A stretch of DNA of 62,382 bases, the filler included. It is 13 parts of 13 records of this genome, joined end to end, with 100 filler letters (N's around TTAATTAATTAA, not from the genome) between each part and the next. Parts side by side here need not be neighbours in the genome. Positions count along the whole stretch, not along the records: positions 38,807 to 45,278 come from SRR7504441_18443; 12 more parts are not named here. One strand, written 5' to 3'. The notes beneath the pieces were generated by a model. It made no database searches, was not told the DNA's origin, and worked only from the letters and a program-made list of their open reading frames with translations. The position numbers and the translations under genes were made by a program. Below, piece by piece: positions 1 to 62,382 of the stretch (position 1 is its first letter; each line of letters opens with the position of its first letter).

Positions 1-99
1 CAAGGCTTTGATTGCGCTTACTCCAATTGTCTGTAGATCTATGCAATCATTAGCTCGGACAAGGAACTTTGCATGTGCACGCATCTCGAGAGGCGTTAA

Positions 100-1384
100 T
101 TAAGTACGCCCAACCGCAAAGGGCTCCTTATCAAACCCGTGCACTAGCTTGAACAGGATCGCCTTGTGCGCGTGCAGCCGGTTCTCGGCCTGGTCGAAAA
201 CGATGCTCTTCGGCCCGTCGATCACAGACGCGGTCTGTTCCATCCCGCGGGCGGCCGGCAGGCAGTTCATAAAGATCGAGTCCGGGTGCGTCAGCGCCAT
301 CAGTTCGTCGTTGACCTGCCCCCCAACTGACCCCCCACGGCCAACCCGGGCGCCTGGTACGGCATGAACGTCTGCTTGCGCGCCTCCATCTGCTCGTTGT
401 CAATACCGTAGCTCATCCATGAGTCACAATAAACCACGTCAACCCCTGCCCCGCCCGCTGCCCCAGCGCCCCCAGCCCGGCACCGCTGACAGCTTCCCGC
501 GGGTCGCCGACGATCTCGAAAGAGCCGGCGCCCTGCGTGTCAGCTGCGAGGTTGTCACACTCTCGGATGACGGCCGGCTCAACGTCATACCCCTCGCCAG
601 ACGGCCCACACACGTTGATGTGGAAGCCCGTGGACACCGCCGCCCGCATCAGGTCGTAGGTCACATTGTTGGCCACATCCCCCAGGAAGGCCATCTGTCC
701 GAACTCGCACGGCCGGCGCCGGACCGCACCTTGATCCCTGCCAGCCCACCTGCACCCGGCCGAGTGAGCACAAAGCGCCCCCCCCCCGCGCACCCTTGGC
801 CTCGACGATCGCCTGCATATCGGCCACCATCTGCCCCCGGCTCGCGCCGGCCGCCCGGGCCGGCCGCCTGGGTGGGGTGAGCGAAGTCGTCGAGTCCGTT
901 GATGGTCGGGACCGTGGCGTGCTCGGCGAGCTCGGCCACATCTTGCCGGCTGTTGAGCCGGGCCATGATCACGTCCACGTACCGGCTGAGCACTCGGGCC
1001 GTGTCGGCGATCGTCTCCTTCTTCCCGAGCGGGGCTTTAGCGTCGATGGGGTAGTTGATCGCATTCCCTCCCATCTGTGAGCCCGGCTGGCGCTGGCCCG
1101 GGGGCGGGCGGTGCCTGGGTCATCCCGACCTGGAACGAGACGGAGGTCCGGAGCGACGGTTTCTGGAACAGCATGATTAGGCTCTTGAGCTGCATGGCAT
1201 CCGCGTACGCCTCGGGGTTGGCCTTCAGGTCGGCGGCACAGCGGAGCGTCTCCTGGATCTCCCACGGCGAGAAGTCCGAGATTTTGGTCAGGTGCCGCAG
1301 CCCCGCCTCGCTGCTCATCAGCCGCCCCGCGCAACCCAGAGCCGGCCTCGCCGTGCGCAGAGCGGCGCCCCCGAGGCTGTGCAT
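100..1384 (-). CDS. OTC: Ornithine carbamoyltransferase with probable mitochondrial presequence; 7 exons
   Basis: Spliced exons 1384-1115, 1074-868, 830-794, 749-730, 694-484, 445-354 and 315-100 give 350 aa. Motifs [48 protein letters not shown]-terminus is Arg/Ala-rich and free of acidic residues. Confidence 0.93.
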
Positions 1385-1402
1385 AGTTGAACTGGATGGC
1401 AG

Positions 1403-1431
1403 TTTATTCCGGATTTTTTTATTCCGGATTT
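1403..1431. promoter_or_regulatory. Duplicated motif TTTATTCCGGATTT in a putative bidirectional promoter
   Basis: 14-nt direct repeat at 1403-1416 and 1418-1431, inside the 87-bp gap between divergent ATGs at 1384 and 1472. Confidence 0.4.
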
Positions 1432-1471
1432 ACTTGTGACGTACTGACTGCCGAGACCCGCTGGCAGCGCG

Positions 1472-1774
1472 ATGGTGGACCAGCAGCAGGGGGCGGCGAC
1501 CGCCGAGCAGATCCAGCTGCAGCTGCGGCGGGCGGCGGTGCGGCGCCGCGGGTTTGTGCGCAAAGTCAGCCGAGAGGGGCTGGTGTTCCTCCCGCTGCTG
1601 CTGCTGATCCTGACCGTCGCGCATCATATTGTAGGCAGATCTCATCCAGATACTCCATTTCATCCTGCAACCTCTTCGGCTCGTCGATGTCCTGCGTGGA
1701 TGCAATCAAATTGTACTCGCACTGAATGGGCTGCGTACCGTCTTCATGGGGCCAGCTGTGGAAACTGGCTTTAA
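1472..1774 (+). CDS. Hypothetical small single-pass membrane protein
   Basis: GC-rich ATG-started ORF divergent from OTC, with one hydrophobic stretch (LVFLPLLLLILTVA); followed by AT-rich intergenic DNA. Confidence 0.45.
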   Translation: MVDQQQGAATAEQIQLQLRRAAVRRRGFVRKVSREGLVFLPLLLLILTVAHHIVGRSHPDTPFHPATSSARRCPAWMQSNCTRTEWAAYRLHGASCGNWL

Positions 1775-2171
1775 GTCCTCAGCACCATCACTACGTATGA
1801 TCGAGCCAGTGGCCACATGCTGTGGAATTTGCCATTGGTAATAAGAAATATGTGATAGGATAATTCTCTTGCTCAGCATGCAGCTCTCCCGGCCGCTTCA
1901 AAGTCAGTTTCAACAGGATGTGCGATAAAGTTGACCATGCTGCTGGGATAGTATACCTGGCACAAATCGTGAGAACAACAACGAATTGGCGCGAATAGCT
2001 CGTCAACCTTCGATATTTTACATCCTACGTTCTAAAGAATGAACATGTGCATATGAAACACGATCGGGCTTTCATTAGTTCCCTCCATATGGGATTGACA
2101 TGGGAGTCTAATGACTGATGCCTAACTGATGCCTAAATAATCGATCAGTTGTCATTGAACAATGACGTCAA

Positions 2172-3408
2172 CTACAGATTGAGCTCTGAAATCTGCTCGG
2201 TCGCAGCCTTGACTTTTTTCGTCCCAGGGGAGTCTGGAAAGCACTGCGGTTCGAGATGGGGCGACTTTCGCTTCTCCTTGGTCACGCTCGCATCGTCTCC
2301 TTCACCACACGCAGGGCGCAACTGCGGCGAAATCGGCCCAGAAGCCGCCGCCTGCCCCGCGTCAGCCGTGCAGGGAGCCCAGCGCACGCTGGCGTTCAGC
2401 TCCCACTCATACATCCTAAGCGCTTCCATCAGCCCCTTGCCGTCTCCTCCGACGCTCTCGAGATCTCCCCCGCCGATATTAACCAAAGGCCGTTGGGCAG
2501 TTAGAGCCTCAAGGGCCGCGTCCAAACTCTTGGCGCTCTCTTGCAGGAACATCAAGTACGCCGCGCATATGCAGGCCGACCTGCCCTAGCCTGAGCCGGC
2601 CCAGCTCGCGGGCTAGCCTTCGAATCCCAGTCCCACAGCAAACCAAGACGTTAGACTTGCCAAACCGATGTCCCCGGCCCACAAAATCGACGCAGCTATC
2701 TATATGTGGAAGCACTTCATTGGTCGGACCCAGCATCACCTGTGCCGGCTATTCCGGCCGCGGCCGACTCGGCCGGCATCACCTGTTTGTACTCGACTCC
2801 ATCCGTCGACCAAAGCATGTCCACCTCGTCCGAGAAAAGGGTTCTGTAAACCGACAGAAGACCGGATCAGCCAACAGCCGACGGCGCCGCGCGCGGAGGA
2901 GGGCACAGAATTTTGCGAATCTTGTGGAAGGCGAGCACGAATCGACTCTCTGTTGCCGAGACGGTGCCGATGAACAAGCCGCCTTGATCGGCGGTAGACG
3001 CCTCGTCAGGGGTTCGGATCTTCTGAAGCGAAGTCTCCCGCTGGAGCTCCTGCCACCGCCGTGTCAGCCGGTGGCTGGCAGCTCGATGCCCACCGCAGTG
3101 ACAGCCTCTCGCAGCCTAGCCGGGTCGCAGCCCGAGGCTTCACCAGCCTGTGCGACAGCCTCAGTAGGGTGGGCGGGCCGGGACACCTCAGCCCAGCTGT
3201 CGACGGCGGAGGCAACCACGTCCTTGGCGGTCTTGGCGAACCGGTGGATGGCCTCCACCGTGCTGAGGTGGCTCAGAGGCCCGGCAAAGGGTGGCGGCCA
3301 CCTCTGGAGTTTGTCGAGCGGCCATCCTTCGAACTCGTACTCGGCATCGTAAGGGGGCAGCGGAGGGGGCGGTTCGGTCGGCGGTCTCGGAACGTTGTCT
3401 CCTCCCAT
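2172..3408 (-). CDS. Atypical dual-specificity phosphatase; 6 exons
   Basis: After removing five introns (including 3148-3186, 2740-2782 and 2581-2617) it reads GGLFIGT...HKIRKIL...NVLVCCGTGIRRSACICAAYLM...LDAALEALTAQRP...GLMEALRMYE. This is the DSP fold with CX5R. Confidence 0.8.
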
Positions 3409-3960
3409 GCTCTCTGGCGGCTGCTCGGCGCAACCGGCACGCCTGTTCCCTGTGGCTGCAGCTGCTCTCTTAGAATCGGACGGCTCACAACCCCCGGCCC
3501 GACAGCCTGAAGCCTGCTGCTGATGAGTCAAGGCTGAGTTAAATGGTTGCGATGCGCATGCCGTGCCTGTGCCGCACCTCAGTTCCAGATAAAGAAACTC
3601 GAGTGACATGCTTCTAAATCATCGTATCAGGATCCACATGCGTCACCTAGGCTGTTTAGAACCAGTTAGTGCCGGCGGTGGAATTTTTTTTATTTCAATT
3701 GAATCCTAGTCGTTGGAAAGAAGAATAGGTTTTCTCTGGCCGAGGGAATAATGCGTACAGCTGGATATGGCGTGAGCAATCGGCCACGAAAACTGTTCTG
3801 TCAGTGATCGGGCTGCGGTGGGGGGCGGTCCACAGACAAGAGCATGGTGCGCCCGATTGCCCTGTCCCACCTACGCCCCACTAGTCTGGTGCAGCCGAAT
3901 CCAGTGAGCCAAATTGCCGTTACAGCGGAACAACGGCACGTTCTGTGGAGCCTCCCGACC

Positions 3961-4933
3961 ATGGCCGCGGCGCAGGGCCAATCGCAGCGTCAGCTGATCA
4001 CCCTGCGGGGCTCCGTCCAGGCAGGCTGCCCTCCCGCGCCCGCTCAGCCCGGGCAGGTGGTCACGGAGTTCTTCGGGTACGCGATCAACTCGATCCTCTA
4101 CCAGCGCGGTGCCGGCCCCCTGGGCCCCCACCAGCCCCGGCAGGCATATACCCGCCAGAGGACTTCCAGGCTGTCCAAAAGTGCTGGCGGGCGCGCACCG
4201 AGCGGCTCACCGGCCGGGCAGGTACGGGCTCTCGATGCTGGTCACTTGCGACGATGGGCTGCGTCAGTACCTCGGGCAAGTGCTCACACAGCTCTCGGGT
4301 GGTCGCCCAGCCGGCGGTGGGCCGATCCCGGGGGGTAGAGTGGCTGCTGGCGGGCTCGGTGCGCAACCTGGTGATCGCCATCTGCGACGTCGAGACAGGC
4401 GACTGTCTCCGATGGGCGGTGTGCGACAGGGCAGGTGCAGGCGAGTCGCTAGAACGCTGGGAGTTCAAAATTGAGACGGACCAGAAGGCAGCCGGCAGGT
4501 GGGCGGGGCAGGCGGGGCCGGGGGCGAGCGGGGCGCAGCGAGACGGGAGTGGAGCACGACGAATCGCGTATGACTTCTGAGATCCAAGCCATCATCAGAC
4601 AGGCCGGCTGCCTCGCGGGTCGGGTCGAGTGGGGGCGCAGATCACGGCGAGCGTGACCTTCCTGCCGCTGCTATCCACGCCGTGCACGTTTGACCTGCTG
4701 GTGTACACAGACAAGACGGTGGCCAGTGTCGCGGGAGTGGCGATTTGAGTCGAGCTCTCAGGTGGAGATACCTGAGGCCTGGGAGGAAAGCGACCCACGG
4801 TACATCGCACAGAACGCCGAGGTCCGGCTCCGCTCCTTCACCACCAAGGTGCCGTTGGAGGAAGGGGGGGGGGGAGTGCGGGGGGCAGATTCACAAGATC
4901 GATGCGGCTGTTTCGTTCAAATCGGAGGATTGA
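3961..4933 (+). CDS. MAD2: Spindle checkpoint protein MAD2 (HORMA); 10 exons
   Basis: Introns 4021-4056, 4109-4143, 4181-4221, 4299-4338, 4399-4440, 4499-4538, 4603-4640, 4719-4761 and 4849-4888 leave 618 nt = 205 aa. Motifs ITLRGS, EFFGYAINSILYQRGIYP, ERWEF, EIQAIIRQITASVTFLP, WEESDP, VRLRSFTTKIHK. Confidence 0.97.
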
Positions 4934-5292
4934 TACCGAGCAGGAGGCGATTAGAGGTTTTAAAATTAAGCCGCGAGTTTGGGGTGCTGGGGAGCGGCTG
5001 CTGCCTGCATGGCTGTCTGCCAGTTGGTGGGCGGTGCACAAAGAGGATGATTCATATGTAATCTAAATCATAAATAAATGCAAGTACATTAGCTCAGTCT
5101 CTATAAACCTGAGCAGCCATGCCGTCACGGTGAACGTACAAATCTACCCATCTGCAACAAATGAATTGGGAATTTTAATAAGAATAAAGGACTAGACAAT
5201 CGTCAGAACCCGATCAATGTCAGCTGCGCCTTATCTACAGCCCACGTGCGTGCATTTACGGGGGGCGAGCCCGCCGCACCGCGCCCGAGCGG

Positions 5293-5551
5293 TCATCTCA
5301 GCCGGCCCGATCCGCTATACGCCCGATTGAGCACCTCTGCCCGCCGCTGGCTGCGGGCCGGCTGGGCTTGCCACCGTGAAATCCGACCTCGGGATCCGGC
5401 CGGTACCCCAACGGCCCCGGCCGGGGGATGTTGCTGCCCACCCGTCCGCCCGCCCCCCCGGCCGGCCCGCACCGTGGCCGCATAGGAATCGCGCCGGCTG
5501 GCACTTCCCTCGGGTGCCTGCGGCCGCTCAGCAGGCCCCGGTAGGGGGGGG
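5293..5551 (-). CDS. 3' fragment of an unknown intron-containing gene
   Basis: Very GC-rich, with intron-like GT/GC...GGGCAG segments; tentative spliced peptide ...NIPRPGPLGYRPDPEVGFHEVLNRAYSGSGRLR*. Truncated by the linker. Confidence 0.35.
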
Positions 5552-5651
5552 NNNNNNNNNNNNNNNNNNNNNNNNNNNNNNNNNNNNNNNNNNNNTTAAT
5601 TAATTAANNNNNNNNNNNNNNNNNNNNNNNNNNNNNNNNNNNNNNNNNNNN
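5552..5651. other. Artificial contig linker (44N-TTAATTAATTAA-44N), first of 12
   Basis: Identical 100-nt all-frame-stop spacers at 5552-5651, 11959-12058, 16497-16596, 20378-20477, 24715-24814, 28603-28702, 32787-32886, 38707-38806, 45279-45378, 48419-48518, 53197-53296 and 56711-56810. Genes are truncated at them, so adjacency across them is meaningless. Confidence 0.98.
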
Positions 5652-8600
5652 CACCAAACCAAGCCCTGGCTATGGAAGTTTCCAATAGCTTGTCAGCTGT
5701 CAGTACCGTGAGCAGCCTGGACAGCAGTGAGCTTGCGATAGTGTTTGACCAGGATCGCACAGCCCTGCAGGCGGCACTCTCCTGGCTGATAAGCCAGAGG
5801 CACACCCGTTGGGTCAAGCTTATCGAGCCGACTGTGCTTCACAGCAGCTATGCCCGTTGGATATCGCAGACCAACATTCGAAATGAGATGCCTTACTGGG
5901 ACGCCAGTCTGGATGGGCGAGAGATTGGCAATGGCATAAATCAAAAGGCGGCTGGAGAAGTGATTGTGACGGCTGACACTGGGCTCGACTGGGGAAATTG
6001 CCTGATGTTCGATCAAGCAACCGATCCAGCCCTCTTCGACAGCAAATTGCCCGAGGGGGCTTCTTTCCCAGTCCCGGATAAGACCAGTGGCCATAGGAAG
6101 ATCTTGGCCTATTGGGGTTACATGGACAAAGTTGACGTGCCGGATGGCCATGGCACACACGCCGTTGGAGTTGCAATCGGTGACTCCGGAGGGTATGGTC
6201 CAGCTGAGCTAAGCCAATTCTCTGGGTTGGCTAAAGGGGCCAAGGTTTTATTTATGGATGCTTCCTGTTCGACAGCTGGAGGGTGCGACTGCAGTACCTG
6301 CTCGTGTGCAGGACAAGGTTTCCCATGGTGCGCTGAGCGGGTGAACGGCGTGTGTGTTGATGCCGGATGGACATGCCTGCCAGACGAGAAGGGTAAAAGG
6401 TTGGTTCTACCGACCTTTTTCACCAGCGGGCCGTATTTGTGGGCCAAAGAGACGAAGGCTTCGGTGATCTTGCACACTTGGGGCAGCACGACCGCCTCCA
6501 AGGCATACAACGTGGAGAGCGAAGAGATCGACAAATTCTTGTGGGAGAACCCATACACTGTGTCGGTGATTGCAGCCGGCGACATGGGGACAACGGATGG
6601 TTGGAGCAGCATCAGCGGGGTGAGTTTCTCTAAGAACGCGATTGTCGTAGGAGCAAGCCACACTTCGGGCGAAGCTTACATGCAAGCGATGTCCAGGTTC
6701 ACTGAAGCGGACAACAAGCCCGACTCTGTGATGCTCGGCCGGCTTGAGCAAGCCAGAGAACTGCTCATACAAGAGCACTGCTCCTGTGACGCGCTCAGCG
6801 ACAATGTAACTACTGAAATACTTGTACTCCGACAACCAACATGCAGCAGCTCCGACTGTATTGCCGCAAAAGCGCTCAACACTCTCGATGCTTGTTGCAA
6901 CACCAAATTCAAGCTGCTGTGCTGTCCTGGCGCCCAGGCCAGCTATGCTGATTCGGGCGACTATACGCTCGACAACGTGGCGGCCTCGTCGTCTCGAGGG
7001 CCTGTGACAGGCGGGCACACGGTTCCGATGCTGGTGGCCCCGGGACTGATTTCTTCGGCACGAGCACGAGCACCCAGCACCGAGTGCAGCTCGTTCTCCG
7101 ATTCTGGATACTCAATTGTTGCCCGAGAGGGCACTTCTGTAGCAGCTGCGCATGTCTCTGGCCTGGTGACTATCATCAGACAGTACTTTAGGAATGGGTT
7201 CTATCCAACCAAAATGAGAAACATTGGCACCTTCCCCGCTCCAAGACACCGAAGGCGGGTTGCAGGTTTGAATGGCTGGACGCAAGGTGATGATTTCGAC
7301 CCGCCGTCGTCGCTGGTCAAGGCTATGCTCATGCTCTGCTCGGATCCTCTGCGAGGAAGTGTGCAGACCGAACGGTTCACAACCCGGGGCTCGACCCTGC
7401 CTCTAGCGCTGACTGAGCAGGCCGAGCAGGGATGGGGTCGACCCCAGCTGGACAGATGTCTCCCAATGCTCCCTCCTAGGCACCCACCGGAGTTCAGATT
7501 GCTTACAGAGATAATCCGCGACTCTGAGAATACCCGACGTAGCGACGACGACATCCAAGACTTCTCCACTGGGCTGCTGCCCAAGCTTAGCCTCGGGCAT
7601 ACCTACCAGCTCTGCTTCGAGGTGCTCGATCCGGCCCAGGGCCTGCGAGTCGGCATAGCCTGGTTGGACTACCCAGCCGGCGTCGGTGCTCACGCCAGTG
7701 CGCTAACTCTGGTAAACGATCTCGATCTGCGGCTCTCTGGGGGGCCAGGCGGCACTCGGCTTGGTAACGAGCTGGCCAGGCCAGGCCCTGTGGGCACAAT
7801 CGAGCAGCTGCCGGACCGGAACAACAACTGGGAGCAGATCCGAATTCCGGCTGGAGACCTGCACCTAGGCAGCCGATTCCGGCTGCAAGTGTCTGCACAC
7901 CGACTGGTGACTGCGGAGCAGGAGTTTGCCGTGGCAGTGCTCGGGAGCGTCAGGAACGGCACCTGCCCAGCCTGCATGGCCGGCGCAACCCAACCATGCA
8001 CTGTAGACGGGGGAGAGGGCACGCAGCAATGTAATACGCACTTGGGCGAATTTTATGAAGAATGCCAGGTGGTGTCCTGTCAGGCTAACTATGCACCAGG
8101 AGAGGAGGGAACGAGCTGCGTGAGCACTGCTGTGCTCACGCCTGCACCCACTGCGACCAGGGACGAGTGCGACCTCTGGATGGACTGGTGGTGCGGTGTC
8201 AGAGACAACTGGACCACGATAGCAATCGTCAGTGGCAGCGTTTTGTTTGTGGTAATAGCTGGATACGTGCTCTATAGGATTTTGCGGAACGCTTTCGACC
8301 CCAGTCTCAAACCGGCAGAGGCCTCGAGTGCGATCAGGCTGGCGCTCTCGGACTCGCTGCAAGAGAGCGTGATGCGGACAGGCCACGACGAAGCGCTGAT
8401 GCGGACCCACTTTGAGTTCAAGCAATTTGAGGAGATGGGTCGCGCGTTCAGGCTGTGGGCATTCGAGGACGCTGCCCTGAGCTACGAGCCGTTCAAGGAG
8501 CGGCGGTCGCAACGATGGGCCTTCATGATCTGGGCGGACGTGTGGGCGGAGGAGGTGGACCCAGAGAAACGGCGGGATCTCAGTGAATGCCAGTTCCAGT

Positions 8601-8863
8601 TCATGACGGGCGAAATCAAGTTCGACAGATCAGCGCTGGGGATGCAGGGGGTGCTAAGCACTTGGGGCACTAAAGACGAGGTGGACGAGTTCGCCGTGGA
8701 GATTGGAGACAAAACAGACGGCTTTGAACCGGACTTCCGGCCGACGTGGGGTGCTGACCAGGGGCTGACCATGGGCACGGTGGAGCTAGATCTGGATGAT
8801 GAAGAGGCGTGCGAGCAAGCCAGTTGGATCACTCGAAGCGACAACCCCCTACACCGTGAATAA
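5652..8863 (+). CDS. Membrane-anchored subtilisin-like protease (S8, KP-43/Tag-like), probably 5' partial
   Basis: Catalytic motifs ADTGLD, GHGTH and EGTSVAAAHVSG; SSRGP; YFRNGFYP; P-domain-like LVNDLDL...DRNNNWEQI; TM TIAIVSGSVLFVVIAGYVLY. Probable in-frame GC-AG intron at 7227-7286. Confidence 0.9.
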
Positions 8864-9477
8864 AGAAAGACTTGACGATGTATAGATTACAGATTTATCA
8901 TAAACAGACCAATGTGGATAATCCTTGATACGCAGCGAGTCCTATGGCAAACTTTGGCTGATTAGCCATTTTACGTACACCGTATGAGCGTATACAAGAC
9001 CTTGTAAGTTACGTACTTGCAGCTTGTATTCGAGGGGAGCTTGTATTCTTAGCTGGCATTAGTGCTCTATAATTATTCATGTATTCAAGTAGATCTACAA
9101 AGTACAAGTAGTTAGTTGTACCTTTGCGATATGCTGAGTGTACATGAGGGCAGGCACAGCTTAGTGAAGGACTTAGGTCAGTTAGGTGAGTGGTATCTTT
9201 CAGGCTCGTCATGAATCATTCACATTGCTTATCGCTTCGCACACGATATCTGATTTCGTGCTTTCACCATGATTGTACGTTTTACGACCAAATACTGGAT
9301 CTACTTAATACAGATCCTGGAAGAGGCTTTGCTTCATCGTAGCCTCGGAAACGTGCTCATCAAGTGCCTCATATAGTTACGCTAGTGTCGGATCCATGGA
9401 CGCCTGCGGCACTCCGTGTCTCCAGGTAGAACAACTCTTGGCCCCTGCGCTTTCCTCTGTCTCTGGGGGCCCTGCAT

Positions 9478-11958
9478 TCACCACTTCCGCGACCTCCCGC
9501 CCGCTGACGGGAGCTGCACGGAAATGACCTGGCCCGGGACAGCTGTCACTGGAGCGCGAAACTTGCAGTACCACGGGTACAGCGGCACTGCGAACGCCAC
9601 GAGCATACCTGGCACAACGCTAGCACCGAGCTTGACCCGGATTTGGCCGTGTGCAAGATTGGGGTGGGTCTGGAGGTGAAGCCGATAGTTCTCCAGGGAC
9701 ATGCCGAGCTTGGTCGCCGCCACCAGCTCTGCCTCTGCATCAGCCTCCGCCGCGTGCCTCTCCAACTTGCTCGGCTCTCCGCCCGTGCACGGTTGCAGAT
9801 CCACGGGCGGGTCCAGCCCGGGATCCGGGCGGCACTTAGTGGCGGCGCGCTGTTCCAGTTCCATCATTATCCTACTCTGATCCATATGATCAATCACGCC
9901 AATCGATTGCAGCTCAGTTCGTGTCATGCCAGTTTCGCACGTCCTATCTTCTAAAAGGTAGGCAATGTCGTCATATCCGGCGGCTTCAAACACATCCACG
10001 AGGTGGCCCAAACCAAGTTCAAGCAGGAAGCTATCGACCGTCTCGTGAAATGTGAGTGTCACCGGGCGTGGCAGCGACTGCAGCAGCGTTGCGATCTGCG
10101 TGCCGGTGTGTTTGCCGGTTTGAACGGCATCCACTGAAACACAAACCATCCCACGCTTCACACCAGCAGCCATCGCCGCCTGCGATACATCGGCTACACG
10201 GGTGCGCTGCCCTGGTGTCAAGCTGCAGCCCAGCATTGCGCCCGCCAACGTGATTTCTGCCACCTTGACCGCCGGATTGGCACCCACGACGAATTGCGAG
10301 CAGCTGAGCTTGCGCCGCTTTGCCTCGACCTCTATCGGTGACACCGGCTCTTGCCTCTTGACTGGCGTTCGATGAGCATCGAGGGCAGAACAAGCTTGCG
10401 AGTGGCAGGAGATGCTGCTCGGAGTGGCTCTGATCGAGCGGCAGGCCTGGCTTGCTTCGGTCTGGGAATCGTCTGCCGGCTGTGACATGGTCGCACCCAC
10501 TGAAAGTAACTCATCAAGGGTTGCGTACAATTCTGAATCTTGCTCGCTAACAGGCAACATCTCCAATCCTGGACACAAAGCCTCCTCGCTGTCCATCCGC
10601 AGCGGCTCTACTCCTGGTGGCGATTCATTGTCAGCGATGGTTTGCGTCCTCTGTGACAGCTGAGCCCGAGCGCTCTCCACGCCCTCGGCCTCTCTGGCCA
10701 TCTGGGCGCTCAGGCGCTTGGCGGCTTTGTTAGCCAGGGCGGGCGTTTGGCATTTGGAAAGGCTGAACTTGTCAGAATACAGCACCACGTAGCTAGTGTG
10801 AGCCCAGCGCGCTTCCAGCCACTGGAGCTTGAGCCCAAACTTGACACAGATTCGGGTCACTTGACCCGCGCACGGCATCACTTGCCAGGTGTGTTCCACC
10901 ACGCGGGCGGTCGCCCATTGGCCGTTGTTGTCTGCTGCCACCAACTTGGCTCCCACAGGCAACTTGCTGGCCTCGGCAGCGCTATAGAAGGTCTGAGCCG
11001 TCAGAGCGGCCGTGCTATTATCCGAATCAAGCTCCTCGGTCGGTGGAGGAGCCTCTTCAGACAATCGAGAGTCTTTAGGAATGAGCACAGATGTTCCTTT
11101 TTGCAATCTAGCCGAGTCCGTCAGCCCCCGATACCGAGGCTTGTTCAGGGCGAGCAGCTTGAATATCGCCACACCAGCCTGTTCAGCAATCAATTGCATC
11201 GTATCGTTGTCGTTTGCCAAGTATTCTTCGCAGGATGATGATGATGATGCATCGTCTTCTAGTTCAGAACTCTGCAACCAGGCCCGCATCTGCTCGTACA
11301 TATCTGCTTGAGACTTGCACTCGCCCATCATCCAGCTAGAGAGCGCTTTTGGCGATGTCAGCCCAGCCGCCGAGGCCACAAACTTCGGCGTGAGACCTAG
11401 CTCCCCCACGACAAGCTTGACTCGCTCAATCAACTCCTGATCGTGTTCCTCTTGCTTGCACTCAGCGTACACCTCCCAGCCTGGGTGCTGACTCAAGTAT
11501 TCTTCCAGGTTTCTCCTGAACGGAGCCGAGTTGCCTGCCAACCAGTCACCTCGGCCGCGATGCCTGCACCTGATATCTTGCGCTTCTCGATCGGGTTCCA
11601 GATCGTGACACGTTGTTCGCCGACCGGCTCAGGCTCTTGCTCGCCACCGAGGAGGCTCAGCGGCTCGGGCGACAGCGGCTCTACCCCAGGTGCCTCGAGC
11701 AGAGGAGCTAGGATGCCCTTGGTACGAATCACCCGACACCGACAGCTACGCGCTCGTGTGTGCCGCAGCGTTGCTATCTGGGGAGAGACTTCGGCCGCTG
11801 GCCGCTCACTGGGCGCTATGGAGCGCGGGGCCCTGGCCAGATGCGTCGACGGCCTTGGCACCGGCTGCGGGCTGATCGTCATCGCCGGGGCTCGTTGCCT
11901 TTGGGTGTTTTGCTGAGCACTCTGCGTCGTCCTGTGCTTTGCCACCAGCTCAAAGTCA
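9478..11958 (-). CDS. Multidomain protein: BRK - HTH-like - LysM-like - Tudor-like - PDZ - SAM (5' end uncertain)
   Basis: Intron 11535-11569 joins RVTIWNPIEKRKISG to NSAPFRRNLEEYLSQHPGWEVY (BRK). Then YLANDNDTMQLIA...LLALN...LQKGTSVLIP (LysM-like), AAMAAGVKRGM...LPRPVTLTF (PDZ) and FLLELGLGHLVDVFEAAGYD...ELQSIGV (SAM). Confidence 0.75.
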
Positions 11959-12058
11959 NNNNNNNNNNNNNNNNNNNNNNNNNNNNNNNNNNNNNNNNNN
12001 NNTTAATTAATTAANNNNNNNNNNNNNNNNNNNNNNNNNNNNNNNNNNNNNNNNNNNN

Positions 12059-12500
12059 CGACGAGCCCGTGCCGGTGGACGGGCAGGACGGGATCGACTT
12101 CGAGGAGTACGCAAACTGGGAGCTCGTGGAGACCTGGGACGGCTGCGGCACCGATCTGGACATCGACTGCGAGGTGCCCGAGGAGGAGCGCGACCGGTTG
12201 TACGAGAAGTTTGAAGAGGACGGCCAGTGGTTCCTGGAGGAGGAGGGTTGGGAGTCGCTGGGCTGCACCACCGTCATCCACGGCGAGATCGACGTGCAGA
12301 AGGAGTCCACCGATGAGACTGGGACAGCCGGGGCTGGAGGGGCAGGGGTTGATTCGCCGGCCGACGAGCCGATCGAGCGAGGCGAGATGGAGGAGATTTT
12401 CAAGGAAGCGTACGGAGCGGATGGATTGCTCGAGGCGCGACAGGCGTTTGACAAGGAGTTCTGCGGTAACGCCGGCGAGGCGTCTGAGGAAGAGACTTAA
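12059..12500 (+). CDS. Highly acidic hypothetical protein, 5' partial
   Basis: Open from the contig edge to TAA at 12498-12500, with GC3-rich codons; WELVETWDGC...FEEDG..FLEEEGWE...IHGEI. Confidence 0.7.
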
Positions 12501-12700
12501 TAGCCAGGGCGCCACAGAAGACATCCACAGATACAATTGAGATATAGACACAGATGAGACAAGACGTACGAGTAGGCATACTCGTCACGTACTTGAGTCA
12601 TAGAGCACAATGATACGAGTACTTAGCACTTGATATTACTTGATATTAGAGAATCATAGTCATAGGCATGCGCTCTACACGGATACATGAAATGTATAGA

Positions 12701-15235
12701 TCATAATAATACACAATTCTCCCTACACGCCACACAACCTCGAGCGGGCTGGGACACATTCCTCGAACTCACACCAACAGCCCGGAGCGTGGTCTTCTTC
12801 TCCAACTGCCACTTCTTGAGAGCCTCCTTGGCAGATAGTTCGGTCATGTCGATCTCGGACTCCTGTCATTCCACCAAAGTCAGTGCAACACCCAAGCAGC
12901 GCAAGCCACCTCGACCCAACATGACTGGAGTGCATCAAACCGCTTCTCCCTCTCCACCAGCTTGTCTCTGAATCGAACCTTGTACATCCTGTTCAGCGCG
13001 CCACGCGCCGATCGGTCTGGCGACTGAGAGGACGCCCCGATCGCCGACCTCGCCGACCGCGCTTGTGACATGTAGATATCAACTCGGTCACAGCCTCTTA
13101 CTGACCGCATCGCTTCACTCTCGCACTCGTCTTCAACGCACTCTAGCCAGGGGGTCTGCAAGCCCAGCTCAGTTGGAGCACGCACCGAGCAAGTACCTCA
13201 AGGCACATCATGTGCAAGAGCTGAGGCTCGGACCACAGCACTGTTTCAAACCGCTCGAACGAGACCATCAACTCCTGGTGGGCGCTCGGAGGGGAGTCCG
13301 GGTAGCACACCAGCGCCAGCTTGGTCAGCACGTTCTGAAAGCACGCCTCTTTGGCCTGAACACTGTCCGGACTCATGCTGAGCAGCGCTCTGAGCAGCTG
13401 CTGGACTGCTTCGGACGGCAGCTTGGCCTGCTGAGCGATTCTGTGACGAGTGCGGTGGTCGCTCTTGCGCCACTTGTTCAGCTGATCACCCGAACCGCCG
13501 ACTTGTCCGAACGGGTCCAGAAAGAAAGCAAAGCACAGCCAGCACTGCAGCCGAGTACAATCACGCAAGTGGGGAGCAGACCGACCTTGTCGCGGATAGG
13601 CATTGCACACAGGAGTGCCAGCGCCGTGCACAGGTGACTGCTCCATTCTTGCAGGTGCATGCTGCTCATTCCGCAAAGCCCGCCCGAACCTGCAGAGCCA
13701 GTCAGCTCGCCCTGACTATCTTAAACGGACGCACAGTAATTGAACTTGTCCCAGAATGAATCCGACACACTCGTGGCCGGCACCTTACCCTGCGAGTGCA
13801 TCCTGGCTTGCTCGGCCATATAACGGTAGAACATCCGCCGCCGGTCGCCTGCCCGGGTCTCAGCGAGGCCTTTGGCCACCATTCTACCGGATTCGGCGGC
13901 ACTCTTCTGCGGCAGACACTGGTGCATTTTCTCTAGCACGGAAACGGGCAGCCTGATCAGCCCAGCGCAAAGACTCAGATGCCGGTGCACGAGCACACTA
14001 TGCGCAGTGAGCGCCCGTTCGGCGGGCTCGATCGGGTTTGGGGTCGGCACCGCGCTCTCCTGGCTGATTAGATGACTCTCAAAGCTGGTTCCAAAGCTCT
14101 GGCTCGAAGCATTGGCCAGCCCCGTGCACAGCGCCCGGTAGACGCCCGCGGCCGGGCTTGCCCACCAGGAGGCCTGCTTCAAGTAGCTCTGCGGTCGGGC
14201 CCCGTCTGTCTGTAGCTGGCGGGACCGGCTGACAGCACTGAGTAGCTCGCCTCTGCAGGTTTCGAGCAAAGCGAGCACGCACGCCCGCTGACTCGACTGC
14301 CGGGCCTGGGCCTGCGGGTGGACTACGATCGAGTAGTGGTCAACTAGGAGCGCATGCCAGAGCGCGCAGGTGACGTCCAGCGGGACTTTGGTCACGGTGG
14401 CCGAAGAGAGCAGCTGAGGCAGCAGAAGCTGCAGCGCCAGCTCGACTGGCTCCCTCTGCCGCGGTTGATCAGCATCGACCAGCTCGTCATCCGCAAGCAT
14501 CCGGCGGGCGGCCTCAATAAGAGGCTCGCTCGCCGCGATGAAATCGTTGGCAGCGCTCATGCTAGGATACGGCGGCTGCCCCGCGCAGAACACTTGCTCA
14601 ACTAGCGTGCACAGTACACGGAACGCCGCCGCGTCGGCCTCCGGAAGCAGCTTGAGCAGCAACGTGCCAATCAGCTCCAGCCCGCGGTAGTACCCAACCG
14701 CCGCCTCAGTCTCCCGGCTGCGTAGCACGTAGCACCCGAGCAGCGTCCGCAGCCGGCCGACCAACTCGGTACTCCTCTCAGAGGCGAGCACATCCAGGTC
14801 CTTGAGCGACACGGCCATCTGCTCTAGGTCGAGCTCGATCTCCTCCAGCTCCTGGCTCGGCCCGCCGCTGGCTTCCCGCTGGTACCGCGCCCGGAGCTGC
14901 TGATAGTAGCCTATCCAGGCAGGATCTAGCCCCGAAGCCCACTGCCGGGCCATCCCACGGTAACGGATCAGCCGCCCGACCGGGTCATCGGGGCTGGCCG
15001 GTGGATCCCCGGTGGAGCTCACCGGGTCTGACCGGGTGGTCGTGGTGCCGGCCCAGCTGGCCTCGGTGGGTGCCGGGCCGGGCCGGGCGGCCGGTGGGGG
15101 GCTGCTCTCCCCCAGCGTGAGCGGGCTGCTGAACGCGCTCGAGTCCGGCTCGGCCCCGGCGCTCTTCTGGCGGCTCTCGAGCGACATGTTCTCGTCGCGG
15201 AGCCGGAGCGCGTGGAATGGCGTAGGAGTCGCCAT
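12701..15235 (-). CDS. TBC/Rab-GAP-like protein with EF-hand-like and chromo-like regions and C-terminal CAAX
   Basis: TBC motifs IELDLEQ, LRTLLGCY, VGYYRGL, AFRVLCTLVE. Four GT-AG introns (~13690-13734, ~13546-13586, ~13156-13196, ~12863-12909) extend the frame to ...RGCVACRENCVLL*. Confidence 0.75.
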
Positions 15236-15337
15236 TGCTGGCTCTCAGGCTCTGGCCGGGCAGGCTGGGTGGCGATTTTAAACGGAAAAATCACTTCATC
15301 ACCAGGGCTGCAGGAGTGGGCCCAGGGGGTGAGCTAC

Positions 15338-16273
15338 ATGGAGCCTGAGAGCGATGCGCTGTCGGCGTTCTACGGGCAGGCCCCGCTCAACGTGGCGGCG
15401 GCCACCGGCCAGGCCGACGCGGTGAGCCAGATGCTCAAGGAGGGCGCCGAGTACCCCGCCGACCGATTCGGCCGCTCCCCGCTGCACCTGGCGGCTCTCA
15501 ACGGCCACGCGGCGGTCATCCGGATCCTGGCGGAATGGGGGGCCCCGCTGGAGCAGCCGGACCTGGGCGGGACCACCCCGGTCCAATACGCGGTGATGAG
15601 CAGTCATGAGGCGGCTTTGGAGGCTCTGATCGACAGCAAGTCGGATGTGAACCGTTGCAACAACGTGGGGCGGAGCGCCCTGCACTGTGCCGCGATGAAG
15701 TCGCACAGTGGGGTGATAATCAAGCTGATCGGCGCCCAGGCCGAGGTCAACCTGTCCGACGCCGACGGCAGCAGCGCGCTGCATCTGGCTGCGCACAATA
15801 GCGCGCACGGGCTGGTAGAGCTCCTGATAGAGGCAGGGGCGGAATCAGCCTGCTCGGACAACGATGGGCTCACTCCGATGCACCAGGCGGCGCTGGCGGC
15901 CAACGACGACGGGATGGGAGCGCTGCAAGTGCTGATCGGGGCAGGGGCGCCCATATCACAGGCAGATAAGTTTGGGCGCACGCCGCTCCATTTGGCGTCC
16001 GGGCTGGACAATGAGGAGGTGGTCGCCTGCTTATTGGCGCACGGGGCGAGCGCTAATGTGCTGGACGACATCAACGGATGGACACCGCTCCACTGGGCTG
16101 CGGATAAGGGCTACTATCGGATTGCGAAGGTTCTAGTTGAGGCCGGGTGCGAGATCGGATTGGAGGACAAGTTCGGGCACACGGCGCTAGCTATCGCCAC
16201 CCACGACGGGCACGAGCAGCTGATTCGGCACCTGACCGCTGAGATTGCGCGCAGCCCCCCCGAAATTGTATGA
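15338..16273 (+). CDS. Ankyrin repeat protein (~9 repeats), intronless
   Basis: Repeated G[RT]xPLHxAAxxG...D motifs. ATG at 15338 fits the divergent arrangement with the TBC gene. Confidence 0.93.
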   Translation: MEPESDALSAFYGQAPLNVAAATGQADAVSQMLKEGAEYPADRFGRSPLHLAALNGHAAVIRILAEWGAPLEQPDLGGTTPVQYAVMSSHEAALEALIDSKSDVNRCNNVGRSALHCAAMKSHSGVIIKLIGAQAEVNLSDADGSSALHLAAHNSAHGLVELLIEAGAESACSDNDGLTPMHQAALAANDDGMGALQVLIGAGAPISQADKFGRTPLHLASGLDNEEVVACLLAHGASANVLDDINGWTPLHWAADKGYYRIAKVLVEAGCEIGLEDKFGHTALAIATHDGHEQLIRHLTAEIARSPPEIV

Positions 16274-16596
16274 CTGATTAAACAAAAATAATAAGTGTAC
16301 ACTTGGATTCGAGTTGTGACTCGTGAATTGTCAATTCGTTCATTCTTCAGTTATCTTCAGTGAAGCGACGCTGAAGCGACGCTGCGACACGAGCACATGT
16401 GCTGATGTGCATGAGTGAAGCTCGTGAAGCTTTGCACGGATCCCTTGCGCTGTTCCGCGCCTTGACTTGATTCATAATAAATGGATTGATGTTGGANNNN
16501 NNNNNNNNNNNNNNNNNNNNNNNNNNNNNNNNNNNNNNNNTTAATTAATTAANNNNNNNNNNNNNNNNNNNNNNNNNNNNNNNNNNNNNNNNNNNN

Positions 16597-16848
16597 GGGG
16601 GGGGGGGGGCACTCGGACTGCCCCCATTGACGGCGGCTCGAGGATCAGGTTGTGCACGGTGCCGGAGACGAGCACAAAGTAGGCTAGAAACGCCAGCGCG
16701 GCCCAGGTCATCGGGCCTGCCCCCCGGCGGCTCGGCCGGCCGCGGGGGGGCGGCGCCAACCGGGCAGGTACAGCCGGGGCTGGCGGAGCTTCAGTCTCGG
16801 CGGGCGCAGCATCCCGACCGCCCAGGGCGCCTCAAACAGCGCGGCCAT
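16597..16848 (-). CDS. OSTC: Oligosaccharyltransferase subunit OSTC/DC2, 3' partial
   Basis: With intron 16717-16760 removed it reads MAALFEAPWAVGMLRPPRLKLRQPRLYLPGPMTWAALAFLAYFVLVSGTVHNLILEPPSMG, matching the DC2 pattern (P.LKL..P...P..MT...SYF....G...D.I.EPPS.G). Confidence 0.85.
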
Positions 16849-16944
16849 CCCCAGGCAGGGCACAAAAGCTTGCTGCCGTTGCTCGCCAACGGCGCGAAGC
16901 ACCCAACCTCGTCGCGCCACGCACAGCTTCGCGCACTCGTAGCG

Positions 16945-18284
16945 ATGCAGGATTTGGCGGTGCAGTACCTAATCGTGAGTGGGCGTAGCAGCGGCGGCGT
17001 GACCAGCTGCAGGCCCTGCTCGGGCTCGCGATCTCGACTATGTTCGGCTGGAGCTACTGCTGGAGGCTTCCCTCGCTCATCTCCGACGGATCGATCTTCG
17101 CTCTGAAGCTGCTCAACCCGGGGTGCCGCCCCCCGGGGCCAGCCCGGCTCACCCGGCCGGCAGATGGCTCCCCCGTGTGATGCTTGTAATCCCCGGCTAT
17201 TTCACGCTCACCCTGCGCGGCGCGCTTCGGTTCTGGGTGCGGCACGGCTTCAAGATCCTCTTCATCGCGGTCACCGTCTCGTTCGTGTGGGCCACCGTGG
17301 GGTACGCCGCGCGCGACAACCCATTCGCGGTGGTCGGCGTCTCTGCCTCGGCTACCCCCCGCGAGATCAGGAAGGCTTGCCGCAAGCAGTCGCTCGAGTT
17401 GTGAGACCGCGCTCGCCGGGCCTGGCTGAGTCCGGGGCAGCCACCCGGACAAGCACCCTGGGCGCGAGGAGGAGGTCCGCCCGCAGTTCGAACGCGTGGC
17501 GCGAGCTTGCAAGACGTGAGCCCGCGCTGTCGATCCTCCGCTCACAGGCTGCTGGGCCACAGGCTCACGGATCCAAAGAAGCGAGCTAAGTTCGAACGGT
17601 TCGGCGTGATAGAGACAGAAGAAGCGGTGCTGGCCGGTCCGGTGCCGGCTGCTCACTCCGGCTGCTGCTGTTGTGCAGTCGACAGACGAGCTGAACCCTA
17701 CGATGTCTCTGTCTGCCGTGACTTCGCAGCTCGGGTGGCTCACAACAGTCAACTTCTATTTGCTCATCTTCCTCGCGCTCCCTGTTAGCGCCTTCTACCA
17801 TCTGGGCCACATGATCCGTTCCTCCGAGGACCAGATCAGCACCGCCGCTTCGGTGGTTAACTCCCTCCACTCGGTCAGTCGGGCAACTGTTCGGCCTGCT
17901 GAGAGGCCTCCAGGACATGACCTCGCTGTATGCGTATGGCCACTTTGGCAGCGCCACGCTCGACTGCGCTGAGCTCTATCTCCGGCTGGCGCTCTGGGAG
18001 ATGGACGAGGTGTGACAGCCGAGCGATTGGCTCTCAGCTCTGTGACGCAGCAACGGAGACTTATCAAAGCGGCCTCGAGCTCTGCCTCTGTCAAGGGACT
18101 CGGGATCTTCGACTCGCTGTGCAACAAGCACCAGGACCGGCTCCAGCTCTGGCTGGTATGTCTCTCCCCACCAACTGAGCCTGGCTGGCTGCCTGCAACC
18201 CGGGGTTGTTTTCGGCCTGATGCAGCCAGAAAATATTTTTCTGGGCTTCTGTTGCGCATGCCGTTAAACGCCTCGGAAAAGTAA
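16945..18284 (+). CDS. Multi-pass membrane J-domain protein (Sec63/ERdj-like); 3' end uncertain
   Basis: TM segments, then NPFAVVGVSASATPREIRKACRKQSLEF|HPDK...FERVARACKT|LTDPKKRAKFERFG, then another TM; at least 7 tiny GT-AG introns. Confidence 0.75.
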
Positions 18285-18931
18285 TCCTGTCTCAGTGCCG
18301 CTGCCTTGCATTCTCGCATTACTTGTAATGCTAAAGAATCGTGAAGGCTCAAGCAGTGCTGGATGCAGTCACAGTGCATTTTGATTGAAAATGACTCAAA
18401 TCGATGCTGGTTGCTGGCTGTCTGAGGTCGAGGTGCGCAGGAAAACGACAAGAAGGCCGACAAAGTGGCATCGACAAATAAGAACCTGGAGACCCTAGGC
18501 AACTGCTGTGCCTTTAGAGTGAGCCTCACTGTGGCTACCGTTAGGCAAATCGATCCCAACCATCTCATCCAACTGAGGTGCCCAGCCACAAGTTGGAGCT
18601 CAAGAGCAACCGAATGGCAACCTGCGACATGAGTACCGACACGAGTACAACACACAAGAACGTGTATTCTGCACTAGAATGCATTGATTTCCTTAATTTT
18701 TGCATCCGCGCAACTACTGCGCAACAATCGCGTAGTATAAATTTGACTTCATGAAAGTAAAATTTGAACTCGCGAACTTTGATTGCAAGATTCTGAGGAT
18801 TCTGTAGTTTCCACGGCCACATAATTGTGTACTAGAAATCATGCCCTCCCCATGGTCGATATATGGTCGATAATCGATGAGGACTTCACTGGCGTAAGCG
18901 TAACGGCACAACCCGCGGAGTGACTGGACCG

Positions 18932-19546
18932 ATGGGCTGTTGTGTGGGTGTGGATGGCGACGTGGACTCGGCGCTGGACGAGTGGCTGGACAAGGAGACG
19001 GCCACCGTCCACACGCCACACCTGGGCGAGGCGGCGAGCAAGCAGGTGGGCTTCAGCCCCGAGATCGAGCAGCTGTACGCGCTGGCGGCACGGGCCGCGC
19101 TGGGCGCATTCAGGAAGGAGCTGCGGGCGTCGTGCGGGCGGCACGTGAGCGATAAGCAATACAAGCAGCAGGTGGCGTTTGACGTGAATCTGACACAGGA
19201 CGAGTCCGAAATCGCCTCAGCGAATCATAGAGCCGACCTGAATTGGCGGCTGAGCAGAATAGAGGAGATCGCGCTAGTGAAGCAGCAGGGACGGGAGCGG
19301 GGGAGTGGCGGGTGCTGCTGCCTGCGCTGCTGGGCGGGCTCGCTAGACTATGTGTGGATATGCTGCGAGTTCCAGGATGCGGAGGATACTGAGATGGAGC
19401 GGAGGAAATATATGGTGTGCAGGAGTCAGCGTGGATTGCAGGTGCTGAGGAGGCTCAGATCGAATCAAGTGCCGAAGTATATTACTTCGCATGGCATGTA
19501 TCTATTCTTGGCACACAACGCCACCCCCTTCAAGTACTTGAATTAA
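18932..19546 (+). CDS. Hypothetical protein with N-terminal MGCC dual-acylation signal
   Basis: Intronless GC3-rich ORF starting MGCCVG, with an internal CCCLRC cluster. Confidence 0.65.
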   Translation: MGCCVGVDGDVDSALDEWLDKETATVHTPHLGEAASKQVGFSPEIEQLYALAARAALGAFRKELRASCGRHVSDKQYKQQVAFDVNLTQDESEIASANHRADLNWRLSRIEEIALVKQQGRERGSGGCCCLRCWAGSLDYVWICCEFQDAEDTEMERRKYMVCRSQRGLQVLRRLRSNQVPKYITSHGMYLFLAHNATPFKYLN

Positions 19547-19906
19547 TTAATACTCGTATGAGTAAAGTTGATGGCTGTTGATCTAAGGTCCGAATGACCG
19601 AATCATTGATGCCGTCGTGCATTGCTACTGCATTGCTATCATGATTGAACTTAGATTGAGATATTATACTACTTTGAGTGTGGTTATAAGTTTTAATCAT
19701 AGACTCCGATAGAGGCATGTAAGCTCATTCAGGCGAATTACGGTAAAGGCGAACTAGATGTCAACCGAAGAGTCCATGGACGAATCGAGTACGGGATTAA
19801 CCATTACCACTTTCTTACGGCTCACTTTGATAGTTTGCTTGACCTGCACGCAACGATCAATGAGTTCAGTTCAAGTTCAGTTCAAGTAATTAGTTGAGTT
19901 CATGCT

Positions 19907-20377
19907 TCACAAGGGAGGAAACGGTGCCTGCGTGTTGATGGGGGACAGGGCTTGGCTCTTATCGGGCTCTGCTTGGCTTGGTGTTGCCGGTGCAGCGTCA
20001 GATGATTCTCTGCAGCTTCTCAGATCAGCTAGAAGCACTGCAAGTTGAGGTCGGTCTATCTCGTTATCTTCAGCTTTACACTCGGCGAGAATCTGGAAGC
20101 ACATGATCTCATCACCTCTGCGCTCTTAGCCACCTCATACCGCTTAGCTTCGAGCGCCGCTGCCGTGCGCGCAGCCCGCAGTTGCTCCTGCTCCTCTGCC
20201 TCTGCCTCAGCTTGGGCGAGCTGTTCCTCGAGTGCAGCCTTGGCTGCCTCCTCCGCCGCTTTACACTCCGCCGCGCGTTGCCTGGCTACCTCTGCCTCCG
20301 CTGCTGCTGCGGCCGCAGCTTCTTCCTGCCTGGCTGCCTCCTCCGCAGCTGCTCGTTGCCTGGCTGCCTCCTCCGCA
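19907..20377 (-). CDS. 3' fragment of an Ala/Glu-rich coiled-coil protein
   Basis: AEEAARQ repeats, then one probable intron (~20093-20133) to ILAECKAEDNEIDR...PFPPL*. Confidence 0.6.
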
Positions 20378-20830
20378 NNNNNNNNNNNNNNNNNNNNNNN
20401 NNNNNNNNNNNNNNNNNNNNNTTAATTAATTAANNNNNNNNNNNNNNNNNNNNNNNNNNNNNNNNNNNNNNNNNNNNTTAGCCTTTAGAAGCGCTACTTA
20501 TGCTCAACACTGGCAACTAATAAATAACAAGTAATTACTTGGACACCCCAAAGTAGTCCGCATGCAAATGCCGTGAGCAATGCCCAACGAGCTAGGCTGG
20601 GCTGGTCCACGACCTCAAGGTGCCACGCCTTGTGGCGAGCAAGATGCCACTCCACTGACTCCAGTGACTTTATCAAAGCGAACAGGGGGGCGAAGAAGCC
20701 CACCGGCTGAGAAAACGAAGACGCACACCGGCTGAGAAAGCCAACAAGTGCACCTGCAGCCACCCTAAGATTCAGGCCGCGTTCCCTAGAGAGTGGGCAG
20801 TCGCCACTACTGCTGTCACTACCACTACCA

Positions 20831-22150
20831 TCATATTATTATCTGGCGCCAATGGGCACCATTGTTACCTCTTCCATGGACCAAAGGATCAGGCATGTTA
20901 TAGATGGACAGCGGTACGATCACCGCCACAAATGCATGCATTGCAGCTAGCCATGCGTGTCCCGATGCCAATAATGGCACCCACAGGTCTGCCACCGCAA
21001 AGGTCACCATGGACACTCCCATCAAAATGATCGCGGGGCCTAGGCCCACTCCATCCCCATTATACTCGTGCAGCCCCATCATAAAGTAAGGCAATATGAG
21101 CCCAAGAGCCCCGCGGCCGGCCATCCACAAAGGGGTCCAAACGCTCCATTCACCAGCCAAACCAGACACCAATGAGCCGATCTGGTACAGAGCTGGGAAA
21201 AGCGCCGAGCCTGAGGTGGTAAAAAAGAGGAGTCTGGTGATGTGGTGGCCATTCAGCGATGAAAGCAAGGCTGACATTGCGCAGCACATGACCACTGTCA
21301 CTGTCGTTGAAAACAGGCCGATCCAGTCACAACATAAGTGGGCATGCCAATGAGAGTGAGCAAGCAGGAAGAACACCAGCATGAACTGCGAGCCGTTGGT
21401 TGCACCCCTTCGCTTCATGTGCATCGCCCACATTCCATATACAACATAAATAATGGAATGCTTGTAGCTACTTGCTTCGATGGAATCGGGCAACAACGAG
21501 CCGAATGTTTGAAGCAGCGTCCCGTGACATGACAGCCTAGCAAAGACGGGACCCAGCACAATGGCTGCGCCTATCCACAACGGCGGACCATTCATTGCCG
21601 GACTTGTTAGCTGAATCAACCAGCAGTCTTTAACTCCTCGCCTGTAAGCCTTTTCCTTTTCTTCCGCAGACGGCTCGCGGGCCCGGACAATCCAGAACCG
21701 GAGCCAGGCAGGGCTGCACCAGAGGGAGGCCAGCAGCCGGATCGCGTGCGACGGGTTGGCTCCCTGGTGGCGGGCCGGGTGGTACCAGACGCATCGCTCG
21801 TCTGTCGGGACTGGCAGCGCTTCCAGCCTTGTGTGGTCAGCTAGAAGCAACAGAGGCCCGAATTGGTACCGCGGCCGGCTCGCGCCTGCTTGTGCGGTCC
21901 CGTGCCGACTGTCGAGGATGCGCTGCGAGGTGGCCAGCACGGCCTGATTCAGCGCGCGGCTCGCCCGGAGCGCGCACAGCGCCAGCAGGCTCGCCCGCCC
22001 GTCGCTGCGAAGAGCATCAGTAATTGGGCGCTCTGGTGGCGCCAGCGCGCGGTCTCCCGAGGCAGCGAGGAACGCGACCTTGCAAAACAGCCAATGTGGG
22101 AGCAGCCCGAGATGCTCCTGAGCGAAGCCCCTCCGCGTGCGTTGTTTCAT
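20831..22150 (-). CDS. Hypothetical polytopic membrane protein
   Basis: Long ORF with many hydrophobic helices in the C-terminal half; ATG 22150 is divergent from the nucleoside hydrolase. It may continue into the hydrophobic ORF at 20494-20763. Confidence 0.6.
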   Translation of the reverse strand: MKQRTRRGFAQEHLGLLPHWLFCKVAFLAASGDRALAPPERPITDALRSDGRASLLALCALRASRALNQAVLATSQRILDSRHGTAQAGASRPRYQFGPLLLLADHTRLEALPVPTDERCVWYHPARHQGANPSHAIRLLASLWCSPAWLRFWIVRAREPSAEEKEKAYRRGVKDCWLIQLTSPAMNGPPLWIGAAIVLGPVFARLSCHGTLLQTFGSLLPDSIEASSYKHSIIYVVYGMWAMHMKRRGATNGSQFMLVFFLLAHSHWHAHLCCDWIGLFSTTVTVVMCCAMSALLSSLNGHHITRLLFFTTSGSALFPALYQIGSLVSGLAGEWSVWTPLWMAGRGALGLILPYFMMGLHEYNGDGVGLGPAIILMGVSMVTFAVADLWVPLLASGHAWLAAMHAFVAVIVPLSIYNMPDPLVHGRGNNGAHWRQIII

Positions 22151-22256
22151 GGCTGATCTGCCCGGCTGCGCACTCCCGTCCGGACAGACAACCGACAACT
22201 AACGGCCGCGTCGCGATCTGCGAGTGACACGGCCGCGAGCGTGGCCAACCTCGACG

Positions 22257-23465
22257 ATGGGCCTCGCGCTGTGCGTGGCACTGCTGGTGGCAGCCGCGGC
22301 GGCCGCAGGCCCGATCCTGCCGGTGTGGGTGGACTGTGACAACGCGGCGGGGATCAGCGGGGTGCGCGACCCGGACGACGCGCTGGCGCTTGCCCTGCTG
22401 ATCCACTCGCCGCAGATCGAGCTGACTGGGGTGTCCGCCGTGTTCGGCAACGCACCGGTCGATCGCTCAGCCACGGCCACACGTCGTCTGCTAGAGACCG
22501 CTGGGGCTGGGCATCTGGCAGTCACCACCGGGGCGGCCTCGCCCTCGGACGGTGCAGGCGCGGCCGCTGCGGCCGCTGCGATGGCCTCAGAGCTCGCTCG
22601 GCGCAGTGGCGTGACCATCTTGGCGCTGGGTCCGCTCACAAACGTGGCCGCGTTGCTGAGCAGCCACCCCGAGACCCGTGTCACCCAGATCGTCTGGGTG
22701 GGTGGTCGCAGGTGCGCCCGGGGCCGGTGCTGCTGACCGCTGCGGTGCCAGGCCTGGCCAGCAGTTCCGGATAGGCTCGCACAACCGCCAGACCGTGGCC
22801 GAGTAAGTGCCTGGCCATTCGGCCGCGCTGACCGGTAGGTTAGTATGAACTTTGAAAAAGACGCAGCAGCAGCTGCCCTTGTGCTCAAAGTGTGCTCCGA
22901 GCAACAGATTGGCCTGATCCTCGCACCGTTTGAACTCTCCTCTAAGATTGAGCTGCGGCAGGCGGATCTGGACGCAATCCGGGGCGCTCAGAGCCCTCTG
23001 ACTGACTTGTTGGCTGAGTACGCTCAGCCGTGGCTAGAATTTTGGCACCGGACCTGGCGAGTGGACTTCTTCCATCCGTTCGACTGCCTGGCTGTCCTGT
23101 ACCTTATATCGCCCGAGCTAATCGAATGTGCCCCCTCAAACGCCCGGATTATACGGTCTCGATCTGATGATGTTATCATGGGAGTTGCCAACCGTGATGA
23201 GGGCGACTCAAGCTTGCACGGATTTGGGTCGGCAACCAAACTGTATCTGGAAGTCGATCTAGGGCAATCGGCCGAATCGTCAGAACAGGACCAACGGTGG
23301 CTCAGGTATTGCTACGACGTGGATTTGAAACAGGCGCATGGTCTGCTACTATCTCGGCTCGCGGAAACTCTCTCACCAAATTGGAACGATGCCAGCCAAA
23401 CTAACATTATAGCTAGAGCTAAAGCGCGCGAAAATGATAGAGCAAAGGACAGCCTTGACCTATAA
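22257..23465 (+). CDS. Secreted inosine-uridine-preferring nucleoside hydrolase; 3 exons
   Basis: Signal peptide MGLALCVALLVAAAAAAG; motifs DCD...DPDD, VFGN, LALGPLTNVA, DMNFEKD, FHPFD. Introns 22712-22751 and ~22803-22843. Confidence 0.9.
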
Positions 23466-23651
23466 AATTATGCAGAAAACGTTATTTATTAGTTGCCAGT
23501 GCTAGCATAAGTAGCGCGTATATAGCGTTTCTAAAGGCTAAAGGCGGCCACTGTACGACGTTGCGCCGGTAGGCGGTACTCGGCCTCCTTGTAGGCGGCG
23601 ATCGGTGCAACTAATTACTTAGCATCAATCGTGAACTCCAATTGCCAGCAT

Positions 23652-24714
23652 TCACAAGCTCGTCGAGACTCGCTTCGAGCTCAGCTCCATCAGCACCGCC
23701 GCGGTTTCCTGGTAAATATCTTCTTGTTGATCGAAAGCCTCGTTCAGAGTCACCACAGTGCCGACGTTTTCCGTGTGACTGAGATCTACTGGTGGGTGAG
23801 CTTCATCGAAGCCACGCATCGCATTCCCTGGCTTCATCTCAACCGTATCGATGCCATCTTTGTGCTGGAAGTTGAAGTCGACAGCATCGATACCGCGACC
23901 TCTTTTGCTCGGCCCACCGGCAGCGCTGAATCTCACTGATTCCGGTGTAGAACGGACAAAATCACCACCAGTAGCATCCTCTGGTAGCTTTTCCGGTGCC
24001 AAAATTGAGTTGCAAATGCCCCAACTTGCCAGGCCCCCAAGAGCTATCGTCAACGGGGCTCCAATGTAAACAATCATCTCGCCATGGACCCGGTCAGCAT
24101 TGCTCACAAAGAACCACAGCACTAGCCCGCTGCCAGGCACTAGCGCTGCTAGCAGGTACCACCAGCTCGGCGGGTGGCCGTGCTCCTCCTTAAACTGTAC
24201 GCCTAGCCTGCTGGTAACCAAATGCACTGCTGCCAGTCGACCGGCTAACGCTATGCATGCCAACAGCGTCAGCTCAGGCACTGCCACACCGAGAATGATC
24301 GACCCTGCTAAGTGTGAGATCGCCTGCGCCAGCTCGATGTCCAGGTACAGGTAATAAGTGTACTCTGATCTGCGGAGCACGCATCTCATGACCCAGGCCC
24401 GCGCCCTCAGTGCCCAGGGCAAACATAACACTATTGACAAAACTGGACTGACAAAAGCGCTGAACGCTAGCTTGGACACCAGCAGCTCTGCAAGGCTCTC
24501 GATCACATAGCGCGGGCAGCGACCGTAGGCTGGGGGCTGACTGTCGCACACCTCAGCGTGTGTGGTGACCTGTATTGTAAATGGTAGTATTGTGATCATC
24601 GTCTCTGGGTCATACGTCGCCGGTTCGTAATATCTCAAGTTGAAGCTGTCATCTGTTGAGCACGGCTCCCAAAACTTGATCCATAGCCCATAGCAGTCCG
24701 ACCCGAAAGCCAGG
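23652..24714 (-). CDS. Multi-pass membrane protein, C-terminal part (5' partial)
   Basis: Frame is open to the contig edge; Cys-containing loop, then ~5 TM helices and an acidic tail. Confidence 0.65.
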
Positions 24715-25122
24715 NNNNNNNNNNNNNNNNNNNNNNNNNNNNNNNNNNNNNNNNNNNNTTAATTAATTAANNNNNNNNNNNNNNNNNNNNNNNNNNNNNN
24801 NNNNNNNNNNNNNNTCCAAAATTTATAATATTATTTATCTCCCCCTCCACAAGACCGACAAGACCCACCAAGATGGAATCGCAGCGTCCACATTATTTAT
24901 TAATTAATGTACATGTACCATCAATGACATTCAATGTACCATCAATTTTTACGTACTCTACTGTATCTATAAAGTTCTTTATTGTGACTAAGGCTAACTA
25001 AGGCAGCTACACTTCGGCGGAGCTCGATGTATATATGTAGTCCGTACGTCCGTACAAACCCTTGGCATATATCACTACGATCGTTATCATGACATTGTAG
25101 AAGTACGACAGGTCAAACCAGT

Positions 25123-28100
25123 TTAAGGCAACACTGGAGTTCCCACTGGAATCACTGGACGGGCTCGTAGCTCAAGCTCCAATCTATGAATCTCGCCTTT
25201 TGCCAACTTCAAAGTCTCAGCCATCTCTACCACTTTGATTTGAGCGTCGGCGTGCACCCTCTCGTTATCTAGTTGCAGGGCCTTGATTCGTGCCATCAAG
25301 TCGTTCACCTATCATACTCAGTCAAGCGATGACACACTCCTCGACAGCTATGCACCTCTTGGCGATCCCCCTCGTGCTGCCGAACAGAGCGGTCACCCAC
25401 AGCCGAAAGCTCTCTGTTTAGTCGCTCGATCTGGACCTCAGCAGCCCGCAGCTCGTCAGTGAGCCGACCGACTTCAGTAGCTGCAACTCTCCGCTCCTCC
25501 TCTCGCTCTCTCTGAACCTGAGCATATCAACCCCCAATTAGTCCACTGCTCAGCTGATGTGCTTGACCTGATTGATACGAAGATTGAGTTCATGCACAGC
25601 AGTTGATGCATCTTTGAACGCGATCTGCTCTGCAGTCTGCGCAGCCTGCCGGGCAGTGTGAAGCTCGGCATCGAGTCGGCGAATCTCTTCCTTAGCTCCT
25701 GATTCGATCTTTGCCGTCTCAAGCTGCGCAAAAATCGATCATCACATAGCACACTTGACTGGTGGAGTCACCTGGATCTGTCGAACCCTACTTTCCGCTG
25801 CAAGTACCTCATCGTGTCGTAATGCCTCGATAGTTGCAAGCCGTCCTCTGAGCGTATCGATCTCCCTCCGCTGCGCATCCACCACTGAAGCTACTTCTAG
25901 TCTCCGGACGTCATTGCCCTGAGCGTCCAAAATTGCAGTGTGTCTGCTCTGCTCTGCCTCAGCCAATGCGAGCTCGGCTGCAGTGGCTCGGCCCTCAGCT
26001 GCACGCAACTCAGCTCGCAGCTGCTCCACCTTGGAAGCAAAGTTGGCCTCCGCATGCCTGGCAAAAGGTTCAGCTTCTGGACCAGCAGCGCACACACCGA
26101 GCCTCAGCTGCAAGTGACTCGTACTTGCCATCCTGCTCCCGTAGCTTGTGTTCAAGCCTCTGCTGCTCGTTCTCCAGCCGGAATCGCGTCTCGTCTCGTT
26201 CAGCAGCACACAGTGCTAGCCTCTCCTCTGCAGCACGCACCTGAACCGATCTATTAGCGTGGCAATAGAGCTGAAGTCGTATACCGGGTCGAGTCGGCGT
26301 GGCGAGAGCAGCTCGTCATGCATGTGCTGCGCATCCTGCTCGGCCTTGCGCCTTTTGGCTTCCTCTTCGCGAACCTTCTCCCGCTCTGCTTCGTATCGCT
26401 CCTCACAGGCACTCAGCTCAATCCTCAAACGCTCAGAGCGCGCTGCAGCGCTCTCTGTCTCGCGCTCGCGGTCATGGATTGCGCCAATCATTTGCGACTC
26501 CAGCTCATGTAGAAGCCGGCGATCGTTGTCTCGGTCCTGAGAGAATTTGTTGGCCGCCTCAGCTGCTTCCCGAGCTCCAGTCTGTAGCCGCTCTTCAAGC
26601 TGGTTGATCACCTGACATCTCACCGTGTCAACACTTCGGGGGAACCGAGAGCGATTACATGTTGGAGCCGGGTAGCTTCCTCCTTGGCTCTCTCACGTTC
26701 CACGTCCCTCTCCATCTCAGCATTGCGTGCCACCTCCTTTGCGATCTCAAGGTCGCCCGTCAATCGGCTCTCAAGCCCTTCAGCTTGCAATGCAGCTTCT
26801 TGAGCGGAGAGATGTGCCTGCATTGCGGAAAGAAAAGAATCAGCAGAAGGTATACGCGCGTTTTGCCTGGTGGATCCCTGCCTCAGCATCACGCAGCTCT
26901 TGGGTCCGACGCATCTGGTGCTCGCGGTCGCGTTCAGCCATCTCACGAGCATAGGCATTCAGTCGGCCAATCAGATCTTGATTTGCATTGCGTTCCTCAC
27001 GGAGCTCGCGCTCCAGGGTAGCTGCTTCCCTCTGAGCCCGGTCACGTTCCTCCACGGCACTCTTGACTCGGTGCTCTGCGTTTGCCAGGTTGCTTTCCAG
27101 CCCATGCCGCTCACGTTGCCACTCAACTGCGGCGTCTTGTCGCTCCCGGTTGACGCGGTACATCTCAGACTCTGCAGCCTGCGAGCGCGCTCAACCCAGA
27201 CAAGTTCGTACCGCCTGAATTACCTGTAATTTGTCCGCTAAGAGGGCAATTTCTTCGCGGAACTTTGTTGCATCAGCTTCACGCCCCATTGTGTGCCGAT
27301 CGTTCATCATTCTTGCATCTAGGAGCTCCTGCTCGAGTTGAGAGACTGCCTTTCTGAACTCATGGTCCTGAGCAAACCAAACACAAGCAGTGTGTAAGAG
27401 CTGAGCAGGAGAAGAGGGGAAGAGCCATCTATGACAAGTGATATACGCCCTCAGACTTCAACGAGGAGGCTCGCACAGAGGTTCCCGAAAGAAACGCTTC
27501 ACGGCCGAGGTTTTATCTTCATGGGAAGGTGACCACAGATGGTTATCAAGGGAAGGCGACGCATGGACGAGTATGCACGCACCTCTGCTTCTCTTTGCAT
27601 CTGAAGGCGCTCGAGTTCATCCTTCTTGGCCTGGAGCTGGTCCTCCAGTGAAGCGCACTCACCGTCGAGGTGTTCAAGCTCAGCATTAGCCTGTCAGTCG
27701 TTTCACTCAGCCGGTGCAAGCCATACAGCAAGCATGCACACGCCACTAAGCAAACAAACAAAGCGACAATACCTTATTGCGACTTGAGCGCTCCCTGACG
27801 AGCTCCTCAAGCTGCTTTGCTAGCTCAGCCTCGGAGGCGTCCCATTGGTCCTTCATCTAATAAATCGCAGGCTCATCCATCAGTGTATATACCAGCCACC
27901 TGCTGCAAACGGTCTTGCAGTTCGAGTATCCGCTCTTTGAGCTCAGCGTTGTGCATGTCTGCAAGCTCGGCCTTGCGCTCGGCCTCTGATAAACCACGCT
28001 GAAACAAACCCAAACCATGTCAGAACCTAAATATGGGGGTAAATCAATACCTGGAGCCCGGTGACCTCGTTTCCAAGCCGCTCACTGGTAGCTGCATGAT

Positions 28101-28602
28101 CAGCAACCTCCTTACCAAGCTCTTCCTCCAGGTCAGCAGTCCGTCGTTTCAGCTTGCCCTCCTCAGTGATGTAGTAATCTCGCTCGCCCTTGAGCTTTTT
28201 CTTTGCCCGAACCAGCGGGTTGATGGTCCTCCAGGCACAGTAATCCTGATACCACTGGTCCCAGGCGATAGCAACCTCGCGATTCATCCAGTGTCCAGCG
28301 ATCCACCGTGTAATGCGGCGTATATCTCTCACAGCAGAGTACTCATCCCACCTGAACAAAGGGATAACTAACAGCACCAATCAGGTAGGCAAACCATTGA
28401 TTCCATGCTCTGCCAACTAGTAGAGTCTTCCAATGCCCTCCAGTGAGCCTGAGCAGCGCTTCCTTCCGCTTGATAGTGTTGTACCAATCCACCCAGGTGT
28501 TATATGCACGCGCCTGACAGCAAAAAATCACACTACATGATAGCATGCCACACCTGAGTTCTGTACAGCCAGTGGTGGTCCACCCAGTTGATAATTTGCA
28601 GG
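25123..28602 (-). CDS. Long coiled-coil protein with Trp-rich Sfi1-like repeats, 5' partial, many introns
   Basis: Repeats ARAYNTWVDW, GHWKTLLVGRAWNQW and GHWMNREVAIAWDQW, followed by E/R/A/L heptad exons joined by GT-AG introns. Confidence 0.65.
27448..27525 (-). ncRNA. Candidate intronic box C/D snoRNA (18S guide)
   Basis: Lies in an outsized 215-nt intron (27368-27582): CCC-ATGAAGA (box C, 1 mismatch)...TCCTCGTTGAAG-T-CTGA (box D)-GGG. The 12-nt guide is complementary to the conserved 18S segment CUUCAACGAGGA. Confidence 0.6.
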
Positions 28603-28702
28603 NNNNNNNNNNNNNNNNNNNNNNNNNNNNNNNNNNNNNNNNNNNNTTAATTAATTAANNNNNNNNNNNNNNNNNNNNNNNNNNNNNNNNNNNNNNNNNN
28701 NN

Positions 28703-31700
28703 AGCGCCTCGACCTCGATCGGGTCGCCAAGTATGGTGCCGGTGCCATGGGTTTCCAATGAATGCATCTTGCAAATTGTAGTGCCCATCATGGCGATCCT
28801 TACAACGAGCTGCTGAGCTGGGCCACTCGGGGCTGCAAAATTGGTGCTTCGACCATCCTGATTAACCCCACTGCCAGAAAGGATAGCTAGTTGCCCTGCG
28901 GTTCCGCTCAAAGATGTCTGCAGCAGCGCTGTAAAGCAGCCCTCGCCCCGCCCAAAACCATCTGCAGAGCTATCAAAGGTCTTGCTTCGACCATCTGTGG
29001 CTAGTGGCAGGCCGGTTGACGGCACCCAAGACACCCAGTGTGGGTGCAGGCAGACTCCAGCTCCAAGAACTGCCTCACACCGGCCTAGCTGCAGGCACTG
29101 TCGACCTGCATCCAGTGCCACCAGTGACGACGAGCAGGCAGTGTCGACCGTGAGACATGGTCCCCGCAGCCCCAGAGTGAATGATATCCGAGCTGCTGCA
29201 GCACAGCCCGCCATCCCATGCACAGTGAACACGCTAGGGTCCCGGCCCCGAACCACCTCAGCCCAAGCTGACTGGCCAAACCCGACAAAGACCCCGAGCT
29301 CGGCCTGCAGCAGCATCTGTCTTGACCAGCCAGCTTGCACCAGCGCCTTAAATGAGGTCTCAAGTAGCAGCCTCTGATTAGGGTCAGTGGCCTTGATCTC
29401 AGCAGGGGTCATCCTGAAGAATGCAGGGTCGAATAGGTCGGCATGTTCCACAAAATGACCCGGGAGCAAAGTGGTGGTGGCTGGTAGCGCCGCAGAGTCA
29501 GCACGAGAAGCTGGTGGCAGGCTCAGCGGATCTGTACCAGAGCAAAGCATCCCTGACCATTGCGAAGCAAGAGAGCAGAAGCCACCAGGGACGGAACAAG
29601 TAACCGCAGAGATGGCAAGACCGTGTGCATACGGTTGCTTTGTCGACAAGTTTGGACCTGCGACCTGTGTGGCGTGAATTGTAGCCGAGCCTTTGTTTCC
29701 AACGTTGATGGCGCTCTGATCCTCGATGAAACTTGCAATCTCATTCACAGTAGGGAGACTAAAGATCAGCATTTTAGGCAGTCTCGGTCCTGTTGGTAAC
29801 AGGTGCTCTTGCAGCCGACGTGCCAGCTCAGCAGCCTGGTTCGACTTTACCCCGGCCTGCATCAGGGACTCTGACGGATCCATCTCTCGCCCCAGCATGG
29901 CAGTTATCTGAGTCAAGATCCTCCCTTCAATTGAGAGTTTGTCGACGATGTAGCTTGGGTTCTCCAGTCTACCCAGGTTAGCCTCCACCTCGTTGTCACA
30001 ATTGCCAGTTGCTTGGCGCATCTGCTCGACCTCGCTGCTCCTTAAACTGTGGATTGCTACCATGCTGACATGTTGCACACCTTGTGCACTCTCTGGTTGC
30101 TCAAGCACTATATGGACATTATCCCCGCTGGCAGACGTACCACTGATGCTGCTAATGACGGTACCCTGAGGCGGGAACCATGCGACTTTGCTTGCGGGTA
30201 AGATGAGACTGGAGGACCGGCGTACTAGAGGCACGGGCCTAGTGACACTTACATGGGATGGTACAGAGCGATGTTGCATAGCCGCAGCGATGGTCACCAA
30301 ACCAATGAATCCAGAGGCATATTCACTGTGTCCAAGGCATGATTTGTGGTTCACCACTGCCAAGGGAGTACTCCTCCCTGGTGGCAATATGGCTTGCATG
30401 ATACCCTGTAGCTCTGGAATATCTGAGGGAGGATTGCCCATCCCATGTAGATGTGTCATGGCGACTACACCGGCGCCCAGCCCAGCGAAAACAAGAGCTT
30501 GAGAAGCAGCATTAGCCATGGCATCAGGATCAGTTGACATGAGTGGCAGCCTTGCATCAGTACAAGTGGAACCCCAGCCTACTAATCGCATACAAGGAGC
30601 TTCTGCATCAGCACCGGGCTGCCCCTGCAGTATAAAGGCACAAGCTGCCTCACCAGCGACCATCCCATCGGCAAGCACCTGCCGACCATATGTTAGCTGC
30701 GTCACGCAAAAGCACTGCCCAAATTAATTGACTATGCACTACAAGACCACAGTGCAGTGTGTTAATTACATCGAGTGGTCGCATTATTCCTGACTGGGAA
30801 GTGAGCCTTGACTCGGACCTGGGCCTCAACAGCAGCTGTATTCCACTGATAATGCCGGTTTGACAATGCCCGCAGGTGATTTCAGAGAGGCCCCGTTCCA
30901 CAGCCCTGTGTCCACTAGTACAAGCTGTATCCAGATTGGCGTGCACGCAGTCTACCTTTAGCTCGTGAGCAACTATGCGCGGTACAAAGTACAGCGGCTG
31001 AGGTTTCACAAACTGGCTGGTGTCAGCAGCTGTAAATACACAGGGTAGCATGTTGCCTATCTTGCTCTGCTCCCAGCCAGCATCTGCGGTTGCTTCCCAT
31101 GTCACAGCAACTAGCATTTGCATGTGAACGTCCAATGATGCTGTGCTTGCTGATCTAGAAACCACATGATGGGAGTCCAAAAACGACCCAACCAAGAGTG
31201 CATCTGTAGCTTGAGTGTGCTGACATGCTTGGAGGTAACGCTGTGGTAGTGTCTGGCTAATTGTACATTGCATGGCAATGAGTGTAGACCATAGTTTGCC
31301 AGGGGAAGTAGCGTTCAAAGGAACGCGACAGCTTACGCCTACAAGTGCAACAGACGTGGCTGTTGAGATAGTCGATACTGCATACAAGCCTGCCTCCGTA
31401 GCTTGAGCTGCCTCCGCGTTCGAGCTGGCCGCTAATGACTGTAAATAAGCGACGAGCTCGCTTATGGTCGGGTATTGAACAAAGCTTGCCAATTCCAGGC
31501 GCCAACCCAGCCGCTGCTCTAGCTGAGTACGCAGCTCCATGGTTGCAAGAGAGTCTACCCCAGAATCAGCCAGAGGGACATCTAGGTCTAGCTGAAGTGG
31601 GCCTCCGACCGCGTGCACCGCCTCGCTTACTGCTGCAACAAGCGCCGAGCGTTGTGCCTCAGATGTCAGCCCCAGCAGCGAGGTATTTTGATTCGCCCCA

Positions 31701-32786
31701 TCTGCTGCCGCCAAGGTATTTTTATTCGACCTCAGCTCGGTGAGTTTAATATTCACCAGCTGTTCTTGTCTGAAATGGTGCTTGAAGCCAGCCATGAGGT
31801 GATGTGTCCTCAGTCTTTCCATTGAGTACTCGTCAATCACCATGAATGTTGCAGTATCAGCATGATGTGCGGCCTGGAGCGCACGTAGAGCCTGGGGTGC
31901 AGGCATCCCGTTGAATTCAGCAAGGCCGGCACGCTTGGCCAATACTTTGCCATAACGCTCTGCGCTTCCGATATGCGACCATACACCCCACTGGACACTG
32001 AGGCACGATCTCCCTCTGCCCGTGCCCCACTTGCAGAACGAGTCCAAAGCCGAATTTGATGCTGCGTACGAAGAGTCACCGAGGGGACCAAACAACGCTG
32101 CAATCGAGGAGTATGCGAGGATCCAAGTCACTGGAGCCTGCTCCTGTAACGCATACAAATGTTTGGTGCCCTGAACCTTTGGTGCCCAAGCACGCAACAT
32201 GTCCTTGACTTCTAGATCACGAATTAGACCGCCTGCTGGTACTAGTGTAGACTGAATGACACCCTGAGTCGCTCCACCCACAAGCAGAGTCTGGACTTGC
32301 GAAAGCCTAGTTGCATCACAGGCGACAGCAGCTACAGACACTGAATACCTTTCAATTGTTTGGAGCACATGCTCTGTAGCAAGATCTTTCACTGCCCCAC
32401 TCCGGGATGTGAGAGTAATGGTTGCCGTACCGTTCTCGGCAAGCCACCGGGCTGTTTGAAGTCCTACCCCTCCCAGGCCCCCACATATTAGTACATTGGA
32501 TTTTGCCAGCGATGATGTAAAGGGTAACGGTATCCTGCCAGCAGCCACAGAAAGTCGAGCTTGCACGGCAAAGACGGTCTGAGCCTCGATCGAGCTGTTA
32601 TCACGTGTCATTGGCTGTGCAGCATTCGGCGCTAGTTCAAACCCAGTAGCATCAAACCAGCCTTGCCACTGCTCACGTGTCTGGGGCGCAAAGTCACGAC
32701 CATCGGAAAACAGCCACCATCCTTCGGTCAGCCCCCATGTGCAATCCGCGATGGCTGTGTCTTCCACTTCGGTGACCTCAGAGAGG
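28703..32786 (-). CDS. Type I modular polyketide synthase fragment (MT-KR-ACP-KS-ACP-KS), partial at both ends
   Basis: MT end WGLTEGWW; KR GGLGGVG and YSS...SYAASN; ACP GVDSL; KS DTACTS/HGMG/GHSE; ACP GVKS; KS DTACSSSLVA, NQDGRS, ETHGTGT. Intron 30679-30769. Confidence 0.92.
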
Positions 32787-32886
32787 NNNNNNNNNNNNNN
32801 NNNNNNNNNNNNNNNNNNNNNNNNNNNNNNTTAATTAATTAANNNNNNNNNNNNNNNNNNNNNNNNNNNNNNNNNNNNNNNNNNNN

Positions 32887-33294
32887 CACCTCGTCCGGGT
32901 TGGGCCGCAGCTCGGCCAGCCGCGTCTGGACCAGACCGACCACCGGCGTGACCAGCAGTCCGTGCTTGCTCAGCACCGGCGCCATTGAGCCCAGCACCCG
33001 CACCCCCGAGCCCGGCAGCGCCACCTCCTCCTCGGCCTCCCGCAGTGCGGTGCTCGCCGCGTCCAGGTCGGCCGGGTCGCGTTTGCCGCCCGGGAAAGAG
33101 ATCTCTCCGGAGTGTTTATTCAGCCGCGCGCTGCGCACCTGGAACAGCACCGCCGGCTGGCCCGACTGGTCGTAGCACAATGGGACCAGCACGGCCGCAG
33201 ACTGCTCGGCCCGATCCGCCCGCTTTGGGGGCGGGGCAGCCTTGGGCTGGCCCGCCAGCCGCCGGGCCAGTGCCACAGTCGGCCAGCGGCCCAT
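32887..33294 (-). CDS. Nudix CoA diphosphatase (NUDT7/NUDT8-like), 3' partial
   Basis: AAVLVPL...RSARLNKHSGEISFPGGKRD...TALREAEEEV (NuCoA motif plus Nudix box), ending PNPDEV. Confidence 0.9.
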
Positions 33295-33346
33295 CTGCTT
33301 ACTGAGTAAGCTAACGGACTTTTGCCTGAGGTCCAGGTCAGCACAC

Positions 33347-34195
33347 ATGATGTGGCCAGGCCGGGCGAGTGTGCAGCTAGCCGCCGTCGGGCGCACTCGG
33401 GGTTGGTCTCAGGCGCGCTTGTGCGGCTCGGGTGGGGCGAGCGTGCGGGCCCGGGAGACCGAGTTTTACAGTCAGATCGACGACTGGTGGAGCCCGACCG
33501 GGCCGCAGGCTCAGCTGCACAAGTTCAACCCTGTCCGGATCAAGTTCATCCAGCGCGCCCTCCGGCGGCAGCCCGGCGGGGTGCGCGAGGCGCAGGTGCT
33601 CGACGTCGGGTGCGGGGCCGGGCTGTTGAGCGAGGGGCTGGCCCGGATGGGGGTGAGCCGGGTGACCGGGGTGGATCCCACCGCCAAGTGCGTCGAGCTG
33701 GCCCAGGCGCACCTGGATCAGGCGGCGCCAGAGCTCCAGCGGCGGGTGGGTTACCGGCACGGCTCGGTTGAGCAGCTCGTGGCTGAGCTGAGCCCCGACT
33801 CCCGGCTGTTCGATCTGGTGTGCTGCTCGGAGGTGCTCGAGCACGTGGAGGACCACAGGGCCTTCCTGCACCAGTGCGCCCGGCTGGTCCGGCCGGGCGG
33901 GCTGCTGTTTGTCTCGTCGATTGCGCAGACTCCGGAGGCCTGGTTGATCAACGTGCTGATGGGCGAGTATGTGCTCGGGGTGGTGCCTCGGGGGACTCAT
34001 GAGTGGAAGTACCTGATCAAGCAGGATCGCGCGGAGCAGCACTTGGCCGAGCTCGGCTGCCGGACTATTGCGGCCAGTGGGGCGGCGGTAGTCAACCCGA
34101 TGAGCATGGAGATGGCTGAGATCCCGTACTTGCGCGGCAACTACTTGATGATGTCTAAAAAGCCTAACGATGACCAAGACGATGCTGGTAGATAG
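33347..34195 (+). CDS. COQ3: Ubiquinone biosynthesis O-methyltransferase (UbiG/COQ3), intronless
   Basis: WWSPTGP...LHKFNPVRIKFI, VLDVGCGAGLLSEGLARMG, CSEVLEHV, EYVLGVVPRGTHEW; presequence-like N-terminus. Confidence 0.95.
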   Translation: MMWPGRASVQLAAVGRTRGWSQARLCGSGGASVRARETEFYSQIDDWWSPTGPQAQLHKFNPVRIKFIQRALRRQPGGVREAQVLDVGCGAGLLSEGLARMGVSRVTGVDPTAKCVELAQAHLDQAAPELQRRVGYRHGSVEQLVAELSPDSRLFDLVCCSEVLEHVEDHRAFLHQCARLVRPGGLLFVSSIAQTPEAWLINVLMGEYVLGVVPRGTHEWKYLIKQDRAEQHLAELGCRTIAASGAAVVNPMSMEMAEIPYLRGNYLMMSKKPNDDQDDAGR

Positions 34196-34393
34196 ATCTA
34201 GATCTTGATTGATGCATTATTGAGATCTAGAGCACGGGCTTTATTGACAACTAGGATATGACCGAGGTTACTGCAATAAACCGAAGCTATAGTTACGAAT
34301 TTCAATCGGTGTATGAGTACAACAGCTTGAATAGCCGGATTATACGTACTTGAATAGCCAGATAGCCGATAGCTGAACGACACGGACACGCTT

Positions 34394-37300
34394 TTATTTC
34401 AAATTAGCTTCTAACGTCGTCAAATCGAATTTCCACTCGCCGCCTAGAAGTTGCAACTCCAACTCGGCAAGATTGGCGTCGAGCACGATCGACTCCACTC
34501 CAACGACCAATCCACTCAGCTTGCTCACATTCGCTCTCCACAGCTCACATTGGCAGCCCGATTCCCACAGCACCGCGTCATTTGATCTGAAGAGCGGCAG
34601 GTGGACAGTTGCAGCTGCACCGTAAGGCACTGTCACATTGGCATGAAAGCTGCTCTCAGTGGCGTGCCAGTCAAACAAGACAGCACCCCGCTTGACCGAA
34701 GCTGCCTTAAGCTTGCGAACTGCCACTGGCAATGCCCGGAGGACAGTTCGGTCGGCGGTGCTCCTCGGATCAATTCCAGCAAGCTGATACATGAACAGGC
34801 CGATCCCGGCTGCCAGTGCTGGGTGGTTCTTGCTCACACCAGTGCCATGCAAGTCTTGCCAGGACTCCCATATTGTGCCAGGAGTTTCATGGGTTGCAAA
34901 TGGCTTAGAGGCACCCTCCACCTAATGGCTGTGTCAACACAGCGTGCTTTTACTTAACGCACCATGTATCCCCATGATGGGCAGCTGGTCTGGGTGGCAA
35001 CTGCAAAGGCAACATCTTCATAGCTGCACAGTACTCCTTTAGGTGCAGCGGCTCGCCGACTCACCCATGAGATGTGAGGACCTCCAGCAGGAACCGAGAG
35101 CCAATGATCCCACAGTTCGTGTGATTACCAAGGGTTACAATACTCGACACTAGGCTACCGAGTACTGAATGCAGATGCGCCTCAGGGACCAGTTCCATAT
35201 ACAGTGCGAACACCTACAAGCTTTGCTTCAGAGCTCCAATAAATCACAGCAATGCATCCTACCTGCAGGCTCTGGATTGGGGTGCTTCCACCACACCTAG
35301 AGACGGACGGCTCGTGTGAGTCACACCTGTCCACGTAAACTCCAGCAACTGGATCAAAGAACTGGCGGTGATAAGCCACTTTCATCTCTTCGAGCTGTGC
35401 AGAGAAGCGCTTGGCGTCTGGCAGCCGCCCAATTGCTGTGGCCATCTCAGCCACACGCCAGACCGCAAGCATATGAGCAAACGCCGAAGCTGCTGCCTTT
35501 GGGCAATTGGTGTTGCATCGCCCACTGGCACTGAAGTCCCCACAGTATGGCAGCTGGTCGCAGCAGAGCCAATCACCAGTTGAAGCCATGAGGTAGAGCG
35601 ATTTTGAAATATTTGCCCACGGCTGGGCTGGCGCGTTCCTAGTCAAAAACTCAGTGTATTCCACTGCGGCCTGGTAGTGCTTGTGCACGATCTCGACTCT
35701 CCCAGTCCTGGTCCAGACCTCCCATGGAATCGTGACTACAGCAACAGCCCAGTTTGGGTCACCTGGGAAGCCACCTGGCCACCCTCCCCATGGCACCACC
35801 TGCCACGAAAATCTCAGTTTACATCAATAAGCTCGGCTACATCACTAATTGCTCCGCTCGCATTTAGAGTTGGCGCCCATATCTTGTTGCATGAGAACCA
35901 GGGTGGCCGTACGTGCTCCTCAGGACCTCCGGGGAGACCGTTCCGGATCAAATCGTCCACTAGGTCCTGAGACGCAACTCCAAACTTCCAGGCTGTTGGC
36001 TCTGGGTGCGTCGAGCCTGCGGTGCCGTAATGCATGCTTTGTCGGGGCCAGCTTGAGTGGAAGGTAGCAGTGCTGTTGGGGACGTCGCACCCAAGCCGCT
36101 GTATGTCGTGCATTGTGCGGAGCCAGTTCGAATAGAACAAGTCCATGTCAAAGTTGAGCGAGGCCTCGGCGCTCGAGACTGCAGAATACTAGTCAGCCAT
36201 TATACGGAAGATGCTTGGCAAGCGGCGCACCTTGGCTGTCAGCGGTCCAGCCATGCCTTTCACGCTGCGGGCAATCCTCCGGATGCGAGTGAAGATTGGA
36301 CTGCTGAGTATAAAGTACTGCGGACTGTATGCGATTGAGTGTGCGACCCTGTGGGCTGTCAGATGAGAAACTGACCCTGCCTCTTGGCTGCACCATCGTG
36401 TTCACACGCAGCACTCTAACAGTGTCAACAGTCGGAGTGGTCCCTTCTGGCAACCCCGAAATGGCAGCATACCGCACTCCGTACCACGAGAACGAGGGGC
36501 TAAAAACCTCTTCCTCTCCGGTCCCAGCAGCAATGAACAGAGACGTCTGGTTGGCTTGGTTGCCACCTTGGTCCTGGTCGAGTGACGCTGGTCCGAGTGG
36601 TGTCGGATCACATGGCCAGCCGCCTTCAAACATCGTCGATACTCCGGGCTGGGCTGTCGGGCACTGCTGAGCCATTACATCGCCGCAGGGCGATAGGAAC
36701 TCAGCATGCCGCAATAGCACCTTGGTCCCCCGTGGTAGCTTGACTCTCAGCTCCGTCATTCCTGCGAAATTCTCGCCAAAGTCATAAATCCATGAGGTCA
36801 CTGGCTGTTTAAAGGGGGACAAGCAGTCTTTCGGGAGCAGCGCGCATCTGAATTCGTCACCGAGTTTAAGTTTCGCCAAATCTACAGCTGGCAGGACCTC
36901 CACCGACGGCAGCTGCCTTCTTTCACCAACCGGTGGGCATGGCTCAGATACATTCCGAATCAGATGGATTGCGCTACCGGCTGCTGGCTGGAAGAACGTG
37001 CACCCAGGCGGGAGTTGCGTCCCGACGGGGCAATGCTTGTCTTGTTTGAATACCCAGGCCCGCACTTGCTCGTGAGTGGTCTGACCACAGCAACTGCACC
37101 CGGTACAGTTTGCAGATTGGCCACAGCTCAACTTGCAGGCCGGCTGGCTGTCTACGTTCAGTGACTTGTACAAGACGCACCGCGGGAGACCCTTGACTGC
37201 CTTCACCTGCCAAGTGACCTGTACGCAGGCCCCTGTGTGGTTGCATTGCAGCTTACACCCTTGCTCGCTTGCAGTGTCGACAGTTTGAATTGTCTCTCCG

Positions 37301-38508
37301 TAATAATAGCCTCCCGACACCAGGCGCATGGGCGAACTTCGGAGGCTTGCATCATATGTAACCACACGCTCGCTGTGTGGAATCAGCAGCTGCTTCCGAA
37401 TGGAGACCGCTCATCGGATCTCGGCCACCCCGATTGCAGGCATTGTCATGAGGGTGAGCATCCCTTGACCGGGACCTTCGTACGCTGTGGTTGTGTTGTA
37501 TGGCAATGCAGGGCTCCAGCGGTCGTCCAGCGCGATGGCAGGGTCCGAGTCCCAGCCAGATTGCTCTCGCCTCGCATCGTACACCTCTCCATGATAAAGG
37601 TGGGTATAAACGATCGGATTGGCGCTAGTGGTGACGTTCCAACCCGATCCAACCCCAGAGCTGATATTGATCCGTTGGCCGTTGGTATATATTATCGAGA
37701 GCTGCTGGAGATAGCCCCTGCAGCTGTCCCGGGCTGCGTGAGCATCGAGGCAGAACGCCTGATCGATGCTCCCGTAGTGGCAGAATCCGAGTCGGACGGC
37801 AATCACGTTGAGCCCGGGTGATCGGAGCAGGCTGGTCACATTGTACGCTCGGTACAGCAGCCTCATGTTAGGGACGGTGCTCCATCCAGGATCCATCATC
37901 TCGGCCCCGATTTGGCTGCCGAATCCAGTGACTGAGACTCCGTTCAGACTCGCCGCAAAGCAGCCCAGGCCCGAGGCGAACATAGTGGCCTGGGCCACTG
38001 GTTGGCTATCCAACTCGAACAGCCGGCGCAGCTGGGTCCCGCCCCCAATCCAAGCAGCGCCCGGCCACTTGACTGCTGGTGCGAGCCCGGTGTGGAACCG
38101 GCAGTGCGTGGAGCGATTGAGCACCCGGAGCTGGAGGAGATAGCCCGTATCGGGGGAGAGCAGCCCGGGCGGGAGGCTATGGACGCGGCCGCGGGAGGCG
38201 GAACTGCTGTAGAGCTCAGTGCTGGTGGAGGAATCCACCAGGCGGATGGCGACTGCGGATGGCACCTGGGGGCAATCCCGCATGCAGCGCCAGTGCCGAT
38301 GAGAGGAGTGCCAGCGCCACTCTGACTGGTGGGGGCATTTGAGTTGCCACGAGACCGTGATCGGGTCGGCCGACGGGTCAATGAAGAGCGCGGTATCGGG
38401 GTCAGTGGGATAGCAGGCCCTGCGGTCGATCATCAGCTCGGTGACCACAAGCATTCCCTGGCAGCAGCTTAGAAGCGGCAGCCACAGCAGCATCGAACAC
38501 CATGCCAT
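34394..38508 (-). CDS. Secreted GH78 alpha-L-rhamnosidase-like protein with Cys-rich insert
   Basis: Signal peptide; LYRAYNV, GEVYDARREQSGW, YDFGENFAG, FSWYGVRY, SNLHSHPEDCPQRERHGWTADSQ, PSWGYM, TIWESW, SKNHP. At least 5 GT-AG introns; in-frame TGA at 37411-37413 (see findings). Confidence 0.88.
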
Positions 38509-38974
38509 TAAAATATTGTGGAGATTTTCCCCGTTAGCCGAAGGTAGATCTACTTGTAGACTACTTGAATACCGGTACGAGCATGCGTCCGTACAGTACC
38601 TCGGAGTAGATCTACACTGTACGAGCACTGCCGTACAAGTAATATTTCTCTGCCTCTTTATCTTAATAAAATACATTGCATATAACACTCGAATCTAACA
38701 CTATACNNNNNNNNNNNNNNNNNNNNNNNNNNNNNNNNNNNNNNNNNNNNTTAATTAATTAANNNNNNNNNNNNNNNNNNNNNNNNNNNNNNNNNNNNNN
38801 NNNNNNCTCAGCTTTATTTAGATTAGACTTAATTAATATATTCTAGCCTCTACCGGTCGGTATACCGTACGCGTGTACCAGTATTCTAGCCGGGGCCCAC
38901 TTGTACAGCTGTGCTCAGGAAGGCACGCGTGAGAAATTAAACGTGAGCAACGACCACAAAAACTTATATTAGTA

Positions 38975-40597
38975 TCAACCCAGTGTATGTTTCAATTGGT
39001 TCACAACTGCTTCGAGTGCGTCTATCGCTACACATCCCAACATTACACGTCGATCTACCTCGCTGCCTTTAAACCACACTTGACACACCCACTCGGCGCG
39101 TCGCAAGTATAGTCCATCCTCCACGTGCACGAGGTTGTACGCCCACTGGTCTTCCACCCCTAGCTTCCGCTTCTTGGCACTACCTTCGCCACTCTCGGCT
39201 TGCTTCAAGGCACTAACAATCAGCATGCGGTCCAGCTTGAATGCAGCGCCGACCTCCTCGCCGCCGGCGTTCTCGGCTGCCCAGCTCAGGTCTTCCCGGA
39301 GCACTTGGTGCAGGGGCGGCACCAGCTGCCGAGGGATATGCTTCGACCTCGAGTGCACCAGCAGCCCGCACCCGGCCGAACCTCCCCCCAGCATCTCCAG
39401 CGCCTTCTGCAGGCCGTCAGTGCCGTCCCCACTCGAGCGCTGCTGCGAACAAGCACTGTGAAGGCTTTGTACCAGCTCGGCCGGCACGCTTGGCATCGGT
39501 AGCACACTCGCAAATCCGAGCATTTGCTCAGCTACCAAAGTCGAGCAAGAGACCACCGCTGTCCCCAGCTCTACCTGACCCACAAGCAGCGCTGCCAGTC
39601 GGGCCTCCCAGCCCTCCGGTGCCCTCAGCGCTGCATAGCTGCTCGCTCTGAGCATGCCACACACATCCTCCTGGAAATCCTTCTTCATGTCTACAAAATC
39701 AAAACTGGTCGGCACCACCGGCTCTGCCGCGGCTGCCGACTGCACAAACTGTGACGGGTCCGTGAAGCCGGCCTGCAGCCGTGCTTCCCGGGCCAACTCC
39801 AGAGAGAATCCACACGCCTCCCTCGATCGGCTCTCGATCGGGCTCACGCAACGGTGGGCGCAGCTGCACGCTTTGGCTTCCCAGAACTCGATTATCAGCA
39901 CCCGACGGCTCCCGCGGGTGATCGGAGCTACACTGTGGTACTTGTGGCTTACAAACACGATTGCGTCGCCTCGGCCAAACTGGTGGCTCACCAGTCGAGG
40001 CTCGGCCCCGACCCCCTCGAGCGTGCGGAAGGCGCCGCCCTCGAAATCGGCCTCGCTAGAGAGCATCATGTCAACAGTGAGCAGCGAGCCAGTGTCGTGA
40101 TGCTCCGGCTGGCTCAGACCGGCCGGGGCGGAGTAGTGGTGGTACTCGATGCAGCGGACGTTAACCTCTCGGCCGTACTGCTTGCCCGCGAGCAGCCCCC
40201 AGCCTTGCTCGAGATCCACCCTCCAGGCGAGCGCGGCTATCCGGTCGAGCAGACCTGGGAGGGTCCTCTGGAAGGCGCCATCGGTGTGCAGATAAGTGGT
40301 GCTCCAGTCGCTTGTGGGCACAAAAGCCCCGCGCTGATCGCGGCAGACGCACCCAGCGTCCGGTCTGATGTGAGTGTAGGCCTGCTCGACCTGCGGCCCC
40401 GCTGTGGTGGTCAGAGCCTCGCTGGGCACCTGTTCGATCTCCTTGGGCGAGAGGAATCCGCGCTGGAGCACCGGGGAGCTCTTCTGGGCTGCGACCGTGT
40501 ACGGCAGCGGCTGCTGGTCCACCATCACGCCGGCCGCGAACCCCGAGCGAGGCAGCATCTCGGCCAACGCCAGGCTCGGCGCGGCTGACGTCGCCAT
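38975..40597 (-). CDS. BCP1: 2OG-Fe(II) oxygenase fused to a BCP1/BCCIP domain
   Basis: N-half: RCIEYHHY, HHDTGS (HxD), FEGG, GDAIVF, KYHSVAPITRGSR. C-half: SFDFVD...LLVGQ..LGT...GFASVL...GLLVHSR..HIP.QLVPPLH.VL.EDL.WA...HVED (BCP1 pattern). One frame; probable in-frame intron 40391-40429. Confidence 0.8.
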   Translation of the reverse strand: MATSAAPSLALAEMLPRSGFAAGVMVDQQPLPYTVAAQKSSPVLQRGFLSPKEIEQVPSEALTTTAGPQVEQAYTHIRPDAGCVCRDQRGAFVPTSDWSTTYLHTDGAFQRTLPGLLDRIAALAWRVDLEQGWGLLAGKQYGREVNVRCIEYHHYSAPAGLSQPEHHDTGSLLTVDMMLSSEADFEGGAFRTLEGVGAEPRLVSHQFGRGDAIVFVSHKYHSVAPITRGSRRVLIIEFWEAKACSCAHRCVSPIESRSREACGFSLELAREARLQAGFTDPSQFVQSAAAAEPVVPTSFDFVDMKKDFQEDVCGMLRASSYAALRAPEGWEARLAALLVGQVELGTAVVSCSTLVAEQMLGFASVLPMPSVPAELVQSLHSACSQQRSSGDGTDGLQKALEMLGGGSAGCGLLVHSRSKHIPRQLVPPLHQVLREDLSWAAENAGGEEVGAAFKLDRMLIVSALKQAESGEGSAKKRKLGVEDQWAYNLVHVEDGLYLRRAEWVCQVWFKGSEVDRRVMLGCVAIDALEAVVNQLKHTLG

Positions 40598-40718
40598 CAC
40601 CGTCGGCTGTCCGGCCGGACGGAAGTCTCTGCAGAGCGGTGCGGTCGAGCACGGTCGAGCTGCGACGTCTGCGGTCACTGCAGCCACCGCCGTCGGAGAG
40701 TAGGCCCAGCTCCGCCCG

Positions 40719-42020
40719 ATGACCGCGTTGGTGCGCGAGCTGCTGCGGCCGCCGACTGCGGAGGAGACGGCTTCGTTCTTCGCTGAGCTGAGGCTTCCGG
40801 CAAAGCTGGAGGTGCGCCAGACTGCGCCCGACCCCGGCTCGGCAGACCACGGCAAAGGGCTGTTCGTCAAACCGGGGTGCAGCTTCGCGGCCGGTGAGCT
40901 GATCATGCGGGAGCCGGCCCGGATAGCGCTGCAGCACGAGCAGTCGCGGGCGGAGTCGCTCTGCTGCGCCCGGTGCTTCAAGTACTTGGAGTCGGTGCCG
41001 GCCCAGATCCTGCACCAGCTCGAGGGGGCCGGCTTCCGGGTGAGCAAGCTCGATCTGCACCAGGGTGTGCTCGATCGGTGCGACAGCCTCGCCCCCGCGG
41101 TGCAGTGCAGGAACCAGTGCGGCGCAGTGTACTGCAGCGCGTCGTGTGAGCAATCGAGCTGGGAGGGCTCGCACCAACTGTTGTGCAGTGTAGGCTGCTG
41201 CAAACCCGAGGCGATGGGCGAGTTTCAGGAGATGTGCGACCAAGTGAGCGATCACCTGTGGCTGGCTGCAGCGATTGTGGCCAACACCGTGCTGGCGAGC
41301 AGAGAGACGATGCGTGCCGACCGCAAGCTGAGCAAGGAGGCGGCGCTGGCCAAGGCGTGGACTCCATGGAGGCAAGGGGTCAAGACCGCGTGGTGGAACT
41401 CGGCCGGCAACGCCCAGGGGCTGTCGCAGGCTGATTTCGAGGAAAGTGTGCGGGGGGTGGCGACCGAGGCGCTGCAGCTGCTGCGAGCCGCGCTGCCGGG
41501 CGAGGCTTTACAGTTCCCTGCACTGTTTGAGCTTGAGTGCTTTGCTGCTATCCTGGGGATGCTTGATCTGAACTGCATGGGAGTCCGAGTGGGATGCCCG
41601 GTGAGTCAGTACTTGGATGGAGTGGACAAGCTTTCGGATGCGGATGAGGGTGCACTCGACGCCAAGCAGGACCTGGAGCAGCTCAGGCAGCTGCTGCCAG
41701 GGGTTGGAGATGTGTTCTGTGATGGCACCGGCTTCTTCTCGATTCAGTCCATCATCAACCACAGTTGCGAGCCAAACGCCTGGTCCGCCAAGTGCGAGCA
41801 GCAGTTGGACGGACAGATTGCGATTAGGGCAATAAGGGAGATCCAGCCCGGGGAGGAGCTGTTTATCTCGTACATCGAGTCTGATTTGCCCGTACAAGCG
41901 CGCCGAGAGCGTTTGCTACAAACGTACCAATTCGAATGCAACTGTGGCAAGTGTTCGGCCGAGTTGTCAGACGTATTAGAAGGACATGTTGCAACGAAGA
42001 GAAAACGGGACGTCGATTAA
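40719..42020 (+). CDS. SMYD5: SET-MYND lysine methyltransferase, SMYD5/ATXR2-like, intronless
   Basis: GKGLF, CARCFKYLE, C..C...YCS..C....W...H..LC, CDGTGFFSIQSIINHSCEPN, GEELFISYI, YQFECNCGKC. Confidence 0.85.
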   Translation: MTALVRELLRPPTAEETASFFAELRLPAKLEVRQTAPDPGSADHGKGLFVKPGCSFAAGELIMREPARIALQHEQSRAESLCCARCFKYLESVPAQILHQLEGAGFRVSKLDLHQGVLDRCDSLAPAVQCRNQCGAVYCSASCEQSSWEGSHQLLCSVGCCKPEAMGEFQEMCDQVSDHLWLAAAIVANTVLASRETMRADRKLSKEAALAKAWTPWRQGVKTAWWNSAGNAQGLSQADFEESVRGVATEALQLLRAALPGEALQFPALFELECFAAILGMLDLNCMGVRVGCPVSQYLDGVDKLSDADEGALDAKQDLEQLRQLLPGVGDVFCDGTGFFSIQSIINHSCEPNAWSAKCEQQLDGQIAIRAIREIQPGEELFISYIESDLPVQARRERLLQTYQFECNCGKCSAELSDVLEGHVATKRKRDVD

Positions 42021-42100
42021 AGCTTGTATTTAATTATAGTGTATACATACAATAGTTTACATCACTGTGCGCGTGCAAGTTACGTGCAAGTGAGAATTGT

Positions 42101-44557
42101 TTATCTTTTGAATAGAGGAATATCGTCGAGCTCGGCTACTACCACAGCAGTTGTTCCGCCATGGTATACTGCGCCTGTCTTGTAATGCTTCCATGCTATC
42201 TGACTGCCTGCACCAGGGAAGTACACCGTACGATTAGTGGAGCCTTGCTCGACAATGGGTGCGACAAAGTACTTGTCTCCGAACATGAACTCGTCGCCAA
42301 TGGTCCAAGTGCGGGCATCCTCCGGGAAGTCATACCACAGGTAGCGCTGCAGTGGCACGCCCCGTTCGCTGGCTATTTGCATCTGCTCATATATGTAGCC
42401 CTTGAGTGAAGTTCTGAGTTTGATTGCTGCTGTGGCGGCCCGCGTCATCATCGGAGTCCAGCCGGTCCCCCAAATGCGCGTGTCTCGCGCACCATGCTGC
42501 CGCATGATCGGCTGGGTCACAGACACCATGAAATCCCTAGATAGGAACTCCTCACTGCCCTGGCAGAAAAATCCACCTATATCTACAGTCCATAGCAACT
42601 GCCCCGAAAGCTGTGCATCGAGCGAGTCGTAAACGTGGTTGAGATAGTCTGCAAACTGGCACCCGTGATCGCCATCCCAGTTTGCTCCAAGCCTCCAGCC
42701 ACCAGCGGCAGTAGCTCGGCTAAGTGTCATTGCTGGCTCAGTGAGACCTTCCCTCCTCAGCTCTTCAATCCCTTCGGCAAACGTGAGCTGGTGCATCATC
42801 GGATACAGAGTGCCCACCTCTCTATTTGTGCCAGCAGCGAATTCAGTTTCACAAAACTTACCGCTCGCCTGACAGGCAAAGGGGCCAGTGCCTGGCTTCA
42901 CACAAGGACAGGTGGCCTTCTCGTGATTTTGCTGTTGGTAGCAGAGCGTCTTGTAGCCGTTGCACTCGAACACCCCCCGACAAAGCGTGGCCCACATCGT
43001 ACCATTCTCACATCCAAAGGTCTCCCCCAATTTGCAAACATTTGGCTTTCCACCTGTGGTACCCGGATTGCTCTGCTTGATTAGTGACACACTGCAAGCT
43101 TCTTCATTGCTCGCTTGGCCGAAATTGTGGATCTCGAGAGAACTCGACGATGGACCTGCCCACATTGCTGGGCCCAGCGGTGCTAGTGGCAACTCCCAGG
43201 TATCTTCGCCCACGATCTCGTTCCCGTCCAACCAGAACATTGTTATGCCGTTGCTGACCAGTGTCGCCTTAACAGATGACCACAGTGCCGCCCGAGCTTC
43301 TGGGATAAATGGATCGTAACGGCACGACAAGTTGTGATCGTCACTTGTTCCGTTACTGCGGCAGATTGGGACGAGCTCGCCCGCGTTCGTGCGTTGGTGG
43401 ACCATCCACTGTTTTTCAATGAACTGTCGCCCTCCTACAAAGTACGGACTGCTGAAATTTTGCTCTATGTGCACGTGTGCCATGACAAAGGTGTTGTTCG
43501 CTTTGAGCTTAGCGACCATCGACTTTGGATCCGGCCAGCGTATCGGGTCAAAGGCCGTACAGCTGTCGCAGGCCTTATATCCTGGGCCATCAAGCACTAG
43601 TACATCCACATGCAGGCCCAACGCACTAAAGTTGGCCACAATCTCTTCTGCTTCGTTCTGGCTGTTGATTGCATCCTTGGAGTGCCAGTATCCGGTTGCC
43701 TCCTGCGGGAGTTGGGGCACGTGTCCGAGCATATCAGCATACTGTCCCATTATAGCAGACGCCCGCGCAGGGCCAGCAGCCGGAAGTCCCGCTGGCCAGG
43801 TTGTGATCACTAAGTCGATATGCGTGGCACCCCCCAGCGGAGTGCTCAGCTGCACAGTCTGGTTCTTGGCGCTGGCAGTACCATAAGTCCAGCTCTGCGT
43901 GTTGTCAAAAAGCCCGAATCCGAGCCCTTCGGAGGACACGCCTCCAGCAACAATCCACGGCATACCATTCAGCATGCCGCACTGTGCCCCAAGCCCGCCA
44001 TCTGTGGGCCCTGGGGCGTTCCCGATGGGCGTCCCGAAGTGCAAATCCTCAACGGTCTGCTGGCCCCTCCGCCCCGGATTGAGCATGTTGCCACCATCGC
44101 CAGAGCCGCAGCTGCTGCCAAACTCACAGCCGCCACCACACCGGCAGCCCCCGCCGTAGAAGCGCCGCTGCGTGGTGCCATCGCCGACGGCTAGGGTGAG
44201 ACTGAGAGGGGGTGGGGCGCTGCCCTGAGCGACTGCCAGCAATGGCTGATTGGTTTGAGAGAGAAGCGTGGCGCCGTCGGAGATGCGGATAATTGTGACC
44301 CTGCTGTCGGCGCCAACGGTGACCATGATGTTCCCGCTGCTGACGTTGCTGCCCTCGACGGGTGCGGAAGGGCCCCGACCGGGTGGCGGCAGGAGATATC
44401 CCAGAGCGGACGTGTTGACGGTTTGGGCAGCTGCCGAGATCTGGACCCGAACAGTGTTGGGTCCCCATTCGCGAGCCTGCACGCGCTGCTGCTGCGCTCG
44501 CGCCGTGCCGCCGCAGACCAGGAGCAGGAGAGCCAGGTAGTGCCAGGGGAGTGCCAT
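42101..44557 (-). CDS. Secreted GH31 glycosidase (alpha-xylosidase/glucosidase-like), intronless
   Basis: Signal peptide; GYWHSK, FDPIRWPDPKSMV, nucleophile FWLDGNE, acid/base WDGD, WTVDIGGF, MRQHG, EFMFGDKYFVAP. Confidence 0.9.
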   Translation of the reverse strand: MALPWHYLALLLLVCGGTARAQQQRVQAREWGPNTVRVQISAAAQTVNTSALGYLLPPPGRGPSAPVEGSNVSSGNIMVTVGADSRVTIIRISDGATLLSQTNQPLLAVAQGSAPPPLSLTLAVGDGTTQRRFYGGGCRCGGGCEFGSSCGSGDGGNMLNPGRRGQQTVEDLHFGTPIGNAPGPTDGGLGAQCGMLNGMPWIVAGGVSSEGLGFGLFDNTQSWTYGTASAKNQTVQLSTPLGGATHIDLVITTWPAGLPAAGPARASAIMGQYADMLGHVPQLPQEATGYWHSKDAINSQNEAEEIVANFSALGLHVDVLVLDGPGYKACDSCTAFDPIRWPDPKSMVAKLKANNTFVMAHVHIEQNFSSPYFVGGRQFIEKQWMVHQRTNAGELVPICRSNGTSDDHNLSCRYDPFIPEARAALWSSVKATLVSNGITMFWLDGNEIVGEDTWELPLAPLGPAMWAGPSSSSLEIHNFGQASNEEACSVSLIKQSNPGTTGGKPNVCKLGETFGCENGTMWATLCRGVFECNGYKTLCYQQQNHEKATCPCVKPGTGPFACQASGKFCETEFAAGTNREVGTLYPMMHQLTFAEGIEELRREGLTEPAMTLSRATAAGGWRLGANWDGDHGCQFADYLNHVYDSLDAQLSGQLLWTVDIGGFFCQGSEEFLSRDFMVSVTQPIMRQHGARDTRIWGTGWTPMMTRAATAAIKLRTSLKGYIYEQMQIASERGVPLQRYLWYDFPEDARTWTIGDEFMFGDKYFVAPIVEQGSTNRTVYFPGAGSQIAWKHYKTGAVYHGGTTAVVVAELDDIPLFKR

Positions 44558-44703
44558 CTAGGGTCCTTTGTTGTCTAGACTCAGGCTCTGTCAGCCCGCT
44601 GCAGAGCTGGGTGTATCAGGCCGTTAGAAAAAAAAAGAAGGCAAAACGTTGAGGGCAGGAGTCAAGATCACACCACGGGTTTTTTTTGCCTCAGAAGCAG
44701 GGT

Positions 44704-45278
44704 ATGAGCTGCCTACCACGCGACGAGAGCACGGTTGGCGTTCAGGCGCTGATCTGGACCCAATTCGCCGTGGGACTTCTCGCGTTCGTGACCGGCACTT
44801 TCTGGTGGGGCTCAACCGCCCCGGAACCCGTCCAATCGGAGGAGCCCGCGGATGAGGAGCAGATCCCTCTTTGCGGTGCGGCTTCAGAGTGGCGCAAGGA
44901 GTGGCGCAGTCTGGTCCACGCCCGCAAACTGGCCGACCAGTGCTCTTTCGTGGATCACGTCCGGTGCGAGCGCAACTTCTGCCGCGACGCCTCCGATCCG
45001 CATTGCGTGAGGCCGCCACCGGCACCCTCTGGCATGTCTCGACCGACCGTCTTTTCACGGTATGCGCTCTACCGCTGCCTGTTCCGGCAGACGCTGTTCC
45101 TGTGCACACTGCTGAGATGCGTCGGCCTCGCCTGCTTATGCGGGAGCCTTGGGACCTGGCTGTGGCTGGTCAAGTATGAGGCGGCTGTCGGGGACCGGTC
45201 TGCATCAGATGTGGCCTGGATCGACGCTAGTGCGACTGCATGGCAACGGGTCCGGGGCGACTATGTGTTCTTCCCCAT
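44704..45278 (+). CDS. Hypothetical membrane protein, 3' partial
   Basis: ATG 44704 is divergent from GH31; hydrophobic segments; frame open to the contig edge. Confidence 0.55.
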
Positions 45279-45727
45279 NNNNNNNNNNNNNNNNNNNNNN
45301 NNNNNNNNNNNNNNNNNNNNNNTTAATTAATTAANNNNNNNNNNNNNNNNNNNNNNNNNNNNNNNNNNNNNNNNNNNNTTACGTTACGTTTCTGCGAGTT
45401 TAATTAACGGAAGTGCGGAAAACATGGCGGTCGCGGCGGTGGACCGACCGAGGAGCTGCAAGAGCAAATGGAAGCCTCGCGCGGGCTCCGCGGACCGGAC
45501 GACCGGAGGGCGGCTGTGTCCTCGGATAATGAGGATTGAGTCCGAGGACTAAAGATATACAGACTACGAACGTTGACGGCTGTATCATTCTAGAGTTTAG
45601 CCAAGGATCCATTTGTCTCGATTTCACTACAATTTCACTCGTCGTGGCAGAGATGCGTATTTAATACCTGTGGCGTGCGTGCACCAAGTTTACGGTACAC
45701 GGCATTGTACAATGTAGTAACTTATGA

Positions 45728-48418
45728 TTATGAGAACAGCGAGGTTAACTTCGATCCTAGACTGCCCATCACCCCCTTCTTCTCGTCATCGTCATCCAGC
45801 TCGCCAGGCCCCTTAGAGATTACCTGCACGCCTCATCAACCACGATCCTATACCTATGCCATCACCGTCGTGTACTGCTCGAGCGTCCGGAGCCGCTCGA
45901 GTGTGGACCGGTGCAGTTCTTGCTGCTGCTCATTCAGATCAAGCCGCAGCACCGAATTCTCCGCCAGCAGCTCAAAGCACAAGTTGTACCCGACCAGTGG
46001 CAGCCCAACTGCCACTTGAGCGTCCCACTGTCGCTTCAGATCAGCGATCGAGCCCTTGATGCTATTGATCTCCTCAGTGCTCATCTGCCAAAGCCCAGTC
46101 AGCCCTGGCAGCGGACGAGTAGACTACCTCAAGCAGTCGCTCCATTGGCGCCTTCTCCTTCTTCTTGCCTTCCTGCTTGGTCAGCATGTCGAAGGAGCTC
46201 TTCCCCAGTCGCCGCCAAAGCTGGTGCGAGTCTCGGAGCAGGTTCAGGCACTTCTCTACGTCCTGCTCAGTCGGCGGCCGGTCCTTGACCCCAATTGGCT
46301 CGCGGTAGAAGCTCTGCTCCACGCCGGGGCGGGGCGTCTCTGCGTCAGATGGCACCATGTCTGACAGCTGGCTCACAAAGTTGGCCACACCGATCGATAG
46401 TCTCCTCACCTGCCCACAGTCAGTCCGGGCCTGCCTGGCTGTGGGCACCCGGGTCCTGGGAGTGACCATGTCGCCATCCCGCGGCGTCTGCGGAGGGTTG
46501 GGTACTCCTACCGCCTCCTCGCGAGTCGCCTGCAGCCCTGCCTCCTCCATCGCGCTCCGCCTCTTGGCTTCGATCGCCGCCCGCAGGTTGTTCACCTGTC
46601 ACTCCAGTCAGCCGGCCAACGCTCACAGCCGGCGCCTGCTGCATCACGTCGGCGGTGTCGCCCACAAACTCGAGTAGCGAGTTACCCACCACGATCGCTT
46701 CATTGAACCCGACCTCAAACCCCGACAGCTGCCTGGACTTGGCAATCACGTGGTCCAGCCGCCCATTCGACTGCTCCGACGCCCTTTCAACTGACAGCGC
46801 AGGGTCTGCATCGAGAAGCGTATCCATCCGGGAGAAGCGCATTATGTCATACAGTTCCGCTACCTGCCACAGAAGCGTGAGACCGGCTTTGGTCGAGGGG
46901 TGCACCGCGTTGACAACGGCGATCAAGTCGTTGAGCTGGGTGCGCGCATCCACCACACTATCCAGAACCTGCAGCCGGTCAGGGCATGAATCAACTGGCT
47001 CGACCTGCACTGGCGTGGCTGGGCGCGAGATTGAGTGGTTGCCCAGCTGAATCGGCGTCGCCGGTCGAGAGTGTCGCCCAGCAGGCCACGGTACAGGCGA
47101 GCCCGACACCGGCGTGGACGGCCTGCTCCTCCGCAAGCTGTTGATTGGCGTGAGTGGCATCACGTCCGAGTTCTCGCCCGCATCAGTCCGGGCTGTCACG
47201 GGTGTGCTTGGGCGGGAGTTGGGCCGCGACTTGTTCTCCGTGCTCCCTCCGATTGAGTAATCGCTCTCAGGATCGAAATAGAGCTGCAGCTGCCCGAGCT
47301 GCCCGAGCACGGACCTGTTGGCCTCCTGCGACGCCAGGATCTCCTCTTCGACCTGCACCCGTCGCGTGAGCCTGCCTCGCCCGGCCCCAGCCCACCGTGT
47401 TGTACATATGTCGGCCCGAAGGGTCCCGGACCCGCCAGTCTGCTATGCACTTCATGATCTTACTCAGCGCCTTCTTGTAGAGCTGGGCTGCTTGGATCGT
47501 CGATTTGAGCGAAGAGTCCTCTTTCGGCTCCAGGGAGAAGCTCGCCGCGGCTGCTTGCTCGCCAGCTGCCCCCCAAGCTCGCGCCGAGCCCGGAGTCGAG
47601 CGGACCTAGCCACACGTCGCCGTACTCGTCCATGTTCTCGCTATATTCCTCCAAGTAGCGCTGCTGGGCCTCGGAGGAGCCCGTCATGTACTGTGCGGAC
47701 ATGACCACCATGGACATCTGCTCATGTAGCTGCTCCGGGAACTGGGTCGCTACTCGGTTCACGATGTACAGCGAGGTCGACAGGTCCAACGCGTCCTCTA
47801 TACGCTCGATCTTTGTGTTATACCCCTTGGGCGCGTAGATCAGGTCCTCCGCGTACAGATCCAGCCCCCGCATGTGCTCTCTGATCACCGCGTTCGCCTG
47901 TGCCCCTGATCAGGCTGAGCTGCAGGTTTGGACGAGACCTCTGGCACCCAGCTCTCACGAGTCCTAAGTTGCTCGCCTGCCGCCATCGCCTCCAGGCACT
48001 GTGCCGACATCCTCAGCACGTGCACCACCTGCCCCGCAGCTCGACCGGCCCAGCACGCAGCCGCTGCCTGCTTGGAGACAGTGAGGCTGGCCTCTTCCTC
48101 CGGGAGTAGGCGCTCTGGATCTCGCAAGAACGGACAGAACAGCCTGCGCATTATGAAGCTGCAGAGCACTTGCTTGCACTGGCGCGGGTGCAGCTGGACC
48201 ATCGTCTGGTGGATCAAGAATGCCAAGTATTGCAGCACTTCGGGCGCTTCGTTCACTGAGTCACAGATCAGCGTGAGCACTCGTCTGACCAGATGCATCG
48301 CGTTCGCCACTGCCTTGGCCATTCCGTCCTCCGAGTCGGGGGCCTCGAGTTCCATTGTGCCGTCCTGCTCTATCGCCAGCTGCAAAGCCGGTCCTAGAAC
48401 CTCCACTATGTATTGCTC
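45728..48418 (-). CDS. RasGAP-like domain protein with coiled-coil C-terminus, 5' partial
   Basis: LTLICDSVNEAPEVLQYLA...SFIMRRLFCPFLRDPE resembles the RasGAP FLRFxCPAIxxP signature. Several tiny introns lead to ...GSKLTSLFS*. Confidence 0.65.
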
Positions 48419-48543
48419 NNNNNNNNNNNNNNNNNNNNNNNNNNNNNNNNNNNNNNNNNNNNTTAATTAATTAANNNNNNNNNNNNNNNNNNNNNNNNNN
48501 NNNNNNNNNNNNNNNNNNCGCATAGGGAGCGCGAGAGAGGAGG

Positions 48544-49058
48544 ATGCGGGCGTGGGTCGGGCTGTTGGCCGCGAGCCTGGCGGCCGGTTGCGAGTTCATC
48601 CGGATCGGGAACGCCACGGCCGGCTGGGAGCCCGAGCCGTACGCCACCCCCGGCGCCCAACTGGCCACCGGCGCCGGGTAGAGCCCAGGGGCCCCGGGCC
48701 GGGGCGGACCGGCGGGGCAGGCTTTACGTCAAGTTCAACGACGCGTACGGCCGGCAGCTCAACAGCTACTTTGGGCACCCATACTGGCGGCAGTGGTGCC
48801 TGCGTCACCGAGCCCTGTTCACTCCGGTGCAGGTCCGGCGCCAACTACATATATTACGAGGCCGGCGGCTGGCACGTCGGCCCGCTCACCGAGGCGGTGC
48901 TGCTCGCCAGCTCGGCGACGGCGGGCGTCTCGGCGGGGCTCTCGCCGTTGATGAGCTCGGGGGTCTCCGGGGAGGGCAGCCCAGAGCTGGTGACTGGGTG
49001 GAGTCCTAGCGGATCCGACGTGATTTGCACCGCTGACCTGCGTAATCAGGAGCTTTGA
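48544..49058 (+). CDS. Small secretory-pathway protein ending in NQEL; 3 exons
   Basis: Signal peptide MRAWVGLLAASLAAG; two GT-AG introns (~48678-48720, ~48795-48831); KDEL-like C-terminus. Confidence 0.6.
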
Positions 49059-49417
49059 ACGTCCCGTGTTACCGTTCCACGCAGGGCGGGGGTGCCTCCG
49101 TGGCCGCCGAGGTGGCTCGCCCATTCCCACCGGAGTGAATGATGCACCATAATAATTGCGTTACCGGGCTATGTTATGTTATGGTAATAATGCGGCTCCA
49201 GAGGCCGCTTCACTGAGCCTATATCATAAATCGGGTACATACATGTGGTAATGACTTTGGCCTCGATCTAAACTCAAATCGACGGTCCTACCCTGAGCTC
49301 ACGGCCCCTCAATCGTCAATCGCTCAATTGACCTTCAGGGCAGCCTGCCCATCCGAGAGTCTAACGCCTTGAAAAGGATGCACGAGTGAGCCTGGTGGGG
49401 CGTCCGGAGAGAGCAAT

Positions 49418-52400
49418 ATGGCCAACCGGGGCGGCTTCAATTTCCACGAGCTGAACGAGCTGCGGGCGCAGGCGCCACGGGTCGGGTTCGGGCAAGCCGG
49501 TCAGCAGCTGTCGGCCTACGCGTTGGCTCACCACGATGGCGATCGCTGGCAGTGGGAGCCTAACGACCCGACCAACGTGCGGCTTGATCTGCCGGCGCTC
49601 GAGGCCGATACGGTGCTGGTGGCCTCCGAGCAGGAGGGGCACCTCTTCTGCCCGGGGCCAGTCGGCGACAAGAAATTCATCCCCGCATCCTGGGCTGACC
49701 AGCTACCGGCCGACACGTTCAGTCAATGTGGGGCGGCCAATTTCGCGCCGGTGTCAGCCCACAAAGATCCGCACCGGGCGAGGCGGGGCGAGGCGATGAC
49801 CACTCGGAGGGACGGGATGCTCGGGTACACAGGCGCCAATGGACATCCCGGGGCCCCTGGGACAGGGACCGGCGACTGGGGCCAGCCCGGAACCGCAGGG
49901 CTGCCCGGGGGCGCAGGTGGCGCCGCGGAGGTAATCGAGCTGACGCTGTCCGAGGAGACCGCGGCCGAGCAAGGGTACGGCAGCATTGTGCTCTCGGCGC
50001 GAGGAGGGGAGGGCGGCCCCGGAGGGCCTGGCGGGCGAGGTGGGGACGGCAGGCAGGGTTACAAGGGCAGGAACGCCACGCGTCATTCGAACGGCGGAAA
50101 CGGCGGCCCTGGCGGGAACGGTGGGAATGGCGGGACGGGCGGTCGCGGCGGGGACGGAGGGGCTGGTGCGAATTTGACTATTGTGGTTGATGAGAAGGAG
50201 AGCTACCTGCTGATGCGAGTATTGGATATTGAGAAAGATACAGCCGCACTGGTCCGAGGTGGGTACGGCGGCGCCGGAGGTATGGGTGGCGCTGGCGGGA
50301 TGGGCGGGGCGGGCGGCCCGGGCGGCAACTCATGTCATTGGACGACCACGCATACGACCGGTAGCGGGAAGAACAGAAGGACTCATACCAGGCATCACTC
50401 GAGGCCAGGCGGATCGTCAGGACCCTCGGGCCGGCCCGGCGCGGCGGGGGGCTCCAACCCAAACGGCGACGACGGGCCTGCCGGCGAGTTTAGGATTCTT
50501 TACATGGAGGGCGGGGTGGCTTCGGAGTTTGCTAGGAGATATGACTTGGACAACGTGAGCTTCGAGCTGCTGGCCCACTCGTCCGGTCTATATGAGCCTG
50601 GCCAGCTCCACAAGCTCGGCAAATTCGTGGTCCAAAATCACAACGAGCAGGCCATGCCGCTCCCCTGCTTGCACAGCTCGATACGGCTCTCTCTCCATGA
50701 GAGCGCTTGGGCCCAGCCAGAGCCAGGCTCGCAGATTAAGATAGGCCCGGGTGTGCGCTGCGCCGGGGGGCAAGAGCTGCCGCTCCCACCGAACGCGCAG
50801 CTCGAGTTCCGCCCTAAGTTCCTGCCTGTGGCGGCCGAGCCAGATCACGAGTGGCTGTTCGCATATGACTTGCTCCAGCCGGCCGCGCAGCAGCTCGGCA
50901 AGAGCGCCGGGTGCCGTTTTGATTACGAGAACTTTAATCTGCAGCGTCCGTTGCAAGTGAGGTACCCTGTGGGCAACACAGGCGGGCTCGAGCTGTTGCC
51001 GCACCTTGGACCTGCTGAGCGGAGCATCATACGCCTCGGGCTCTGGAATGCCAGCAAGCTTTGGCTTGGTGCAGATAGCTTGGAAGGCCCACGCAGGCCG
51101 GTGTCTGTGCACTGGTCTGTGCGCGGAGAGCACGCAGGGATGGTGGTGCTGCACGACCAGCAAGGCCAGTTGCACATGGAGCAGCACTTGGTCACTCAAT
51201 TCCCGTCGGTTGCGCCCACGGAATCGGCAGAGCCTTTCCTGGCTGACGTATGCGAGCTTGAGTACCACTGGAAGCCGGAGACCCCTGACTTGGCCCAAGC
51301 TGAGCTGGTGGCCGTGATTGGTCTCGCGCCGCCTGAAGGCACACCAGACGAAATGATAGAGCCGCAGCTCAAGCTTGGACAACAGCTTGTGCGGATCCAG
51401 CAGCGCGCAAGCCCGCTCCTGTGTGTGCCTGGGTTCGGATGCCCGCCAGGGATCGAATCAGCAGACTGCATCGGGCTACTGGTCTTCTCTCCCGGGGCTC
51501 CGAGCGCGGTCAACAAGTTCTGGCACCACACTCTCAAGCATTCGCTCGGGCTGCCGCTGTCGATATGGAATATGAAGCGCTACGGCCATTTCGATCCCGG
51601 CAAGGAGCCGGCGCTGGGCGAGCTAGTGCAGAAGGCCAAGTCGATCCTGATTGTGGTGCTCGACTTCGAGTACGAGTCGACGCAAGGTTCGTCCTCGGTG
51701 CAAATTCGACCGTCAGCGCTCATCTCACAGCAGGTGTTACCCTTGCCAGCTGGTGGCTGATAGGGCTCAGGTGGTCCACGCACACTTCCCGGCGAGTAAG
51801 ACCCGGTTTCTGGTTGTCGAGGACACAGATGAGGACAGGGAGACCCGGCTGAGTACGGTCACTCGCACCTGCAGGCAGAGCGGGTTCACCCGTACACACG
51901 GGTTTAATTGTCCTCTAAGCCTGATGCAAGTGGTGGCTGTGCCGCCACCCCTCGTGATCCAGGACGGGGACGACGGGAGCTTGTCACTAGTCAAGGCGAT
52001 TCAACTCGAGGTGGAAGCCCAGAAGATGTTGGATGCTTCTCCAGAGATGGATCTGGTGCTTGTTTTGCCGAGTGGCGAGGTGCAGCATCTGCAGCTCCGG
52101 CAGCGGAGCAGCGTGGGGATGGTCCGGGCGCTTGCTGCTCTGCAAGCTGACCACCAACTCTTCTTCGCAAACCAGCAGCTGGAGGACGACAAAACGCTCG
52201 AATCTTACGGGATCATGGACGGTTCACAAGTGCAAGTCCAGGAGGGCGACGCGCCAGATGCTGTCACCATTGATATTACAAGTGGGCGTGCCCGCACTGT
52301 TCAAGTTTGGAAGAAAGTGACCAGCTCTTGCTGCAGACCGAAACAGGAAGAGCAGATCGCTCTAGTGCTCGCTGAGGTCGAGCGCTGGAAGGCGATTGCG

Positions 52401-53196
52401 CTGACGGTGCCCAAAGTGAGATTCTCTTTTGTGTGGTCTTGCACTGAGACGGTCGAGTCTCCCGACTGCTGCTTCCCTAACTATTTGCTTGGAGACATCC
52501 AGATCCACTGGGAGCCGTGTGCTGACACTGAGGATCAAAGCGACTACTATCCACAGCCCACTGAGTCAGTTGGCCTCGAAGTGCAAACTTCCATGTATTC
52601 CAACGACCCGACACTGATCACTCCTCCACTGCAGCACGCCGCTTGTATTGCGCTACCTCCGCATGGCGCTGTCGATCTTTTCTTCAGCCTCTGGTCGTCG
52701 GAGCTGGCAGGAGACTTCAGCTTGTTGGCCAGCGTCGGCGCCGCACTCGCAGTCAACCTGCAACGTGAGCTTTGCACCAGCTTGCACGATCCGTTGATCT
52801 CAGACGAGCACGCGATGCCCACTGTCCATGCGCTCATCAACAGCACTCCTGGCGCCGGTTGTCCCTCGCTGAGTGCCCCACCTGCGGGCACCACCATGCT
52901 CTGTGCCCGCGGGTGGCTCCATAAGGTCGGCTCACAATGGCACACGGAGATGAACGTGCCATTCGGGTTGAACGTCGAGCCAACCCGAACCGAGACGGGC
53001 GACCAGGAGATGGACGAACTCAGCGAGCCCAAGCAACAGACACGATACTCTCAGCCAGTGCTAGTCGACTCCGCGTTCGGGCTGTTGCTCCTTGACGAAG
53101 AGCAAGCTGAGGAAATCGGGAGCTTCGGCTTTTCGGCCGGCACGGCTCTGTCGCTGTTCATGACGTCGGAGCACCAGGATCGTTGCCTGTACTGGA
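49418..53196 (+). CDS. Large protein with Gly-rich GGxGGxGG repeats and an internal ubiquitin-like domain, 3' partial
   Basis: GGxGGx repeats at ~49810-50490; intron ~51734-51770; Ubl LVLVLPSGE...LFFANQQLEDDKTLESYGIMDGSQV. Confidence 0.7.
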
Positions 53197-53759
53197 NNNN
53201 NNNNNNNNNNNNNNNNNNNNNNNNNNNNNNNNNNNNNNNNTTAATTAATTAANNNNNNNNNNNNNNNNNNNNNNNNNNNNNNNNNNNNNNNNNNNNAAAT
53301 TAAACTAATGGTTTTTGGTAAAAAAATTAAGGACCTCCAACGATGCCTCTACCGACTGAGCCGTTGGAACCAGTCGCACATGCACTGCATGCAGCCCGCT
53401 CAGCCCTGCTTGATTCAATGCCTTTATGTGACATCTGAATCACAGGATTGGTCACCCTGATTAATTATAATTAACGACCCGGCAACGATGAATCGAAGGT
53501 TTTCCGGAAGGTTTGCAACATGACCCCGATATGGAGAGATAATAAAGAGACAGAGAGTATATATCGTTTAGTGGCTCGTCCCTAACATCTGGCTCCACAC
53601 CTCACTAACGAGAAATTTGCACTCTGATTAATAGAGAGGAGTGCCTTATGCGTTCGAGTAGATTGGCTTCAGGCTGCTGTACTTGGCTTGGGCCTCTCTC
53701 GCCGTACAACTGGAGCACACCACGTGCCCAACACACCCTCAATTCCCACCACAGAATGA

Positions 53760-54137
53760 TCAGCTCGCGCCGTCGCTGCCTGGGCGCCCGGAGCAGCCAA
53801 ATCTTCCCCAAGGCCGGGGCCGTCCCATCGGCCCCAGACACTCGCCCAGCGGTAGAACCGCGCTGGATTCGAGCGACGTGCACGAGCCGTCTTCTGAGGA
53901 GAAGAACGACCGGCTCAGGTGGGTCTCGTTGCACTGGTCCAGGATGTCGGCGCGGCCCCACTGCTGGTCGCCGGGGAACAGGCGTGGGGGAGAAAAGCAC
54001 TTGTCGAGAGGCAGCAGGTAGCTCTTGGGGTCGTTGCCGTCAGAGCACTTGCCTTCTGGCCCATAGAGCGTCATATTGACAGCTCCTCGGCTGCTGCCTG
54101 CCACCCCCGCCACCAGCACCAACGTCGCCAGGTTCAT
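53760..54137 (-). CDS. Small secreted Cys-containing protein (125 aa)
   Basis: Signal peptide MNLATLVLVAGVAG; six Cys; divergent from PGAM5. Confidence 0.6.
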   Translation of the reverse strand: MNLATLVLVAGVAGSSRGAVNMTLYGPEGKCSDGNDPKSYLLPLDKCFSPPRLFPGDQQWGRADILDQCNETHLSRSFFSSEDGSCTSLESSAVLPLGECLGPMGRPRPWGRFGCSGRPGSDGAS

Positions 54138-54312
54138 CGCTGCCCGAGGCAGACCTGCGCACCGGGTCGGCCCAGCGGCCGCGAACTTGCCCACGCAGTC
54201 CATTGGCCCGCAGGCGAAGTAGCACGTATCACCCAGCTGCAGTGGCCTGGACGACACGACAAACTGAACGGCAGCTGAACTCTGCAGCTGCCGGCTCGTA
54301 GCCGAGGCACGA

Positions 54313-55426
54313 ATGGCCAGGTACCTCGTGAGCAGACTCCCGGCGGCGGTGGCGGCGGTGGTCTCGGGCCCGGCGCTGCAGTGCAACGATTCGCAGTCCG
54401 GCTGGCCGGCTTGGGACGAGAATTGGGACGGTCGGGCCGGAAACAGCTCGGAAAACCCGTCGGGACCCACCCGGCACCTACTGCTGATCCGACACGGACA
54501 GTACGACCGAACAGACAGCCGGCGGCAGCTCACCGCTATGGGGGTCAAGCAGGCCCGGCTCACCGGTTTGTTCGAGCCTGGCCGGCCGGGGAGCGGTGGG
54601 GCAGGCGAGCGGCTGGCTGGAATGTGCGATCCCGAGCTCCTCGGCAAGCTGTCGGCCGAGCCGGATGGGCTGTCGGCTGAGCCGGTCACGATCAGCTGCG
54701 TGTATAGCAGGCGCTCCGCCGGTCGGCTGTCGGCTGAGCTCGGGTCAGCAACCTGCTTCGAGCCCGGCAGACCGCAGAGCTGGTGATGGAGTCGCTTCCC
54801 CGCACGGTGCGGCTGGCCCCCGAGGACCCGATGCTGGCCGAGGGCTGCCCGTGCGTCCCGGACCCGTCCCCAGCGCTGTACGATCCATCTCCGGCCACTG
54901 TCTGGGAAGATGCGGCCCGGATAGAGGCAGCATTTCGGCGATACGTCCACAGAGCGGTCAGCAGCCGCTGCCCGGCGGAGTTATTGCTCTGCAGGTGGAC
55001 GGCCACTCGGCCCAGATCCCGGTCAGCGCAGTCCAAGCTCAGGCCGAGGTGTGCTCCCAGGTTGGGCCGGCCGAGTGCGTGCAGGGGGCCCAGGACCGGC
55101 CAGAGTATGAGGAAGGAGCCGACGGGGCCAGCGGCAGCGAGAGTTGGGAGGTTATTGTGTGTCACGGGAACGTGATCCGGTAGCTAGCTGGCCAGCCGGC
55201 CAGCGATTGGGAGCGGGCAGCTACTTTGTGTGCCGAGCGCTTCAGCTACCGCCGCAGGCCAGCAGCCCAGATACCCGGCCACTGATCTGTGCGATAGGTC
55301 TGGCTTCGCATGGCAACTTACAACTGCGGGATCACCCATCTGATGATTCGACCCAATGGGCGCTGCTCGCTGGTCACTTTTGGCGACACTGGGCACCTTT
55401 CTCTGGACCAAACCACCTACTTTTGA
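54313..55426 (+). CDS. PGAM5: Mitochondrial histidine phosphatase PGAM5
   Basis: WDENWDGR (WDxNWD), [61 protein letters not shown]. Introns include 54566-54604, 54711-54748 and 55258-55297. Confidence 0.93.
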
Positions 55427-56026
55427 TCATGCAGGCCGAGGCTCAAAGTTTGAGTGCATGTAAACTACTCGTACTGGTTGACCATTCATATTATAATTCA
55501 TACATATTTGGTAATATTTAGGTCAAAATGGCGTGCCAATCGATATCAATATTTAGGCCAAAGCGATCGATAGAATGTGGGATCGTTACTGACGGCGGAC
55601 TCCGGTTTGATTGATTAGCGTACAGTTATGATCAAGACTTAGTACGTAGTCCGAACTGATTTGATTCTCATCCACTCATGTTTATTAAGATTGTGAAGCA
55701 CTCTCGGCGGTGACTGGACTTCTCACCACTGACAGCGCCCACATAGACCGCAGCCATAGCAGCCCACCGCAGCCACCCCAACATTATAAGTAAGACCCCC
55801 TGAGTGATCGGCTCCCTGTCGCAGCCAGCCTGACAGAATCGACAGCCTTTGTCGCCCCATCCGGACGATAATGAGACTAAGCAGCAGCCAGCGGCTGCAT
55901 ATATGTACTTCTATTGTTGCGTTGTTATGCATCATTCTCCCCTCCCCCCGTGACGGCGTCACGTCACCGGCGCCGCCCGCCCCCGCTCATGACGGCCGGC
56001 GCTGGCTTCCTCGAAAGAAAAGGCCT

Positions 56027-56439
56027 CTAGGCCTTCTCTGCCCTGAGCTGCTCTACTTCTTTCTCCAGCATGGCCACCTCTTCCTTGAGCCGGGTGATCT
56101 CCCGATCCTGTTCGTCGATGGTCTGCACCCCCGCTCGCACCCAGCCGCGCCCCAGCCGCACCTGCTTCATCGACTCTGGGTCGACGGCCACCGAAGCACC
56201 CAGGTACTGCTTGATGAAGTCGAGCGCTTGGGCTGGCCTCTCAGGCTCCTCGTACATCCGAACGAGCACTGGGCCGCCGCTCAGCCAAGCCCAGCCGCCC
56301 GACACCTTTGGTGAAAGCGTCGATAACCCCGCATTGCTGGAGGTAGGTTCTGAACTCTTCCTTCTTTGAGTCGGTGGTCTGCCGCCGGCAACCGCTCAGC
56401 CAAACCCGCCCGGCCGCGCACTTGGTAGCCCCCGGACAT
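56027..56439 (-). CDS. MYCBP: c-Myc-binding protein homolog; 4 exons
   Basis: Spliced (introns 56379-56421, 56269-56305, 56123-56161): DSKKEEFRTYL...GVIDAFTKVLVRMYEEPERP..ALDFIKQYLG. Confidence 0.92.
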
Positions 56440-56958
56440 CGTGCTGGTGTGCTGTGGACGAAATGATTCTATTCGGGGCACTATTCCGTTGTCGCTAAAA
56501 TGACAGTACAACTCGTACAGTACGCGCTGGGGCGGAGGGCCGGAGAAGGTGCACAGCCAGACCCGTCGTCCACGGGCACAGTTCAGGACCGCATTCAGCG
56601 TAGCACGATTTTGCGATTTTGCGTCGGAGGACGGCGTCGACATGTCGTTGCAACAAACTCCTGGGGAGCCCTAGCCCCTTTGACTAATTCTACGGGGAAT
56701 TTGCCTGGTTNNNNNNNNNNNNNNNNNNNNNNNNNNNNNNNNNNNNNNNNNNNNTTAATTAATTAANNNNNNNNNNNNNNNNNNNNNNNNNNNNNNNNNN
56801 NNNNNNNNNNTGCGGTGTGAGGGTGTACTGAAACTACAGCAGTCAGCCAGTCACCGTATTACGTACAAACAAACAAAAAACATTATTTTAAAATGAAGTC
56901 CGTTGCAAACTCACCGGCCAACCCGCAGCCCCACTGTCGGGTCACACGTTTCGGTAGC

Positions 56959-59900
56959 ATGGCGGCGGCGCAAGACCCGTTCTCGCCGCGCGGGACTGTG
57001 CGGCCGCTCTCCCGGGAACGGGAGGCCGAGCTGCGCACCATCTTCGATCTCGTGGACACGGATAAGAGCGAAGCCATCGACAAACTGGAGATGCGCCGGT
57101 TCTTCCTGCTGGCCATGGGCAAGCAGACTGAGCAGGAGCTGACCCCGCAGGAGCTGACCGAGCGAGACATTAAGGTGGACGCCTGCTGGCGTCGGCTCGA
57201 CAAGAACGCGGACGACAACGTCACCTGGACTGAATTCCGGAACCGCGTGGCCGAATTTCTGGACTCGTTTGACGACCGGAAGCGGACAAAAGCTGGGACC
57301 GGGGAGGCGGAGCACCAAAACATCCGGGACTTCCTATTCCGGGACGAGTCAGGCCGGTCGGCCGAGGACGACAGAGTCAACTGGCGGGACCGGCTGCCGG
57401 GCTGGAGCCGGGAGGAGGTGGTATACGTGGAGCAGATGCTGCAGTTCCGGTCGACCAACAGCGCGGCCCGGCCGGAGAAGTACAACTGCCCGGAGGAGGC
57501 GGTGCCCGGACGGGGGCCGATCGGGGAGATCACGATGGATCAGATGGTGCAGCTGCTGCTCCAGCAGTTGATGGTACAGTCCGAAGAAGGCTACCGCTCG
57601 TGTGAGCTGGCGCTGCAGCAGCTGTGCCGGGTTGTCGGGCTGGGCGACAGGCTCGGGAGCGACTCAGAGCGGTACCACCAGTCCGAGCTGCTCGTGCACG
57701 CATTCCACGCACTGGTCGAATCCGGTGCGGAGCCCCGGGGGGCTGCGGGCCAATCGGGCGGCCAGGCGTACTGAATACCCTCAAGCTGCTGCTGCTGCAG
57801 GACACGCTCCCGTCGCCCACCGCCAGGATCACTGTGTCGATGCGCTATGGCGCCAATCCGCTGTTGATGGCCTCGACAGGTGGGCGCTGCCCGCCCGGGC
57901 CAGCTGAGTAGGCGTAGGCCCTCTCCAGCTGCTGTCACTGCAGTTTCTCAACACCTTCGTGCGCGGCCCGGACGTGCCAGACCTGCCGATCAACGACGAC
58001 AACCACCCGTCCAACTATTTCTATAAAAAGAAAGTCGAAGTAGCCGGACTAATCGATGGGCTCGAGCGACTGTTATATCACGGCCGACTAGACAAGGTAT
58101 TGGCAGTGGGAGACAGCGGGCAGCTCAACCCGGAGACGCGCGTGCTGATGGCGTTCGCCGACCTGCACAGGCCAGCTGAGTGGCTGATCAAGGCTTACAG
58201 GACTCATGTGAGTTTGCTATTCGACTTTGCTGGGCAGATGGCGATGACAGTCGAGACACCAGCCCATCTGAGCCAGGTGGTGCTCTCGCCCATCGTGTAT
58301 GAGGCGTACAGCAAGAGCCAGCGCGACGTCGAGTTCCGGCATCTTGTCGGACTCGCTTCGCACTCGCTGGAGCTGCAGGTGACACGCTCACTGGCCCCTC
58401 GCCCACACCCGGGGGTCAGGCGGGCGCGTACGCGGTGCTCGGAACGCTGGCTTCGGACGACATCCCGGTACGGGACCACCTGTTCGCGCGGCGGGTGCTC
58501 TGCTTTGTGAATCAGCCTGGTGAATTTGGTACGGTGATCAAATACCTCTCTGCACTGGTCAGTCCAGTGGGTCCAACAGCAGAGCTCCCTTTTGAGCCGA
58601 TCCCGAGGATGGTTCCCGGGAGGGAGGACTGGCTGACCAAGGTGTACGCCGGGCAGGGTGTGAGGGACTTCCCGGTGGGATCACTGTTCAGGGACGCGGT
58701 TGATATATCAGCGCCGACCCATAGCCGGGCCAAGCTCGAGTATGTGAAGCACATGTGTCTTGAATACAAGCACACCCAGACCGTGCTGTCAGCCCCCGAG
58801 CTGCAGGCCCAAGTAAACGAGCTCCAGCTCAGGCAGCAGCGCCTGGCGGAGCAGATTACCTGGATGGAGTTATTTATAGACCTCTCTGAGAAGGCGATCA
58901 GTGTCGATCATCAGGCGCTTCGGCTGGTTGCGCGCATGTGCGGCGAGAGTACGGATGAGCCGCCGATATGGCTTCGGGAGGGTCAGCATGAAGCGCACAA
59001 GCAAGTCATCACCGAGGTGCAGCCGGTGCTAAGTCTGCGCAGCTGACGCTGTACAGGTCGCCAAGGTGGTCAGCCAGACCCTAGTGGCCAGTGACGATCC
59101 CAGTGTGCTCGCCGAATCGTGCCTGTGCGCGGCCCACCTGATTCCGGCGATCGGGGCCGGGCTTGGCCGGGACAACTGCCGCCAGTTTGTCGAGATGACA
59201 ATAGAAAGGCTTCTGGGTGTGGCGCTCGCTGCACTGTACATGCAGAATCCACAAAGAGACCAGCTGAAGCGAGGGTTTAACGGAGCCGCGGGCAACGACC
59301 AGCGCAAGGTGCAGGCCAGGCTCCGACCAGGTGCGTTGACTGCCAGACTCGGGTGAGCGGCGGGCGTAGGATTCCACGTTTCGGATAGCTACGATGGCGG
59401 GGCACTGCTTTGCAGTCCGAATGGTGTCGGTGTGTGGTGCCCCAAGCTGAGGCTGGAGCTGGACCCCGCCACGCTGCAGCCGTGCGGGGTGAGCTCCAAG
59501 TGTGAGCCAGGCTGATGGCTGGTAGGTGGACCAGAGCGAGAGCACAGTCGCGCTGCAGCAGGATTACTTGAGGAGAGCACCAAAGATGCACCTGGCGGTG
59601 CTCAGGGCGCTGCTGCAATTTATAGAGCCTTCGGTGCTCAAGTACTGGCACGGCGAGAGTGAAGAGGTCAGCGACGCGGAGAAGGCCAGGATAGAGCAAC
59701 TAATCAACCAGGCCAGACCAGCAAACGACGACCTGGGGCTGATCCTACAGGTAGCCTAGGGCGAATGCTAATAGCTGACTGTGTGGATCTCAGTCGTTTA
59801 TGCCTTACTTGTATGAGATACTAGAGAACGAGGCTGTGCCTGGAAGCACTGGTGGGAATTCGATTGAGCTCAGACGGATGGCCATGGAGATTATTGAGAA

Positions 59901-62243
59901 AACAATCACACTTGCTCAGAACATTCATCTAGAGAGCGGACCTGTAGTCCAGCAAGGGGTCAAGGTATCCAGCTGCCAGCAGTTGGCTGTTAGCTCATTC
60001 CGAGTAGGTGCTATGTGAGATGGAGTCGAGGCTGCTCCCGTACTTGCTGCTGCTCATCCACCAAAGTGACGACGAGCCACTGAGGTGCCCAAATCGTCAC
60101 CCCAGTCTCAAGTGTTGACGGTGAGCAGGTGGGGTGCGCTTCGTGTCATCAAGTGCTGCGCCAGCAGCCCAGATGCACAATTGCTAGCCCAACGTGGCTG
60201 TAGACAGGTAACATTACTCAGATCGCAGTTTACCAAGTGTACTGGCAGGCACTCTGTTCGACACTTCGGCACTTCAAATCTTATAACAACAAGATGGTCG
60301 CCCTATACCATCAGGTGAGCCTCACCTGCCACTGTATGTGTATCTTGACGGCCCGTGCAGGTGAAGCCGAGCTTCAACTCAGGGTATGTGCTCGACGCAC
60401 TCGATGCTCTCATGAGCCTCACTCAGTCTTGGCACGGCGAACCTGGTGTGCTTGCCGAGGTCTGACTGGCCTGACCGTTGTCTGCCAGGCAGCGACACGG
60501 GAATAGATTTCTATGGACTGGAGAACATGAAAGTGCTTGCTATGACTATGTGCGATGAACAAGACTTCTGGGCATCCAAGTACGGCAACCACACAGAGTT
60601 ACGTAACAAGATTGAGGAGCTGATCACTGTGACCCAGCAGCACATGCGCAGCAACGAGGTGGCGGACACGCGTTTCTCCGCCGAGGCACGGCAATTGATG
60701 ATTGTGAACAACGAGAAGCGGCGGGTGCTGGAGCGGATCGTCGATTTGCTCAAGGTATATGACGAGCGCGCCTCGCAGCGGCACGATTTGGTGATGGACG
60801 GGGCGGTGGTGCTTGAGAGACAAGAGGTCAAGTTCAAGCTTGAGGTGATTGTAGTCTTATGCCATAGTCGCTTTAAGGATAAGGGTTCTGCCTGATTGGG
60901 GATTGACAAGGTGTTTTACCCGGCACATCGCAACCAGCAAGCCAAGCGCAAAGTATTCTTGTTCCCTGGCACACCTTTGCAGCGCAAGGAGTGCACCGTG
61001 GACCGTGTGCTGATGGAAGCTGAGCACAAGATCAACCAATCGAGCTCTAACAATCAGCGATACGAGCTGCGCGGCAAAGTTACCTTCTATGACGACAGAG
61101 GCGCCGAGGATAATGTGACGATCGAGTCTCAGGACGATTTGAATAGAGCGCTGCAGAAGTACGACCGACAGGGCCAGAGGCTCAACCTAGACCAGAGCTA
61201 CCTGCGTACTCATCAGAACCAGCACAGCCAGCACGGTCGACCGCAGCAGGAGCTTGATGACTACTTGGAGCTTTACGTAGACTTGAACAGCGGTAGAGAC
61301 ACTGGATATGGCAATGATGGGTCCATGGGAGACGGCCAGATGCTGGGAGCACGCAGAAGAAATTATTTGATGCGCCAACTGGCAGAGACAACAAACATGC
61401 AGCCACAGCAGCTGAACAGCGTGCTGGACAGATTTGATGAGATGCGGCGGAATGGTGGAGGCGACTCTATCTCGAGGCGCGACTTTGTGTCTGAGATCCG
61501 TCGGCATTTAGGCGTGCAGCCGCGGATGGCAGAGAAGCTTTTTGATGCGTTTGACACTAATGGCGATGGGAGCATAAACGCATATGAGTTTGCAATGGGT
61601 TTGATAGGACTCAACAACTCGGCTACAGATGAGGACAAACTCAAGTTTATGTTTCGGTTTTACGACAATGACCACTCTGGCAACCTCGACAGGTGGGCGA
61701 CGTGCCTGACTGCAAGCTGATCCTGCTGTGTGCAGGAATGAAATCAGGCAATTACTGCTGGCGCTGTTTGCTTCATCGAGCAATCCACCGAACGTGGACC
61801 AGATGGTAGACCAATTTATCTCTCACGTCGACCAAGACGGCGACAACCTGATTAGCCTTCGAGAGTTCCTAGGAATAGTGCGCGACCCAGTGCTCGCCGA
61901 CATCAGAGACAAAATAGTCTGTGCTTGCTTAAAGCTGTGGCTCACACCACAGGGCAGGTGGCAAATTTCCAGCAGCAATTCGGGTCCTCAGCAGGAGATC
62001 TGGCTCAGGGTGACCCGGTGAGCAGCCCTGGCTAAACCCCGTAGAGGTAGAGCAGCCCATAGAGGTTGCGGAGTCTACAGGAGCAAACATAGCCCGACTG
62101 ATGAGCTGACCATGTCGATGGGTCAGGTCGGATGGGCCCAGACGCGTGGTGGACCTCCTCCGGTGGACCCATATGGTGGCATGGGGTATGGTGGCACTGG
62201 ATTTGGTGGCGTGGCCCAGGCTTGGAGACCAGTGCAGCGTTAA
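56959..62243 (+). CDS. Large protein: N-terminal EF-hand pair, helical/ARM-like middle, PB1-like domain, C-terminal EF-hands; 3' end uncertain (~62037-62243)
   Basis: EF loops DTDKSEAIDKLE, DKNADDNVTWTEF, DTNGDGSINAYEF, DNDHSGNLDRNE and DQDGDNLISLREF; FYDDRGAEDNVTIESQDDL..AL (PB1 OPCA-like); more than 12 tiny introns. Confidence 0.75.
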
Positions 62244-62382
62244 GTGTCGAATAGGACTAGCAGTGTTGATGTCGGAAAGGCAGCCGGGTCGTCATTTTTG
62301 TTATGTCATGCATGATAATTATTTACTTTTGTCAATTAATGAGCAGAGAGTACTAGCCCCCGTCATATAGTCTGGGGACCGA

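What the first reader, a model, noticed from the sequence alone, without database searches (positions are those of the whole stretch)
316..56421. Tiny introns containing only two adenines: branch point possibly defined by A-exclusion, no polypyrimidine tract
Seen: many 35-45-nt introns contain exactly two A residues, one ~11-18 nt from the 3' end and the A of the acceptor AG. Examples: OTC 316-353, 446-483, 750-793, 831-867; MAD2 4603-4640 (GCCGGCTGCCTCGCGGGTCGGGTCGAGTGGGGGCGCAG); OSTC 16717-16760; nucleoside hydrolase 22712-22751; PGAM5 54711-54748; all three MYCBP introns. The context of the internal A is very degenerate (CTCAC, CTGAG, GCGAG, TCGAG, GTCAG, GGCAG), and the 3' end is usually G-rich (GGGGCAG). 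Known: canonical U2 introns use a YURAY-like branch site paired with U2 snRNA and a U2AF65-bound pyrimidine tract. Inference: this lineage may mark the branch point by position and A-depletion, implying a divergent U2AF/SF1/U2 recognition system.
Basis: partly seen in the sequence, partly recalled or inferred. Interest (0 to 1): 0.8.

Follow-up and report, generated by a model that had tools for sequence, protein, structure and literature searches.

The report
Minimal GC-rich introns keeping two adenines
These are real but ordinary spliceosomal introns of 35-44 bases lying in very GC-rich gene regions, where almost the only adenines left are the two that splicing needs, so they show where the branch point sits but not a new splicing system.

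Summary
Observation confirmed. All 11 cited introns have exactly two A on the sense strand. In the six named genes I curated 25 introns (15 fixed by homology): 35-44 nt, 17 GT and 8 GC donors, 11 of 25 with exactly two A. All 25 have an A at -18..-11 from the 3' end (shuffles give 11.3; 0 of 20000 reach 25).

Interpretation only partly supported. The A-poverty is mostly local composition. Intron cores (A 6.6%, G 52.6%) match four-fold codon sites of the host genes (A 7.4%, G 47.7%). Intron GC tracks local GC3 (rho 0.78) and falls from 0.83 to about 0.45 along one gene. Less GC-rich introns of the same window carry a canonical CTRAY (GCTGAY) branch motif at the same distance (10 of 22; 0.5 expected). 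The context in the GC-rich introns is not very degenerate: Y at -2 in 19 of 22, Y at +2 in 22 of 22.

There is no polypyrimidine tract (31% pyrimidines at -10..-4). A modest A-specific extra deficit remains (3.4% against 7.4%, p=0.014), which fits selection against decoy adenines.

No RNA data or genome were available, so splicing, lariats and U2, U2AF and SF1 are untested. Best reading: minimal U2-type introns under GC pressure.

The parts
1075..1114 (-). OTC intron 1, 40 nt, GC donor, 5 A (internal A at -38, -20, -14 and -4)
   Evidence: (homology-fixed)
831..867 (-). OTC intron 2, 37 nt, GC donor, 2 A (internal A at -12)
750..793 (-). OTC intron 3, 44 nt, GT donor, 2 A (internal A at -16, CTCAC context)
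695..729 (-).
446..483 (-). OTC intron 5, 38 nt, GT donor, 2 A (internal A at -14)
316..353 (-). OTC intron 6, 38 nt, GC donor, 2 A (internal A at -13)
4021..4056 (+). MAD2 intron 1, 36 nt, GC donor, 3 A
   Evidence: (38 of 38 references)
4109..4143 (+). MAD2 intron 2, 35 nt, GT donor, 3 A, C-rich
   Evidence: (38 of 38)
4181..4221 (+). MAD2 intron 3, 41 nt, GT donor, 4 A (CTCAC with A at -13)
   Evidence: (38 of 38)
4299..4338 (+). MAD2 intron 4, 40 nt, GT donor, 3 A
   Evidence: (38 of 38)
4399..4440 (+). MAD2 intron 5, 42 nt, GC donor, 6 A, in frame
   Evidence: (36 of 38)
4499..4538 (+). MAD2 intron 6, 40 nt, GT donor, 3 A
   Evidence: (26 of 38; lies in a variable protein region)
4603..4640 (+).
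   Evidence: (38 of 38)
4719..4761 (+). MAD2 intron 8, 43 nt, GT donor, 6 A
   Evidence: (32 of 38)
4849..4888 (+). MAD2 intron 9, 40 nt, GT donor, 5 A
   Evidence: (36 of 38)
56379..56421 (-). MYCBP/FAP174 intron 1, 43 nt, GT donor, 2 A (CTGAG with A at -18)
   Evidence: reading-frame logic
56269..56305 (-). MYCBP/FAP174 intron 2, 37 nt, GT donor, 2 A (CTGAG with A at -13)
   Evidence: the flanking exons match chain 7som_T at residues 2-24 and 26-56
56123..56161 (-). MYCBP/FAP174 intron 3, 39 nt, GT donor, 2 A, in frame
   Evidence: top codon score; protein comparison from recall only
16717..16760 (-). OSTC intron, 44 nt, GT donor, 2 A (internal A at -16)
   Evidence: downstream exon matches OSTC residues 31-62; the upstream exon found no match
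22712..22751 (+). Nucleoside hydrolase intron 1, 40 nt, GT donor, 2 A (CTGAC with A at -16)
22803..22843 (+). Nucleoside hydrolase intron 2, 41 nt, GTAAGT donor, 6 A (CTGAC with A at -13)
54566..54604 (+). PGAM5 intron, 39 nt, GT donor, 3 A, in frame
   Evidence: protein comparison from recall only
54711..54748 (+).
   Evidence: the downstream exon matches PGAM5 chain 3mxo_A at residues 63-128
55180..55220 (+). PGAM5 intron, 41 nt, GT donor, 7 A
55258..55297 (+). PGAM5 intron, 40 nt, GC donor, 9 A (CTGAT with A at -13)
57725..57765 (+). Contig-13 EF-hand gene, first intron, 41 nt, GC 0.83, 4 A; start of the 5'-to-3' GC decline
59751..59793 (+). Contig-13 gene intron, 43 nt, GC 0.51, 10 A, GCTGAC with A at -16
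61693..61735 (+). Contig-13 gene intron, 43 nt, CTGAT with A at -16; removal restores an EF-hand loop
46085..46127 (-). Contig-10 RasGAP-like gene intron, 43 nt, GCTGAC with A at -15
   Evidence: frame-switch logic only
13690..13730 (-). Contig-3 TBC gene intron, 41 nt, GCTGAC with A at -13
   Evidence: frame-switch logic only; near-tied alternatives exist

Best explanation
The pieces are conventional major-spliceosome (U2-type) GT-AG and GC-AG introns near the lower length limit (35-44 nt). They are probably recognised across the intron.

They lie in gene regions, often 5' parts, where weakly selected sites have been driven to about 80-85% G+C and about 7% A. Intron cores share that composition. 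In a 38-nt intron few or no adenines are then left except the two that splicing cannot lose: the branch-point A, held 11-18 nt upstream of the 3' splice site, and the A of the terminal YAG.

The branch site has a lineage consensus, about GCTGA(Y)YG. It is plain in less GC-rich introns of the same contigs and genes. In the GC-rich ones it is eroded to G-S-Y-S-A-G-Y.

There is no polypyrimidine tract. The spacer from branch point to 3' splice site is G-rich or G/T-rich. The acceptor is most likely taken as the first YAG lying more than about 9 nt downstream of the branch point.

A further two-fold shortage of non-branch adenines probably reflects selection against decoy branch points or cryptic AGs in so small an intron.

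Shown: the introns, their composition, the positioned A, the motif, and the missing pyrimidine tract. Inferred: that the positioned A is the branch point, the way the acceptor is chosen, and the selection against extra A.
For: Introns are real: (15 homology-fixed); for gene identities and one MYCBP junction.

Positioned A: 25 of 25 at -18..-11, 0 of 20000 shuffles; independent subset 14 of 14, 7 of 20000.

Composition is the local neutral composition. Intron cores A .066, C .290, G .526, T .118 (n=544); four-fold sites A .074, C .351, G .477, T .098 (n=325). Intron-core GC against GC3 of +/-40 codons: Spearman 0.78, p=3e-7, n=31. Within the contig-13 gene both decline with position (rho -0.75 and -0.79).

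Canonical motif: CTRAY with its A at -18..-11 in 10 of 22 introns with core GC below 0.75 (0.52 expected), and T at -2 and G at -1 in 9 of 9 single-A cases. In the 22 single-A introns of the named genes: Y at -2 in 19 of 22, Y at +2 in 22 of 22, G at -4 in 16 of 22.

No pyrimidine tract: 55 of 175 pyrimidines at -10..-4.

Not U12-like: none of 25 donor hexamers resembles the U12 donor (the U12 consensus is recalled).

Extra A deficit: 18 of 526 against 24 of 325, p=0.014. Exactly-two-A introns: 11 of 25 against about 1.9 expected.

Literature, passages read: GC-AG introns are abundant in GC-rich picoalgae (PMC3033335). Missing pyrimidine tracts and fixed branch-to-AG distances occur in several protists and fungi, and ACTGAC in Ostreococcus (PMC2483917).
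Against: - No RNA-seq or lariat data, so neither splicing nor the branch nucleotide is shown (one search listed no run).
- In the GC-rich class CTRAY itself is present in only 1 of 24. The base after the A is mostly G (16 of 22), which by recalled U2-branch pairing rules would pair poorly. So recognition in these introns may lean on something other than U2 pairing.
- Intron A, once the positioned A is removed, is lower than at four-fold sites. The number of two-A introns far exceeds the simple expectation, so composition alone does not explain everything.
- 10 of the 25 introns rest on frame logic plus partial or recalled homology.
- Four-fold sites are only a proxy for neutrality.
Confidence: 0.7

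Rival explanations
1. The spliceosome of this lineage picks the branch point by position and by its being the only adenine available. Extra adenines are excluded by selection. Recognition by U2, SF1 and U2AF is divergent, with no pairing consensus and no pyrimidine tract.
For: Non-branch A is 3.4% against 7.4% at four-fold sites (p=0.014), while T is not depleted. 11 of 25 introns have no other A against about 1.9 expected. CTRAY occurs in only 1 of 24 GC-rich introns. Pyrimidines are 31% at -10..-4. Donor hexamers are weak, of the GTGCSS or GCNNNN kind.
Against: The same window, and the same genes (NH, PGAM5), hold introns with 5-14 A and a clear GCTGAY at the same distance. A content changes continuously with local GC3, not in two classes. 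The context of the lone A carries information at -4, -2 and +2. The two-A pattern fits 42 acceptors, of which 11 are supported introns, so it cannot define introns by itself. The machinery could not be inspected.
Confidence: 0.17
2. The pieces are not spliced. They are translated insertions, assembly or sequencing errors, or sites of programmed frameshifting in GC-rich low-complexity DNA.
For: No RNA evidence. 4 of the 25 are multiples of three and open in frame. The assembly is fragmentary, 13 contigs of 3-6.5 kb.
Against: 21 of 25 would shift the frame. All 25 have G[T/C]...YAG ends. Removal gives gap-free alignment to homologues at 15 junctions. The positioned A would be unexplained.
Confidence: 0.04
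3. They are copies of a recently spread introner-like element family, and the shared features come from common descent.
For: Two MYCBP introns share a 12-nt word around the internal A. Introner elements are known in GC-rich picoalgae (listing of PMC4540971; title and abstract start only).
Against: The longest common substrings among the 25 introns equal those of composition-preserving shuffles: maximum 12 against 11.8, pairs of 9 or more 16 against 16.3, pairs of 10 or more 3 against 6.2.
Confidence: 0.03
4. They are structure-defined, non-conventional introns in which GC-rich pairing brings the ends together, as in euglenids.
For: Very GC-rich sequence folds strongly in absolute terms, -6.5 to -28.8 kcal/mol.
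Against: Folding is no stronger than in shuffles: mean z -0.27, p=0.27, 1 of 25 below -2. The borders are canonical GT/GC-AG.
Confidence: 0.02

Closest known systems
Human G-rich ultra-short introns, 37-65 nt (Shimada et al. 2015, PMC4463651, passages read; Sasaki-Haraguchi et al. 2012, cited there, not read)
   Same: Same length range. G is the commonest base. Predicted 5' splice site, branch site and 3' splice site are weak, and most lack a pyrimidine tract.
   Different: In human they are a handful of exceptions. Here they are the regular introns of GC-rich genes, a third have GC donors, and the branch A is readable directly from the sequence. Whether the human G-rich enhancer motif matters here was not tested.
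GC-AG-rich intron sets of GC-rich picoalgae: Aureococcus anophagefferens 39.6% and Micromonas pusilla 22.2% GC-AG (Iwata and Gotoh 2011, PMC3033335, passages read)
   Same: High-GC genome with an unusually large share of GC donors (8 of 25 here) and a large information deficit in the splice signals.
   Different: The passages I read do not describe intron A content or branch position. Its Additional file 1 (supplement) was not seen. The organism of this window is unknown.
Constrained 3' intron structures without a pyrimidine tract in protists and fungi, and the ACTGAC branch motif of Ostreococcus lucimarinus (Irimia and Roy 2008, PMC2483917, passages read)
   Same: A CTGAC-type branch motif, a narrow branch-to-AG distance, no polypyrimidine tract, and a preferred purine at -4 before CAG.
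   Different: There the strict signals go with intron-poor genomes and longer introns (O. lucimarinus branch to AG about 20-35 nt). Here the genes are intron-dense (9 introns in about 1 kb), the distance is 11-18 nt, and the motif erodes with GC content.
15-nt introns of heterotrich ciliates with a highly conserved branch adenosine: Stentor and Fabrea (PMC9004412, passage read)
   Same: Minimal introns in which a positionally fixed A is the main internal signal.
   Different: The ciliate introns are much shorter. That they are AT-rich is recalled, not read. There the fixed A does not arise from A-poverty.
[quoted passage not shown] 2021, PMC8363638; listing and abstract start only)
   Same: A known way for the major spliceosome to handle short introns that lack a usable pyrimidine tract.
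   Different: Nothing here shows which factor is used. No splicing-factor gene lies in the window.

Membership tests
U2-type (major) spliceosomal intron | GT or GC at the 5' end and AG at the 3' end | tested here: met
   25 of 25: 17 GT and 8 GC, with YAG in all (22 C and 3 T at -3)
U2-type (major) spliceosomal intron | Removal restores a reading frame colinear with homologous proteins | tested here: met
   15 of 25 by alignment or HMM. One more junction by PDB residue contiguity. The remaining 9 rest on frame logic with partial or recalled homology.
U2-type (major) spliceosomal intron | Branch-point adenosine a short distance upstream of the 3' splice site | tested here: inconclusive
   An A at -18..-11 in 25 of 25, far above shuffles. 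That it is the branch nucleotide needs lariat data, which were not available.
U2-type (major) spliceosomal intron | Branch-site consensus of the yUnAy or CTRAY type | tested here: inconclusive
   Met in 10 of 22 less GC-rich introns. Met in only 1 of 24 GC-rich ones, which keep Y at -2 (19 of 22) but mostly have G at +1.
U2-type (major) spliceosomal intron | Polypyrimidine tract between branch point and 3' splice site (metazoan and plant type) | tested here: not met
   31% pyrimidines and 65% G at -10..-4. This feature is absent in many fungi and protists (PMC2483917), so it does not define the family as a whole.
U2-type (major) spliceosomal intron | Spliced out of the RNA | not testable with these tools
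   No RNA run was listed.
U12-type (minor) intron | Highly conserved extended donor and branch boxes (consensus recalled) | tested here: not met
   None of the 25 donor hexamers printed resembles it. The branch contexts do not either.
Introner-like element family | Sequence similarity among copies beyond composition | tested here: not met
   Longest-common-substring statistics equal those of shuffles.
Structure-defined non-conventional introns (euglenid type) | Stable pairing of the intron ends and non-canonical borders | tested here: not met
   Mean folding z -0.27. Borders are canonical.
G-rich ultra-short introns as described in human | Length of 65 nt or less, G the commonest base, weak core signals | tested here: met
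   Lengths 35-44. G is 50-53% of the cores. Donor hexamers are weak. This is a likeness of form, not common descent.

The most novel reading that the evidence does not exclude
In this lineage the major spliceosome accepts almost any adenine lying 11-18 nt upstream of a YAG, with minimal help from U2 pairing and none from a pyrimidine tract. Minimal introns are therefore under selection to purge every other adenine. A-exclusion would then be a selected part of intron identity, not only a by-product of GC pressure. It would go with altered or missing SF1 and U2AF65 function, for instance an SPF45-like route used for all introns.
Probability: 0.2. Interest if true: 0.65.

Novelty: new member of a known kind. 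Interest (0 to 1): 0.35.

Why it matters
GC pressure has here acted like a natural saturation mutagenesis. Almost every dispensable A and T has been replaced, and the surviving adenines mark the branch point and the acceptor without any lariat experiment. That gives a clean in-silico read-out of the distance from branch point to 3' splice site (11-18 nt), of the minimal intron (35-44 nt), and of how little sequence a major-spliceosome intron can carry.

It also offers a tractable test of whether decoy adenines are selected against. And it shows that gene finders for such genomes must allow GC donors, tiny introns and no pyrimidine tract. It does not, on present evidence, call for a new splicing mechanism.

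Tried and rejected
- RNA evidence: the look-up of sequencing runs on 1-10000 listed no RNA holder.
- Whole genome: none is held, so U2 snRNA, U2AF65, U2AF35 and SF1 could not be inspected. Rfam at gathering thresholds found nothing in the window.
- Earlier notes on this genome: none.
- Ab initio exon chaining with a codon model gave unstable, over-predicted introns because codon bias is weak. I dropped it in favour of homology and frame logic.
Exon-level Pfam was too insensitive for short exons and found nothing for several lineage-specific genes.
- First MAD2 homologue search found nothing. A second, with another exon, worked.
- The metagenome scan for close OTC relatives gave only distant loci, at most 61% over part of the query, plus an 18-residue stretch at 78%. 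No orthologous introns could therefore be compared, and the loci were not used.
- The OSTC upstream exon found no PDB match.
- Rejected readings: the introner family and secondary structure.
- PGAM5 candidate 54957-54994 was left out of all counts as uncertain. The extra 1307-1444 'intron' that the spliced aligner proposed with P0001 in the unconserved N-terminus was dropped.
- Of the 14 aligner introns of the contig-13 gene, the two 3'-most were dropped. In one search one was replaced by 60851-60910 from frame logic.
- Literature: I found no paper describing two-adenine introns in searches. These cover only the full-text library held here.

Full report
WHAT THE WINDOW IS. The 62,382-base window is not one molecule. 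It is 13 contigs of about 3 to 6.5 kb joined by a spacer of 44 N, a 12-base all-frame stop linker and 44 N. G+C is 53-62% per 4 kb. No whole genome is held. No RNA run was listed. The genes are eukaryotic: subtilase, a BRK-domain protein, TBC, ankyrin, modular polyketide synthase, BCCIP and GH31; EF-hand, RasGAP and nucleoside hydrolase.

ARE THE CITED PIECES THERE, AND ARE THEY INTRONS? On the strand of each gene, the eight pieces cited by coordinates are 37-44-nt G[T/C]...AG strings with exactly two A. Half of them start with GC rather than GT.

For OTC (minus strand, contig 1) I found six interruptions. Removing them gives an open 350-aa frame that aligns without a gap at any of the six junctions to two relatives, P0001 and P0002. 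These are 76% and 69% identical over the 70-aa query exon and lie on contigs of 1146 and 1310 nt, that is, without introns. A protein-to-genome spliced aligner I wrote, which knows nothing of my hand choices, returns the same six with both references. With P0001 it adds one spurious call in the unconserved N-terminus, which I dropped.

For MAD2 (plus strand) I enumerated alternative borders. The nine-intron model I had chosen by eye is the best of 5400 combinations against an HMM built from 38 full-length MAD2 proteins, at 327 bits. The spliced aligner recovers the nine with 38, 38, 38, 38, 36, 26, 38, 32 and 36 of 38 references.

Gene identities of the others were checked against solved structures:
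- PGAM5: 3mxo_A, E=1.4e-10, ending exactly at the exon end.
- MYCBP/FAP174: chain 7som_T. The two exons flanking intron 2 match residues 2-24 and 26-56, with the split codon between them.
- OSTC: 6s7o_H residues 31-62. Its upstream exon found nothing.
- Nucleoside hydrolase: Pfam profile positions 1-154 and 162-259 on the two large exons.

This gives 25 introns in the six named genes. Fifteen are fixed by homology. Ten rest on frame logic with partial or recalled homology. One PGAM5 candidate, 54957-54994, was too uncertain and is left out of all counts.

THE OBSERVATION IN NUMBERS. The 25 introns are 35-44 nt long, with 17 GT and 8 GC donors. Their A counts are 2 (11 introns), 3 (6), 4 (1), 5 (2), 6 (3), 7 (1) and 9 (1). 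So 'exactly two adenines' holds for 11 of 25. In MAD2 it holds for 1 of 9.

Every one of the 25 has an A between -18 and -11, counting the last G as -1, with a peak at -13 and -14. Shuffling each intron core, keeping the first six and last three bases fixed, gives 11.3 +/- 2.3 introns with such an A. None of 20000 shuffles reaches 25. A scan over all 8-nt windows gives the same answer. T and C show no such placement.

The 3' end is G-rich. G is 65% at -10..-4 against 50% in the cores (p=6e-5). Pyrimidines are 31% against 43%, so there is no polypyrimidine tract. Position -3 is C in 22 and T in 3 of 25.

IS THE A-POVERTY MORE THAN LOCAL COMPOSITION? Mostly not. In OTC, MAD2 and MYCBP (18 introns) the intron cores are A 6.6%, C 29.0%, G 52.6%, T 11.8% (n=544). 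Four-fold degenerate sites of the same genes are A 7.4%, C 35.1%, G 47.7%, T 9.8% (n=325). Neither A nor T differs significantly. GC3 of these genes is 0.77-0.86.

Over 31 introns with known frames, intron-core GC follows the GC3 of the surrounding 80 codons (Spearman 0.78, p=3e-7). The contig-13 gene is aligned along 1262 residues to P0123, which is 42% identical. In it, intron GC falls from 0.83 at the 5' end to about 0.45, while A rises from 4 to 10-14 per intron. GC3 falls in parallel (rho -0.75 and -0.79 with position). In the nucleoside hydrolase, the first intron (GC 0.80, two A) sits by an exon of GC3 0.81. The second (GC 0.63, six A, GTAAGT donor) sits by an exon of GC3 0.56. None of the 21 introns curated outside the named genes has only two A. 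The two-A introns are thus the GC-extreme end of a continuum.

A residue remains. If one A per intron is set aside as the positioned one, the other core positions hold 18 A in 526 (3.4%) against 24 in 325 (7.4%) at four-fold sites (Fisher p=0.014). The ratio of A to T is 18:64 in introns against 24:32 at four-fold sites (p=0.014). With the four-fold A frequency, only about 1.9 of 25 introns should lack any further A. Eleven do.

Three caveats apply. Composition varies within genes, which over-disperses the counts. Four-fold sites are not strictly neutral.

IS THE BRANCH CONTEXT DEGENERATE? Less than it looks. I pooled 46 curated introns: the 25, plus 12 from frame-switch logic and 9 further ones from the contig-13 alignment, its two 3'-most predictions dropped.
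- The 22 with core GC below 0.75 carry CTRAY with its A at -18..-11 in 10 cases. That compares with 0.52 expected, and 0 of 3000 shuffles reach it. All 9 single-A cases have T at -2 and G at -1.
- The 24 GC-rich ones have CTRAY in only 1 case.
- The 22 introns of the named genes with a single A in the window still show G at -4 (16 of 22), a pyrimidine at -2 (19 of 22, p=4e-5), G or C at -1, G at +1 (16 of 22) and a pyrimidine at +2 (22 of 22, p=8e-9, although G is half the background).

The consensus is therefore about GCTGA(Y)YG. It erodes under GC pressure at -3 and -2 (T to C). At +1 it shifts from Y to G, which GC pressure does not explain. By the U2-branch pairing rules as I recall them, the eroded forms would pair poorly. 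That is inference.

Donors are weak too: GTGCSS or GCNNNN after an exon ending in AG (16 of 25 A at -2, 22 of 25 G at -1). An earlier, unchecked note of this scan (e1-560454) reports GTGCG(T/C) donors and ACTGAC branch boxes in Ostreococcus. I read the ACTGAC part in Irimia and Roy 2008. The likeness suggests, but does not show, a related green-algal splice grammar.

RIVALS TESTED.
- Secondary structure. The introns fold no better than shuffles: mean z -0.27, p=0.27, 1 of 25 below -2.
- Common descent (introner-like family). Longest shared words among the 25 equal those of shuffles: maximum 12 against 11.8, 16 pairs of 9 nt or more against 16.3. The 12-nt word shared by two MYCBP introns is within expectation.
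- U12-type. No donor hexamer fits (consensus recalled).
- Specificity of the pattern. Across both strands, 72 YAG sites have exactly one A in the 30 preceding bases. 29 of these A lie at -18..-11 against 19.2 expected (p=0.008). The same count for T is 15 of 69 against 18.4. 42 acceptors have a G[T/C] donor 35-44 nt upstream and exactly two A, yet only 11 are supported introns. The other 31 have their A scattered from -33 to -8. A-exclusion plus position therefore cannot by itself tell the cell what an intron is.

HOW IT MOST LIKELY WORKS. These are minimal U2-type introns recognised across the intron.
- The 5' splice site pairs weakly with U1, through the exon-end AG, G+1, T or C at +2, and mostly G at +3.
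- The branch adenosine lies 19-31 nt from the donor and 11-18 nt from the acceptor.
- The acceptor is the first YAG far enough downstream. In MAD2 intron 5 and NH intron 2, a YAG only 5-8 nt after the candidate branch A is passed over for the one 11-13 nt away. I read this by eye from the sequences, with frame and HMM support.
- With no pyrimidine tract, U2AF65-type binding is probably dispensable or replaced, as in many fungi and protists (PMC2483917) and in the SPF45-dependent human short introns (abstract only).

The positions, composition and motifs are shown. Branch usage, acceptor scanning and factor usage are inferred.

COMPARISON WITH WHAT IS KNOWN. The nearest described things are:
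- human G-rich ultra-short introns of 37-65 nt with near-zero scores for core signals (PMC4463651);
- the very high GC-AG share in GC-rich picoalgae (39.6% in Aureococcus and 22.2% in Micromonas pusilla; PMC3033335);
- constrained branch-to-AG distances without pyrimidine tracts, and the ACTGAC motif of Ostreococcus (PMC2483917);
- the conserved branch adenosine of 15-nt ciliate introns (PMC9004412).

I found no paper describing introns reduced to two adenines (searches, in this library only). The supplement tables of PMC3033335 were not seen.

The case is a new member of a known kind: minimal, GC-rich, GT/GC-AG introns without a pyrimidine tract. Its neat property is that GC pressure exposes the branch adenosine.

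VERDICT. Confidence in the ordinary reading is 0.7. Interest is 0.35. The boldest reading not excluded, selected A-exclusion with altered SF1 and U2AF use, has probability about 0.2.

Noticed in passing
window 5552-5651 and 11 further sites (11959, 16497, 20378, 24715, 28603, 32787, 38707, 45279, 48419, 53197, 56711): The window is a chain of 13 separate contigs joined by 44 N, a 12-base all-frame stop linker and 44 N. Features must not be read across these joints, and several genes (OSTC, PKS, subtilase) are cut by contig ends.
   Followed up: yes
window 316-56421 (25 curated introns): 8 of 25 introns have GC rather than GT donors, with no compensating strong donor consensus.
   Followed up: partly
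window 56980-61321 (+), contig-13 EF-hand gene: There is a strong 5'-to-3' decline of GC3 (0.85 to about 0.6) and of intron GC (0.83 to about 0.45) within one gene of 13-14 introns. The nucleoside hydrolase gene shows the same (GC3 0.81, then 0.56). This suggests a 5'-end GC gradient, for example biased gene conversion near promoters.
   Followed up: partly
window 316-1114 (-), 4021-4888 (+) against 5654-8860 (+): Intron density is very uneven. There are six introns in about 1.25 kb of OTC and nine in about 1 kb of MAD2, but none in a 3.2-kb subtilase frame or in the long PKS and GH31 frames.
   Followed up: no
the 22 single-A introns of the six named genes: The base two positions after the presumed branch A is a pyrimidine in 22 of 22 and never G, although G is half of the background. 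The base right after the A is G in 16 of 22. Neither is explained by GC pressure or by recalled U2 pairing rules.
   Followed up: partly
window 5434-5472 (-), 48029-48064 (-), 40822-40860 (-): These are further strings that fit the two-A pattern with the A at -12, -13 and -18, in genes not examined. They may be additional introns of this kind.
   Followed up: no
window 15066-15115 (+), upstream part of the ankyrin gene: A 44-50-nt GC-rich G[T/C]...CAG string with no internal A at all was proposed by the ab initio chaining. If it is a real intron, it would need a non-A branch. The frame is open through it, so it may simply be coding.
   Followed up: no
window 28705-32785 (-), contig 7: A modular type I polyketide synthase (KR, ACP, KS, ACP, KS domains) with GC3 of only 0.50-0.54. 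It holds a candidate AT-rich 55-nt intron at 30715-30769, the compositional opposite of the two-A introns.
   Followed up: no
window 38978-42017, contig 9: Two long, high-scoring open frames on opposite strands overlap at 40704-41224. The minus frame has a BCCIP domain only in its 3' part, and the plus frame scores 125 bits. The gene models there are unresolved.
   Followed up: no

Follow-up and report, generated by a model that had tools for sequence, protein, structure and literature searches.

The DNA analyzed here (the window) is 62,382 nt long. It consists of short contigs strung together by N44-TTAATTAATTAA-N44 spacers, and the gene lies within a single contig (38807–45278), so that its genuine context is limited to 6.5 kb. 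The contig derives from a marine eukaryote and carries the following features.

38707..38806, no strand: artificial contig joiner, N44-TTAATTAATTAA-N44, preceding the start of the gene's contig at 38807
38807-45278: contig of the gene, the real context of 6.5 kb
38975..40597, (-): whole coding sequence of protein P0001 (540 aa and a TGA stop)
39749..40597, (-): oxygenase module, aa 1–283, from the 2OG family match and the AlphaFold2 model
40094..40102, (-): H166-x-D168, proposed Fe(II) ligands (in 75 sequences, H166 is invariant and D168 at least 90% conserved)
39905..39937, (-): H221 (proposed distal Fe ligand) to R231 (proposed binder of the 2OG C5-carboxylate), in SHKYHSVAPITRGSR
39812..39862, (-): C246-x-H248-R-C250 ... 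C262, family-specific Cys/His motif (all four at least 90% conserved in 75 sequences)
39707..39748, (-): actual linker between the two domains, aa 284–297, FVQSAAAAEPVVPT, set by the ends of homologues and the start of the BCCIP profile match
38978..39706, (-): BCCIP/Bcp1-like domain, aa 298–540 (PF13862 match at aa 298–480, that is 39158–39706)
39164..39175, (-): KKRK (aa 475–478), possible nuclear localization signal within the BCCIP-like half, from reading of the sequence
40598..40718, no strand: spacer of 121 bp between divergent start codons, presumed to be a shared promoter region
40719..42020, (+): divergent neighbor of 433 aa, predicted SET-MYND-type lysine methyltransferase with NHSCEPN and post-SET CNCGKC motifs

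The gene encodes a two-module protein in which an oxygenase is joined to a BCCIP-like domain. The uninterrupted frame that had been claimed for it was confirmed: the minus strand from 38975 to 40597 is open for 540 codons, followed by a stop. For the C-terminal half alone, none of 20,000 shuffles remained stop-free (the probability from composition is about 6e-5 for 256 codons), and the other two sense frames hold 15 and 6 stops. GC3 was coding-like in each half (0.81 and 0.67), with a lower value over the final 45 codons (0.47). Comparison to other samples revealed three differences in the coding sequence, two synonymous and one non-synonymous (R499Q), and the 3′ flank on the same DNA contig (38859–38974) showed three substitutions and a 2-nt deletion. 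A longer reading of 643 aa from an in-frame ATG at 40906 was rejected because it overlaps the coding region of the divergent SET gene; its GC pattern (0.53/0.67/0.85) is non-coding. Neither P0001 nor this longer reading had an exact entry in a collection of 15 billion proteins. A retrocopy or repeat-mediated origin was likewise discarded, as no notable repeats flank the gene.

The proposal that the protein contains a prolyl-hydroxylase-like domain with the full HxD...H...R set agreed with both residue conservation in 75 family members and the fold matches. R231 never varies in these sequences, and H221 shows a conservation of at least 90%; in the family profile both residues pair with the corresponding H...R of PiuC (E 2e-5). 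The match to 2OG-FeII_Oxy_3 (PF13640) lay below the gathering score (20.2–21.3 bits against 27), and 46 of the 75 family members matched this model at E≤0.1. AlphaFold2 modeled the module with a pLDDT of 82.1 and a pTM of 0.81. Disorder is predicted at aa 1–29, and the double-stranded beta-helix core lies at about aa 145–239. Foldseek matched the model to PiuC, PHD2, vCPH and P. putida P4H at E about 1e-8, with a probability of 1.00 for PiuC, PHD2 and P4H. With VIA-align, Z values of 15.2–12.7 over 150–185 residues were obtained for 6n1f, vCPH, Chlamydomonas P4H, PHD, mimivirus lysyl hydroxylase and Tpa1. Small-molecule oxygenases, SnoK and AsqJ among them, matched the fold at nearly equal Z, and a protein substrate is therefore unproven. 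As a whole, the conserved residues and the model show the module to be a Fe(II)/2-oxoglutarate oxygenase with a prolyl/lysyl-hydroxylase-type fold, and it is probably active.

The best profile and fold matches were to PKHD-type hydroxylases (PiuC; Sbal_3634, 3dkq) and to prolyl 4-hydroxylases (vCPH 5c5t, Chlamydomonas 2jij, PHD2 and P. putida P4H with EF-Tu 4iw3), which share the HxD...H...R arrangement at an identity of 10–21% to the oxygenase module. An N-terminal AQ-x-T...LS segment and a CxHRC...C tail set the algal family apart from both groups. The fold of Tpa1 is similar to that of the module (Z 12.7, rmsd 3.6, 178 residues aligned), although this Z is not above those of unrelated 2OG enzymes in the ranking. 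Pfam at E≤1 returned PF13862 and PF13640 alone, which does not place the protein in the OGFOD1/Tpa1/Ofd1 group, and OGFOD1 has a two-domain architecture, whereas P0001 has one oxygenase domain. As a lead only, ESM Atlas feature similarity was 0.94–0.95 to clusters carrying PF25238, the model of the OGFOD2-like orphan 2OG oxygenases of animals; PF25238 was absent from the Pfam hits, where the presence of this model in the scanned library is uncertain, and the titles and abstract openings of 15 among 85 papers mentioning OGFOD2 named no substrate.

The CSCAHRC...C segment, which the initial annotation took for the linker, turned out to be a motif that hardly varies across the oxygenase family (C246, H248, C250 and C262), and from its residues a putative zinc site. 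The real linker comprises aa 284–297: the stand-alone homologues P0003 and P0004 terminate at the column of Q283, and the BCCIP profile match begins at aa 298. Since the modules are just 14 residues apart, the arrangement represents a fusion of domains rather than read-through from one gene into the next. The statement that the BCP1 part has no separate ATG is true of the linker, but M304 sits six residues within the BCCIP match. The search for both Pfam hits on one protein gave PF13862 above its cut-off and 2OG-FeII_Oxy_3 below (20.2 bits against 27).

At the junction, a contig from a poly(A) metatranscriptome (X5) bridges the linker. X5 is 198 nt long, covers 39642–39839 with 1 mismatch and no reported joints, and extends 65 nt and 91 nt to either side of the linker; it came from the RNA library of an independent study. 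Another RNA-library contig (X10) covers 39789–39972. These contigs are short, with a depth of 2.7–4.3, and could originate from DNA. Contigs of 4 of the 22 matching sequence runs were compared, each run sharing at most 0.17 of the words. Seven short contigs were placed, and the five longer ones, with 134–375 nt aligned, fall within the gene or next to it; they inform on sequence, and not on where transcripts end, on their strand or on the existence of one full-length mRNA. The placed DNA contigs do not reach the junction, and contig coverage of the gene is absent at 39236–39641, 39973–40306 and 40574–40597.

BCCIP/Bcp1 proteins are essential and conserved, and their hand-on of uL14 is only partly understood. 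Their GNAT-like fold is not known to carry out any chemistry. The claim that the C-terminal half is BCP1-like was supported by a PF13862 match that scored 53.6 bits (E 3.3e-14) where the cut-off is 27, colinear over profile positions 5–184 of 205 and free of frame breaks. Among the ESM Atlas neighbors of this half, 29 of 30 were BCCIP clusters. The six best PDB sequence matches were all Bcp1/BCCIP, colinear but weak, and included chains 7c4h, 8exf and 7kyq; pairwise E values to the solved Bcp1/BCCIP structures were 0.15–1.2. In the PDB alignment the canonical ER-x-N-x-P stretch reads SRSKHIP. With divergence of this extent, client specificity may have changed. A word-based search of 5.8 billion proteins restricted to lengths of 297–945 aa, a range that leaves stand-alone relatives under 297 aa outside its scope, found no relatives of this half at E≤10. 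None of 214 pattern matches in a scan of metagenome contigs with this half, and neither of 2 in a scan of viral contigs with the whole protein, was confirmed. The single-sequence AlphaFold2 model of this half, for which there were no relatives to align, had a pLDDT of 38.3 and was unusable. Since the C-terminal half has no close pairwise matches, it may, judging from its sequence divergence, be a paralog with a changed function.

Bcp1/BCCIP is described as a dedicated chaperone (“escortin”) of uL14 (Rpl23), and stand-alone Bcp1 as bearing an acidic N-terminal extension with a nuclear localization signal (PMC11248248). In P0001 this extension is replaced by the oxygenase, so that the architecture differs from that of canonical BCCIP: the domain starts 14 residues past the oxygenase, without a DE-rich extension. 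An altered GNAT-like fold has been described for the solved BCCIP (bioRxiv 10.1101/2020.12.08.416925), and several partners are described for BCCIP proteins, such as FAM46/TENT5 (PMC10075960).

The initial annotation knew no described fusion of this kind. Our literature search likewise found none, and no sequence search gave a second instance. The C-terminal half was absent from all 157 protein relatives. BCCIP was likewise missing from every one of the 15 relatives that extend 150 aa or more beyond the oxygenase domain, and was found in none of 44 long relatives and none of 80 metagenomic loci. The oxygenase family itself is large, unnamed and from marine eukaryotes, with 1308 representatives at E≤1e-3 by HMMER; the best 150 of these matches were listed, and a weaker fused relative could rank lower. 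The combination of oxygenase and BCCIP is a new domain architecture with a presumed function. The value of the finding is limited by this, and by the fusion being a single case in a fragmentary assembly.

Enzymes of the SMYD type act on many substrates. The divergent neighbor of the fusion gene matched Pfam SET (E 8.2e-13, 49.1 bits, aa 80–385), and has the split SET domain, the NHSCxPN motif and the post-SET Cys motif of SMYD proteins. Its best PDB matches were SMYD3, SMYD2 and SMYD1 (E 5e-14 to 2e-6), over aa 336–418 alone. At aa 82–156 it has a Cys/His pattern, conserved with the oxygenase-family locus L055, and zf-MYND gave no hit at E≤0.001. The protein stops about 15 residues past the post-SET motif, and so is without a long C-terminal domain. 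Its 46 PDB matches at E≤0.01 were SMYD, KMT2, SETMAR, SUV39/Clr4-type and AKMT chains; none was a SETD6 or LSMT chain, which argues against membership of the Rkm1/SETD6/LSMT class.

A second link between the two families was found at L055, where a member of the oxygenase family is in one frame with a homolog of the SET-MYND neighbor: aa 5–178 of the neighbor show homology to the end of the L055 oxygenase ORF (31% identity, 192 columns, E 7e-22). At another locus, L048, a convergent SET gene adjoins the oxygenase. A census of neighbors covered 86 ORFs of at least 260 aa from those of 65 non-redundant loci (15 near-duplicates dropped) that reach 2.5 kb, and among the first 25 of 49 families no partner recurred except RING fingers (2 members). 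Complex prediction with P0001 and the SET-MYND neighbor, run without controls, gave no answer, the scores being 0.17 and 0.20 where the mark is 0.34.

In yeast, Bcp1 and the SET methyltransferase Rkm1 have been described to sandwich uL14 (Yeh et al. 2024, PMC11248248). The present locus resembles this system in that a BCCIP-family module is paired with a SET lysine methyltransferase, here by head-to-head genes, and the oxygenase–SET fusion in L055 provides a second line of likeness. It differs in that the neighbor is SMYD-type and not of the SETD6/LSMT-like class with which Rkm1 is compared (PMC11248248), in that a third activity, the oxygenase, would be added, and in that the pairing here is known from genes alone. 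The SET-MYND enzyme SMYD5 is reported to trimethylate RPL40 (PMC11369092; bioRxiv 10.1101/2024.10.10.616381), showing that SMYD-type enzymes can be ribosomal-protein methyltransferases; the neighbor is SMYD-like and also ends soon past post-SET, a likeness at the level of the SMYD type. Because Bcp1 works with a SET enzyme on uL14, the idea of a ribosomal-protein client gains circumstantial support. OGFOD1/Tpa1 are described as 2OG prolyl hydroxylases of a ribosomal protein (PMC4637303), and in fission yeast Ofd1 is described as hydroxylating Rps23 (uS12) held by the import adaptor Nro1 (PMC5690285). P0001 may function likewise, with an oxygenase acting on a chaperone-held ribosomal protein, except that here the partners would be covalently joined; both the chaperone family and the presumed client are different.

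Considering these likenesses, we tentatively favor, at somewhat short of an even chance, the explanation that a two-module gene encodes a BCCIP-like arm that would present a client to the tethered oxygenase, with the SET-MYND protein acting in concert. Here we infer that the enzyme is active, that its substrate is a protein, which client is held, and that the methyltransferase co-operates. The BCCIP-like module would serve as a client-holding arm that grips an unassembled basic protein, for which uL14 would be the leading candidate by family precedent. The held client would be presented to the oxygenase and hydroxylated in a reaction that requires O2, Fe and 2OG; oxidative removal of an N-methyl group by the oxygenase would be a less likely course. 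Modification of the client might proceed in concert with the co-located SET-MYND lysine methyltransferase. By analogy, the oxygenase could be delivered to uL14 or pre-60S, as the initial annotation supposed. It is a good deal more speculative, and improbable at present, that there is a three-part module in marine algae, in which the BCCIP arm holds unassembled uL14 or some other basic ribosomal protein while the hydroxylase and a co-expressed SET-MYND enzyme mark the held protein. If true, incorporation of a 60S core protein would hinge on the supply of oxygen, iron and 2-oxoglutarate, a direct iron/carbon-status checkpoint would be placed on phytoplankton ribosome assembly, and the BCCIP fold would be indicated for the first time as a substrate-presenting platform for modifying enzymes.

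The extreme divergence of the C-terminal half could also mean that the fusion is real but its BCCIP-like domain has been repurposed, as a paralogous pseudo-GNAT adaptor without a role in uL14 handling or ribosome assembly; the oxygenase and the SET-MYND enzyme would then act on another client, such as a histone or other basic protein, and a canonical BCP1 would be encoded elsewhere. We regard this as possible, though rather unlikely. The many substrates known in general for SMYD-type enzymes, and the combination of the oxygenase family with many unrelated modules, are consistent with such a change, as are the loss of the acidic, signal-bearing N-terminus of Bcp1 (PMC11248248), the several partners of BCCIP, FAM46/TENT5 among them (PMC10075960), and its altered GNAT-like fold (bioRxiv 10.1101/2020.12.08.416925). 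Nevertheless, uL14/60S is the only client class given experimental support for the conserved core of the family in the account of PMC11248248, a SET enzyme beside a BCCIP domain is the exact pairing described for uL14, and the results here indicate no alternative client. Divergence weighs against the notion that the C-terminal half is the sole BCCIP ortholog and still a uL14 chaperone. The oxygenase would then be an add-on sensor through which chaperone function or ribosome assembly responds to oxygen, iron or 2OG, for instance by hydroxylating not uL14 but the chaperone itself, the methyltransferase or a factor of assembly. The maintained frame and the possible KKRK signal fit this notion, and Ofd1/Nro1 is described as tying O2 sensing to an unassembled ribosomal protein (PMC5690285); yet an essential chaperone conserved in all lineages would be expected nearer to the consensus than 53.6 bits and pairwise E values of 0.15–1.2, and we consider it improbable.

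An artifact, in which two genes were joined by a chimeric metagenomic contig or by a sequencing error that deleted a stop or caused a frameshift, appears highly unlikely. The window does consist of contigs of 3–6.5 kb that are typical of a metagenome bin, the exact protein is not in the collection of 15 billion, and the placed DNA contigs miss the junction, but domains 14 residues apart leave no room for an intergenic region, the halves share a frame and resemble each other in GC by codon position, no minus-strand ORF in another frame continues either domain at the junction, and an independent RNA-library contig spans the linker by 65 nt and 91 nt with 1 mismatch. There is also very little to expect from the view that the fusion is recent and neutral or decaying, with a functionless BCCIP-derived half. 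A singleton with a strongly diverged C-terminal half, the GC3 of 0.47 in the last 45 codons and the non-synonymous R499Q would agree with decay, whereas 256 stop-free codons (P about 6e-5), a Pfam match colinear over 180 profile positions without frame breaks, and a coding sequence in which two of three differences are synonymous, against three substitutions and a 2-nt deletion in the 3′ flank (38859–38974), argue for maintenance.

For the favored explanation of a client-presenting arm tethered to an oxygenase, the Rosetta-stone principle applies: the occurrence of such a fusion in nature is an argument that domains of the BCCIP type are able to offer their clients to enzymes that modify them. 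The argument gains from the connection, found independently, between the oxygenase family and a SET-MYND methyltransferase. Named candidates are a hydroxylated ribosomal protein, be it uL14 or a different one, and crosstalk with the methylation of lysine. The analysis also flags a eukaryotic 2OG oxygenase family with a CxHRC motif, comprising 1308 representative clusters without a Pfam model of their own, whose members are elsewhere fused to the protein-binding modules ZZ, TPR, ankyrin and WD40, and also to TLDc.

The window strings together 13 short contigs (about 3-6.5 kb), and gene neighbourhood is therefore meaningful only inside each 3-6.5 kb piece. The 12 joiners have the form N44-TTAATTAATTAA-N44, and these spacers carry stop codons in all six frames.

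Positions of the joiners in the window
First six: 5552-5651, 11959-12058, 16497-16596, 20378-20477, 24715-24814, 28603-28702
Last six: 32787-32886, 38707-38806, 45279-45378, 48419-48518, 53197-53296, 56711-56810

The fusion gene lies on the contig 38807-45278 (6472 bp, no N), its stop codon being 168 bp from the contig end. Its only genuine neighbours are a SET-domain gene and a GH31 glycosidase gene, and the rhamnosidase and polyketide synthase ORFs of the window sit on other contigs.

38975-40597, minus strand: fusion gene coding sequence, one unbroken 540-codon frame with a TGA stop
40719-42020, plus strand: SET-domain gene, true neighbour on the same contig
42101-44557, minus strand: GH31 glycosidase gene, true neighbour on the same contig

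The divergent SET-MYND gene begins 121 bp from the ATG of the fusion gene. The SET-MYND and GH31 genes converge (42020-42101) with about 80 bp between their stop codons; the 80-bp gap and the 121-bp head-to-head spacer mark this contig as very densely packed with genes and apparently free of introns.

The single uninterrupted frame reported by the initial annotation was recovered as 540 codons running up to TGA. The frame remains open upstream as far as 41203, with an in-frame ATG at 40906. This longer start was rejected, because the extension runs into the coding region of the divergent gene (40719-42020) and its codon-position GC is of a non-coding type (0.53/0.67/0.85), and the start at 40597 was kept. 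Both halves of the gene look coding-like, with GC1/GC2/GC3 of 0.66/0.51/0.81 for aa 1-284 and 0.69/0.44/0.67 thereafter. The C-terminal half stayed free of stops in none of 20,000 shuffles (P about 6e-5 from composition), and the other two sense frames of this region contain 15 and 6 stops. We consider it quite likely that the fusion is a real gene.

An exhaustive HMMER search of 1.84 billion representatives with the N-terminal half yielded a family of 1308 members at E<=1e-3, of which 747 reach E<=1e-10 and 132 reach E<=1e-30; P0010 (372 aa, 57% identical) is the best relative. In a 75-member alignment, the invariant columns include R148, E151, H153, H166, S171, T174, G229, R231, E237, W239 and R249, and conservation is at least 90% at D168, H218, K219, H221, C246, H248, C250 and C262. 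The full HxD...H...R set attributed to this domain is thus present as H166, D168, H221 and R231. The profile of this alignment matched two PKHD-type hydroxylases, PiuC and Sbal_3634 (E 2e-5 to 4e-5), as well as prolyl 3-hydroxylase 1 (E 0.013), and H221 and R231 align with the distal His and the 2OG-binding Arg of the matched hydroxylases. An AlphaFold2 model built from the same alignment is confident (pLDDT 82.1, pTM 0.81), with disorder at aa 1-29, 64-73 and 283-290. Foldseek matched the model to PiuC, 3dkq, 6n1f, PHD2, the Chlorella-virus collagen prolyl hydroxylase and the EF-Tu-acting P. putida P4H, all at E about 1e-8, and similar folds were retrieved by VIA-align.

VIA-align matches of the N-terminal model against 48,161 chains
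6n1f: Z 15.2, rmsd 3.7, 175 residues aligned
2rg4: Z 14.6
vCPH: Z 14.4
Chlamydomonas P4H: Z 14.1, 21% identity
Trichoplax PHD: Z 13.9
P. putida P4H: Z 13.8
Mimivirus lysyl hydroxylase: Z 13.4
PHD2: Z 13.0
Tpa1: Z 12.7

The conserved residues, profile and fold matches together argue that the N-terminal half is a complete, prolyl/lysyl-hydroxylase-like 2OG oxygenase. The small-molecule oxygenases SnoK (13.9) and AsqJ (13.3) are interleaved in the ranking, and the modelled fold alone does not fix the substrate. In the ESM Atlas, this half lies beside unnamed "Fe2OG dioxygenase" clusters with few recorded taxa, most commonly Haptophyta; it also lies beside OGFOD2-like clusters at 0.94-0.95, and this kinship, which hmmscan did not reproduce, is a lead. 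Among the OGFOD2 papers listed, no title or abstract opening names a substrate. The family has a conserved CxHRC...C tail. The fusion protein falls under every Pfam gathering score for its oxygenase part, as do most of the relatives scanned.

Pfam hits for both domains on one protein had been proposed as a check, and only BCCIP exceeded its cut-off, 2OG-FeII_Oxy_3 remaining below (20.2 bits vs 27). The BCCIP match (PF13862; aa 298-480, profile positions 5-184 of 205, E 3.3e-14) scored 53.6 bits vs a curated cut-off of 27. BCCIP clusters made up 29 of the 30 nearest ESM Atlas neighbours of the C-terminal half (best 0.92, 206 of 256 features shared). In a sequence search of the whole PDB, the top six matches were Bcp1 (7c4h) and BCCIP (8exf, 8eqb, 7kyq, 7kys and 8exe), colinear over aa 26-192 of this half, with E values of only 0.15-1.2. 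These matches bear out the proposed assignment to the BCP1/BCCIP family and point to a very divergent member; the "ER-x-N-x-P" conserved in Bcp1/BCCIP is replaced by SRSKHIP in the alignment to the PDB chains. Among 6977 candidates of 297-945 aa that share words with this half, no relative reached E<=10, and none was confirmed in metagenome or viral contig scans. Its single-sequence AlphaFold2 model had a pLDDT of 38.3, too low for use; the BCCIP fold has been described as GNAT-like (bioRxiv 10.1101/2020.12.08.416925).

The CSCAHRC...C stretch, previously taken as the linker between the halves, belongs instead to the oxygenase family, its C246, H248, C250 and C262 being near-invariant in the 75 members. 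Since the stand-alone relatives P0003 and P0004 stop at the alignment column of Q283 and the BCCIP profile begins at aa 298, the real linker has 14 residues.

39707-39748, minus strand: true linker, 14 residues, between the Q283 column and the BCCIP profile start

This leaves no space for a terminator, promoter or separate start, and the nearest Met, M304, lies within the BCCIP match, in agreement with the earlier statement that the BCP1 part has neither a spacer nor a separate upstream ATG. Public sequencing runs with matching words numbered 22, all with small word shares, and contigs from four were aligned to the window. X5, a 198-nt contig from a poly(A) metatranscriptome, aligns with 1 mismatch to 39642-39839 and thus crosses the linker, reaching 65 nt into the BCCIP side and 91 nt into the oxygenase side. 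X10, from a second study (184 nt, 1 mismatch), covers 39789-39972, a third contig, X13, covers 40429-40573, and the DNA run X1 accounts for 38859-39235 and 40307-40440; joints were reported in none of these contigs. The contigs are short and of low depth; they back the junction in independent samples and fit with transcription running through it, which falls short of proof of a single full-length mRNA. The three coding differences comprise two synonymous changes (codons 227 and 297) and R499Q; the 3' flank (38859-38974) in the same DNA contig carries three substitutions and a 2-nt deletion. At 38807-38836, the first 30 bases of the fusion gene's contig, two short, high-depth X1 DNA records (depths 27 and 62) have loose ends on both sides, which looks like a repeat or low-complexity element at the end of the contig.

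No second fusion was found: the matches of the best 150 of the 1308 representatives are confined to the oxygenase part of the query. Two proteins with longer HMMER envelopes were rejected as fused relatives, P0064 because BLASTP similarity stops at aa 250 and P0149 because Pfam detected no BCCIP. Among 157 collected relatives, the best phmmer match to the C-terminal half had E 0.28, and Pfam found BCCIP in none of the 15 relatives that continue for at least 150 residues past the oxygenase domain and in none of the 44 of at least 420 aa. Ankyrin, TPR, TLDc, WD40, PhyH and methyltransferase domains occurred as single cases in these 44, and a ZZ finger in another family member. P0006, P0007, P0125, P0156 and metagenomic L043:827-2215 show further architectures of the family, among them a Cys-rich ZZ-like finger at the N-terminus, TLDc together with a methyltransferase-like region, a second oxygenase domain of PhyH type, and TPR repeats. 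In metagenome contigs, a profile-guided scan gave 80 loci (255,171 bases, 1631 ORFs), in which the best matches to the C-terminal half had E 0.81 (tblastn) and 0.13 (phmmer, 1631 ORFs); at this set size, Bcp1-level similarity (about 14 bits) would give an E value close to 0.001. None of nine long oxygenase ORFs from these loci contained BCCIP. In line with the initial annotation, which knew of no such fusion, none came up among the listed papers that join BCCIP with 2-oxoglutarate or that deal with ribosomal protein hydroxylation, 2-oxoglutarate and RPL23. As far as these searches reach, the oxygenase-BCCIP architecture is new, within the known kind of protein-type 2OG oxygenases that carry a targeting module.

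The SET-MYND neighbour contains a SET domain (E 8.2e-13) with NHSCEPN and post-SET CNCGKC motifs, and its best solved relatives are SMYD3, SMYD2 and SMYD1 (E 5e-14 to 2e-6). PDB matches cover aa 336-418 only, and the N-terminal region of this subfamily has no match to solved SMYD chains. When searched against the 80 loci, aa 5-178 matched L055 at 1665-2207 (31% identity over 192 columns; tblastn E 4e-19, BLASTP E 7e-22), on the strand and in the open frame of the L055 oxygenase domain. This frame runs through HYD, SHKYH, R and CQHRC to a 20-residue linker, followed by the methyltransferase homologue, which is present from the extreme N-terminus onwards. In L048, an oxygenase-family gene stands tail-to-tail with a SET gene; a RING-finger ORF lies upstream of the former (1013-1510, minus strand).

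L055:1035-2207, plus strand: oxygenase and SET-MYND homologue in one frame, cut by the contig end
L048:1508-2365, plus strand: oxygenase-family gene
L048:2834-3562, minus strand: intron-containing SET gene with NHACDAN and post-SET FECRCMLC

Besides the window, two of the 80 loci show the association (29 of the 80 are at least 3 kb), and a search of the 157 protein relatives gave no SET homologue. The link is rare but involves a specific SET subfamily.

uL14 has a dedicated chaperone, Bcp1/BCCIP; in the yeast complex, uL14 sits between Bcp1 and the SET methyltransferase Rkm1, and Bcp1 shields the basic loop 42-50 and triggers release of the methylated protein, its own NLS-bearing N-terminal 40 residues being dispensable for uL14 binding (PMC11248248). 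Rps23 is hydroxylated by Ofd1 while held by the import adaptor Nro1 (PMC5690285), and RPL40 is methylated by SMYD5 (PMC11369092; bioRxiv 10.1101/2024.10.10.616381). By analogy, the BCCIP-like arm would hold an unassembled basic client, with uL14 as first candidate, and offer it to the oxygenase to which it is tethered; this client would also be a substrate of the SET-MYND enzyme. Hydroxylation is the more likely reaction, because the predicted fold is prolyl/lysyl-hydroxylase-like; AlkB-type folds rank nearly as high (Z 12-13), which makes oxidative N-demethylation a possible activity. Several observations speak against a ribosomal client: the C-terminal half is extremely divergent, the oxygenase family is promiscuous in its partners, and the fusion is a singleton in a fragmentary assembly. 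Moreover, the neighbour is SMYD-type, whereas Yeh et al. compare Rkm1 with the SETD6/LSMT class (PMC11248248). We hold the mechanism as a whole, which we infer from analogy, to be tentative, with the odds slightly against it, and uL14 itself to be a rather unlikely client. The fusion proposed initially is confirmed with the corrections described here, and its interpretation is partly supported.

Among the other contigs, 28651-32611 (minus strand) carries two overlapping ORFs with modular type I polyketide synthase domains (KS, ACP, KR, KS) and a frame change between the two near 30650-30663. An alpha-L-rhamnosidase is split over ORFs 36193-37329 and 37411-38676 (minus strand), with the N-terminal domain in one and the concanavalin-like and six-hairpin domains in the other, which suggests an intron or frameshift between them.
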